A stretch of 30,856 nt of DNA from positions 1 to 30,856 of the IMG/VR virus record IMGVR_UViG_3300000116_000003, one strand, 5' to 3'. The position numbers were made by a program, and so were the translations under genes. A model generated the notes under the pieces. That model was not told the origin of the DNA and did no database searches. It saw only the letters and a program-made list of their open reading frames with translations. The DNA is from a virus. Below, in pieces: positions 1 to 30,856 of the stretch (positions within the stretch are counted from its first letter, which is position 1; each line of letters opens with the position of its first letter).

Positions 1-105
1 AAATTATAAATATGCTTTTCAGTATCGCCTTTATCCTCTTTTTTACCTAAGTAATCTATTTTTAAATCAAATTTCATTTTTTTTGCTTTATTATAATATA
101 TATAT
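1..105. repeat. Terminal direct repeat, copy 1 (identical to 30752..30856)
   Basis: Bases 1-105 read identically to 30752-30856. Bases 1..77 duplicate the 5' part of the minus-strand ORF 30658..30828. Confidence 0.9.
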
Positions 106-193
106 ATATTTTAAAATATAATTTAAATATAATAATTATATATTAATATACTATTATTTAAACTTTTAAAGTATATTATTATATATATATATA
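78..193. other. Extreme AT-rich non-coding hub between the last late gene and the first early gene (candidate early promoter, origin or packaging region)
   Basis: 116 nt with only 5 G/C (85, 86, 151, 163, 171). (TA)7 tracts at 96..109 and 180..193. AAATATAAT at 114..122 and 125..133, in 11-nt phase. It is one of the few gaps over 100 nt without a convincing ORF. Confidence 0.5.
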
Positions 194-643
194 CTACTTA
201 GTGATTTTTTTATATTTTTCAAATCCTCTGCTACCAAAGTATGCAACGTAGATTGTAACTAACAGAGTTTTAAGTAACTCTATCCACGCTTGGTCTATGT
301 CAAACGCTATATTTAAACTATCAAGCACAATGTAAATCGTAGTCGCAAGGGTAAGATATATCAGCGTTAAAGGTCTTACGTTCTTACTTAACCAACTATC
401 AGAAGCCATATCAGAACTCCAACGCTTACTTACTTCCTGAATCTCCATAGAATCCATTTCAAGCAGTTTTAAGGCAGTTTCTTTGTCTTGTGGGGTAAGT
501 GTATCATCTTTTGCTATAAGTCGCTTAAACACGCCTAAAACGCCATTGTCGGGCAATATATCGCCTACTCCATCGCCAAGCGTAGAACCTACTGATGTTA
601 AGAATCTACCTACTTTCGTGTCCTTAAACTTCTTTTTACTCAT
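194..643 (-). CDS. Holin-like membrane protein (two C-terminal TM helices)
   Basis: Hydrophilic N-terminal half, then hydrophobic helices RPLTLIYLTLATTIYIVLDSL and WIELLKTLLVTIYVAYFGS with a basic C-terminus. Last gene of the lysis cassette, next to the peptidase. Confidence 0.5.
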   Translation of the reverse strand: MSKKKFKDTKVGRFLTSVGSTLGDGVGDILPDNGVLGVFKRLIAKDDTLTPQDKETALKLLEMDSMEIQEVSKRWSSDMASDSWLSKNVRPLTLIYLTLATTIYIVLDSLNIAFDIDQAWIELLKTLLVTIYVAYFGSRGFEKYKKITK

Positions 644-771
644 GCTTTCTAAATTGTAATTGAATGAAAAAAAGGTATATATTTAATTCGTTATAGTTAT
701 ATCCCTTAGTTGCAGGATAATAAGATATACCTGTTATAAACGAGGTGGGAAATAATAGTATAATTGAAAAA

Positions 772-1143
772 CTACGCATAAGTCCAAATTACTTCTTTAG
801 CTTTGTCTTTGTCAATGTCAACGTGGATAAATGTATTACCTACGCCTATGCGTGTAAACCCTACGTCTAACAAGCAGTTGATTAAGTGATACCTATCCAC
901 TGAGTTGTTACAAGCTATATCAACAGCTAAACCTTTACAATGTGAGCTATTAGGCGATGCTTTATATCCCCTCGCTGCTAAAGATTCATTATATTCTTTT
1001 GTGCGATATCCTGAGTTGATACGAATGGGCTTATCAAACTTATCTCTTACTTGGTCTAACATCTCTAAGATATCAGTGTGCATTTTCTTACCGCTTCCCA
1101 CTTCATCAGGGCTATCAAATTCTGTATAAGTAAAGTATTTCAT
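772..1143 (-). CDS. Peptidase M15 family (zinc D-Ala-D-Ala carboxypeptidase-like) endolysin
   Basis: Motifs INSGYRT, SSHCKGLAVD and FIHVD fit the H-x-D...H zinc ligand pattern of M15 cell-wall peptidases. The start is moved to the ATG at 1143 (MKYFTYTEF); the track start at 1176 is a GTG. Confidence 0.8.
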   Translation of the reverse strand: MKYFTYTEFDSPDEVGSGKKMHTDILEMLDQVRDKFDKPIRINSGYRTKEYNESLAARGYKASPNSSHCKGLAVDIACNNSVDRYHLINCLLDVGFTRIGVGNTFIHVDIDKDKAKEVIWTYA

Positions 1144-1184
1144 ATTAACACAATCCACAATGTATGCAAAATTCACACATAATT

Positions 1185-1505
1185 TTATATTTTATCTATT
1201 ACTTTTTGTATCTCGTTTATATCTAAGTTTAATTTAAAACTAAGGTCAGCAGCCCATTGGCGTACAGGTCTGCCTTTGTGATATATGATAACAACAGGTA
1301 CAGTCTGCACTTGCTTTTTAAAATTATCGTTTTGATCCTCAAGCCAAGCAAATTGCACTTCACACCCTATTAAATTATTAAGATCTATATTGTGTTGTTT
1401 ATTCCATTGTGAATTAACTTGTAATACTGTAATATCTGCTTTTACCACTTCTCCTAAAGAAGTAGGGCTGAATAGTAAAAACGCTAAGACAATTAAAGTT
1501 CTCAT
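1185..1505 (-). CDS. Secreted thioredoxin-fold-like protein with a degenerate active site
   Basis: N-terminal signal peptide MRTLIVLAFLLFSPTSLG/E. LQVNSQWNKQH stands where thioredoxins carry WCxxC, and VPVVIIYHKGRPV resembles the cis-Pro/beta region. ATGA overlap with the upstream gene. Confidence 0.4.
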   Translation of the reverse strand: MRTLIVLAFLLFSPTSLGEVVKADITVLQVNSQWNKQHNIDLNNLIGCEVQFAWLEDQNDNFKKQVQTVPVVIIYHKGRPVRQWAADLSFKLNLDINEIQKVIDKI

Positions 1506-1774
1506 CTTAATTCATATACACGCTGCTCAATCAGTTCAAGTTTCTCAAAGTTCTTTTCTATCAGCTCACGATTATTCATAATCTCTGAACGTATGGCGTT
1601 ATCTTTCAGGTCGTACTCTTGTCGAGATATTACAGGTTCAGGTAATTCCATAGCTTGTTTTATCTGTGCTTTTAAGCTAAAGTAAAACGCTGTTGCTGTG
1701 CTAATAGCTACTGCAAGAGATACAATAGTTTCTATGCTCATACTAAACTTGGTATCTTTCGACAATTCTGACAT
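1502..1774 (-). CDS. Type-II membrane protein with a coiled-coil ectodomain (spanin- or holin-like lysis accessory)
   Basis: Start reassigned to the internal ATG at 1774 (MSELSKDTKF...), 4 nt after the upstream stop. TM segment IVSLAVAISTATAFYFSL is followed by a charged heptad-like tail. The track start at 1855 would overlap 1779..2141 by 77 nt. Confidence 0.45.
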   Translation of the reverse strand: MSELSKDTKFSMSIETIVSLAVAISTATAFYFSLKAQIKQAMELPEPVISRQEYDLKDNAIRSEIMNNRELIEKNFEKLELIEQRVYELR

Positions 1775-1778
1775 CTTT

Positions 1779-2141
1779 CTATTCGTTAAAATTCCACCCT
1801 GCAAATGTGTGTACTCCGTTTCCTTCGACAGATACCTCTTTGCTTGACCACCCATAAGGATAGCTTACAGTAGATTCGCCATCTTCGTCAACTTCTGTAA
1901 TCTCACTTGCTTTCCAAAGTACATCAACCGAATACATATCAGACGCTACGCCTTCTGTTTCTACTTCTCCCTCTTCATTGTAGGTAGGTTCAGTAGTCCA
2001 CAAATAACCGAGCTTCACAACTGTATGAGTGTGTGATGGGCTTTCGTTCCCTTCCTCATCGGTTACTGATGGCAAAGCAGCTAATCTTGTTTCAGCTTGA
2101 CTTTGACTGTCAAATTCATATTTCTTAAATATATACTTCAT
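1779..2141 (-). CDS. Hypothetical acidic protein downstream of the fibre genes
   Basis: 120-aa ORF in the operon frame. No motif recognised. Confidence 0.5.
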   Translation of the reverse strand: MKYIFKKYEFDSQSQAETRLAALPSVTDEEGNESPSHTHTVVKLGYLWTTEPTYNEEGEVETEGVASDMYSVDVLWKASEITEVDEDGESTVSYPYGWSSKEVSVEGNGVHTFAGWNFNE

Positions 2142-2151
2142 TTTAATTTAA

Positions 2152-3396
2152 TTAACTTGTTAATGTTTGTAATTCGCTATCGCTTAGTGCTTCGTTAAAT
2201 ACTATTAGTTGTTTTACTTTTCCGTAGAAATCATTACTGCCATCTCCTAAATCAAATGCAAGTTCTTTCAGCCCTGTTGGTGCAGTACCACTTGTATCTG
2301 TAGCTACTTGCGTACCATTTACGAATAATCTAAAATCATTGTCTTTGTATAATAACGCTATTTTATTAAAGTCTAAAACATCGTAAGCATCTGTAAAAAT
2401 AGACGCTTGTGTTACAGACGAAGTTCTTGCATTGTATTGTATCCTATCATCAGTTGTAGCTAATCTAAGTTCAATTCTATTTGCATCTGTACTATCACTT
2501 ATACTTATAGACCTATTTGTACCATCGTTAGCCAAAGCAGCAATCTCTGCATATAGCACACCTTCGCTGTCGTTAAACTCTGCACTTGTACCTGAATCAT
2601 TGCAAATATCGGCTGAGCGGGTTACAGTTGCATTTGTAGGTGTGTGTATATACGAAGACGGAAAACTACTCTCTTCCATCATAGCACCCCATAGATATAT
2701 ATTTTTATTGCCATTCATTACTACGTTTGGTGTGTTATCAGCTTCGTTTGCTCTAATAACTAAAGTACCTGCAACGTCTGTTGACAATGTAAATGTAATA
2801 GAACATCGATACCACCCATTACCATAGTTTGTAATTTTAGCTGTGTGCTGACTATCAATCGTACCTAAAGCACCACTATCTAAGTCAAAGTAACTTGTGC
2901 TATTTGATGGCGTAGTAAAGTTTTCTGTTCTTAAAGCAACATAGTTTATAGTACCCTTTTTAGCAAACACACTAAAAGTATAAGTGCCACTTGAAGTCAA
3001 AGAAAATATATTATCAAAGATTTGTACAACTCCTGTACCACTATTATTGTCATTTAATTTATCTGCTGTTAAATTACCATCAGGCGATATAATTTGGTCT
3101 GCTGTAACCAACGAACCTGACTTACTCCAAGCTGCGTTACTAAACTCCTCTGAATATACTTGTAGGTTTTGTCTTTGTGGCTCTAAAAGCAAATGAGAGC
3201 AATCTATATTACCTGTGTAGTCTAATCGTGGTACATTAGCAGCTACTGTTTCTATGAGTCCATCTTTGTTTACTCTTGTTGCTGTTGAACCTCTTGTGTG
3301 CGTAAAATCTCCGTTACCATTAACAGGTAAGACAGAATATAGTGTGCCGTCATTTACACCACTTGGTATTAACGCTATTGATGCTTTATCGTACAT
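2152..3396 (-). CDS. Tail fibre / receptor-binding protein paralog 3 (core only)
   Basis: Shares these blocks with the two upstream genes: DF(S/T)xGS(T/S)ATRVN, LLLEPQxxNL, GWYR(C), SYIxT, EGVLYAEIA, and a LamG/ConA-like C-terminus ending FNEALSDSELQTLTS. Confidence 0.7.
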   Translation of the reverse strand: MYDKASIALIPSGVNDGTLYSVLPVNGNGDFTHTRGSTATRVNKDGLIETVAANVPRLDYTGNIDCSHLLLEPQRQNLQVYSEEFSNAAWSKSGSLVTADQIISPDGNLTADKLNDNNSGTGVVQIFDNIFSLTSSGTYTFSVFAKKGTINYVALRTENFTTPSNSTSYFDLDSGALGTIDSQHTAKITNYGNGWYRCSITFTLSTDVAGTLVIRANEADNTPNVVMNGNKNIYLWGAMMEESSFPSSYIHTPTNATVTRSADICNDSGTSAEFNDSEGVLYAEIAALANDGTNRSISISDSTDANRIELRLATTDDRIQYNARTSSVTQASIFTDAYDVLDFNKIALLYKDNDFRLFVNGTQVATDTSGTAPTGLKELAFDLGDGSNDFYGKVKQLIVFNEALSDSELQTLTS

Positions 3397-3397
3397 A

Positions 3398-5380
3398 CTA
3401 ACTTGTTAATTTTTCTAATTGTTCGTCTGTAAGAGCTTCTGTAAATACTTGTACGTTTCTTACTTTGCCTTCAAATGGAAAGTTCTCAATTCCGTTGTTA
3501 AAATTTAGTTTATTCAAAACTCCACTTGCAAAGGTTGAACCGCTTAAATCCTCGTGTATTTGCACACCATTTACCCACCAAGCAAAATCATCTTGTTTCC
3601 ATTTAATAGCAATCTTATTAAATTGTTTTACATTTGTTAACGATTGTGTTGAAGACATAACACTTACTCCTGAAACATTTATAAACGCTTTAATTTGATT
3701 TGAAACAGGTCTATTTTCAAAAGCAACCATATTATCGTTACTTCCATCGTTTATAGATATTGTTCTATATGTTCCTGTATCACTTAAATAAGCAATCTCC
3801 GCATACAATACTCCTTCCTCTGAATTAAAGTCTTGTGCAGAGCCACTATTATTGCATACGTCTGCATTACGAGTTGATGTCGCACCTGTGGTGGGTATGT
3901 AGCTTGTTGCGTATGATAGTGCTTCTACTTGTGTACCCCATACATAATAAGAACCTGTCCCTGTCGAATTAGGTAATCTTGAAGTAGCATCGTCATCAAG
4001 CACAGCTATAACCATATTTATTGGAGTTCCTGCACTTGATAAAGTAGCAGTACATTTATACCAACCGCTTCCGTAATCTTCTATTGTAGCAGTACAATCT
4101 AAAACATTACCTACCACACCATTTTGAATGTCAAAATTAGCATAATGAGATGTGCCGCCACTTAATAACTGTATCCATTGTCTTGAATGATACTTAAAAA
4201 ATACTGATTGAGTATGAATACTTGAAGTTGTAGAAATTGATTTGTAAATAAATTTAGTTGCTGAAACACCATTGTTTATATTTATAAAACCGCTTTCACT
4301 TTCACCGCTTGGGTTTGTTTGTGTAACGTTAGATGGAGTATCTATATTTGTTGTATTTCTTGTCCATTGACTAAAATCTTCTGAATACGTTACAAGATTT
4401 GTAGACTGTGGCTCTAAGAGTAGATGCCCTTTAGTGTCATTAGTAAAGTCTATTCTTGGCGTGTCTGTTTGTATTTCTTGTACTATAATGTCTGTGATTG
4501 TACCACTAAAAGGGTCTGAGTTTCTACCATCAAATTCAATGCTTTTAGATGTAGTGGTTATAATGTCAGTATATGTGCCGCTTGCTGTTTTCCATTCTTT
4601 TTCCTGACCCGACATATAAACAGCTACCTGACCTGAGTCAACAGTTAAAGTATATCTTATTCTTAATGTTCTACTTGTATTGTCAGGAAATATCTGTTGT
4701 TCAGATTCTGTGTCGCTATTATCTCCTATTACTTTACTATCTCCTACTGTCCAATCAGTACCTAAAGTCCAATAATCATTAGGGTCAACTTGCTTTACAG
4801 ATACGTTGTCTATTAATATGTCAGTATCTCCACCGCCTTTTCTGTTTATAACAAAAGCTGTGCCTGCTGCCTTAAAGTAAAAAGTGTGATGCCCTGTTGA
4901 ATTGACATATCCTATTGTAGCAGCGGCAGTAGCGTCGTTTAATTTTAAGCCCTCTACGTTACCACTATTTACAACAGCATCTAACTCTACTTTATATATT
5001 TTGCCAATAGTAAATATGGTTTGCTTTATTTGTATAGACGCTGTATCATTAGATACTATTCTTGCGTAAGTACCATCTTGCGTAACATAGTTATTTGCAT
5101 CTTCATTCACTACAGTCCAACTATCAGGATTGTCAGCAGTCCAATTTTCAAAGCTACCATTGGTAACAAGCTCTGACCCTAACTCACTAAAATCTCCGTT
5201 GTTTACTATGTTAGGTTGAATACCTGCTGTTTTAATTAAGCCATCTTTAGCTACATAGGTTGCAGACGTACCCCTTGAAAAGTCAAACTCTTTGTTAAAG
5301 AATAAACCACTATTGTCGTTATATGCTAATAGCTTATCTTCTTTTACTGCCCAATTACCGTTTCCTAATTTTACTGCCAT
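3398..5380 (-). CDS. Tail fibre / receptor-binding protein paralog 2 (core plus about 2 N-terminal jelly-roll/CBM-like modules)
   Basis: Carries ELVTNGSFE...LIDNVSVKQV modules. Has the same C-terminal core as 2152..3396 and 5382..7919 (LLLEPQSTNLVTYSEDFS, EGVLYAEIA, FTEALTDEQLEKLTS). Confidence 0.7.
   Translation of the reverse strand: MAVKLGNGNWAVKEDKLLAYNDNSGLFFNKEFDFSRGTSATYVAKDGLIKTAGIQPNIVNNGDFSELGSELVTNGSFENWTADNPDSWTVVNEDANNYVTQDGTYARIVSNDTASIQIKQTIFTIGKIYKVELDAVVNSGNVEGLKLNDATAAATIGYVNSTGHHTFYFKAAGTAFVINRKGGGDTDILIDNVSVKQVDPNDYWTLGTDWTVGDSKVIGDNSDTESEQQIFPDNTSRTLRIRYTLTVDSGQVAVYMSGQEKEWKTASGTYTDIITTTSKSIEFDGRNSDPFSGTITDIIVQEIQTDTPRIDFTNDTKGHLLLEPQSTNLVTYSEDFSQWTRNTTNIDTPSNVTQTNPSGESESGFININNGVSATKFIYKSISTTSSIHTQSVFFKYHSRQWIQLLSGGTSHYANFDIQNGVVGNVLDCTATIEDYGSGWYKCTATLSSAGTPINMVIAVLDDDATSRLPNSTGTGSYYVWGTQVEALSYATSYIPTTGATSTRNADVCNNSGSAQDFNSEEGVLYAEIAYLSDTGTYRTISINDGSNDNMVAFENRPVSNQIKAFINVSGVSVMSSTQSLTNVKQFNKIAIKWKQDDFAWWVNGVQIHEDLSGSTFASGVLNKLNFNNGIENFPFEGKVRNVQVFTEALTDEQLEKLTS
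4371..4417. repeat. 47-nt near-identical segment shared with 6406..6452 (45/47)
   Basis: ctaaaatcttctgaatacgttacaagatttgtaGActgtggctctaa versus ...gtaCTctgtggctctaa. It encodes LEPQSTNLVTYSEDFS in both fibre paralogs. Confidence 0.85.
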
Positions 5381-5381
5381 T

Positions 5382-7919
5382 TTATATAATTGTATAGTTG
5401 TTTGCTTCTGCTAATAGTCTAAAAGATTCGTAACCTTCGCCTGTTAGTCTTTCGAGTAAATCATTACTTAATGCTTCTTTAAATACTGCTACGCATTTTG
5501 TTTTGCTATGGAAATCTAACTGACCATCACCCCTATCAAATGCTAACTCATTTAAACCTGTTGGTAAATTAAAAGATGTAATAGTATTTCCTATTTGAGT
5601 ACCATCAACAAACATTTTAAATTCAGATGATTTATATGATATTGCAACTTTATAAAATTGCTTAAATTGTATGTTTGTAAAATCAATATCCTCAACTGAA
5701 CCACCACCTTTAATTTCTCCTCTAATTTTATTTGTATTGTTTAAATATATTATTTTGAGATAATTACTTGTTGAGCTATCTGAAGCTGTAATGTTTTGAT
5801 TATTTCCTACGTTTCCTTGAATAGCAATCTCTGCATATAGCACACCTTCACTATCATTAAACAAGTCAGCATTACCGCTATTATTTGCTTCCTCATCAGA
5901 GCGAGTTACTGTTGAACCGCTTGTTGGTATGTAGGAAGTTGGGTAGCTTCCTGCTTCTGCTTGAGCGCCCCAAATATACAATCCATCAGTATTATTAGAC
6001 ATTGCCCAATTTTCAAGCCAAGTAGCATTAGTTCCCGATACTAAAGAAATATAAAATGAATTATACCTATCATCTGAAGTAACACTTAATCTATACCATC
6101 CACTACCAAGTTCTTCAATTTTAGCATTAGAAAAATCAGACCCAACTGTTCCAACTAAACCATCTTGTAAATCAAAATTAACATATTGGTTTGTAGTATT
6201 TACCGATGCTATTTGTAAGTATCTTAATTCTTTTGCTTTTGCAAAAATACTATAAGAGCCATCAACAGTACCACTTAAAGTTTTTCTTATATGATGTCTT
6301 GACAAAATGGTGTTACCTTTTATTAAAGTAGCTTTATTATTACCGTCAGGACTTGTATCACTATCACTTTCAACTGTAACATCATCTTTTGCCCAAGATG
6401 AATTACTAAAATCTTCTGAATACGTTACAAGATTTGTACTCTGTGGCTCTAATAACAAACTGCCTGTACCATCTGTATAATCTATTCTTGGTAAGTCGGT
6501 ATCGTCTGTTACTTCCTTTATAGATACGTTATCTATTGTTAAGTCTGCATCATTTGTTGGTTTTAAGAATAAATCTGCACTCGTAGCAATAAAGTCCTCT
6601 GTTTTTGTGCCTACTGTACTGTAACTTGTAGGGCTGCTTTGTGATATGTTTTCAATACTTCCTGAAGATATTGATACAATATCAAATGTTAATCTATATT
6701 TACTACTTACTGTTAAAACATTTTCTTGGTATATAGTTCTATAAGCACTTACAGTACCGCTATAAACAGCGACACCATCTCCCATATTCCAACCATTTTG
6801 AAACTCCCAATTCTGTCCGACCTCTTTTACTGATACGTTGTCCCAAAACCCATAAGCACCATCATCATAAACATAAAGTCTTAATTGAGTTGATGTAGAT
6901 GTAGCTACAAAAGTAAAATCATAACTTCCGTCAGCATATAAGTTTCTAAATTGTGAGTCTGCATTTGTAAAAAACGCTAATCGACTTGAAGTACCAATAA
7001 AAGCATCTGCTGTTACTTTATATATCTTGCCAACCTCAGTAGTTATGTTTTGTGATGGATAACCACTCCCACCACTAATAGTTACCTTTAACCTGCCGCT
7101 ATCAATGCTTAGAGTTGCATTAGTGTTAGGTGTCCAATTTGTAGTTCCATTAGAAAAATTCCCATTAGTAACAAGTTCACTACCTATCTGCTCAAAGTCT
7201 CCGTTTTGTACAAGCTCTCCACTTAATATCTGTACGTCCTCTACAAGCCCTTGCTCGTTTACTCTTGTAGCACTTGAACCTCTACTAAAGTCAAAGTCGG
7301 CTTCTTGTATTTCTTTTACGCTTACATTGTCTAAATAAAATTCAGTATTTACACCTGCATATCTTGAAAAGTTTATGTCAGTATTTTGTTTTACAGCTAC
7401 TGTTTCTATTGTATAAGTACCACTTTGTGTATATTGTGATTGCACTGATGAATTTCCTGTATCTTTATAATAAACATTTACAGTGCCTTGAATTATATTT
7501 AAAGAAAAAGTGAATTTTAATTTTACACCAACAGGATTTGTTAATGTTTGAGATAATGGATTATGTGTTGAAGTTAAAGAAAAATAAGCACCTTGATTTG
7601 TCCACTGCCAATGATTGTTGGTATCAGTCCAACCACTTAAATCTGTGTCAAACGTACCATTAGTAACAAATTCAGTAGGCAAGACCTGATAAGGCGGTAT
7701 AACAGTATTTAAGCTACCATCTGAATATGCAGTAGGTGTTAAGACTATACTTGCTTTATTGTTTAAGTCTTTTAAGGTCGCATCTGTGCCATCTGAGTTC
7801 TCGTAATAATCAGAATGGTTATATAGCTTATTGGTCGCTGCGTGGTCATAGTACACATCGCCAAAGTCCTCAGCTTTACTTTCTCCCCAATCGCTTCTGT
7901 GATATATTTCGTTTGGCAT
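5382..7919 (-). CDS. Tail fibre / receptor-binding protein paralog 1 (core plus 3 N-terminal jelly-roll/CBM-like modules)
   Basis: Three modules each end in DNVS(V/I)KE(I/V): FYLDNVSVKEIQ, FWDNVSVKEVGQ and TIDNVSIKEVTD. The shared core follows (LLLEPQSTNLVTYSEDFS, GWYRLS, EGVLYAEIA, LamG-like C-terminus). Confidence 0.7.
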   Translation of the reverse strand: MPNEIYHRSDWGESKAEDFGDVYYDHAATNKLYNHSDYYENSDGTDATLKDLNNKASIVLTPTAYSDGSLNTVIPPYQVLPTEFVTNGTFDTDLSGWTDTNNHWQWTNQGAYFSLTSTHNPLSQTLTNPVGVKLKFTFSLNIIQGTVNVYYKDTGNSSVQSQYTQSGTYTIETVAVKQNTDINFSRYAGVNTEFYLDNVSVKEIQEADFDFSRGSSATRVNEQGLVEDVQILSGELVQNGDFEQIGSELVTNGNFSNGTTNWTPNTNATLSIDSGRLKVTISGGSGYPSQNITTEVGKIYKVTADAFIGTSSRLAFFTNADSQFRNLYADGSYDFTFVATSTSTQLRLYVYDDGAYGFWDNVSVKEVGQNWEFQNGWNMGDGVAVYSGTVSAYRTIYQENVLTVSSKYRLTFDIVSISSGSIENISQSSPTSYSTVGTKTEDFIATSADLFLKPTNDADLTIDNVSIKEVTDDTDLPRIDYTDGTGSLLLEPQSTNLVTYSEDFSNSSWAKDDVTVESDSDTSPDGNNKATLIKGNTILSRHHIRKTLSGTVDGSYSIFAKAKELRYLQIASVNTTNQYVNFDLQDGLVGTVGSDFSNAKIEELGSGWYRLSVTSDDRYNSFYISLVSGTNATWLENWAMSNNTDGLYIWGAQAEAGSYPTSYIPTSGSTVTRSDEEANNSGNADLFNDSEGVLYAEIAIQGNVGNNQNITASDSSTSNYLKIIYLNNTNKIRGEIKGGGSVEDIDFTNIQFKQFYKVAISYKSSEFKMFVDGTQIGNTITSFNLPTGLNELAFDRGDGQLDFHSKTKCVAVFKEALSNDLLERLTGEGYESFRLLAEANNYTII
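6406..6452. repeat. 47-nt near-identical segment shared with 4371..4417
   Basis: See 4371..4417. A second patch, agcaatctctgcatatagcacaccttc, is identical at 2539..2565 and 5823..5849. Confidence 0.85.
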
Positions 7920-7967
7920 TTAGAAACTTTTTTAATTTTGTTATATTCTTATCTTTTATTTTATATC

Positions 7968-8468
7968 TCAAAGTACCCATCCGTTAAACAATGAATCATT
8001 ATCAGGAGATACATCAGAGTCAGAGTTGCTATTGTACTCAGGGAATAAATTGCTATTAAAATTCATGTACTCTACAAACCTACGAGTGTAATACTCTGCT
8101 GTGTTTCTCGCTTTCTGTACTAAGTAATCAACTTCTGTTCTACTTGCACTTTCAGCGTTTTCAGATGTATGCTTAAACACCCCACCATTCTTTATTTGAT
8201 AAGCAGCGTAAGGAATGTAATTAACCTGCGCCCACCATATAAGCATAGGTTGAACGTAATCATTAACAAGGTTAAGATAATCCCCTGAAAGCGTACCTGC
8301 GATAATATCTGCACTAATCTTATTGTAAAGGTCTGTACCTAAATAGTTCTGCACCTCAATCTCCTGTGCTATTTTGATAAACTGTACAAACTTGTCAGTA
8401 TCAACATTACCATCGATAATGCTGTTCTTAACAAGGTCTGTACGTGATATAAATAGTGCTGTTGCCAT
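7968..8468 (-). CDS. Putative head-tail connector/adaptor (gp6-like)
   Basis: The N-terminus ISRTDLVKNSIIDGNVDTDKFVQFIKIAQEIEVQNYLG resembles the gp6-like connector signature (l..vK..l.id.d.dD..i..li.aA...ie.y.g). Lies immediately after the portal. Confidence 0.4.
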   Translation of the reverse strand: MATALFISRTDLVKNSIIDGNVDTDKFVQFIKIAQEIEVQNYLGTDLYNKISADIIAGTLSGDYLNLVNDYVQPMLIWWAQVNYIPYAAYQIKNGGVFKHTSENAESASRTEVDYLVQKARNTAEYYTRRFVEYMNFNSNLFPEYNSNSDSDVSPDNDSLFNGWVL

Positions 8469-8469
8469 A

Positions 8470-10247
8470 TTAAGATGGATAAGCCCCTTTTGTTGGGGTG
8501 TTAATTGGTGCTATTTCTGATTTCTTTTTACCTCTTGGTTTCGGTTTGTAACTTTTGGGTATGTCTTTGGTTTTTTTATAGTCAGATATATCTTCGCTTT
8601 TTTCTTTATTTTTCTTTAAAACATATAAAACCTCTTTCCATATATGTCGGCAGTAAATACCGCCCTTATGTTCAAAAAGAGAAAATTTCTGATTATTATG
8701 CATAGGTAATTCAGCAGCTTTAAAATTAAGATTTCGTGAAGCTCTATCTATGTCCTCTAAACGATATACAACCCCTGCTTTAGATGCAGCCATCATATCG
8801 CTACAAAACCTTCTTGATTTACCACCTGATTTTCTTGAGCCAATCGCATACTTATATCTAACCTTATAATTAGATTTGTCTAAATAACTAAACCCACTTG
8901 GTTGACTTGCAACTTGATAAAGGTTTTCCTTTTCTTTTACGAAATTACTTACCCATTCCTCTTCGCTTACGTTTTCTTTATCGTAATCTCTTTCGTCAAC
9001 TAACTCCCATTCGTCTGTAACTATTTCGCCCTTTAAAGCATCAAATAAATTATCATACATTTCATCGGTCAAGTCCTCTTTAGATAACTCACAGCATTGT
9101 TTACTCATCTTCACACCTGTTTCCTCTTCTCGTGTTTCCATATCCTCTACATTGTCAAGGTCAGTAAACTCTAAAGGTTGTAAGGTCTTAAAGTATAGAT
9201 TAAGTGAGATGTTGTTATAAGCAAGGATTTGGTCAAAGTTCTCAATAAGCAATCTTTGGAATGGACGTATAACTGTGTTATCCATAAGGATAGTAGCTGT
9301 TTTAAGTTCGTCTGCGTTATTTCCAAGCCCTGTATTGTCTTTAATCCCCAAAAGCATAGGAGATACTACCCTGTGTGAAACAAGTATCTTACGTGCGCTC
9401 TCGTCGCTTAAAAACTGATATTGATTGTGAGCATCTGAAAGTTGAATAGGTTGTATATCAGCAGCAGTTTCAGCATTATCGTTAAAAGCTAAGATAAACT
9501 TACCTGCGTTGCTACTCCCGCTAAACTTCTCGTATATACGTCTTTCGATTAATTCTCTTTGCTCAGGTCAGGCGTTCCATTATTAAAGTTGATAAGCATT
9601 GATGGTGCAAGACCATTCATTATGTTATTGATGTGATAGTTGCTAATCTCCTCCTCAAGTTCACTATACTGTAAACCACCTTGATTTGATGGTGGAGAAT
9701 AATATTTAAAACCTGCCTTATATGGCTTTATATACATAATCTCTAAGCCCTCTTTGGATGTTCCGAAAGCAGGGATGCGTTTTAGCTCATCACTCTTTTT
9801 GTACTTAGCCCAATCGTAGTGATAAAAGTACGCTTCTATTTCGCCTTTATCGTTGCACTTTTCAGCTCGTAGTGTTTCAACAGGCATATGTTCAATCTTT
9901 ACAATTTTAGTTCTATCCTTAGAGTAGATAACTTGCAAAGCACACTGCCCCATTAACTTTAAATCGTATGCTACCTTACGAACACAATCATCGTTAAATA
10001 AAGCTACCATCTGAGCGTATTGGTCAGGTTTTCTGTTGCTGTCAGTGGCATCTAAACCTTTTCCGTATATCATCTCGCTTATAGCAGTAATACAGGCGTT
10101 GTTGGTGGGGCTACCATTATATCTATCTATAAGATACTGAAAGTAGTTATTATCATCGCCATACGATACAAACTCTTGATTCCGTACTTCTTTTACAGCA
10201 GGGCTTGTGTAGGTGCTTAAATTAACTATCCTTAAATCGTTTTTCAT
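8470..10247 (-). pseudogene. Portal protein with a MuF-like C-terminal domain, interrupted by a frameshift at 9563..9572
   Basis: ORF 9549..10247 ends in ...NFNNGTPDLSKEN*. The frame of ORF 8470..9357 is open upstream to 9567 (PEQRELIERRIYEKFSGSSNAGKFILAFNDNAE...SPMLLGIK). Deleting one copy of the tandem TCAGG|TCAGG joins the two into one 590-aa ORF. Confidence 0.75.
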
Positions 10248-10591
10248 AATATAATGTAATCGTTATCGTAGGTTGTATCGCTTGTGTACTCCCCATCGTT
10301 TACTGAGTAATAATTGTTCGTATCTTGGTCGATAGTTTGGTCGGTGCAAAATACTTTGTCTTTAAATATAACGCTTGAACCCTCTTTGATTGTTAAATCA
10401 TAAAACCTACCCTCAGTTAAAGCAAGTGCTTGACTTAACACTAAATAGTTTTTATCGGTTGTTGTACTTACGCTATATGTAACCTCTGCATTTGTAGAAT
10501 CATCACGAAGTACCATACTTACATTTGTAGCATAATTTCGTGGTACTACCTTGATTGTTTGAGCATCGGTTGATGTAGTAAGGTGTATCAT
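10244..10591 (-). CDS. Hypothetical virion-module protein (beta-rich, 115 aa)
   Basis: ORF with an ATGA overlap onto the portal start. Preceded by a phage promoter motif 3 nt from its ATG. Confidence 0.5.
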   Translation of the reverse strand: MIHLTTSTDAQTIKVVPRNYATNVSMVLRDDSTNAEVTYSVSTTTDKNYLVLSQALALTEGRFYDLTIKEGSSVIFKDKVFCTDQTIDQDTNNYYSVNDGEYTSDTTYDNDYIIL

Positions 10592-10594
10592 ACT

Positions 10595-10623
10595 TATATA
10601 ACGTATATATTCTAAATTTTGTG
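10595..10623 (-). promoter_or_regulatory. Phage-specific promoter motif copy: CACAAA-N13-ACGTTATATA (coding strand)
   Basis: 10-mer tatataacgt at 10595..10604, hexamer tttgtg at 10618..10623. The ATG at 10591 follows after 3 nt. Sits directly after the terminator at 10628..10651. Confidence 0.6.
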
Positions 10624-10627
10624 TAAT

Positions 10628-10651
10628 AAAAAAGGGGGCTTTTAAACCCCC
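10628..10651 (-). terminator. Rho-independent terminator after the tube-like gene
   Basis: Minus-strand RNA: GGGGG-UUUAAAAG-CCCCC followed by U6 (10628..10633). Confidence 0.7.
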
Positions 10652-10702
10652 TCATAATAAACTAAACCAAAATAAATAAACTCTTTGCTAATATACAAAA
10701 AA

Positions 10703-11224
10703 TTATGGAGTTGGGTTAATTGGCGATGACGAATCATCAGTTGGTAGTGTTGCTACAAAAAATGGTGGTGCTGTTTCTTGAGCTGTAAGAGTAAGTGTAA
10801 ATCCACTTAAATCCCCCATAGCTGCACCTGTAACAACTGTACCCCCTGTAACTTCGCTTCCATGGTCTTTACCTACCAAAAATCCGTTACCATTGTAATC
10901 TTCGATAACGATTTGAGGTCTGCCATGGGCTAAGAGCTTAATCTGCTCTTGAGTAGCTACATCTAAAAATGTAAATGTAACATTAAGGGTTGACTCATAA
11001 AAAGTAGTGCCATTTTCTCTTGACGAGTTAATAGCAGTTTCTAATGATGAATTACCCTTGATTTCATATTTGTAAAAAGATACGCTGTCATCTAAAGTGA
11101 TTGTACCTGCTGTGTCTGTTAAGGCAGCTGTGGTACTTGTGTAAGGGGCAAAGTAAATGTTCTTTAGCCCACCTACACCACTCTTACATGGTAACGCTCT
11201 TCCGTTTGATACTGAACAAGGCAT
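10703..11224 (-). CDS. Putative major tail (tube) protein
   Basis: 173 aa, beta-rich. N-terminal C..GVGGLKNIYFA and central GRPQIVIEDYNGNGFLVG patterns recall Bacteroidota siphophage tail-tube proteins. Bracketed by terminators directly after the capsid gene. Call is tentative. Confidence 0.4.
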   Translation of the reverse strand: MPCSVSNGRALPCKSGVGGLKNIYFAPYTSTTAALTDTAGTITLDDSVSFYKYEIKGNSSLETAINSSRENGTTFYESTLNVTFTFLDVATQEQIKLLAHGRPQIVIEDYNGNGFLVGKDHGSEVTGGTVVTGAAMGDLSGFTLTLTAQETAPPFFVATLPTDDSSSPINPTP

Positions 11225-11241
11225 AATTTTTTTGTTTTAAT

Positions 11242-11276
11242 AAAAAAGGGTAGGTAGGCACTCGGCTTACCCACCC
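11242..11276 (-). terminator. Rho-independent terminator after the major capsid gene
   Basis: Minus-strand RNA: GGGUGGGUA-loop(11 nt)-UACCUACCC, a 9-bp stem with one G-U pair, followed by U6. The equivalent pairing is A-C (a mismatch) on the plus strand, so the hairpin is minus-strand specific. Confidence 0.75.
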
Positions 11277-11299
11277 CTTTTAAGTTAGAGAATTATTGA

Positions 11300-12223
11300 T
11301 TACGAATAAAGAACGATATCCCCACCAATACCATGTTGCACACCTGCTGTATAGCGCATAACTACACGCACGTTCTGTGAGCCATCAAGGTCAGCCATAT
11401 CGATTACTTTAACTTCGTTTCTGTCATCAAGCAATCCTGTTCCAAAGAATAGGTTGGACTTCTGAGCAGCTACTGCTGTGTTATCAGCAAGACCTTTAGC
11501 TACAAAAAGATTGATACCATCAAAAGATAGTTCTCCACCCCCGTACCATTGAGTTCCTTTGTTGTCAGAACCTGCTGCACCGATAGTAGCAACAAATCCA
11601 CCCAAAGCTCTGATGTAAGCACGAGCGATGTTAGAGGAAACATAGATAGTTAAATCATCTCGCCCATATACGGCTGAAGGGATTGCATCAACGATTTTTC
11701 CGAGCTCACTGATGACATTTGTAGATGTAACTGTACCTGCTGTTACGTCAACTACGTCTGAGTCAGCAGTCAATAGAGTTTCAAAGCCATCAAAGTTACC
11801 TTCTCCTGCACTACCACTCCAAATAGAAGTTTCAGTTGCAGCAGCTACTTCAGCAGCTACACGACCGATAACGTAGTCAGAAAATAATGGTGGTAACTCA
11901 TCAAAAGCAGAGAATCCCATTTGGGCTGCCTCCCAATCCGAGTGCAATGAGGACTTGCAAAGACTCAAATTTATTTGTAATTCCGTGGGGGTCAATACTT
12001 TCTCAGTTAGAGTTAGTGTTGATGTAGAAGAATCAAAGTCGCAATCAGCAGAACGCACAAGATTTGCGAACGCACCTACTTTCATAGCAGCTTTGTACTT
12101 TACATTTGGTAAAATTGTGATAGCACCTTTGTCAAGGGTATCAGCACTTAATAAAGCAGCTCCGAGGTATTTTCCTGCAAATTCCCCTGCATAGCTACTT
12201 CCTGTAATAGTTGGATTTGGCAT
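11300..12223 (-). CDS. Major capsid protein
   Basis: 307 aa, directly after the scaffold gene and followed by a strong terminator. Ala/Gly/Thr-rich composition typical of HK97-fold capsid proteins. Confidence 0.7.
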   Translation of the reverse strand: MPNPTITGSSYAGEFAGKYLGAALLSADTLDKGAITILPNVKYKAAMKVGAFANLVRSADCDFDSSTSTLTLTEKVLTPTELQINLSLCKSSLHSDWEAAQMGFSAFDELPPLFSDYVIGRVAAEVAAATETSIWSGSAGEGNFDGFETLLTADSDVVDVTAGTVTSTNVISELGKIVDAIPSAVYGRDDLTIYVSSNIARAYIRALGGFVATIGAAGSDNKGTQWYGGGELSFDGINLFVAKGLADNTAVAAQKSNLFFGTGLLDDRNEVKVIDMADLDGSQNVRVVMRYTAGVQHGIGGDIVLYS

Positions 12224-12234
12224 TTTCTAAATAT

Positions 12235-12828
12235 TTAGTTGTTGATTAATTTTTGCATTACTCGGTCAATCGTTCCTTGCTTTCTGTTTTGTGCAAATTT
12301 TAGATTGACTTGTTTTTTAGGTTCAGGGTTATGAGTGATTGCTTCGGTAGCAGGTGTTTCGGATAGTTCCTCTTTCACTTGCTCTTCCACTTCGCTCATC
12401 TCCTCTTTCTTCTCAATCATTGTTTTGATCTCCTCAACCAATGACTTTACTTCCGCTAACTCTTCTTTAGTTGCGTACTTAGCTTCCACTTCCTCTTCAA
12501 GTTCTTCAACTTCATCAGATGCTTCTACTTCCTTTTCTTCCTCTTGGCTTTCAGATTTGATTTCGCCAATGATACCTTCTTCGCTTACAACAAGGATTTG
12601 ACCATCTTCCATTGTATACTCTCCAACGGGTACGGCTACTTTCTCATCGTCTGTAAGGATAAAGATTTCATTACCTGCTTCAAACGCTTCCGCTTCAAGG
12701 ACAGTTCCATTTTCGAGTTTCGCTTGTGCTAACTCTACTACTTGGGATTGCTCGATATTTTCTACAATATCAGCAGTATCTTCCCCAAGATAGGTTTTGA
12801 TTTTACTTAGAATTTCTGTCGCTTTCAT
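12235..12828 (-). CDS. Scaffolding protein
   Basis: Very acidic, with coiled-coil runs (EEEKEVEASDEVEELEEEVEAKYATKEELAEVKSLVEEIK). Lies between the protease and the capsid gene. Confidence 0.7.
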   Translation of the reverse strand: MKATEILSKIKTYLGEDTADIVENIEQSQVVELAQAKLENGTVLEAEAFEAGNEIFILTDDEKVAVPVGEYTMEDGQILVVSEEGIIGEIKSESQEEEKEVEASDEVEELEEEVEAKYATKEELAEVKSLVEEIKTMIEKKEEMSEVEEQVKEELSETPATEAITHNPEPKKQVNLKFAQNRKQGTIDRVMQKLINN

Positions 12829-12831
12829 AAT

Positions 12832-12860
12832 TATATAACGTGTTTAAAATTTAATTTGTA
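12832..12860 (-). promoter_or_regulatory. Phage-specific promoter motif copy: TACAAA-N13-ACGTTATATA
   Basis: 10-mer at 12832..12841, hexamer tttgta at 12855..12860. The ATG at 12828 follows after 3 nt. The motif fills the 39-nt intergenic gap. Confidence 0.6.
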
Positions 12861-12867
12861 TTTTGGG

Positions 12868-13011
12868 TTATACCTTCCCAATTCCTTGCGCTCTTAATGA
12901 GCCATCACAACATTTAATTGAGTACGTGTTATCCTCGCATAAACAGGCACGTCTTGAACCCTTAGGGCTTGTACTTGATGGTGTGATAAATCGTTTAAGT
13001 CGCTTAATCAT
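12868..13011 (-). CDS. 47-aa basic, Cys-rich micro-protein (MIKRLKRFITPSSTSPKGSRRACLCEDNTYSIKCCDGSLRAQGIGKV)
   Basis: Hand translation. Its ATG overlaps the upstream stop as ATGA. Below the ORF-track cutoff and masked by the antisense track ORF 12863..13054. Confidence 0.45.
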   Translation of the reverse strand: MIKRLKRFITPSSTSPKGSRRACLCEDNTYSIKCCDGSLRAQGIGKV

Positions 13012-13139
13012 CCTTGACCTCTGTATTTTTTCTTATATAGCTTTGAACCTTTAATGCTACTCATTTTGGTTTTAGCGTGTACACCCTTTCTGCGTACCTT
13101 TGGTTTTAATACTTTTATGTAGTCTATTCTCTTAGCCAT
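13008..13139 (-). CDS. 43-aa highly basic micro-protein (MAKRIDYIKVLKPKVRRKGVHAKTKMSSIKGSKLYKKKYRGQG)
   Basis: Hand translation. Its ATG at 13139 overlaps the protease stop (GATGGCTAA). About 40 percent K/R. Confidence 0.45.
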   Translation of the reverse strand: MAKRIDYIKVLKPKVRRKGVHAKTKMSSIKGSKLYKKKYRGQG

Positions 13140-14319
13140 CTATCGGTATGCAGTTAGGTACTTTTTTTCCATTTTTCATTTTCATACCATATTGGACGTA
13201 TCCATCTTGGCATGGCTTTTTAAGGTTGTGCTGTTCGCAAGGCATATACCATACTTTACCTTCGTATTCGTGTTCGTGGTATGATTCACAACCAATATCT
13301 TTTGCTGCTGCTATTGCTAATTCTTTTGTGGCAAACGCAAGTCTATCGTCTATAATAGCCATCTCGTCATTTAGAACCTGAGAAGCTAAATCTAATTCTC
13401 CTAATTCTTTTAACTTACTTTCAGCCCACCTTTTACCTGCTTTACCACCCCATAGAAGATATGAGATAGTACCACACGCCTTAGTGTCGCTTTCATCGTA
13501 GTACTCTTCTGCTCTGCTTAGATATGAGTACATACGTTTAATAGTTTCTTTTGAGATGGGTTTGCCCTGTGCTAATTGCTGCGCTCGTATCTTACCTACA
13601 TCAGTAGCGCATTTATTGTTTACTTTCTTGTTAAGTTCGATGCCACGCTTTGCGTTATTCTTTACACCACTTGGATAATCAGAGTAGGATTCTAATTCCT
13701 CTTTTTTGCCATCTTTGTATCTACCATCTTGCTTAACAACCCTACGGATGTATTTAAGCATATCCTGTGCTTCGTCCTCGTCAAAGTCATTGATAGGTTC
13801 TTTAGGACGTTCCATCTTGTCAGCAAAGTAACCCTCAATGGAGAACCCCTTAACTTTTCCTGTTTTTACAAACTGTTCCCATATCTCTTCGTTGTTGACC
13901 TTTACAGCCCCCATCCAAGTTCCCACAGGTACATTTAGTCCGTACTTTCTTGATTTGTCGTGTGTTTCGTCCTCTACTATCCAACTTTCTACAAGTGTTA
14001 ATCCGTTAATGCTATGTTGATGTTCTAATGTGGCTTTGTTTTGATTGCCATTTTGTAAGTATAGCTGTGATGCTTTCTCTACTGTATCTCTTGAAAAATA
14101 TATGTAATACTCTTCCTCGCCTTTACGTCTGTATATAGGTTTGTTTGGGATAAGTAAAGCACCGAGTAGGATACGCTTCTCGCCTGATACTTCTGCAAGT
14201 TTTATCTCTTCGTTTTTTAGTGCAATAAAATCCTCTTCAATGGCAGGGTTCTCTACGACAGATATCGCTTCTATCCCTGTTATCTCTTGATCGTCTAATA
14301 TAAGTTCTACGATTCGCAT
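13132..14319 (-). CDS. XkdF-like prohead protease fused to a C-terminal extension
   Basis: The N-terminal 170 aa (LLIPNKPIYR...ATLEHQH...VESWIVED...GTWMGAVKV...GFSIEGYF) fit the XkdF / Peptidase_S78_2 pattern. The C-terminal half carries LWGGKAGKRWAESK and a Cys/His-rich tail. Confidence 0.65.
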   Translation of the reverse strand: MRIVELILDDQEITGIEAISVVENPAIEEDFIALKNEEIKLAEVSGEKRILLGALLIPNKPIYRRKGEEEYYIYFSRDTVEKASQLYLQNGNQNKATLEHQHSINGLTLVESWIVEDETHDKSRKYGLNVPVGTWMGAVKVNNEEIWEQFVKTGKVKGFSIEGYFADKMERPKEPINDFDEDEAQDMLKYIRRVVKQDGRYKDGKKEELESYSDYPSGVKNNAKRGIELNKKVNNKCATDVGKIRAQQLAQGKPISKETIKRMYSYLSRAEEYYDESDTKACGTISYLLWGGKAGKRWAESKLKELGELDLASQVLNDEMAIIDDRLAFATKELAIAAAKDIGCESYHEHEYEGKVWYMPCEQHNLKKPCQDGYVQYGMKMKNGKKVPNCIPIDG

Positions 14320-14322
14320 ATA

Positions 14323-14351
14323 TATATAACGTGTTTAGTTTGGTTTTTGTA
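14323..14351 (-). promoter_or_regulatory. Phage-specific promoter motif copy: TACAAA-N13-ACGTTATATA
   Basis: 10-mer at 14323..14332, hexamer at 14346..14351. The ATG at 14319 follows after 3 nt. The motif fills the 34-nt gap after the stop at 14354. Confidence 0.6.
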
Positions 14352-14353
14352 TT

Positions 14354-15961
14354 TTATCCTATCGAAGCACCCTCTACGATGTTTCGGTCTAATTCCTGCG
14401 CTGTGCTTACATCGTTTGACACTACAAACGCTTTGACAGGTTGCTGTGATTGCCCACCTATCGCTTCTGCTAATTGGTTAGTACCTGATGCACCTACCAC
14501 GTTAAATGCAGGGGGTACTGATTGTGATTGCGCTCTTGGTGCTGTGGGCGTTACTGTTGGTGCAGAACCACCCCCTAAACCACCTGCTACACTTTTTGAC
14601 TTACCTACTGCTTGTGTTATTGCACCAATGATACCAACTGCCTGTAATGCGTACCCAATCAACATCGGTATGTTTTGAGGAAAACCAACTTTAGCAGTTT
14701 GGGCTGTACCCTCTGCTACTGCTGCTGATGAACGAGCTGCTACTAAACTTGAAAACGTAATTGTTTTACGTGCTTCTGCAATTAATTCCTGAGCATTTAA
14801 AAGTTGTTTGGCTATGAGTGCTGCTTTACCTGCTGCTGTTTCAGCACCGAACAATGCTATGGCTTGATCTACTACTTTTTTCTTTGCTGCTATTCTACGA
14901 TTCTCAATATCTAATTCAGATGCAAGGATACGTCCATCTCTTGCCTTTTTATCAGCTTCTAATTTTGCTTGTCTTTCTGCTTCCTCTTTGTCTAATGTAG
15001 CTTTGCGTTCTTTTTCTAAAGCGTCTTGTTCTTTTTGTATTGCGTTTTTCTCTGCTTGTTCTTCTCGTATAGCCCCTGTGATTTCAGCAGTTAATCTTTT
15101 TTGTGTGTTTAATCTTGCTGTTTCTAAGTTTATTAATTCAGCTTGTAAACGTGCTTGTTCGTCTAAGTCCTCTTTAGTTGATTTGCTTAATGAGTTCTCT
15201 AATTTTTTAGCTTCAAACCTTATTCGTGCAGTTTCTATCTCTTTTTGTGCAATTTCATCATTTACTCTACCTGCCTCTCTTAGCGCATCAAGTCTTTCTT
15301 GTACAGATACATTCTCTTTATCTGCTGCAACCTCACGAAGTTCGGCTATTTTTCTATTGGCTTCTGCTCTATCTAAAATAAGTTTGCGCTCTGCTTTGTC
15401 TGCTTTAGCCCTTGCATCTGCTATTTGACCTGCTAATTTTATTTCGTTCTTTGTTTCCTCGCCAAAGTTTTTAATACCATCAACAGTTTCAGATACGTTT
15501 TCTTTAAGTTCGCCCCATGCTGCTGATGCACCCTTTAAATCGCCCTTAGCAAGTTTAAACAATGCTTTACCTGCAGCAAATATAGATTCCCCTAAATTAG
15601 CTAAGATATCTACTACGTTGCCTACAACAACACCAATCCCACTCATTAATTTAGTAAACCTATTTTGCCCCTCTTCTGATGCAGTAAACGCTGCTTTTAA
15701 AGATATTATACCTATAACCAATGCACCTATACCTGTGGCAATAATTGCTACACGTAAACTTTTAAATCCTGTAACTGCTTTTTTAACACTTTGACTAACA
15801 CCCTTAAAACCACTAATAGCACCACCTGTCAGCTTATCCAAACTACCTGTAAGGTCGCTTGTGCTTTCGCTTAGGTTATCTGTGCTTTTTTTAAGTCCAT
15901 CAATGCTTTTTTCAGCACTATCGGTGTTTGCATCAATTATGATTGTTTTCTTGACTGCCAT
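14354..15961 (-). CDS. Tape-measure-like protein (or internal virion protein)
   Basis: 535 aa. Long central coiled coil (KADKAERKLILDRAEANRKIAELREV...EAERQAKLEADKKARDGR) flanked by hydrophobic segments (AIIATGIGALVIGIISL; IPMLIGYALQAVGIIGAI). Confidence 0.55.
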   Translation of the reverse strand: MAVKKTIIIDANTDSAEKSIDGLKKSTDNLSESTSDLTGSLDKLTGGAISGFKGVSQSVKKAVTGFKSLRVAIIATGIGALVIGIISLKAAFTASEEGQNRFTKLMSGIGVVVGNVVDILANLGESIFAAGKALFKLAKGDLKGASAAWGELKENVSETVDGIKNFGEETKNEIKLAGQIADARAKADKAERKLILDRAEANRKIAELREVAADKENVSVQERLDALREAGRVNDEIAQKEIETARIRFEAKKLENSLSKSTKEDLDEQARLQAELINLETARLNTQKRLTAEITGAIREEQAEKNAIQKEQDALEKERKATLDKEEAERQAKLEADKKARDGRILASELDIENRRIAAKKKVVDQAIALFGAETAAGKAALIAKQLLNAQELIAEARKTITFSSLVAARSSAAVAEGTAQTAKVGFPQNIPMLIGYALQAVGIIGAITQAVGKSKSVAGGLGGGSAPTVTPTAPRAQSQSVPPAFNVVGASGTNQLAEAIGGQSQQPVKAFVVSNDVSTAQELDRNIVEGASIG

Positions 15962-16092
15962 TTTATTTCATTTTTAACTTGGGTAAATGCTTGTTTTAAG
16001 TTCTTAGGTAGATAGTTCTGTCCTTTAGCTATTCGGATGTTTTCCGAGCCATCTTTTACATAGGGTAGTAACTCTAAGATATTCTGTATCAT
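15937..16092 (-). CDS. 51-aa micro-ORF preceding the tape-measure-like gene
   Basis: Hand translation: MIQNILELLPYVKDGSENIRIAKGQNYLPKNLKQAFTQVKNEIKWQSRKQS. ATGA overlap with the upstream stop, and it overlaps the downstream start by 25 nt. Confidence 0.35.
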   Translation of the reverse strand: MIQNILELLPYVKDGSENIRIAKGQNYLPKNLKQAFTQVKNEIKWQSRKQS

Positions 16093-16406
16093 AATTCGTT
16101 TAATAGTTCTATGTTTGATTCGCCTGTCGCTAAGTTCGTTTCTATGCTGTTGATCTTATACCTTTTGCCATTGATATCAAACCTATCAGCAAGTGTAAAG
16201 TTTAAAAGGATTCTAAGGGGTAGATATGCCTTTACTTTTGTAAGTCTGTTCTTTGTATTGAACACGTTTGTAATATAGGTACTATAATAGTTTTGAAACA
16301 AAGTACCTGTAAAACTACTATCGCCTGTATATTCGTTTTTCTCTAACTTAAAATTGATATTGGCAGTAGATGTACCTGAGCTAAAAGAAACGCTGTTAGA
16401 AGGCAT
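16089..16406 (-). CDS. Hypothetical structural protein (105 aa)
   Basis: Start moved to the ATG at 16406 (MPSNSVSF...), 7 nt after the upstream stop at 16414. The track start at 16457 would overlap by 44 nt. Confidence 0.45.
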   Translation of the reverse strand: MPSNSVSFSSGTSTANINFKLEKNEYTGDSSFTGTLFQNYYSTYITNVFNTKNRLTKVKAYLPLRILLNFTLADRFDINGKRYKINSIETNLATGESNIELLNEL

Positions 16407-16413
16407 ATTTACG

Positions 16414-18381
16414 CTACCTGATTGATGAATGTGTGCCATACGTGCCATCAGGATCAACTGTATCTATGAAACTGATAACCTCACTTGGGTTTGTATATAC
16501 AGGATAAAAGAGTATTGGCTTTCCTATGTAGCTTTCTTGGTTATCATCTACACTATAACCCCATTGTATGCCTGTTTGATTTTCTGTATCTAAATCAATA
16601 AGTCTTTCGTATTTAAGATGTCCAAACGGTGCTACTACGTTATAAAGACCACCATCTACTATATTACCATTATCGTCTGTTTGGCTGTAATTAGTTTTTG
16701 CCCACTCTTGATTAAATAGTTGATTATGCGTAGCAGCTAAAAATGTATCTGTATCTTCATAACTAAACGACACCTCTCTATAAGGTAGTGATGCATTAAC
16801 TTGGCTGCTGTTTACATCTACAAACTCACTTATATCGTATGCTGTGCTTACTGACTTTTTGTTTGCATAAAAGTTATCTAAGGTGTCAACGTATATCGTG
16901 CCATTATTCTCTACAAAAGTTGTGAGATTAAACATCTTAAATAATCCTGTCAAAAAGTCTATTACTTTAATTTCAGGTATCTGTTCTGTAATTACAAACT
17001 CAAAATCAGCAGGTGCAGAAAACGAACCTGTATTATAACTTTCAATAGATGTTAAATTATATGTTATTTCATATTCAATGCTTGTAAAACTTAATGCACT
17101 TGTATAAGTTAAGGTTGCTGAGTATTGCGCATCATCTTGAACGTATGAATATAAATTTATGCTTTTAGTTGTGGACGTGATTCCTGATTCAGAATATATC
17201 TCTGTGCCATTACGAGTTATAGATATATCGTATGGTGTTGATGCAGTTCGTGTTAAAGATAAAGTAAAATTGTTTACTAAATTAGCGTCTGTTATTAATA
17301 GTGTAGATGAGTTTATAATTTCAGACACGCCACCTGATGCTGTTGACCATCCATTAATAAGTTTAGTTGATTGGTCTAATTGACCGCCACTTGACACTAC
17401 ACCTTTTTTTCTATGTAACCACATAAATAAATCATAGTAAGCATCATTTGAAGTACTAAAGAAATCTGTGCTAAAGTTTATATCATATCTGCTCTCAATG
17501 GCTAATATAATTTTATGCACTCTAAGTGCGTATTTTAATTCGTTCCATGCAAGTCCGTGATTATGCGAACCCCCTCCTGTGTGATTGAATAGATTGCCTG
17601 TGTTAGGCGTGTTATCCCCACTATCGTAGTAAAGTCTTTTTGTGTGAGTAATAATAGGCACTACTACATCGTTTGATGCAGGGTTTCTTTGTAATGCAGT
17701 TTTTATGTTTGCAGATGCAAAAGTTTCATTTAAGCTATTAAGACTTGTAAGTGAGTTTAGCTTATCTTCCCCTAATAGGTCTTTAAGCGTTACTGTGTTA
17801 CCAAAGAACGTAATACGATAAGACTTAGGTCTGCGGTTTTTTAAATCTACACCTTCTAACTTAATCTTACCTTTTTTAAATGGTAAGTTGTTTAATTCAA
17901 GTATGGCATCTTTCTTTGTTCTCGCATCAAAGCCCCCTGTAATATCAAAGTTATAATAGTGCTTGAATATCTTGTTGTTAGTCTTAGATGCAGGTAGGGT
18001 AAACGTCTTTGTAAACTCCGTGAACACCTTAGCGATATCCTTTACGTTTTGTATAGACTGAGTGATGCTTACAGATTCATCCTTAAACATATCTACTCTA
18101 TCTGTTTTTTTACCTATTATGACATATTGAGCCTGTTGATCGCCTTGCCCATATATAGTGTTAGATAATGTAAGTTTAGTTTCACTATCTACGCTTACGA
18201 TTGTAGCAGTAAAGACATCGTTAAATTCATTTGTGTTGGTTATCTCATAACCTTGTTTTACACCTGAGCTTATAAAGGTTGCGTTACTATCATTTAGTTC
18301 TGTACTAACCTGTTGGGTTTGTTGTGTAAAACCACCCAACCTTAAAACTATTTCACTTATATATAATTGAATGCTCTGCAC
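16414..18381 (-). CDS. Large tail/baseplate structural protein (655 aa)
   Basis: Size and position in the tail block. Conserved-looking N-terminal block RVDMFKDESVSITQSIQNVKDIAKVFTEFTKTFTLPAS. No enzyme motifs seen. Confidence 0.4.
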   Translation of the reverse strand: MQSIQLYISEIVLRLGGFTQQTQQVSTELNDSNATFISSGVKQGYEITNTNEFNDVFTATIVSVDSETKLTLSNTIYGQGDQQAQYVIIGKKTDRVDMFKDESVSITQSIQNVKDIAKVFTEFTKTFTLPASKTNNKIFKHYYNFDITGGFDARTKKDAILELNNLPFKKGKIKLEGVDLKNRRPKSYRITFFGNTVTLKDLLGEDKLNSLTSLNSLNETFASANIKTALQRNPASNDVVVPIITHTKRLYYDSGDNTPNTGNLFNHTGGGSHNHGLAWNELKYALRVHKIILAIESRYDINFSTDFFSTSNDAYYDLFMWLHRKKGVVSSGGQLDQSTKLINGWSTASGGVSEIINSSTLLITDANLVNNFTLSLTRTASTPYDISITRNGTEIYSESGITSTTKSINLYSYVQDDAQYSATLTYTSALSFTSIEYEITYNLTSIESYNTGSFSAPADFEFVITEQIPEIKVIDFLTGLFKMFNLTTFVENNGTIYVDTLDNFYANKKSVSTAYDISEFVDVNSSQVNASLPYREVSFSYEDTDTFLAATHNQLFNQEWAKTNYSQTDDNGNIVDGGLYNVVAPFGHLKYERLIDLDTENQTGIQWGYSVDDNQESYIGKPILFYPVYTNPSEVISFIDTVDPDGTYGTHSSIR

Positions 18382-19553
18382 TATCTAATGTTATTTATCT
18401 TATCAAAAGCGTGTTCAAAATCTACTGTATAGTTTGCAAGTTTATCGTTTACACTTGTCTTGTATGTGATTGATTTAGTTAATGGGATAACAGGTATAAC
18501 CTTCTCCTCTGTTTCTGTTATCTCTGTGTACCACACTTGCTCACTTATTAGCAGTTCCTCTAAGACAGCGTTATGGTCATCATTGACGTATCCTGTGTTC
18601 ATTGTGATCCTATCCTTACCCTGCGCTAAGAATGATTGTTGCTGATGCTTGTACGTTTTGTAGCTAAGAGTAGATTGGTCGAATATAGATGCCTTAAACT
18701 GCTCAGATGTTACATTTGTGGATTCTACTGACTTCTTGAAAAACCACAAGTCCTGCAAAGCACCATACTTATTCACGAATGTAACTTTGTAGGGTTCGTA
18801 CTTACACTCATAGATAGTATTAATTTTAACAACCTCTACACCTGCATCTGTGTTTACGATAACCTCATCTACTTCGCCTACATTATAATTACTTAAAAAT
18901 CGTTCTAAGCAGTCGCTATCCTCTAATGTGCCACCATCGTTTATAACTCGTTCCCTGTATGTATCGTTATCATCTAAACCACTTACTGTAACATATTCTA
19001 TTTGACCATTTGTGTTATTCACATCAACCCCTGCTGATGGTATGCTTTGAGTTCGTTTCTCAACACCTTGATAGAAAAATGATACGCTATTCGTGTCCTC
19101 TGTAAATACAGGGATTCTTACGTTGCTATCGTTTAGTCTGAATATAGTATTGTTTGACATTAGTAGCCCTCTTGACAACTGAGGATTCTTACCCTCGTGA
19201 AAGTACCCATAACCATCGAACGCTATATAGTCATTGTTAACAGGGCTTCCAACACTTGAACCCCCACCATCAACAGCATTGTACATAGTTATATCGGATT
19301 CTACCCATACTGTTTGGCTATCATATTCTCCATCAAACTCAATATCAATATAATCCCTTACAAGTTCACTAATTTCAAAGACCACGTAATTATTTGAGTC
19401 TATTTCGTTTTTAGTGATTGTGTATTGAGGGGAAGCAGGTTTGTTGGTTGTGAGTACACCTGTATAGATGTATAGCTGCATTGTAGCACTCGCTAAACTA
19501 CCATTAGTCGGTTTTATGTAAAAGGGGCTTCTTACGTTTATCTTTGTTGCCAT
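18381..19553 (-). CDS. Tail structural protein (390 aa; possibly distal-tail-like)
   Basis: Beta-rich ORF whose end shares a 1-nt overlap with the neighbouring gene. The function is inferred from position only. Confidence 0.35.
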   Translation of the reverse strand: MATKINVRSPFYIKPTNGSLASATMQLYIYTGVLTTNKPASPQYTITKNEIDSNNYVVFEISELVRDYIDIEFDGEYDSQTVWVESDITMYNAVDGGGSSVGSPVNNDYIAFDGYGYFHEGKNPQLSRGLLMSNNTIFRLNDSNVRIPVFTEDTNSVSFFYQGVEKRTQSIPSAGVDVNNTNGQIEYVTVSGLDDNDTYRERVINDGGTLEDSDCLERFLSNYNVGEVDEVIVNTDAGVEVVKINTIYECKYEPYKVTFVNKYGALQDLWFFKKSVESTNVTSEQFKASIFDQSTLSYKTYKHQQQSFLAQGKDRITMNTGYVNDDHNAVLEELLISEQVWYTEITETEEKVIPVIPLTKSITYKTSVNDKLANYTVDFEHAFDKINNIR

Positions 19554-20059
19554 TATATTAAGTTTTCTAAGTCGATAGCAAATTGTTCTTGTAATTCTTT
19601 GGGTAGGTTAGTAAATGCTTTCTCAAAGGGTTTAGTGAAAAACATAGATGGCTTAATACCATAGTTCTTTACAATCGTAGCAAGTGCAAACCCTGTCTGA
19701 TTATAGCTTAGGAATCTACCCTTTTTATCCCTAAACTGTATGCGCTTTGCAGAAGCCCACTTACCAAACGTACCTGTTTTACTTTCTAAGCCAATAAGAT
19801 TAGAGGATTGCTTGTAACTAAAACCACTTAAAGACTTACCACCCTTAACACCCTTAACACCCCTGTCCTGAAACATACCATAATCTTCCATCTCAAAGTA
19901 AAGTCTAAAACCTGTGCTTACTTCCTCTATGGTATAGCCAATAGAATCGTACAACTCTTTAGATATATTCTTTTTGCCTTTAGTAAGGTTTGTTCGTGAT
20001 TGCTGCACTACATACTTACCAAAAGCCCTTAGGGCTGCTTGTGTTTCTTTTAGCTGCAT
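19553..20059 (-). CDS. HK97 gp10-like tail-completion / neck protein
   Basis: The pattern ELYDSIGYTIEEVSTGFRLYFEMEDYGMFQDRGVKG resembles the gp10 family signature (G.L..SI...v......YG.f.E.G). Confidence 0.45.
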   Translation of the reverse strand: MQLKETQAALRAFGKYVVQQSRTNLTKGKKNISKELYDSIGYTIEEVSTGFRLYFEMEDYGMFQDRGVKGVKGGKSLSGFSYKQSSNLIGLESKTGTFGKWASAKRIQFRDKKGRFLSYNQTGFALATIVKNYGIKPSMFFTKPFEKAFTNLPKELQEQFAIDLENLI

Positions 20060-20523
20060 ATATTAATATCGTTTTCGATTAATACATCAAACGTACAGGC
20101 AAACCCTGCTACCTGATTCTCAAACCTATCGTAAAAAGGTTCACAGCTTGGATCGCCATCTAATTGGTATTTGGTTGTGTATAACGCACCACCTCTAAGC
20201 ACACCTATCAGTTTATTGATTACAGCAAGTTGTGTGTTGAGTACATCGTGTTCGTTGTTGTTACCCCTAAAGATATCTGTTGTTTCGTCTTTGCTTTGGT
20301 CAACGATATCCATAGCAAGGATAGACATACTAAAGCGTAATACCTGCTCTTCTATTGTTACGTTGTTTACAATGATATGACAAAGGGGAAAGATAGTTTG
20401 CTTAGATAGGTCAATATCTGATATATCGCCTGTGGTTACTGTGTTGACGTTTACATCGTTTAACAGTTGGTCTTTTATTGTTTCTGTGATTTGATAAAAA
20501 CCTCTTACACCTTGATTAGCCAT
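20050..20523 (-). CDS. Hypothetical neck/tail-terminator-like protein
   Basis: 157-aa ORF in the head-tail joining position. Only weak resemblance to DUF3168-type proteins. Confidence 0.3.
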   Translation of the reverse strand: MANQGVRGFYQITETIKDQLLNDVNVNTVTTGDISDIDLSKQTIFPLCHIIVNNVTIEEQVLRFSMSILAMDIVDQSKDETTDIFRGNNNEHDVLNTQLAVINKLIGVLRGGALYTTKYQLDGDPSCEPFYDRFENQVAGFACTFDVLIENDINICS

Positions 20524-20604
20524 TGAATTTACTTTTTATTTGTCTTGCTTCTAACTCTGCTTTGTCTTTCATAAAACTTAGGGCATATAAACATTGATGA
20601 GCAT

Positions 20605-21252
20605 TTAATTTAGTGATATCTTCAAATCGTCCAATATCCCCCTGAGCGAGTGCGTAAAGTGATTGATACCACCCCCATTTTCGTCCGAAATTAGATGCAG
20701 AGCTAAGTTCATCTCCTCGTTCCCCAAATAGTTCAGCATAGCTTTCGATAAGTCCATCCCTAAATTGTAAAAAAAAACAATAGAACCTAAGACTGCACTC
20801 ATAGGCATATCTTTCATCTGCTCTGCGTTATCTACGCTATAATCCTCTACGTTGTACTTATCGCCATATTGATTCGTGATTGGTCTGTATAGAACATTCA
20901 TAGCCCTATGCATATTATTCCAATCGCCTATAAACGTATCTAAGTCTATGTATTCGCCAAAGCTCATGTCATCTAACTTAGGTATAAACCCATACTGCGT
21001 ACCTTTCATCTTAAACATAGTTTGCAGCTTAGGTGTGTTGTTTAGCATCTCAGTCAATATCTGCACTATGCTGTTAATATCAGTAGCCCTCATAAGCAGG
21101 ACGTGATCACCACGTATCCCACAAAAGATTTCTATCATCTTAACAGCTAAAAACTTCTCATCCTCGTTGCTATCTTGTATCTTTAAATACCTTTGATATT
21201 GGTCTAAGGTTATCTCATTAAGTGATTCAGGGATTTCTATATCTACTTTCAT
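20605..21252 (-). CDS. Hypothetical protein (215 aa), first gene after terL
   Basis: ORF preceded by a phage promoter motif 5 nt from its ATG. No confident family recognised. Confidence 0.4.
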   Translation of the reverse strand: MKVDIEIPESLNEITLDQYQRYLKIQDSNEDEKFLAVKMIEIFCGIRGDHVLLMRATDINSIVQILTEMLNNTPKLQTMFKMKGTQYGFIPKLDDMSFGEYIDLDTFIGDWNNMHRAMNVLYRPITNQYGDKYNVEDYSVDNAEQMKDMPMSAVLGSIVFFYNLGMDLSKAMLNYLGNEEMNLALHLISDENGGGINHFTHSLRGILDDLKISLN

Positions 21253-21257
21253 ATATT

Positions 21258-21286
21258 TATATAACGTAAAAAAAAATGATTTTATC
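21258..21286 (-). promoter_or_regulatory. Phage-specific promoter motif copy: GATAAA-N13-ACGTTATATA
   Basis: 10-mer at 21258..21267. The hexamer tttatc at 21281..21286 overlaps the terL stop. The ATG at 21252 follows after 5 nt. Confidence 0.55.
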
Positions 21287-22493
21287 GAATTGCGTATTGA
21301 CCTCTGTTTGGGTTTTGCAGTTGGTATCCCACACTATAACGGATTGCATCAATAAGATGGCAATAAGCATCAACAGGTGTGTTTGACTTGCGCTCTAACC
21401 ACCTGTAATTATTCAGTTCTTTAATTAGGTTTGTACTATCAGGGCTTACTACTAAGTCGTAGTCTTGTAATAATGAGATACCATAGGTAACACTACCCTG
21501 CCCTTTGATTGATGGTTTTACATTACAACCTTTGGCTTTTATCTCGTGTATAAGTCTTGGCTCAGCACTATCGCCTACGATAAGCCCATCCTTAGCGTGT
21601 TTAAGGTTGAGTTGTGCTATCTGTGAGGTTGTGAGTCGTGGTAAGTAAAAACATTCCCTTAAATAAATTATTTTGTTATCTGTATCAATGTTTGTTTCTA
21701 CAAGTGTTGAGGGGTCTGCTGCAAATCCATAGTCTTGCCCCCATACGCTAACACCTTTCTTTTTAAACTCGCCAATAGTCCAATTATCAAATATCACGCC
21801 CTCAGCTTTAGCCATCCACGAGCCAAGCATTTGTTGTTTGTATTTCTCAGGTCTACGCTTTTGCATTTGCTCTATCTGTTCTATGTAGCTTTTAGATAGA
21901 TTGTTTAAGTTGTCTAAGTAGGTAGTGTGAATGTAGGTGGTGTTTTCTTTAGTTGTATTGCTACCTTCCTGAACCCCCTTATCCTCAAAGAATCTTGTAT
22001 AGACAAAATGCTCTTTGGTTGTAGGGTTGAGTATAAGGATAACTCTGTTTTGATTCCCTTGCTGTCTTACAGACAAGTCAATAGTATCAAACTTCTGTTC
22101 ATCTGTTAGTTCCTCTGCTTCATCTACCACCCACGTAGTGATACCTGTGAGTGATTTAAGACTTGCTGTCTGATCTCCTGAGCTTGTCTTGATACCCCTA
22201 AAGATTATCTTGCTCCCTGACTTTCTATTTATTATCTCGTCCTTTGTTACGTGGAAGTCTGCAATACAATCCATCAACTCTAACTTTTCTATAAACTCAG
22301 GGATGATAGAGATACGTGCAGATGTTAAAGTGTATCGTGTAAATAGGATTGTATGCCCTCGCTCATAGGTAAGTATAACAAGCAAAGCATTTATTGAGAA
22401 AGACTTACCTGAACCCCTACCACCTGTAACAACAAAGTATCTACTATCGTCGGTAGATATTGGTAGGTATTTCTTATGTATGTTAATCGACAA
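21282..22493 (-). CDS. terL: Terminase large subunit (PBSX/Terminase_3-like)
   Basis: Walker A VVTGGRGSGKSF, Walker B-like TWVVDEAEE, and a C-terminal nuclease-like region (VGDSAEP...HLIDAIRY). Confidence 0.9.
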   Translation of the reverse strand: MSINIHKKYLPISTDDSRYFVVTGGRGSGKSFSINALLVILTYERGHTILFTRYTLTSARISIIPEFIEKLELMDCIADFHVTKDEIINRKSGSKIIFRGIKTSSGDQTASLKSLTGITTWVVDEAEELTDEQKFDTIDLSVRQQGNQNRVILILNPTTKEHFVYTRFFEDKGVQEGSNTTKENTTYIHTTYLDNLNNLSKSYIEQIEQMQKRRPEKYKQQMLGSWMAKAEGVIFDNWTIGEFKKKGVSVWGQDYGFAADPSTLVETNIDTDNKIIYLRECFYLPRLTTSQIAQLNLKHAKDGLIVGDSAEPRLIHEIKAKGCNVKPSIKGQGSVTYGISLLQDYDLVVSPDSTNLIKELNNYRWLERKSNTPVDAYCHLIDAIRYSVGYQLQNPNRGQYAIR

Positions 22494-22737
22494 ACTTAAT
22501 TAAGTCCTTAAAGTTTATATTTAGCCCCTCAGATGAGTTGATATCCATACTCTCTTTTGGCTTACCATAACGATAGCTGAGATATAATTGTATTGCTCTC
22601 ATATCGCCTTTAGATACGAGTTCCCCTAACTTAGCGAGAGCTGTATCACTATCTATAATCGCATCTAAGCGTTCTACTAATTTAGATTCGTCTGCTTTAG
22701 GTTTTCTACCTGCGCCTTGTCTTGACCCTCCATGCAT
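22483..22737 (-). CDS. terS: Terminase small subunit (putative)
   Basis: 84 aa. The N-terminal GGSRQGAGRKPK motif is common in small terminases. Overlaps the terL start by 11 nt. Confidence 0.5.
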   Translation of the reverse strand: MHGGSRQGAGRKPKADESKLVERLDAIIDSDTALAKLGELVSKGDMRAIQLYLSYRYGKPKESMDINSSEGLNINFKDLIKFVD

Positions 22738-22761
22738 CTTGATAAAAGTTGATTATTCAAG

Positions 22762-22790
22762 TATATAACGTATTTATTCAGGATTTTGTG
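22762..22790 (-). promoter_or_regulatory. Phage-specific promoter motif copy: CACAAA-N13-ACGTTATATA
   Basis: 10-mer at 22762..22771, hexamer tttgtg at 22785..22790. The terS ATG is 24 nt downstream. Confidence 0.6.
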
Positions 22791-22905
22791 TACCCTTTAA
22801 TTCCTGCACCTCTTTAGCTAATTGATTAACCATTAGATAGAGTTTTGTTGTAGCTCTTTCTATCTGCTCAATCTTTTGTGCTTGAGTCCACTTTTTTGTT
22901 TTCAT
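22774..22905 (-). CDS. 43-aa micro-ORF (MKTKKWTQAQKIEQIERATTKLYLMVNQLAKEVQELKGTQNPE)
   Basis: Hand translation. ATGA overlap with the upstream micro-ORF. Confidence 0.4.
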   Translation of the reverse strand: MKTKKWTQAQKIEQIERATTKLYLMVNQLAKEVQELKGTQNPE

Positions 22906-23036
22906 CGCTTCTTGTTTTGATCAACGTATAATGCACGTTTGTTTGTTCTGTGGTATTGATAAGTGTTCTGCCATTCAGGCGTAGGAATAAACTTAATATC
23001 CTTATCTATTTCAGCTTTTGTCTTTTTTCGTTTCAT
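22902..23036 (-). CDS. 44-aa basic micro-ORF (MKRKKTKAEIDKDIKFIPTPEWQNTYQYHRTNKRALYVDQNKKR)
   Basis: Hand translation. Overlaps both neighbouring ORFs. Confidence 0.4.
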   Translation of the reverse strand: MKRKKTKAEIDKDIKFIPTPEWQNTYQYHRTNKRALYVDQNKKR

Positions 23037-23139
23037 CTAATTGTTTTTCGTATAGTGCGCAGTCGCTACATTGAAACACGCATCGTGAGTATGTAAATTC
23101 ATCATCAAGGCATATAAAGTTATTTTTTTCCATCTTCAT
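23011..23139 (-). CDS. 42-aa four-Cys micro-ORF (MKMEKNNFICLDDEFTYSRCVFQCSDCALYEKQLDETKKDKS)
   Basis: Hand translation. C10, C20, C24 and C27 could form a zinc knuckle. Confidence 0.35.
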   Translation of the reverse strand: MKMEKNNFICLDDEFTYSRCVFQCSDCALYEKQLDETKKDKS

Positions 23140-23224
23140 ATCCTTTTAAGTATCCTATAAACCAACAGAAGGCACAGAGTACTGCTGTTGTTAAGAACCC
23201 ACTAAAGTCCATATATAGTATCAT
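23120..23224 (-). CDS. 34-aa single-TM micro-ORF (MILYMDFSGFLTTAVLCAFCWFIGYLKGYEDGKK)
   Basis: Hand translation. ATGA overlap with the upstream ORF. Hydrophobic core. Confidence 0.35.
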   Translation of the reverse strand: MILYMDFSGFLTTAVLCAFCWFIGYLKGYEDGKK

Positions 23225-23355
23225 AATCGTTTGTATCTAAGGTCAGGTCTATCTTCATCACTAAAGTGTTCTATCATTCTATCACAATACCTTAATATCT
23301 TAGGATCATCGGTTGTTGTTTTCCAATGTTTGTAATATCGTATCATGTGTATCAT
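23221..23355 (-). CDS. 44-aa micro-ORF (MIHMIRYYKHWKTTTDDPKILRYCDRMIEHFSDEDRPDLRYKRL)
   Basis: Hand translation. TAATG overlap with the methyltransferase stop. Confidence 0.4.
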   Translation of the reverse strand: MIHMIRYYKHWKTTTDDPKILRYCDRMIEHFSDEDRPDLRYKRL

Positions 23356-23960
23356 TAGAATAGTCTTTGTTGTTGTTTATGTTGTTGTATTCGTTTCATG
23401 GCAGCTTCGTAATAGTCTTTGTCGAGTTCGCACCCTGTAAGCTCATATCCTAAATTATGACAAGCTATTGCTATTGAGCCACTACCTAAGTGGGTGTCGA
23501 GTATCTTGTCGTTTTCTTTGGCGTAATTCATAAGTAACCACTCATACAACTTAATTGGCTTTTGTGTAGGATGAAACCTTTGACTTCTGTCCATTGACAA
23601 ATGATGCTTATATGAACGTAAAGCTCTATTGAAAGATGTGAACGCAAGTTCGCCATCAGAAAAATCACTTGTACCATTCATCTTATCCCAATACACCCAA
23701 CCCATTGATGGCTTTTTTATTTTATCAATCATATAGTTTGCACCCCATATAATCTGATTCTTTGACACCCTAAATAGCTCGTCAAAAAATTCTTGTTTCG
23801 GAGTTTCACTATCCCATTGTTTGCCTTTGTTTTTATATTTTCCACTTCCTAATTGCATTTTATTTACCTCAATGCCATAAGGTGGGTCAACAATAGCAAG
23901 GTCGAAGTGGTTATTCTCATACCTTGCCATTAAACCCATACAGTCCTCGTTTGTTATCAT
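23355..23960 (-). CDS. DNA methyltransferase, beta-class N6_N4_Mtase (probably N6-adenine); no cognate endonuclease recognised
   Basis: Motif IV IVDPPYGI lies near the N-terminus and motif I LDTHLGSGSIAIAC near the C-terminus. Confidence 0.85.
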   Translation of the reverse strand: MITNEDCMGLMARYENNHFDLAIVDPPYGIEVNKMQLGSGKYKNKGKQWDSETPKQEFFDELFRVSKNQIIWGANYMIDKIKKPSMGWVYWDKMNGTSDFSDGELAFTSFNRALRSYKHHLSMDRSQRFHPTQKPIKLYEWLLMNYAKENDKILDTHLGSGSIAIACHNLGYELTGCELDKDYYEAAMKRIQQHKQQQRLF

Positions 23961-24430
23961 TCTACTGAGATTGCGTTTGCATCGTATATAGTCGCTTGTT
24001 GGTTTCTCGGTTGTATATCAAACCCTACCAACATAGCTTCTAAGCGTGTTTTAACGTCATCTCTGCGTTCCTCAGGTACTTGGTCTATAAGTGAGTACAA
24101 AGGGTTCTCTATTCGCTTCTTAATCATCTCTATTGGTTCGTCCTTTATATTGTAGAATATGTTATACACCTTATCAAAGTCTGCTTTGAAGTCTTTGTCT
24201 TGTTTGTAGTAATGGGTAAACCTATCTAAGTGATAGAGGACAGTTGCGTGGTTTTGCTTAAATGATTGTGAGATATGTCTTTTAATCACTTCTTGCTCTC
24301 TCATTATTCTATAAGCCATCATCCTACCCCTTACTGTTTTGTGCTTACGATTGTTCTCAGTTATATCTATACCTAAGTGTTCTTTGATGATTTTCTCTAA
24401 TCGTGTCTTAATGTCTTTTGTGTATGTCAT
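23957..24430 (-). CDS. DnaA domain-IV-like helix-turn-helix protein
   Basis: RKHKTVRGRMMAYRIMRE....ISQSFKQNHATVLYHLDRF...DKDFKADFDKV parallels E. coli DnaA R.[42 protein letters not shown]...DIKEDFSNL. Confidence 0.55.
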   Translation of the reverse strand: MTYTKDIKTRLEKIIKEHLGIDITENNRKHKTVRGRMMAYRIMREQEVIKRHISQSFKQNHATVLYHLDRFTHYYKQDKDFKADFDKVYNIFYNIKDEPIEMIKKRIENPLYSLIDQVPEERRDDVKTRLEAMLVGFDIQPRNQQATIYDANAISVE

Positions 24431-25266
24431 CTGATAGTGCTTAATTTATTTTTAACAAATTGATTGTAATATGTAACTACGTTATCCTTTGTGGTATTTA
24501 AGTATGGTGGCATACTTCTGTTAAGAAACAGAGAAAACTTAACCAACTCTTTTAACATCTTATCTACATTGTTTGTTTTGCGAATTACCTTATTAATGAT
24601 AACTGCTAAAGCACACTTAGTCAGCTTGTGTATCATTTTGTCCCACTCAAGATATTTGTTAATCTCATCTATGTAGGACGATTGCAATAGATAGTACAAT
24701 CTCAATCGTGTTGATGAATTGCTTTGTATTTTTGCGTTCCCTGTTCTAAAAGAATCGTTTGATGATTGAGTGAATAGCATCCTGATTGATGCGTGTGAGA
24801 ATACACCATTGATACCCATAGCTTCATCAAGTTGCTTAGGTGTTTCAGGGCTGTTGTATATCTTATTCCAAACAAACGTATAAAAGTTATCATTATCAAA
24901 AGGGTTCACACTTCGCTTAGTTGCGTGAAACCTTATATAGTCCTGTATCTGTAATGGCTTTCGTATGTTGTTAAGTGATAGAAAAACATCCTCAGGTTTT
25001 ACCTTTGTGTCGTTTGGCACTACAACAGCGTGTATCTCTTGCTCAGGCATCTTCTCAATTACAGAGCTTAACCTTTGGTATCCATCCTCTACTGAGTATA
25101 ACCCTTTGCGTATTTCATATAATGTTACTGCTGTTAAAAACCCATTCGCTTTGATTGAGTTGTTTAAGTTGCTTATGTGATGTTTCTCTTTCCATCTTTG
25201 ATGTAGGGGGATCGTTATTTGATTTTTTAAATCCCCTGCTTTAAATGTTCTTATCTCTGTTCTCAT
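24427..25266 (-). CDS. DUF262 / ParB-Srx superfamily protein (GmrS-type N-terminal domain only)
   Basis: IPLHQRW matches the DUF262 IPxFQRxYxW box. VEDGYQRLSSV matches the DGQQRLTT box. Confidence 0.6.
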   Translation of the reverse strand: MRTEIRTFKAGDLKNQITIPLHQRWKEKHHISNLNNSIKANGFLTAVTLYEIRKGLYSVEDGYQRLSSVIEKMPEQEIHAVVVPNDTKVKPEDVFLSLNNIRKPLQIQDYIRFHATKRSVNPFDNDNFYTFVWNKIYNSPETPKQLDEAMGINGVFSHASIRMLFTQSSNDSFRTGNAKIQSNSSTRLRLYYLLQSSYIDEINKYLEWDKMIHKLTKCALAVIINKVIRKTNNVDKMLKELVKFSLFLNRSMPPYLNTTKDNVVTYYNQFVKNKLSTIR

Positions 25267-25267
25267 G

Positions 25268-26041
25268 TTATAAAATTCCTGTTAAACAATAATTATCTAA
25301 ATCTGCACCATGTACAAAAAATGTTTCAAAAACTTCTATGGCTTCGTGTGTTTTTCTTTTACCCTCATTGTAAAACTCTTCTGATACATCGTATATCGCT
25401 ATGTCAAGAGTTCCTTTATCCATTACACCAAACTTAAACTCTGTGTAAGGTACGTTGAATAATTCACAATAAATATAGACTTGTATATCGTATCCGTATT
25501 TACGAGCTGAGTAAGGGAATCCTTTTATATCAGTTGTGGTCTTTAGGTCAACGATTTTGTTTTTACCTAATACATCTGCTTTTGCTCTAAAGGGATAACC
25601 ACCTATCATACCACAGGCAGGTACTTCAAACTCGCTATTGTCTAATAGTCTTAATGCCTGTTCGTTTCTTAGGAACGCATCAGATAACCTTTCAGCATCT
25701 CGTTTCTCTTTTTGTGTGAACACTTTACCATGCTCTGCTAATGCTTCCTTATACTTCTTTGTGTTCTTGCTTTGCACATCTACAAAGATCTGATCGTTAA
25801 ATACATCAGGTTCTAATATTGCTGTATGAAACAACCACCCATCTCTTAATGGTTGAGATTCAGGCGAACCATAGTCTGTAACAAACTTATACTTCTTTGG
25901 GCTTGTTGCAAGCATCTTGATTGATGATGAGCTTAGGGCTGCCTTAGCCATATACCCATAGTAAAAATCATCCTCTCTTAATAAATCTATGAGGGTGTCT
26001 TTCTTAAAGCGTTCCCCGTTTAGTAGTGTTATCTCGCTCAT
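25268..26041 (-). CDS. PD-(D/E)XK exonuclease (RecE/DUF3799- or Cas4/RecB-like)
   Basis: SSSSIKML..SPKKYKF and GWLFHTAILEPDVF fit the DUF3799 N-terminal pattern. Catalytic-like AKADV...IVDLKTT and QxxxY (DIQVYIY). Confidence 0.6.
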   Translation of the reverse strand: MSEITLLNGERFKKDTLIDLLREDDFYYGYMAKAALSSSSIKMLATSPKKYKFVTDYGSPESQPLRDGWLFHTAILEPDVFNDQIFVDVQSKNTKKYKEALAEHGKVFTQKEKRDAERLSDAFLRNEQALRLLDNSEFEVPACGMIGGYPFRAKADVLGKNKIVDLKTTTDIKGFPYSARKYGYDIQVYIYCELFNVPYTEFKFGVMDKGTLDIAIYDVSEEFYNEGKRKTHEAIEVFETFFVHGADLDNYCLTGIL

Positions 26042-26160
26042 CTTAAGTCTGCTTCAAAACAAGTTCCACTACAATACAACTCGCTCTCGTTTATGGGTGT
26101 ACCACACATTGAGCATTGGTTTGACTCTTCGTTATAATAGAGCCATTTACTATAATCCAT
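26038..26160 (-). CDS. 40-aa zinc-ribbon-like micro-ORF (MDYSKWLYYNEESNQCSMCGTPINESELYCSGTCFEADLR)
   Basis: Hand translation. CxxC...CxxxC pattern. ATGA overlap with the exonuclease start. Confidence 0.45.
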   Translation of the reverse strand: MDYSKWLYYNEESNQCSMCGTPINESELYCSGTCFEADLR

Positions 26161-26431
26161 ATTTATTCTCTTTTAAATTCTCTAACTCTTTCTCTACTCG
26201 TCTTGCACGTTCCACAGCTCTAATAACTGATTGACGTTCCTCTCGTAAAATACGCTTAAAGCTGTATCGTTCTAATTCTAATTGATTAATGTAGAACACG
26301 AGTCGTACAGTTGCTTCTGATATCTTTTGCAGCTCCTCGTTGTCTGACTTCTTTTGCCACTTGCTGATTGTTTCTAAAATCTCAGCAGAGTCAATCATAT
26401 ATTGTAACTGACCAAAATCCATATCAAGCAT
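26150..26431 (-). CDS. Hypothetical coiled-coil protein (93 aa)
   Basis: ORF with a charged heptad-like C-terminal half. Confidence 0.5.
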   Translation of the reverse strand: MLDMDFGQLQYMIDSAEILETISKWQKKSDNEELQKISEATVRLVFYINQLELERYSFKRILREERQSVIRAVERARRVEKELENLKENKYGL

Positions 26432-26471
26432 ATAATAATCCCTACAAGTCCTATCTGTGCGAAATCTATTT

Positions 26472-26612
26472 TCATAATCCTAAAAACTTTTTGGCTTTAG
26501 ACCACCACACATTTTGCGTGTAGTATAAGTTAAACTCTGTTTGAGTCATTACTTCGACCTTATTGCCTTTATTGACGATGTATAATCCTGTGGGTGTTAT
26601 TTTAAAAACCAT
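26472..26612 (-). CDS. Hypothetical 46-aa protein (MVFKITPTGLYIVNKGNKVEVMTQTEF...); shortened version of track ORF 26472..26666
   Basis: The internal ATG at 26612 avoids the N-terminal 18 codons, which overlap the membrane micro-ORF 26597..26731 in another frame. Confidence 0.35.
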   Translation of the reverse strand: MVFKITPTGLYIVNKGNKVEVMTQTEFNLYYTQNVWWSKAKKFLGL

Positions 26613-26731
26613 GCTCTTAGTATATAGGTTAATAATAAGATATCTAAAATAGCAATCCAAAAGCATAGAGCTATCAATGCGATATACATTGTACCCTCTA
26701 TGTCGTTAAAGTAATTGATTAATTTTCTCAT
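26597..26731 (-). CDS. 44-aa membrane micro-ORF (MRKLINYFNDIEGTMYIALIALCFWIAILDILLLTYILRAWFLK)
   Basis: Hand translation. Strong TM segment. The ATG is 18 nt downstream of a host-type promoter -7 box. Confidence 0.4.
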   Translation of the reverse strand: MRKLINYFNDIEGTMYIALIALCFWIAILDILLLTYILRAWFLK

Positions 26732-26749
26732 ATAATTGTTTTAATGTTA

Positions 26750-26781
26750 TACAAATGTAATAAAAAAATGTTAATAAAGCA
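26750..26781 (-). promoter_or_regulatory. Bacteroidota sigma-A-type promoter (TTTG-N20-TACATTTG)
   Basis: On the coding strand, TTTG (26781..26778) and TAcaTTTG (26757..26750) match the published -33 TTTG / -7 TAnnTTTG consensus. Located in the gap after the stop at 26785. Confidence 0.5.
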
Positions 26782-26784
26782 AAT

Positions 26785-27423
26785 TCATATATTTAAATGC
26801 ATTATCGTATTAATCTTGTTTATTGTTTCTTGCTTATCTACAATCCCTTTATCATCGTAGTAAACATAAACGTAAGGGGCGAACATACGTGCGTAGTTAT
26901 CGTTCTTTTCTTTGTGGTTTGCCTTTGCTCTGTTTTGATAAGCTGTATTCATCATCTTGTATGAGATAGGTTTTATCTGTATCCCTAAGACAATGTAATC
27001 ATCTTTTATAACCTCAGCATCTATGCAGTAAGTGTGGTCTTTCTCAAAGTCTGTTTTAACTATATCTATATTGGTAAACTCTGCTTTGAGTTCGTCTATT
27101 ATAGTTAGTTCCTGTTGGTATCCGTTCCACGTCTGTCCTATCACACGGTAGAAAACATACTGCTTTATATCTTCCATTGATACCCATTGATTCTTTAAAT
27201 GTATCCTTTGGCTTACATAGGATAGCTGTTTAAAACCTACTGAGCATTTATACGAGTGTTCCCAATCTTTATGCGTTTTGCTTTCGTGGTGCTTATAGAA
27301 GTCGCTTATGAGCTTCATACACTTACCTACATATTTAGTCTGAAAAAAATGATTGACACTCTTGTCTTTGTTTAGCTTTCTGTACAGGGCATCGTCTAAT
27401 GGTTGCTTATACTTATAAGGCAT
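26785..27423 (-). CDS. Putative PD-(D/E)XK-fold nuclease-like protein
   Basis: TIIDELK ... YCIDAEV ... LGIQIKP fits an E...D-x(n)-Q-x-K arrangement. No family confidently recognised. Confidence 0.35.
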   Translation of the reverse strand: MPYKYKQPLDDALYRKLNKDKSVNHFFQTKYVGKCMKLISDFYKHHESKTHKDWEHSYKCSVGFKQLSYVSQRIHLKNQWVSMEDIKQYVFYRVIGQTWNGYQQELTIIDELKAEFTNIDIVKTDFEKDHTYCIDAEVIKDDYIVLGIQIKPISYKMMNTAYQNRAKANHKEKNDNYARMFAPYVYVYYDDKGIVDKQETINKINTIMHLNI

Positions 27424-27670
27424 ATATCTTGTTTATTTGGTATATCCATTCTTTAATACGCTTAGGCGAACAGGTGCATGGTTCGTGGTACTTATGAGCA
27501 TATAGGTCAGCGTGTAATTCGCATATCAGTTTGTAATGCTTCTCGGTCATATTACCACTAAGAACCTCAGCATAGGGCTTCCACCTTTGTCTTTGCTCAT
27601 CGGTCATTTGTCCTTTTGGCATACTAAAACTTGAAAGAATTCCAATTGTTTCTGCGCTCATCGCACCCAC
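27413..27670 (-). CDS. Hypothetical protein; first gene after the sigma-proximal promoter motif
   Basis: The track start at 27670 is a GTG; an ATG at 27661 (MSAETIG...) is an alternative. Contains HEPCTCSP. Confidence 0.45.
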   Translation of the reverse strand: MGAMSAETIGILSSFSMPKGQMTDEQRQRWKPYAEVLSGNMTEKHYKLICELHADLYAHKYHEPCTCSPKRIKEWIYQINKIYAL

Positions 27671-27704
27671 AATCTCTACCCCTAAGTTTGGATATCTTCT
27701 TTAC

Positions 27705-27732
27705 TATATAACGTAATCCTGTGTATTTTGTA
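27705..27732 (-). promoter_or_regulatory. Phage-specific promoter motif copy: TACAAA-N12-ACGTTATATA
   Basis: 10-mer at 27705..27714, hexamer tttgta at 27727..27732. Lies in the 81-nt gap directly downstream of the sigma gene. Confidence 0.6.
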
Positions 27733-27751
27733 AAGTAAAATACTAAATCCC

Positions 27752-28249
27752 CTAATCCCATTCTATATTATTTTTAATTAAATCCTTAACTCTTTTGTAT
27801 GTAAAGTACAGAGAATAATAAGATATGTTTGTCTTACGTGCCAACTCTGCAATAGACATCCCACCACTAATTATTTCAAACACAGTCCTATCATACCAAA
27901 AAGTTTTATCGAGTAGATTATCCATTTGCTTCATAGCATCGCAAACATCTATCTCTTTTGATTCGCCCTGATCATCTAAATAGTCAGCAAGGTTATCAAT
28001 GTTAGTCTTAATGATTTTTTTCTCTTTTCGATGCAAGTCTATAAACAAAGCCCTAAGAGTTCGGTAGATGTACATATGATTAATATCATCCTTAAAAGAT
28101 ATATCTACACCCTTTGTAATGAGAGTGTGCATACGGATATACATTTCTTGGACTAAATCTTCAGCGATAGATTCTTTGCACCCAAAGGATAACACTATCC
28201 TGTGCCAATCATCGTGCTTCTCTGCAATCTTTTCAAGTGTGGTTTTCAA
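27752..28249 (-). CDS. ECF-like RNA polymerase sigma factor
   Basis: Region-2-like IAEDLVQEMYIRMH and YIYRTLRALFIDLHRKEKK. Region-4 HTH-like FWYDRTVFEIISGGMSIAELARKTNISYYSLYFTYKRVKDLIK. Apparent TTG start overlapping the helicase stop (TTTTGA). Confidence 0.7.
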   Translation of the reverse strand: MKTTLEKIAEKHDDWHRIVLSFGCKESIAEDLVQEMYIRMHTLITKGVDISFKDDINHMYIYRTLRALFIDLHRKEKKIIKTNIDNLADYLDDQGESKEIDVCDAMKQMDNLLDKTFWYDRTVFEIISGGMSIAELARKTNISYYSLYFTYKRVKDLIKNNIEWD

Positions 28250-29154
28250 AATGGTAAATCTGTTTGCTCTTTGGTATTGTAAGTTACTAAATTTTTTCCA
28301 TCTATTTCAAAACCTACATTATTTAATATACTTCTAAACTTAATAGGATCTTCCATAGGTGTGGGTTTGTACCCTAATTCTTGATTTTTAACCTTTGCTG
28401 TGTACAAGTTTGAGTATATCCAATCCGTTTCGTGGTAGATGTACCTGTGTATAATTAAGTAATCATCAGCTCGGTTATTGCTCATCCCCCCCATTTCAGA
28501 ATCACTTGCCATAGGTGGGATAGGATGCCCTGAATAGTAATGCCCCTGAGCGTGTTTTTTTCTTAATGCTTCTGTAACAGCGTGAACACATATCCACGTA
28601 GTAATGTTATGCTGCTTGCAGAAGATTCGTATATCGGTAAGACTTTCGTAGCTGTACTCATAGCTGTTTGAGTTTTTAGGGATATTCTTTTTTAAGCTAT
28701 TAAGAGGATCAATTAAAAACCCTTGATAATCCCACGCCTTTTTTACAGCAGTTGCAAGTTCTAAAAGGTCTTTGTAAGTGTACGATTTCTCGGCATCTAC
28801 AAACTTAAAATGATTAAATACCCATTCGTATTGCCTGTCAAAGTCCTCTTTCTCTATTTGGTTGATTGGTTTGCCCTCTGCAAATTCTATAAGTTTACGA
28901 ATTAGCGCATAGGGTTCGTTCTCACTTGAAAATACAAGCCATCTTACGTTGTGCTTTTTTGAGTACAGAAACATTAAATAAAATACTAAGTGTGTTTTAC
29001 CTGTGTTTGCGTGTCCTAAAATAAAGTTGAGATTGCCATGCACGAATCGAAAATGATTATCTAATCTTTCTATCCCTAAGCGTAAACCCTCGTTTACTTT
29101 TCCTGCACGTATATCGTTGAGTTTCTTTAAATGTTTATCGAAGTTTATTAGCAT
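28246..29154 (-). CDS. DnaB-C-terminal-like (RecA-fold) replicative helicase; no primase domain
   Basis: Walker A GHANTGKTH, Walker B-like GFLIDPLNSL, later ICVHAV and SDSEMGGMSNNRADDYLIIHR, in the order of DnaB motifs H1-H4. C-terminus is ...QTDLPF. Confidence 0.65.
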   Translation of the reverse strand: MLINFDKHLKKLNDIRAGKVNEGLRLGIERLDNHFRFVHGNLNFILGHANTGKTHLVFYLMFLYSKKHNVRWLVFSSENEPYALIRKLIEFAEGKPINQIEKEDFDRQYEWVFNHFKFVDAEKSYTYKDLLELATAVKKAWDYQGFLIDPLNSLKKNIPKNSNSYEYSYESLTDIRIFCKQHNITTWICVHAVTEALRKKHAQGHYYSGHPIPPMASDSEMGGMSNNRADDYLIIHRYIYHETDWIYSNLYTAKVKNQELGYKPTPMEDPIKFRSILNNVGFEIDGKNLVTYNTKEQTDLPF

Positions 29155-29166
29155 TTGGTAAAGTTA

Positions 29167-29191
29167 TAAAAAAAAGGGGCTGTAAAGCCCC
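29167..29191 (-). terminator. Rho-independent terminator after the SSB-like gene
   Basis: Minus-strand RNA: GGGGCU-UUAC-AGCCCC followed by U9 (29175..29167). Confidence 0.75.
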
Positions 29192-29197
29192 CTATGA

Positions 29198-29524
29198 TTA
29201 AAATGGTAAATCTGCTCTATCAGGTGCGTGTTCTTTAGCTTCAACACCCTCTGCTTGTTTGTGGATTTTCCACGCTTGTATTGTGTTAAATACTTTGACC
29301 TCGCCCTGTGGGTTAGTCCACTCACGTCCTCTAAGGTTGTATTGAACCTCTACGTGATCGCCCTCGTTGTATTTGTCTAAAGCGATGCATTTGTCATTTG
29401 AAAACACTACACTTAATATCTGTGGATATTGCTCTTTAGTGTTTAATACAAGTTCTCTAAATTGATAATTACCTTTTGTAGTTGTTTTTCCTACTCTATT
29501 TACTGTACCTATAATGCTACCCAT
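29198..29524 (-). CDS. OB-fold single-strand DNA-binding-like protein (DUF3127-like) with an SSB-type C-terminal tip
   Basis: FRELVLNTKEQYPQILSVVFSNDKCIALDKYNEGDHVEVQYNLRGREWTNPQGEVKVFNTIQAWKI matches my recollection of the DUF3127 pattern. Ends ...DRADLPF, like the bacterial SSB tip D(D/L)(I/L)PF. Confidence 0.6.
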   Translation of the reverse strand: MGSIIGTVNRVGKTTTKGNYQFRELVLNTKEQYPQILSVVFSNDKCIALDKYNEGDHVEVQYNLRGREWTNPQGEVKVFNTIQAWKIHKQAEGVEAKEHAPDRADLPF

Positions 29525-29879
29525 TGTTCACAAAGTTTATTAATAGTTGCGCATCTGCAATTACTGTTTGTATATCTGCGTTCGGTCTTGATGCGTGAAA
29601 GTCCGCAGCAGCTTTTACCATACTTTGACGAACAATAATCTGTTCTCTGTTTGCAGGCGGTGCTGCTTGTATGGGTTTGTTGTAGATGAGCTTCGCTGTG
29701 TTGTATTGCTCATTCGTGATTTCAAAGTCGATAGTTTCGCCTACCTGCTTTTTAAATTCGCCTTTGGCGAGGAATTGAAAATTCTGACCATTTGCGAGAT
29801 ACACCTGATACTTATTAAAAGTACCTGATGCGTTTGTGTATGTACCTTTCGGTTCTATTTGAGTGATTTTACTCTGCAT
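29517..29879 (-). CDS. Hypothetical protein (120 aa) in the replication module
   Basis: ORF overlapping the SSB-like gene start by 8 nt. Beta-rich N-terminal half, helical C-terminal half. No family recognised. Confidence 0.5.
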   Translation of the reverse strand: MQSKITQIEPKGTYTNASGTFNKYQVYLANGQNFQFLAKGEFKKQVGETIDFEITNEQYNTAKLIYNKPIQAAPPANREQIIVRQSMVKAAADFHASRPNADIQTVIADAQLLINFVNNG

Positions 29880-29979
29880 AATATATTTCTATTTGTTGTT
29901 CTAAAATTTCTATATGAGCTTCTAACTCTTCTATTCTATTGCTCATACTTTCTAATCGTGCCTTATTAAATTCCTTCAT
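29869..29979 (-). CDS. 36-aa coiled-coil micro-ORF (MKEFNKARLESMSNRIEELEAHIEILEQQIEIYYAE)
   Basis: Hand translation. Overlaps both flanking ORFs. Confidence 0.3.
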   Translation of the reverse strand: MKEFNKARLESMSNRIEELEAHIEILEQQIEIYYAE

Positions 29980-30148
29980 GAGTTCCACTATATAGTCCGT
30001 ATCGTTTATTCTCTTCAATTTTTAACATATCGAGTATATCGTACAGGTCATTAAGGGTTTGGTTAGACATATCGCTTTTGTTAGCGAGTGTGTGTGATAC
30101 AGCGTAGAGTATTGCATCTTGCTGTTCGGTATTTAAATTGAATTGCAT
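29966..30148 (-). CDS. Hypothetical early protein (60 aa)
   Basis: ORF following the terminator at 30194..30219. A weak TAtaTTTA box lies 21 nt upstream of its ATG. Confidence 0.45.
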   Translation of the reverse strand: MQFNLNTEQQDAILYAVSHTLANKSDMSNQTLNDLYDILDMLKIEENKRYGLYSGTHEGI

Positions 30149-30193
30149 AATAAAGTTTTAATGTTGGTGTAAATATATAAATTATTTTTTAAA

Positions 30194-30219
30194 TAAAAAA
30201 AGGGGGCAAAGCACCCCCC
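30194..30219 (-). terminator. Rho-independent terminator after the NinG-like gene
   Basis: Minus-strand RNA: GGGGG(G)-UGCUUUG-CCCCC followed by U8. Confidence 0.7.
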
Positions 30220-30266
30220 TTAATCATAACATTAAAACAGTACAGGATATGTACTCTGCAAATATA

Positions 30267-30665
30267 CTATTTCATTTTCTTTTTGACAAGAGCTGTGTAT
30301 TTAGTTATTAACCCTTGTAAGTCGTTATTTGAGTATTTAGTGATTTGTATGGCTTTAGCGTGTAAGTCCTCTGCTGTACCCTGCCCAAAGTCTTTATCTA
30401 ACCTTAGACCAAACTTGTACTGTTCTCCATACCTAAACACATTACAAGCAGAGCATTGCACTTGGCAGTTTGTTTCATCCCATCTCGTTCCGTAGTGCTT
30501 CCTGCTTTGAAAGTGTCCGTTTTGTAATCGCTTCCAATGGTCTTGCTTACCACAGGTGTAGCATTCAGCTATACCCTGAGCATTAGCGTTTCTAAGTCGT
30601 ATGTACTGACTAAAGATATTATCTAAACGCTTTACAAGATTTTTACGTGATACCTTTTTAGACAA
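30267..30665 (-). CDS. ninG: NinG/Rap-like recombination endonuclease
   Basis: FSQYIRLR...CYTCG...LQNGHFQSR......NCQVQCSACN fits the lambda NinG family pattern (CxxC ... GH ... CxxCN). Apparent TTG start overlapping the upstream stop. Confidence 0.65.
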   Translation of the reverse strand: MSKKVSRKNLVKRLDNIFSQYIRLRNANAQGIAECYTCGKQDHWKRLQNGHFQSRKHYGTRWDETNCQVQCSACNVFRYGEQYKFGLRLDKDFGQGTAEDLHAKAIQITKYSNNDLQGLITKYTALVKKKMK

Positions 30666-30828
30666 TAGCGTTATCTAAAATCTGAATGATTTGGCGTAGC
30701 TCTGACTTCTCAAACTTACCTTCTATCTGCGCATTGTAAGTCTTAAACAACAAATTATAAATATGCTTTTCAGTATCGCCTTTATCCTCTTTTTTACCTA
30801 AGTAATCTATTTTTAAATCAAATTTCAT
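30658..30828 (-). CDS. 56-aa hypothetical protein, first gene of the leftward early unit
   Basis: Hand translation: MKFDLKIDYLGKKEDKGDTEKHIYNLLFKTYNAQIEGKFEKSELRQIIQILDNAIV. Its 5' end lies in the terminal repeat. Confidence 0.45.
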   Translation of the reverse strand: MKFDLKIDYLGKKEDKGDTEKHIYNLLFKTYNAQIEGKFEKSELRQIIQILDNAIV

Positions 30829-30856
30829 TTTTTTTGCTTTATTATAATATATATAT
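30752..30856. repeat. Terminal direct repeat, copy 2 (identical to 1..105)
   Basis: See feature 1..105. Confidence 0.9.

What the first reader, a model, noticed from the sequence alone, without database searches (positions are those of the whole stretch)
10595..28249. Six oriented intergenic copies of ACGTTATATA with a fixed-spacing upstream hexamer: candidate regulon of the phage-encoded ECF-like sigma factor
The 10-mer TATATAACGT (plus strand; ACGTTATATA on the coding strand) occurs at 10595, 12832, 14323, 21258, 22762 and 27705. Every copy is in a short gap between minus-strand genes, and every copy has the same orientation as the genes. I saw no full copy inside a coding region.

In five copies a hexamer lies exactly 13 nt upstream: TACAAA twice, CACAAA twice and GATAAA once. 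In the sixth copy TACAAA lies at 12 nt.

Chance is an unlikely explanation. For uniform composition, one given 10-mer is expected far less than once in about 61.7 kb of two-strand sequence (4^10 is about 1.05 million). AT-richness raises that figure, but not to six exact, oriented, intergenic hits.

The CGT core recalls the -10 elements of ECF sigma factors. The window encodes a 165-aa protein (27752..28249) with sigma region-2-like and region-4-like segments. One motif copy lies within 40 nt downstream of that gene. The other five head terS, the gene after terL, the protease, the scaffold/capsid block and the portal block. That layout fits an early-to-late sigma cascade.

Two gaps (12829..12867 and 14320..14353) are filled almost exactly by the motif.
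Basis: partly seen in the sequence, partly recalled or inferred. Interest (0 to 1): 0.8.

Follow-up and report, generated by a model that had tools for sequence, protein, structure and literature searches.

The report
Phage sigma-factor promoters abutting start codons
Six identical short DNA signals in this marine flavobacterial phage genome are very probably the promoters read by the phage's own ECF-type sigma factor, and several sit so close to the start codon that the messages should have no leader; the general strategy is already known from other phages.

Summary
ACGTTATATA occurs six times in gene-sense orientation (0.19 expected). There are no one-mismatch sense copies, and every copy lies in a gap between minus-strand genes. 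It is the -10 half of a bipartite element, [T/C]ACAAA-N13-ACGTTATATA.

That element is conserved at orthologous positions in hundreds of related uncultured marine phage contigs. A version of it (AAAACAAA-N13/14-CGTTAATATA) occurs seven times in the cultured Nonlabens phage P12024S.

The 165-aa protein is a divergent ECF (group 4) sigma factor by HMM, profile and predicted fold. The geometry matches solved ECF open complexes: GTT at -11..-9 and AC at -31/-30. Under that register, transcription would start on the A of the ATG at three window sites and at six of seven P12024S sites, giving leaderless mRNAs.

Different sigma clades carry different genome-wide -10 variants. One clade has TerL 94-99% identical to the window's but T-10 changed to A or C at all three visible promoters, together with a cluster of sigma-2 substitutions.

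No transcription start site or RNA polymerase binding was measured. This is a new member of a known kind (phiEco32-like phage sigma regulons), with a possibly new leaderless twist.

The parts
27752..28249 (-). Gene for a 165-aa ECF-type (group 4) sigma factor with a TTG start. It is the last gene of the replication (early) module.
   Evidence: Pfam Sigma70_r2, 24.2 bits. TIGR02937, E 5.8e-8 over residues 14-160. AF2 model pLDDT 78.8 with two helical domains. Foldseek top hits are ECF sigmas. Profile A2 hits Mtb SigE and S. coelicolor SigR sigma-2. Homologs start with M or L at the same residue.
27705..27732 (-). P6: TACAAA-N12-ACGTTATATA. It lies 37 nt after the sigma stop codon and heads an 85-aa gene (GTG start at 27670) plus the DNA-metabolism block. 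Predicted +1 is at 27701, giving a 31-nt leader.
   Evidence: Conserved after the sigma gene in relatives; the Q64 clade has TCGCTATATA here.
22762..22790 (-). P5: CACAAA-N13-ACGTTATATA upstream of the 84-aa putative terS (22737-22483) and TerL (22493-21282). Predicted +1 is G at 22758, giving a 21-nt leader.
   Evidence: Conserved in relatives; the Q64 clade has ACGATATATA.
21258..21286 (-). P4: GATAAA-N13-ACGTTATATA in the 29-nt gap after TerL. The hexamer overlaps the TerL stop codon. It heads a 215-aa gene (ATG at 21252). Predicted +1 is at 21254, giving a 2-nt leader.
14323..14351 (-). P3: TACAAA-N13-ACGTTATATA, filling the 34-nt gap before the XkdF-type protease gene (14319-13132). Predicted +1 is the A of the ATG at 14319.
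12832..12860 (-). P2: TACAAA-N13-ACGTTATATA, filling the 39-nt gap before the scaffold-like gene (12828-12235) and the capsid-like gene (12223-11300). Predicted +1 is the A of the ATG at 12828.
10595..10623 (-). P1: CACAAA-N13-ACGTTATATA directly after a terminator. It heads a 115-aa gene (10591-10244) and the portal gene. Predicted +1 is the A of the ATG at 10591.
10632..10653 (-). Intrinsic-terminator-like hairpin (GAGGGGGTTTAAAAGCCCCCTT plus a T-run) immediately upstream of P1. This terminator-then-promoter arrangement is conserved in relatives while the stem sequence varies.
11252..11276 (-). Second terminator-like hairpin, after the capsid-like gene.
26752..26783 (-). For contrast: a host-type (Bacteroidota sigma-A-like) promoter candidate, TTTG-N20-TACATTTG, before a 64-aa gene. 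It is a different promoter class from the six copies.
   Evidence: Conserved in L243 and L242. Consensus from PMC9723704.

Best explanation
The six copies are the -10 halves of six promoters recognised by host core RNA polymerase carrying the phage's own ECF-type sigma factor (27752-28249).

How it is proposed to work:
- The sigma gene is the last gene of the early replication module. That module is presumably transcribed by the host sigma-A holoenzyme.
- Once made, the sigma directs transcription from a bipartite promoter. Its sigma-4 domain would read the ACAAA block (AC at -31/-30). Its sigma-2 domain would read CGTT(ATA), with G-11, T-10 and T-9.
- The six promoters sit in front of the DNA-metabolism block, the terminase genes, and four structural modules.
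- At three sites (P1-P3) the predicted start is the A of the ATG, and at P4 it is 2 nt upstream. These modules would therefore be expressed as leaderless or near-leaderless mRNAs.

What is shown: the motif statistics, its orientation and placement, deep positional conservation, the sigma fold and family, the ECF-like geometry, and clade-specific covariation between sigma and motif.

What is inferred: that this sigma binds core polymerase and these sites, where transcription starts, and the timing.
For: 1. Statistics and placement. There are six exact sense copies against 0.19 expected, no near-miss sense copies, and all are intergenic. P1 follows an intrinsic terminator.

2. Conservation. Related contigs carry the 10-mer only in sense orientation. 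In 298 distinct upstream regions anchored only on TTATA, a CAAAA block appears at a fixed distance and C, G, T precede the anchor in 75-88% of them. Profiles anchored only on the ATG recover cAAA and cgTTATA at P1-P4. At P1 the terminator stems change with compensatory substitutions while the motif stays fixed, down to about 30% identity of the downstream protein. A few lineages keep the bipartite motif 22-30 nt from the ATG, so the motif is not tied to the start codon.

3. Independent replicate. The cultured Nonlabens phage P12024S (TerL 54% identical, sigma gp33 27%) has seven AAAACAAA-N13/14-CGTTAATATA sites abutting ATGs. The loose bipartite pattern (ACAAA-N11-16-CGTTA) finds six of them against 0.9 expected, all in sense orientation.

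4. Sigma identity.

5. Geometry. In the Mtb sigma-H open complex, GGAACA is followed by a 17-bp spacer and then G-11 T-10 T-9 (PMC6411747). The same register puts AC at -31/-30 in 4 of 6 window sites and 6 of 7 P12024S sites. [quoted passage not shown]

6. Covariation. Each sigma clade has its own genome-wide -10 variant. The Q64 clade has TerL 94-99% identical to the window's and an otherwise identical post-TerL gap, but T-10 is changed to A there and to A or C at the other two visible promoters. Of its 14 diagnostic sigma substitutions, 10 lie in residues 39-64. Residue 64 aligns with sigma-H I85, which stacks on T-10. Q64 goes with A at -10 in 18 of 18 distinct sites from three sigma lineages.

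7. Leaderless sub-claim. Under the sigma-H register, +1 is the A of the ATG at P1-P3 and at 6 of 7 P12024S sites, with T at -1 conserved and ATG start codons at all four ATG-abutting sites P1-P4.
Against: - No transcription start site, RNA polymerase binding or expression data exist for this phage or for P12024S.
- The sigma assignment is weak at sequence level. Sigma70_r2 is only just at threshold, TIGR02937 is below its cut-off, no Pfam Sigma70_r4 hit was found, single-sequence and A1-profile PDB searches were negative, and Foldseek E-values are only 2e-3 to 0.1.
- The -35-like ACAAA is not the classical GGAAC. P4 has AT instead of AC.
- Covariation is confounded by phylogeny. The close Q64 clade is one tight clade. 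My first residue-level prediction (Y58/K63 implies non-T) failed in L243/L244. I64 lineages also have A at -10, so no single-residue code holds.
- One close relative (L172) has ACTATATATA at P2, with no CG.
- Leaderless mRNAs are rare in flavobacteria (5.5%, PMC9723704). The +1 prediction borrows a register from an actinobacterial sigma.
Confidence: 0.8

Rival explanations
1. The sites are promoters, but they are read by a host-encoded ECF sigma factor. Bacteroidota carry many of these. The phage sigma would then have another role or another target.
For: The CGT-type -10 is generic for ECF sigmas, and flavobacteria have several (PMC9723704). Bacteroidetes average 22.5 ECFs per genome (PMC7826278). 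No binding data tie the phage sigma to these sites.
Against: The -10 variant tracks the phage sigma clade, not the rest of the phage genome. TerL is 94-99% identical while T-10 is changed at all three visible promoters together with sigma-2 substitutions. Phages from very different lineages, and probably different hosts, each carry their own sigma and their own variant. No other repeated oriented motif that could serve as the phage sigma's target was seen in the window.
Confidence: 0.07
2. The element is an operator for a phage DNA-binding regulator that is not a sigma factor, for example the ParB/T5orf172-like protein at 24427-25266 or a small ORF. That regulator would activate or repress transcription by the host polymerase.
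For: Late activators with sites upstream of terS are common in phages (RinA family, PMC3152322, listed). The window encodes other putative DNA-binding proteins.
Against: The element is asymmetric and strictly oriented, and it is bipartite with an ECF-like 17-bp spacer in the sigma-H convention. At P1-P3 there is no room for a separate host -7 box (TAnnTTTG) between the element and the ATG. The variable base maps to the position read by the sigma-2 pocket. NCBIfam gave no RinA or ArpU hit for the proteins tested.
Confidence: 0.06
3. The element acts at the RNA level within polycistronic transcripts, as a translation-initiation signal or a processing site. This could matter in a host that lacks Shine-Dalgarno pairing.
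For: At P1-P4 the distance from the element to the ATG is fixed, and this spacing is conserved. Bacteroidota use non-Shine-Dalgarno signals upstream of the start codon (PMC6847099 abstract).
Against: P5 and P6, and whole lineages at P2, keep the same bipartite element 21-31 nt from the start codon. The upstream ACAAA block keeps a fixed distance to the -10 part, not to the ATG. P1 lies directly after a terminator, where a new transcript must begin if the downstream genes are to be expressed.
Confidence: 0.04
4. The copies are chance matches or recently duplicated sequence with no function, for example recombination scars at module boundaries.
For: The genome is AT-rich, and the sites do lie at module boundaries.
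Against: Only 0.19 copies are expected and 0 of 100 shuffles reach 6. The flanks are unrelated. The element is conserved across hundreds of divergent contigs and in P12024S, while neighbouring bases and terminator stems drift.
Confidence: 0.02

Closest known systems
phiEco32 / 7-11 group coliphages: a phage-encoded ECF-like sigma (gp36) with its own middle and late promoters (consensus tAATGTAtA)
   Same: The phage encodes a small divergent sigma. A short, nearly exact motif recurs upstream of the middle and late gene blocks. Early genes use host promoters (PMC4331800). The fold search also hits the ECF sigma of the phiEco32-like phage GAP52.
   Different: There is no detectable sequence relationship beyond the shared fold. 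The host phylum is different (Bacteroidota, not Proteobacteria). The motif is different. Here there is a clear -35-like block at fixed spacing. Here the motif abuts the start codon. No anti-sigma or host-polymerase inhibitor was identified here.
Cellular ECF (group 4) sigma promoters, e.g. Mtb sigma-H / S. coelicolor SigR (GGAACA-N17-GTT) and the F. psychrophilum SM6 class (CGT box)
   Same: The promoter is bipartite with a rigid spacer, has a C-G-T-T type -10 and an AC-containing -35 in the same register, and shows high sequence stringency (PMC6411747; PMC9723704).
   Different: The -35 is A-rich (AAAAT[A/G]CAAA) rather than GGAAC. The -10 is extended by ATA(TA). No anti-sigma partner is evident. 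The sigma is phage-borne and outside current ECF classifications, which did not capture phage ECFs (PMC7826278).
T4 gp55/gp33 late promoters (TATAAATA) (from my own knowledge)
   Same: A phage-encoded sigma-like factor redirects the host core polymerase to an AT-rich -10-type motif in front of late genes.
   Different: As I recall it, gp55 is a sigma-2-only fragment that needs gp33 and the sliding clamp, and T4 late promoters have no -35 element. Here the protein has both sigma-2-like and sigma-4-like domains and the promoter has a -35-like block.
Bacillus phage SPO1 gp28 and gp33/34 sigma cascade (from my own knowledge; mentioned in the PMC13401047 abstract)
   Same: The temporal switch is made by replacing the host sigma with phage sigmas.
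   Different: SPO1 uses two successive phage sigmas. Here only one sigma gene and one phage-specific promoter class were found.
RinA / ArpU / Ltr late activators of Gram-positive temperate phages
   Same: They are small sigma-related or HTH proteins that turn on the packaging and morphogenesis genes from a site upstream of terS (PMC3152322).
   Different: That system has a single late promoter and an activator acting with the host sigma. Here there are six dispersed promoters with full ECF-like geometry. There was no NCBIfam RinA or ArpU hit.

Membership tests
ECF (group 4) sigma-70-family sigma factor | Sigma-2 domain (region 2) present | tested here: met
   Pfam Sigma70_r2: residues 14-78, 24.2 bits against a cut-off of 24.0. 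Profile A2 hits Mtb SigE (E 0.03) and SigR sigma-2 (E 0.07) with the conserved Y-x-Y-R...I-D-x-x-R-K register. This is marginal at sequence level but consistent.
ECF (group 4) sigma-70-family sigma factor | Sigma-4 domain with a helix-turn-helix for the -35 element | tested here: inconclusive
   There is no Pfam Sigma70_r4 or r4_2 hit, only HTH_psq at residues 123-155. The TIGR02937 alignment runs to residue 160. Foldseek aligns 155-175 columns to full-length ECF sigmas. So a C-terminal HTH domain is present, but its assignment as sigma-4 rests on fold.
ECF (group 4) sigma-70-family sigma factor | Only two domains: no region 1.1, no region 3, no non-conserved region | tested here: met
   The protein is 165 aa. 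The AF2 model shows two helical bundles joined by a low-confidence linker at residues 80-100.
ECF (group 4) sigma-70-family sigma factor | Binds core RNA polymerase and confers promoter specificity | not testable with these tools
   This needs pull-down and in vitro transcription experiments.
ECF (group 4) sigma-70-family sigma factor | Passes the curated family threshold (NCBIfam sigma70-ECF) | tested here: not met
   TIGR02937 scores 32.5 bits against a cut-off of 42.9, with E 5.8e-8. The protein is divergent, as is reported for phage ECFs in general (PMC7826278).
ECF-type promoter | Conserved -10 containing CGT or GTT | tested here: met
   All six sites contain CGTT. Across 298 related upstream regions, C is present in 75%, G in 80% and T in 88%.
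ECF-type promoter | Conserved -35 with an AAC-like core at a rigid spacing (about 16-17 bp) | tested here: met
   ACAAA lies at a fixed distance in 5 of 6 sites (1 nt shorter in P6). AC falls at -31/-30 in the sigma-H register in 4 of 6 sites. The CAAAA block emerges without being anchored. The core is (T/C)AC rather than AAC.
ECF-type promoter | Transcription starts about 9 nt downstream of the last T of GTT | not testable with these tools
   Only a prediction is possible: +1 at 10591, 12828, 14319, 21254, 22758 and 27701.
Bacteroidota sigma-A promoter (-33 TTTG / -7 TAnnTTTG) | A TAnnTTTG box about 7 nt upstream of the start site | tested here: not met
   None of the six elements contains it. 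A separate match exists at 26752-26783. The consensus is from PMC9723704.
phiEco32-type phage sigma system | Sigma homologous to gp36, and promoters matching tAATGTAtA | tested here: not met
   tblastn of the sigma against 50,697 phage records finds only Nonlabens phage P12024S. The motif is different. There is fold-level similarity only.
RinA / ArpU late transcriptional regulators | Match to the RinA or ArpU family models, with a single site upstream of terS | tested here: not met
   No such NCBIfam hit appears among the 16 families matched. There are six dispersed sites, not one.

The most novel reading that the evidence does not exclude
A large, globally distributed family of marine flavobacterial phages (hundreds of IMG/VR contigs plus cultured Nonlabens phage P12024S) fuses an ECF-sigma promoter to the start codon. 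Its structural modules would then be made as leaderless mRNAs beginning with AUG, in a phylum where leaderless messages are rare and Shine-Dalgarno pairing is not used. The natural sigma-2 / -10 variants (CGT, CGA, CTA, GTTT) would form a ready-made set of orthogonal sigma/promoter pairs and a specificity code for position -10.
Probability: 0.45. Interest if true: 0.65.

Novelty: new member of a known kind. Interest (0 to 1): 0.55.

Why it matters
If confirmed, this gives the transcription programme of an abundant and so far uncharacterised group of marine Bacteroidota phages. One phage sigma would switch on everything downstream of its own gene from a handful of very stringent promoters.

It also supplies a cultured test system: phage P12024S on Nonlabens/Persicivirga sp. 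IMCC12024. The genome record for that phage lists the homologous gene (gp33) only as a hypothetical protein containing Sigma-70 region 2.

The predicted promoter-to-AUG fusion would be a clean natural case for studying leaderless translation on Bacteroidota ribosomes.

The clade-specific -10 variants, paired with sigma-2 substitutions, could be mined for orthogonal expression parts for Bacteroidota, where genetic tools are limited.

For genome annotation, the motif marks operon starts and true start codons in these phages.

Tried and rejected
- **PDB sequence searches.** A single-sequence phmmer search and the close-homolog profile A1 found no sigma. Only the broader profile A2 reached SigE and SigR.
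- **Failed residue prediction.** I predicted that H58Y/R63K determine the non-T motif. This failed: P0070 (Y58/K63; L243/L244) has ACGTTATATA.
- **Residue 64 as a code.** Q64 goes with A at -10 in 18 of 18 sites, but two I64 lineages also have A, so residue 64 alone is not a sufficient code.
- **Over-strict site pattern.** CAAA-N14-NNN-TATA-N5-ATG was too strict for sigma-anchored fragments and returned almost nothing. I replaced it with the orthologous post-TerL gap and ATG-anchored sites.
- **Over-loose site pattern.** A loose bipartite pattern in the MAG-derived loci L246-L248 gave mostly noise. Only single clear sites were seen (L247 at about 9865; L248 at about 17490).
- **Distant sigma relatives.** L040-L051 (27-40% identity) belong to another phage family with other repeats. 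They were not informative for this motif.
- **Sigma-70 scan.** The generic sigma-70 promoter scan was at background: 63 found against 68.8 expected.
- **Known RNAs.** There are no Rfam families and no tRNAs in the window.
- **Nucleotide search.** Megablast against phage records found only a 167-nt patch.
- **Upstream-ORF script.** My first script missed many loci. I replaced it with tblastn anchoring.
- **Literature.** Searches found no description of this motif or of P12024 transcription.

Full report
**1. Observation**

The 10-mer TATATAACGT (ACGTTATATA on the coding strand) is present exactly at 10595, 12832, 14323, 21258, 22762 and 27705. Dinucleotide-preserving shuffles give 0.19 copies on average and never more than 2.

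With up to two mismatches allowed, the gene-sense orientation has six exact copies and no one-mismatch copy. All seven one-mismatch hits are in the opposite orientation. So this is a sharply defined, oriented element and not the tail of an AT-rich background.

All ORFs that make up a coherent gene map are on the minus strand. Each copy lies in a gap between them. A looser bipartite pattern, ACAAA-N11-16-CGTTA, gives five hits against 0.64 expected, all in sense orientation.

**2. Context**

The window has an exact 105-nt terminal overlap. It is therefore a complete, circularly assembled genome of about 30.75 kb, transcribed in one direction. Gene order, read along the minus strand, is:

- An AT-rich region.
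- NinG-like nuclease, SSB, DnaB-like helicase, and the 165-aa sigma-like protein.
- [P6] An 85-aa protein, MjaI-like nuclease, exonuclease, ParB-like protein, DNA methyltransferase and small ORFs.
- [P5] An 84-aa putative terS and TerL.
- [P4] A block of PHROG-unknown structural-size proteins, including a 535-aa protein.
- [P3] XkdF-type protease.
- [P2] Scaffold-like and capsid-like proteins, a terminator, a 173-aa protein and a second terminator.
- [P1] A 115-aa protein, the portal, tail proteins and further small ORFs after them.

The nearest cultured relatives by TerL are Nonlabens (Persicivirga) phages P12024S/L (54% identity) and Riemerella phages. Sigma homologs at 41-46% identity lie on contigs binned with Saprospiraceae, Wocania and Flavobacteriales MAGs. 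A perfect Bacteroidota sigma-A-type promoter, TTTG-N20-TACATTTG, sits at 26752-26783. The host is therefore very probably a marine flavobacterium. There are no Rfam families and no tRNAs in the window.

**3. The protein**

The evidence that the 165-aa product is a divergent ECF sigma factor is as follows.

- It hits Pfam Sigma70_r2 at threshold: 24.2 bits against a cut-off of 24.0.
- It hits NCBIfam sigma70-ECF over residues 14-160 with E 5.8e-8, which is below the curated cut-off.
- Some JGI homologs are named sigma24-family.
- Sequence searches of PDB with the single protein or a close-homolog profile were negative.
- A broader profile that includes homologs at 28-49% identity reaches Mtb SigE (E 0.03) and S. 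coelicolor SigR sigma-2 (E 0.07).
- An AlphaFold model (pLDDT 78.8) has two helical domains with a flexible linker.
- Its Foldseek hits in PDB are almost exclusively ECF sigmas aligned over 155-175 columns: Mtb sigma-L, sigma-H and SigE, E. coli sigma-E, SigW, SigK, AlgU and CnrH. E-values are modest, 2e-3 to 0.1.
- In BFVD it matches phage ECF-type sigmas, including that of the phiEco32-like phage GAP52.

I conclude it is a divergent group-4 sigma. This agrees with the published remark that phage ECFs escape standard classification (PMC7826278).

**4. Comparative evidence that the element is functional**

*Orientation.* IMG/VR holds hundreds of related contigs, many about 30-31 kb long. In loci whose sigma is about 85% identical or more, ACGTTATATA occurs only in sense orientation. 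It is the top repeated 10-mer in several relatives.

*Positional conservation.* I located orthologs of the six downstream genes by tblastn and extracted their upstream regions.

- At P1, about 80 distinct sequences keep the same order: terminator hairpin, T-run, [T/C]ACAAAA, N13, (A)CGTTATATA, 3 nt, ATG. This holds down to about 30% identity of the downstream protein.
- The terminator stems drift with compensatory changes while the motif stays fixed.

*Logos.* A logo of 298 distinct regions anchored only on TTATA shows an unanchored CAAAA block at -18..-14 relative to the C of CGT. C, G and T precede the anchor in 75%, 80% and 88% of regions. Profiles anchored only on the ATG recover both blocks at P1-P4.

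*Independence from the start codon.* Some lineages keep the bipartite element 22-30 nt from the ATG. The element is therefore a unit of its own and not a start-codon context.

**5. Independent replicate in a cultured phage**

Nonlabens phage P12024S has an MCP 31% identical to the window's. Its sigma, gp33, is 27% identical and is annotated only as a hypothetical protein containing Sigma-70 region 2. It lies in the same place, before the terminase module.

The phage has seven sites of the form AAAACAAA-N13/14-CGTTAATATA that abut ATGs. The loose pattern finds six of them against 0.9 expected, all in sense orientation. I found no paper that discusses transcription of this phage.

**6. Geometry**

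In the Mtb sigma-H open complex, the -35 element GGAACA is followed by a 17-bp spacer and then G-11 T-10 T-9. T-9 is flipped into the sigma-2 specificity loop. ECF sigmas are unusually intolerant of changes in sequence and spacer (PMC6411747). That intolerance fits the exactness of the six copies.

Placing the window's GTT at -11..-9 has two consequences.

- The AC of [T/C]ACAAA falls at -31/-30, the register of the AC in GGAACA. This holds in 4 of 6 window sites and 6 of 7 P12024S sites.
- The predicted +1 falls on the A of the ATG at P1, P2 and P3, and 2 nt before it at P4. At P5 and P6 the predicted leaders are 21 and 31 nt. In P12024S, 6 of 7 sites put +1 on the A of the ATG.

The base before the ATG is a conserved T at P1-P4, giving a pyrimidine(-1)/purine(+1) pair. 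All four ATG-abutting genes start with ATG, whereas the P6 gene, with its predicted 31-nt leader, starts with GTG.

Leaderless mRNAs are only 5.5% of mapped transcripts in F. psychrophilum (PMC9723704). If the prediction holds, this would be a phage-specific enrichment. It remains an inference from a register borrowed from another phylum.

**7. Sigma/promoter covariation**

*The close Q64 clade.* A tight clade of sigmas (about 80% identical to the window's) has TCGCTATATA after the sigma gene and ACGATATATA at the terS and post-TerL sites. In other words, T-10 is replaced at all three visible promoters.

In these genomes TerL is 94-99% identical to the window's. The post-TerL gap is identical except for that one base.

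The clade differs from all 27 T-type sigmas at 14 diagnostic residues. Ten of these lie in residues 39-64 (sigma-2), and two lie in the C-terminal helix of the sigma-4-like domain.

*Structural mapping.* The HMMER alignment to SigR (WLYRILTNTFINSYRK against YIYRTLRALFIDLHRK) maps sigma-H residues onto the phage sigma as follows:

| sigma-H residue | Phage sigma residue |
|---|---|
| W81 | Y60 |
| Y83 | Y62 |
| I85 | T64 |
| N88 | A67 |
| I91 | I70 |
| N92 | D71 |
| K96 | K75 |

In sigma-H, I85 stacks on the T-10 base.

*Wider survey.* Across 138 sigma-bearing loci, each clade has its own variant:

| Sigma clade | -10 variant |
|---|---|
| Window clade and the 63%-identity clade (residue 64 = T, V or M) | ACGTTATATA |
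| Close Q64 clade (~80-81% identity) and the L269 type (~68%) | ACGATATATA |
| L248-like Q64 clade (about 40% identical to the window sigma) | AACTATATA |
| "CYKVLRGIY" clade | (C/T/A)GTTTATATAT |
| P12024S | CGTTAATATA |

Q64 goes with A at -10 in 18 of 18 distinct ATG-abutting sites. T, M or C at residue 64 goes with CGT at 8 of 10 sites.

*Caveats.*

- My first prediction, from residues 58 and 63, failed.
- Two I64 lineages also have A at -10.
- The data are not phylogenetically independent.
- The Q64 sigma-2 segment may have spread by recombination.

I therefore claim covariation at the level of clades, and not a residue code.

**8. Mechanism and rivals**

The best explanation is a one-step sigma switch. 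Early genes, including the sigma gene, are read by the host holoenzyme. The phage sigma then drives six stringent promoters covering DNA metabolism, packaging and morphogenesis. Terminators partition the late region (confidence 0.8).

The rivals are a host ECF sigma, a non-sigma regulator, an RNA-level signal, and chance. Each is contradicted by at least one observation: the clade-specific covariation, the lack of room for a host -7 box, the sites far from any start codon, or the shuffle statistics.

**9. Comparison with known systems, and verdict**

Phage-encoded sigmas with private promoters are well established. The phiEco32 sigma with its TAATGTATA promoters is the nearest analogue (PMC4331800). 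T4 gp55 and the SPO1 sigmas are others that I cite from my own knowledge.

This case differs in several respects: the host phylum, the consensus sequence, a full ECF-like bipartite geometry, and the likely fusion of promoter to start codon. I found no description of it in the searchable literature.

I rate it a new member of a known kind. The comparative support is solid, the interest is moderate, and there is a clear experimental path through P12024S.

Noticed in passing
window 1-105 and 30752-30856: The two ends are an exact 105-nt direct overlap, so the window is a complete circularly assembled genome of about 30.75 kb. The AT-rich stretch at about 105-193 then lies just upstream of the first early gene (ATG at 30828) and is the likely early-promoter or origin region.
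   Followed up: partly
window 8470-10247 (-): The portal gene is split into two ORFs in different frames (10247-9549 and 9357-8470). The 191-nt 'gap' between them is open in the frame of the downstream ORF. In 14 relatives the two parts are in one frame. This is probably a 1-nt indel near 9550, either an assembly error or a real frameshift.
   Followed up: partly
window 16089-18381 (-): The phrog_38559 protein is split into a 655-aa ORF and an overlapping 122-aa ORF in different frames. In relatives the two parts are in frame. This is a second apparent frameshift in the same assembly.
   Followed up: partly
window 26752-26783 (-): TTTG-N20-TACATTTG is a perfect match to the Bacteroidota sigma-A consensus. 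It lies before a 64-aa gene inside the block downstream of P6, and it is conserved in L243 and L242. It suggests that this small gene is expressed independently of the phage sigma.
   Followed up: partly
L032, L248, L254, L269, L247, L295: the gap after TerL: In several lineages the post-TerL gap holds a host-type TTTG...TAnnTTTG promoter instead of the sigma-type element. The promoter class has been swapped at the same position.
   Followed up: no
L242 at about 2300-2340: A relative with a sigma 63% identical has an extra ACGTTATATA copy upstream of NinG, at the head of the early/replication module that contains the sigma gene. This could give positive feedback. The window has no such copy.
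   Followed up: no
window 26785-27423 (-) and 23355-23960 (-): A protein with an MjaI restriction-endonuclease domain (E 3e-9) and a DNA methyltransferase are both encoded in the P6-driven block. This may be a phage-borne restriction-modification or anti-defence pair.
   Followed up: no
window 13408-13574: This is the only nucleotide-level match to cultured phages: 76% identity to Flavobacterium phages vB_FspS_lillamy, morran, sniff and snork. It falls in the XkdF-protease gene here but is annotated 'DNA methyltransferase' in those records. Either those proteins are fusions or the annotation is doubtful.
   Followed up: no
window 29155-29197 and 30149-30266 (-): Two further GC-rich hairpins followed by T-runs lie inside the early region, before the helicase gene and before the 60-aa gene. 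They were outside the range of the terminator scan. The second is followed by TATATTTA, a near match to the host -7 box.
   Followed up: no
L041, L043, L044, L049, L050 (distant sigma relatives, 27-35% identity): This is a different phage family. It has tandem ACATAGTGTAATATA-like repeats upstream of a 575-aa gene, and a recurring CAGTTG(C/G)... element in intergenic gaps. These may be the origin/iterons and the promoter class of that family's own sigma.
   Followed up: no
L172 (MCP 96% identical to the window), scaffold-gene upstream region: A very close relative has ACTATATATA instead of ACGTTATATA at P2 and ACGATATATA at P1. It probably belongs to a Q64-type sigma lineage, but its sigma is not on the 7-kb contig.
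   Followed up: no

Follow-up and report, generated by a model that had tools for sequence, protein, structure and literature searches.

The window considered here is the whole 30,856-nt stretch of viral DNA that was analysed (IMG/VR record IMGVR_UViG_3300000116_000003, positions 1 to 30,856), which would belong to a marine Flavobacteriia-type siphophage. On its minus strand lie three consecutive genes, called p1, p2 and p3 below (Table 1). An earlier model-made description from the letters alone, the sequence-only reading, had picked them out as a coupled trio, and its account of the layout holds: the ORFs are in place, and ATGA overlaps, read directly in the sequence, join p1 to p2 at 24427-24430 and p2 to p3 at 23957-23960. 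The nuclease that it put 1 nt upstream as RecE/Cas4-like is a DUF3799/PD-(D/E)XK exonuclease, whose stop codon TAA occupies 25268-25270, with the ATG of p1 beginning one base away.

Table 1. Genes and a candidate promoter at the locus, in window coordinates
Feature	Position	Strand	Description
p1	24427..25266	minus	ORF, 279 aa; predicted ParB/Srx-fold protein, DUF262/DGQHR-like branch
p2	23957..24430	minus	ORF, 157 aa; predicted stand-alone DnaA-domain-IV-like HTH protein
p3	23355..23960	minus	ORF, 201 aa; predicted small beta-class N6-adenine/N4-cytosine DNA methyltransferase
DUF3799/PD-(D/E)XK exonuclease, RecE/exoVIII-like	25268..26041	minus	PF12684 3.7e-17; phrog_412 'exonuclease VIII' 1.5e-33
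44-aa ORF	23221..23355	minus	ATG overlaps the stop of p3 (TAATG at 23355)
84-aa gene, small-terminase position	22483..22737	minus	phrog_38011, unknown function; overlaps the TerL start by 11 nt
Terminase large subunit (TerL)	21282..22493	minus	PF04466 7e-32; PF17288 3.8e-18; phrog_3717, phrog_2
Candidate Bacteroidetes-type promoter, TTTG-N-TAnnTTTG	26752..26783	minus	in a 118-nt gap upstream of the block containing the trio

In most of the loci surveyed below, the exonuclease gene is found upstream of the ParB-like one; it forms a conserved upstream boundary, and TerL is the boundary downstream. Of the two small genes before TerL, the 44-aa ORF is 52-95% identical in sibling loci, including those that lack the methyltransferase (MTase), and the 84-aa gene is 84-99% identical. 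Homologs of the trio are under purifying selection (dN/dS 0.04-0.10 for p1, 0.09-0.14 for p2 and 0.05-0.32 for p3), which shows that all three are real genes. Their coupling by overlaps is not distinctive, however, since overlapping junctions are common throughout this phage: they make up 17 of the 42 consecutive gene junctions in the window (~40%), and in five of these the overlap is 4 nt. The promoter motif matches five times in the window where 2.3 matches would be expected, and the weak candidate listed in Table 1 is an intergenic one; no minus-strand terminator was found from ~26.75 kb to the terminase genes. The DNA-modification segment, with the recombination exonuclease on one side and the terminase genes on the other, would be transcribed within one long operon.

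The N-terminal domain of p1 (~aa 1-115) carries Q23-R24, D61-G-Y-Q-R65 and F95-xxx-N99 (F95-LSL-N99). The sequence-only reading had assigned the protein to DUF262 from the segments IPLHQRW (aa 19-25) and VEDGYQRLSSV (aa 59-69), and that assignment stands in part. Judged by the published signature, namely a QR pair, (I/V)DGQ(Q/H)R and FxxxN (PMC4619093), the motifs QR, DG-x-Q-R and FxxxN are all present, in a variant (E60-D-G-Y-Q-R65) where Y replaces the first Q; across 16 family members Q23, R24 and F95 are conserved in at least 90%, and G62 and N99 are invariant. The part that did not stand is the match to PF03235: its threshold was not reached, as the window protein has no Pfam match even at E <= 1. 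Elsewhere in the family PF03235 is matched weakly by 9 of 16 members (best 7.7e-6) and PF02195 by 8 of 16 (best 3e-6). The PHROG match of p1 is phrog_1033 'ParB-like' (2.5e-6), the family profile finds the N-terminal domains of Noc/ParB in the PDB (5e-10 to 2e-9), and every Foldseek match to the AF2 model, which is of low confidence (pLDDT 55), has the ParB/Srx fold. By these profile and model matches p1 is a member of the ParB/Srx superfamily. Its C-terminal half is alpha-helical and unassigned to any family. The p1 family is rare, with 15 representatives among 1.84e9 proteins, and strong purifying selection acts on p1 also where Mom, its commonest neighbour elsewhere, is missing.

Two familiar roles were considered for p1 and rejected. 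A canonical partition ParB would not fit a window that has no ParA and no repeat arrays, parS-like repeats included, and the ParB profile match covers the N-terminal domain only. The other role is that of a GmrSD-type Type IV restriction enzyme. Although p1 has the QR pair, DG-x-Q-R, FxxxN and the ParB/Srx fold in common with the GmrS/DUF262 part of such enzymes (PMC4619093), it lacks a PF03235 score and the GmrD/DUF1524 HNH half, and its context is one of modification, not restriction. The missing half, already noted from the letters, was found neither in the C-terminal half of p1 nor in neighbouring genes by Pfam, NCBIfam or PADLOC. Searches with Pfam and the family profile found no nuclease domain in p1, and neither p1 nor p2 has a PADLOC match.

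In the second protein, p2, the HTH region lies at ~aa 15-90; after it come a helical stretch and a disordered tail (PRNQQATIY) that is specific to the clade. The resemblance to DnaA domain IV that had been seen in it, which includes the segment NHATVLYHLDRF (aa 60-71), is borne out at the level of the family. While p2 itself scores 21.1 bits against PF08299 (Bac_DnaA_C; E = 3e-4, gathering score 31.5 bits), all 12 of 12 family members match this profile (best 9.6e-10), and the p2 profile finds 1J1V in the PDB at 2e-4. The AF2 model has a pLDDT >90 over aa 10-100, and its top Foldseek matches in the PDB, 1J1V (TMt 0.81, rmsd 1.6 A) and 3PVP, show the DnaA DNA-binding domain in complex with DNA. 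By profile and predicted fold, then, p2 is DnaA-domain-IV-like. It was rejected as a full DnaA replication initiator: at 157 aa it has neither the AAA+ domain III, as had been remarked earlier, nor domains I/II, and it matches the DnaA equivalog TIGR00362 at the C-terminus only (model positions 365-435 of 437). The residues that we take to contact the bases of the DnaA box in the E. coli structure 1J1V are R399, P423, D433, H434, T435 and H439. In the alignment R28 and H61 of p2 are the equivalents of R399 and H434 and are invariant, whereas the other four are substituted (D433 by N60, T435 by A62, H439 by Y66 and P423 by R51). DnaA boxes are not enriched in the phage genome, where 11 TTATCCACA-like sites stand against 9.1 expected.

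The distribution of p2 is as informative as its fold. It is present in 46 of the 48 surveyed loci in which a ParB-like gene and TerL occur together, and it is kept, conserved tail included, in the siblings L007-L010, which have no ParB-like, Mom or MTase gene. A small phage protein of this kind also stands by itself in the replication region of Cellulophaga phage phi46:1 (gp40) and in that of Flavobacterium phage tooticki (gp026), and BFVD holds many relatives annotated 'DnaA C-terminal', although the C-terminal tail of p2 sets it apart from stand-alone DnaA_C relatives as clade-specific. In this phage group p2 is a core gene in its own right, separate from the ParB-like and modification genes. 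Its product most likely serves the replication/recombination module by binding DNA at specific sequences, and might bind an origin or regulate the passage from early to late genes; it would not be a 'reader' of a methyl mark.

For p3, the earlier description as an orphan beta-class methyltransferase agrees with what was found. The protein matches PF01555 (2.3e-18, 67.4 bits against a cut-off of 26.7), PADLOC MTase_II (9e-43) and phrog_67 (3.5e-41, covering positions 126-351 of a 743-position profile); its motifs run in the order IV (DPPY, aa 25-28), TRD and I (DTHLGSGS, aa 155-162), and relatives with solved structures include DpnA, MboIIA and CcrM. Its profile matches and motif order class it as a beta-class N6-adenine/N4-cytosine DNA methyltransferase. 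The p3 alleles are conserved at their ends and hypervariable in the centre, and allele replacement relative to the flanking genes is seen, so that p3 behaves as a mobile, swappable allele or specificity cassette. A ParB-like domain tied to a beta-class N6/N4 MTase is also known from the ParB_N-MTase fusions of phages and prophages (Wolbachia WO Met1/Met2, PMC3089641; the phrog_67 architecture), but in the window they are encoded separately, and p2 lies in between.

There is no cognate restriction endonuclease for p3, the sole nuclease candidate being an MjaI-like gene 2.8 kb upstream. The two were considered as a Type II restriction-modification pair, and this was rejected: the nuclease is conserved in siblings that lack the MTase, and CTAG, the site expected of an MjaI-like enzyme, is absent from the genome, leaving the MTase nothing to protect. 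The total absence of CTAG from a phage that encodes an MjaI-like nuclease is an observation in its own right, and suggests that the phage may use a solo restriction enzyme against its host and protect itself by site avoidance.

The neighbourhood survey covered 85 loci with a ParB-like gene, and many of them are phylogenetically related, so that they amount to far fewer than 85 independent events. The next gene after the ParB-like one, within 60 nt, is Mom in 56 of the 85 loci and an MTase in two, and neither p2 nor the MTase is the usual direct neighbour; five further loci have Mom or MTase immediately upstream. On the same contig, Mom or MTase is found in 79 of the 85. Among the six exceptions, three (L030-L032) have no contig sequence beyond the ParB-like gene on its downstream side, and in L015 an upstream MTase is cut to 28 residues at the contig end; the true exceptions are L040 and L093, in which no modification gene could be recognised. 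The ParB-Mom adjacency holds down to ~20% p1 identity, and it is kept in spite of a different upstream neighbour or an inverted order (L033, L054, L083, L089-L091). In L007-L010, whose exonuclease and TerL are 86% and 91% identical to those of the window, ParB-like, Mom and MTase genes are jointly absent. The canonical order is RecE-like exonuclease, ParB-like, [Mom], DnaA_C-like, [MTase], terminase, and in the window the Mom slot is empty.

In phage Mu, Mom is controlled by Com, Dam and OxyR and has, to our knowledge, no ParB-like partner. In siblings of the window a full-length Mom directly follows the p1 ortholog, and this ParB-linked Mom is a close homolog of the Mu protein (E = 6e-63; PDB 8BV8; PMC13219725, PMC7261163), the difference in the window being that there is no Mom gene.

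As for the trio itself, its synteny was confirmed by 13 further loci in the window order, namely 12 close relatives and the divergent L065. The same three families occur together in more distant phages in three orders: that of the window, ParB, MTase, x, DnaA_C (L037), and MTase, ParB, DnaA_C (L011). The survey shows, however, that the parts of the trio are separable across loci, and the earlier proposal of an undescribed three-component system was not supported: the parts come apart in L007-L010 and in cultured phages, the neighbour of p1 is most often Mom, and ParB-like plus modification loci beside the terminase have already been described (PMC13229309, PMC4738411).

The closest described precedents are the modification loci of phages and prophages termed 'ParB-Terminase large subunit (Tls)', reported by Iyer, Zhang, Burroughs and Aravind in 2013, which, as summarised in PMC4738411, carry DNA-modifying enzymes, N6A-MTases among them, and for which a coupling of modification to DNA packaging has been predicted. 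The window resembles these loci in having p1, p3 and TerL within 4 kb, and a ParB-like gene and TerL recur together in 48 of the surveyed loci. Compared with what that summary gives, the ParB-like protein here comes from a rare and divergent family of the DUF262/DGQHR type and usually has Mom for a partner, and the DnaA-domain-IV HTH gene is a near-constant extra. An experimental precedent is 5mYOX176/ParB176, in which a phage T-dioxygenase requires a ParB-like activator to work on dsDNA (PMC13229309; PNAS 2026). Here too a phage ParB-fold protein without an obvious DNA-binding domain stands beside a post-replicative modifying enzyme, often with a terminase (PMC13229309). The differences are that the enzyme is a Fe/2OG dioxygenase there and a GNAT-type Mom or beta-class MTase here, that the ParB branch is PF02195 there and DUF262-like here, and that dependence on ParB has been demonstrated there, as against gene adjacency (56/85) with r = 0.23 here. 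DpdB, a ParB-fold ATPase, assists DpdA (PMC10164549), but DpdB, from the Dpd 7-deazaguanine system, and DndB, from Dnd, are larger proteins of bacterial defence islands (PMC10164549); p1 has DGYQR and other members of its family DGNHL-R, and no sequence match between them and p1 is detectable beyond the superfamily level.

The reading that we favour, at a probability of roughly 0.55, is that the locus is a marine-phage version of the described ParB-like plus DNA-modification locus, interleaved with the independent DNA-binding protein p2, so that two functional units would share one stretch. Within the first unit p1, with its ParB/Srx-fold NTPase-type domain (DG-x-Q-R) and helical C-terminal domain, would be an accessory, with a DNA-loading, activating or regulating role, to the modification of adenine in phage DNA after replication. 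Ancestrally, and in the usual case, it would be partnered by a Mom-type enzyme encoded directly downstream, and in the window the orphan p3 is the sole modification enzyme. The purpose may be to shield the phage genome from host restriction, possibly in coordination with packaging. Some of the evidence counts against a p1-Mom partnership. The pairwise-distance (mirror-tree) correlation of the ParB-like protein with Mom is weak (r = 0.23, where the exonuclease gives 0.76 and p2 gives 0.67), and there is no co-evolution signal. Moreover, in E. coli the Mom of Mu functions on its own (PMC13219725) and the ParB-linked Mom is its close homolog, so that p1 may be dispensable for catalysis. In the window p2 separates p1 from the MTase and the presumed primary partner is absent; for both reasons the assistance of p1 to modification is something we infer indirectly.

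Several other explanations bear on the same facts. The contiguity of the trio, whose genes overlap both in the window and in 13 other loci, its recurrence in distant phages in three orders, and the overlapping or adjacent DnaA_C-like/MTase junction in 21 loci could all be expected of an integrated DNA-marking system along the lines of the sequence-only reading, in which the MTase would be the writer of a mark, the DnaA-type HTH the source or reader of sequence specificity, and a DUF262-like NTPase/nickase would act on marked or unmarked DNA, for replication control, superinfection exclusion or anti-defence. Since p1 has no obvious HTH, specificity supplied in trans is conceivable, in the manner of KorB-KorA (PMC13229309). 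We nevertheless hold such a system to be improbable: p2 with its conserved tail persists in L007-L010 where p1, MTase and Mom are gone, and in cultured phages with neither partner; in most loci p1 is paired with Mom and there is no MTase; overlapping junctions are the genome-wide norm; and p1 and p2 lack PADLOC matches, and p1 a nuclease domain. The 21 p2-MTase junctions could still reflect a functional link, beyond an insertion hot-spot.

The same motifs without the HNH/DUF1524 half (motif definition in PMC4619093) would also suit an anti-restriction decoy, p1 poisoning or titrating host Type IV enzymes with the same domain (GmrSD, SspE or BrxU-like) that would attack Mom- or methyl-modified phage DNA. 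A counter-measure tied to modified DNA is predicted to accompany the modification genes and to be lost with them, as p1 is in L007-L010, and weak co-evolution with Mom agrees with a protein that makes no contact with it. On the other side, we know of no precedent for a DUF262 decoy, the tight start/stop overlap with Mom across divergence to ~20% identity is more typical of subunits or accessories, and ParB-fold proteins assisting modification enzymes have experimental precedents (PMC13229309, PMC10164549), so the decoy seems rather unlikely to us. The adjacency may, finally, be incidental, with p1 a ParB-like nuclease or partition-type protein for recombination, replication or packaging, working alongside, say, the RecE-like exonuclease or the terminase, and Mom and the MTase morons in the same hot-spot. 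Accessory genes are known to gather in the region before the terminase, the MTase clearly acts as a mobile cassette, p1 starts 1 nt past the exonuclease gene, and its co-evolution with the exonuclease is far above that with Mom. Coincidence is about as doubtful as the decoy: L007-L010 keep the exonuclease without p1, the ParB-Mom pairing survives an upstream neighbour other than the exonuclease as well as inverted order, ParA and parS-like repeats are absent, and 79 of 85 loci have a modification gene.

A bolder version of the favoured reading can be put forward, though it is a long shot. The p1 family would be an unrecognised, widespread partner of Mom-type adenine hypermodification in marine phages, a ParB-fold clamp or activator by which Mom (or the beta-class MTases replacing it) is made to act on phage dsDNA or is targeted to it, with p2 giving loading-site specificity in trans, KorB/KorA-like, and nucleating modification at a defined site beside the packaging genes. 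If this were true, Mom would fall into 'ParB-dependent' and 'ParB-independent' subclasses, paralleling the T-dioxygenases, and the stand-alone phage DnaA_C proteins would gain a function.

ParB-like and DNA-modification genes beside the terminase are already known (PMC4738411), as are ParB-activated phage DNA dioxygenases (PMC13229309). To ParB-linked phage DNA modification the present family of loci adds a second, unrelated enzyme class. For annotation, the DnaA_C-like gene is to be treated as an independent core gene and the methyltransferase as a swappable specificity cassette. If the link between p1 and its modification enzymes is functional, these loci would offer a simple two-gene system for learning how ParB-fold proteins help enzymes to work on duplex DNA, and the view that a single enzyme suffices for momylation would have to be qualified.

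The window, a compact piece of phage genome (GC ~35%), has 43 of its 46 greedily chosen ORFs on the minus strand. The three genes singled out in the sequence-only reading are present exactly where it placed them, and both internal ATGA overlaps can be seen in the sequence itself, as can the RecE-type nuclease gene upstream, whose TAA stop lies one base ahead of the ATG of the ParB-like gene (p1). The stop/start coupling of the trio is genuine yet not special: genes overlap at 17 of the 42 consecutive junctions of the window, with a 4-nt overlap at five, and the stop of the methyltransferase gene (p3) is overlapped in turn by the next small ORF (TAATG at 23355). No minus-strand terminator was found between a candidate promoter upstream and the terminase genes, and a sigma-70 promoter scan, with 36 sites where 39 are expected, gave no information here. 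Homologs of p1, p3 and the DnaA_C-like protein p2 are all under purifying selection (dN/dS 0.04-0.32).

Coordinates and annotation of the features discussed; positions refer to the window unless a sibling phage is named
Feature	Position	Strand	Details
84-aa gene, small-terminase position	22483-22737	minus	11-nt overlap with TerL
p3, methyltransferase	23355-23960	minus	201 aa
p2, DnaA_C-like	23957-24430	minus	157 aa
C-terminal tail of p2	23957-24010	minus	I(Q/K/R)PRNQQATIY, residues ~140-157
p1, ParB-like	24427-25266	minus	279 aa
DUF3799/PD-(D/E)XK exonuclease, RecE/exoVIII type	25268-26041		PF12684 3.7e-17; phrog_412 1.5e-33
Candidate Bacteroidetes-type promoter	26752-26783		
MjaI-like endonuclease	26785-27423	minus	PF09568 3.3e-9; PADLOC REase_II 1.5e-9
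Sigma-70 region-2-like protein with C-terminal HTH	27752-28249	minus	PF04542 3e-5; phrog_1740 'RNA polymerase sigma factor' 1.7e-5
Junction of helicase and sigma-like genes	28246-28249		direct overlap
Terminator-like hairpin	29174-29193	minus	
Terminator-like hairpin	30198-30221	minus	
Second beta-class methyltransferase, L004	~6231-6874		
Second beta-class methyltransferase, L011	1096-1710		
Second beta-class methyltransferase, L024	2260-2874		

Several neighbouring features deserve a brief description. The 84-aa gene has a GGSRQGAGRKPK motif at its N-terminal end and belongs to no Pfam family; its sole match is phrog_38011, where the function is listed as unknown. The sigma-like gene is conserved across the sibling phages, some of which carry a second beta-class methyltransferase between it and the DnaB-like helicase gene; in the window this enzyme is missing and the two genes overlap directly. 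Two strong intrinsic-terminator-like hairpins, each a G/C-rich stem followed by a T-run on the coding strand, flank a block of SSB-like, 120-aa and 60-aa genes in the early region. In L004, a close relative of the window (a pilon-polished contig of ENA ERZ28548087), the methyltransferase, MjaI-like, sigma-like and p2 genes are fragmented and a stretch of ~35 residues of the p1 ortholog is scrambled, damage that is consistent with frameshift errors of long-read assembly and not with real pseudogenes.

The p1 product has the ParB/Srx fold, carries a DG-x-Q-R motif and ends in a helical C-terminal domain. Pfam, NCBIfam and PADLOC give no match for it, and its sole direct match is phrog_1033 ('ParB-like', 2.5e-6). 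The family is rare, with five 90%-identity clusters in a word search and 15 representatives among 1.84 billion proteins in an exhaustive HMMER search. Within an alignment of 16 members, PF03235 (GmrSD_N/DUF262) is matched by nine (best 7.7e-6) and PF02195 (ParB_N) by eight (best 3e-6), and the family profile matches the N-terminal domains of Noc and ParB in the PDB (5e-10 to 2e-9). The AF2 model, made from 4 sequences, is poor (pLDDT 55); its Foldseek matches are nevertheless all ParB/Srx folds, and the model was used solely to record this. The signature of the DUF262/DGQHR branch consists of a QR pair, DGQ(Q/H)R and FxxxN (PMC4619093), for which p1 has the counterparts Q23-R24, D61-G-Y-Q-R65 and F95-xxx-N99. 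The DUF262-type assignment of the earlier reading is borne out by these motifs and profile matches, and so is its remark that the nuclease half is missing, the C-terminal half being helical with no recognisable nuclease. As a family-level label it is essentially right, resting on motifs and transitive profile evidence rather than on a direct model match.

Searches for p1 and p2 in known phages and defence systems yielded little. A tblastn search with three queries (p1, p2 and a distant ParB-like protein) gave no matches in 50,697 phage genomes, PADLOC holds no defence-system model matching p1 or p2, and scans of viral contigs with P0025 and P0027 found nothing. The gp88/gp89 pair of Cellulophaga phage Nekkels_1, which has the sizes of p1/p2 and their position upstream of a methyltransferase, was rejected as not homologous. 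The protein cluster P0002, a p1 homolog at 87% identity, bears the JGI name 'flagellar biosynthesis regulator FlbT'; the sole support for this name is one family member matching PF07378 (FlbT) at E = 0.015, and it is almost certainly a mis-annotation.

For p2, the likeness to DNA-binding domain IV of DnaA that had been noticed earlier held up in profile and predicted-fold comparisons alike. The protein alone stays below threshold against Bac_DnaA_C (21 bits, E = 3e-4) and aligns with the DnaA equivalog over the last 70 positions of that model, while all 12 aligned family members match PF08299 (best 9.6e-10). The best PDB match of the family profile is domain IV of E. coli DnaA (1J1V), and the AF2 model, confident over residues 10-100, has as its top Foldseek matches the domain-IV/DNA complexes 1J1V (TM 0.81, rmsd 1.6 Å) and 3PVP. 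R399 and H434 of DnaA have invariant counterparts in R28 and H61, and D433, T435, H439 and P423 are substituted. Recognition of DnaA boxes by p2 is not supported by the site counts: TTATCCACA with at most one mismatch occurs 11 times against 9.1 expected, and the phage has no exact TTATCCACA site. Neither iteron-like nor parS-like repeat arrays occur between 22.4 and 30.9 kb, and the early region, with genes for NinG/Rap, an SSB-like protein, a DnaB-like helicase and the sigma-like factor, has no recognisable initiator and no ParA. The best-supported view of p2 is that it binds specific DNA sequences as an independent member of the replication/recombination module; a role as origin binder or early-to-late regulator would be plausible.

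The C-terminal tail of p2 is near-invariant and predicted to be disordered. Phages of the window clade and of its sister clade have it, some of them with no ParB-like gene, and distant p2 homologs carry other tails instead. A function of PRNQQATIY as a p1-binding motif was rejected because phages without p1 (L007-L010) retain the tail and distant p2 homologs found together with p1 do not have it. A loose and speculative likeness can be seen between its QATIY core and the sliding-clamp-binding pentapeptide Qxx(L/I)(F/Y).

There is no ambiguity about p3, which is a beta-class N6/N4 DNA methyltransferase, as had been proposed. It matches PF01555 at 67 bits (cut-off 26.7), phrog_67 at 3.5e-41 and PADLOC MTase_II at 9e-43; motif IV (DPPY, aa 25-28) comes before motif I, the AdoMet motif (DTHLGSGS, aa 155-162). 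Its closest solved relatives are DpnA, MboIIA and CcrM. When alleles from very different phages are aligned (alignment A6), aa 1-30 and aa 130-201 are near-identical and the central ~100 residues are hypervariable. The window allele and the one in L037 share 80% identity, against only 39% for the ParB-like genes of the two loci, and the methyltransferase gene has been replaced independently of its flanks (dN 0.18-0.27 against 0.01-0.05 for flanking genes). This looks like the swapping of target-recognition cassettes by recombination between conserved ends.

The MjaI-like endonuclease encoded nearby was considered as a cognate nuclease of p3. MjaI cuts CTAG, a site that is absent from the 30.9-kb window (~85 expected). 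Among the loci retrieved, the 17 contigs with an MjaI-like gene have no CTAG in 184 kb (525 expected), against 901 in 484 kb (1397 expected) for the 79 contigs without it. Since siblings that lack the methyltransferase still conserve the nuclease gene, and since CTAG is absent, this gene was rejected as the restriction-modification partner of p3, and p3 therefore keeps its label as an ordinary orphan phage methyltransferase. No cognate methyltransferase of the nuclease is evident, which suggests that the phage nuclease acts solo and that the phage protects itself by avoiding CTAG sites. The MjaI-like gene occurs in the window and in L004, L007-L009, L017, L018, L020-L025, L027, L028, L030 and L031. 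Other short palindromes are also depleted in the window, namely CGCG (0, 20 expected), GGCC (0, 17), CCGG (0, 4.4), GATC (21, 112), CATG (20, 77), and AAGCTT and CTATAG (0, ~7-8), and this depletion points to strong restriction-avoidance pressure.

Whether the trio is a unit was addressed with a survey of 85 loci holding a member of the p1 family, the neighbours being classed with custom HMMs; the family includes the 252-aa 'ParB252', joined by hhalign at 89% probability (E = 2e-6). The canonical order is DUF3799 exonuclease, ParB-like gene, an overlapping gene of the phage Mu-type adenine-modification family Mom (PF25680), a few small ORFs, DnaA_C-like gene, in some cases an overlapping methyltransferase, a gene of ~83 aa, and TerL. 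Counting as the next gene one within 60 nt downstream of the ParB-like gene, Mom follows in 56 loci, a DnaA_C-like gene in 13 (the window, its clade and L065) and a methyltransferase in two; in five more none follows and Mom or a methyltransferase lies directly upstream. Mom or a methyltransferase is found on the contig in 79 of the 85. Among the six exceptions, L030-L032 have no sequence downstream of the ParB-like gene and in L015 the end of the contig truncates the upstream methyltransferase to 28 residues; the real exceptions are L040 and L093. The ParB-Mom adjacency is kept down to ~20% p1 identity and survives both a new upstream neighbour and an inverted order (L033, L054, L083, L089-L091). 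The ParB-linked Mom is a full-length close homolog of Mu Mom (E = 6e-63 to 8BV8). Mom genes are widespread in these marine phage contigs (L005, L006, L028, L029, L033-L036, L041-L092), and eleven loci bear both Mom and a methyltransferase.

The DnaA_C-like gene is present in 46 of the 48 loci that also hold TerL. Three states exist in the window clade. The window and 12 others combine it with the ParB-like and methyltransferase genes; L028, and partially L005, L006 and L029, have it with the ParB-like gene and Mom but no methyltransferase; and in L007-L010, which match the window at 86% identity in the exonuclease and 91% in TerL, it stands without ParB-like, Mom or methyltransferase genes. 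Stand-alone DnaA_C proteins are plentiful in BFVD and are already annotated in cultured Flavobacteriia phages. In Cellulophaga phage phi46:1 and Flavobacterium phage tooticki they are encoded within the replication region, and neither phage has a ParB-like or Mom gene close to them. The trio therefore splits into two units, one made of the ParB-like gene and a modification enzyme, the other an independent, nearly constant HTH gene; in the window the Mom slot, straight after the ParB-like gene, is empty. The adjacency of DnaA_C-like and methyltransferase genes recurs in 21 loci and is attributed to an insertion hot-spot, though it may reflect a functional link.

The separability of p2, together with Mom rather than a methyltransferase as the usual p1 neighbour, weakens the integrated three-part system of DUF262 protein, DnaA-type HTH and methyltransferase that had been proposed, and we regard such a system as quite improbable. 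It could also be imagined that p1, DUF262-like and nuclease-less, is an anti-Type-IV decoy. This would agree with its co-occurrence with modification genes and with its weak co-evolution with Mom: in a mirror-tree test the distances of the ParB-like gene show little correlation with those of Mom (r = 0.23), giving no support for co-evolution, against 0.76 for the ParB-like gene and the exonuclease. A decoy role has no known precedent, however, and seems unlikely to us. The correlation with the exonuclease would in turn fit an incidental adjacency to Mom, with p1 serving recombination or packaging, but the ParB-Mom pairing persists where the neighbour is not an exonuclease, which leaves this explanation a small chance of being correct.

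With a gene of the ParB superfamily, one for a modification enzyme and TerL, the locus corresponds to what has been described as phage ParB-terminase modification loci. Three features appear to be new: this particular, rare ParB family of DUF262-like type, its nearly invariable position next to Mom, and the DnaA_C gene as a constant member of such loci; no Mom-ParB link was found in the literature searched, and a 2026 paper on Mom does not mention ParB. The presence of p1 tracks that of a DNA-modifying enzyme, and p1 is maintained by selection where Mom is missing (dN/dS 0.04-0.10). Caveats to a role in modification are that Mu Mom is active on its own in E. coli (PMC13219725) and that p1 and the methyltransferase are not neighbours in the window. 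Three precedents are of help here: the ParB-fold ATPase DpdB works with DpdA (PMC10164549), a subclass of phage thymine dioxygenases requires ParB-like activators on dsDNA (PMC13229309), and the 'ParB-Terminase large subunit' (ParB-Tls) loci were predicted by the Aravind group to modify DNA in the course of packaging (PMC4738411). By analogy with these, we infer that p1 would assist, target or regulate the post-replicative adenine modification of phage DNA.
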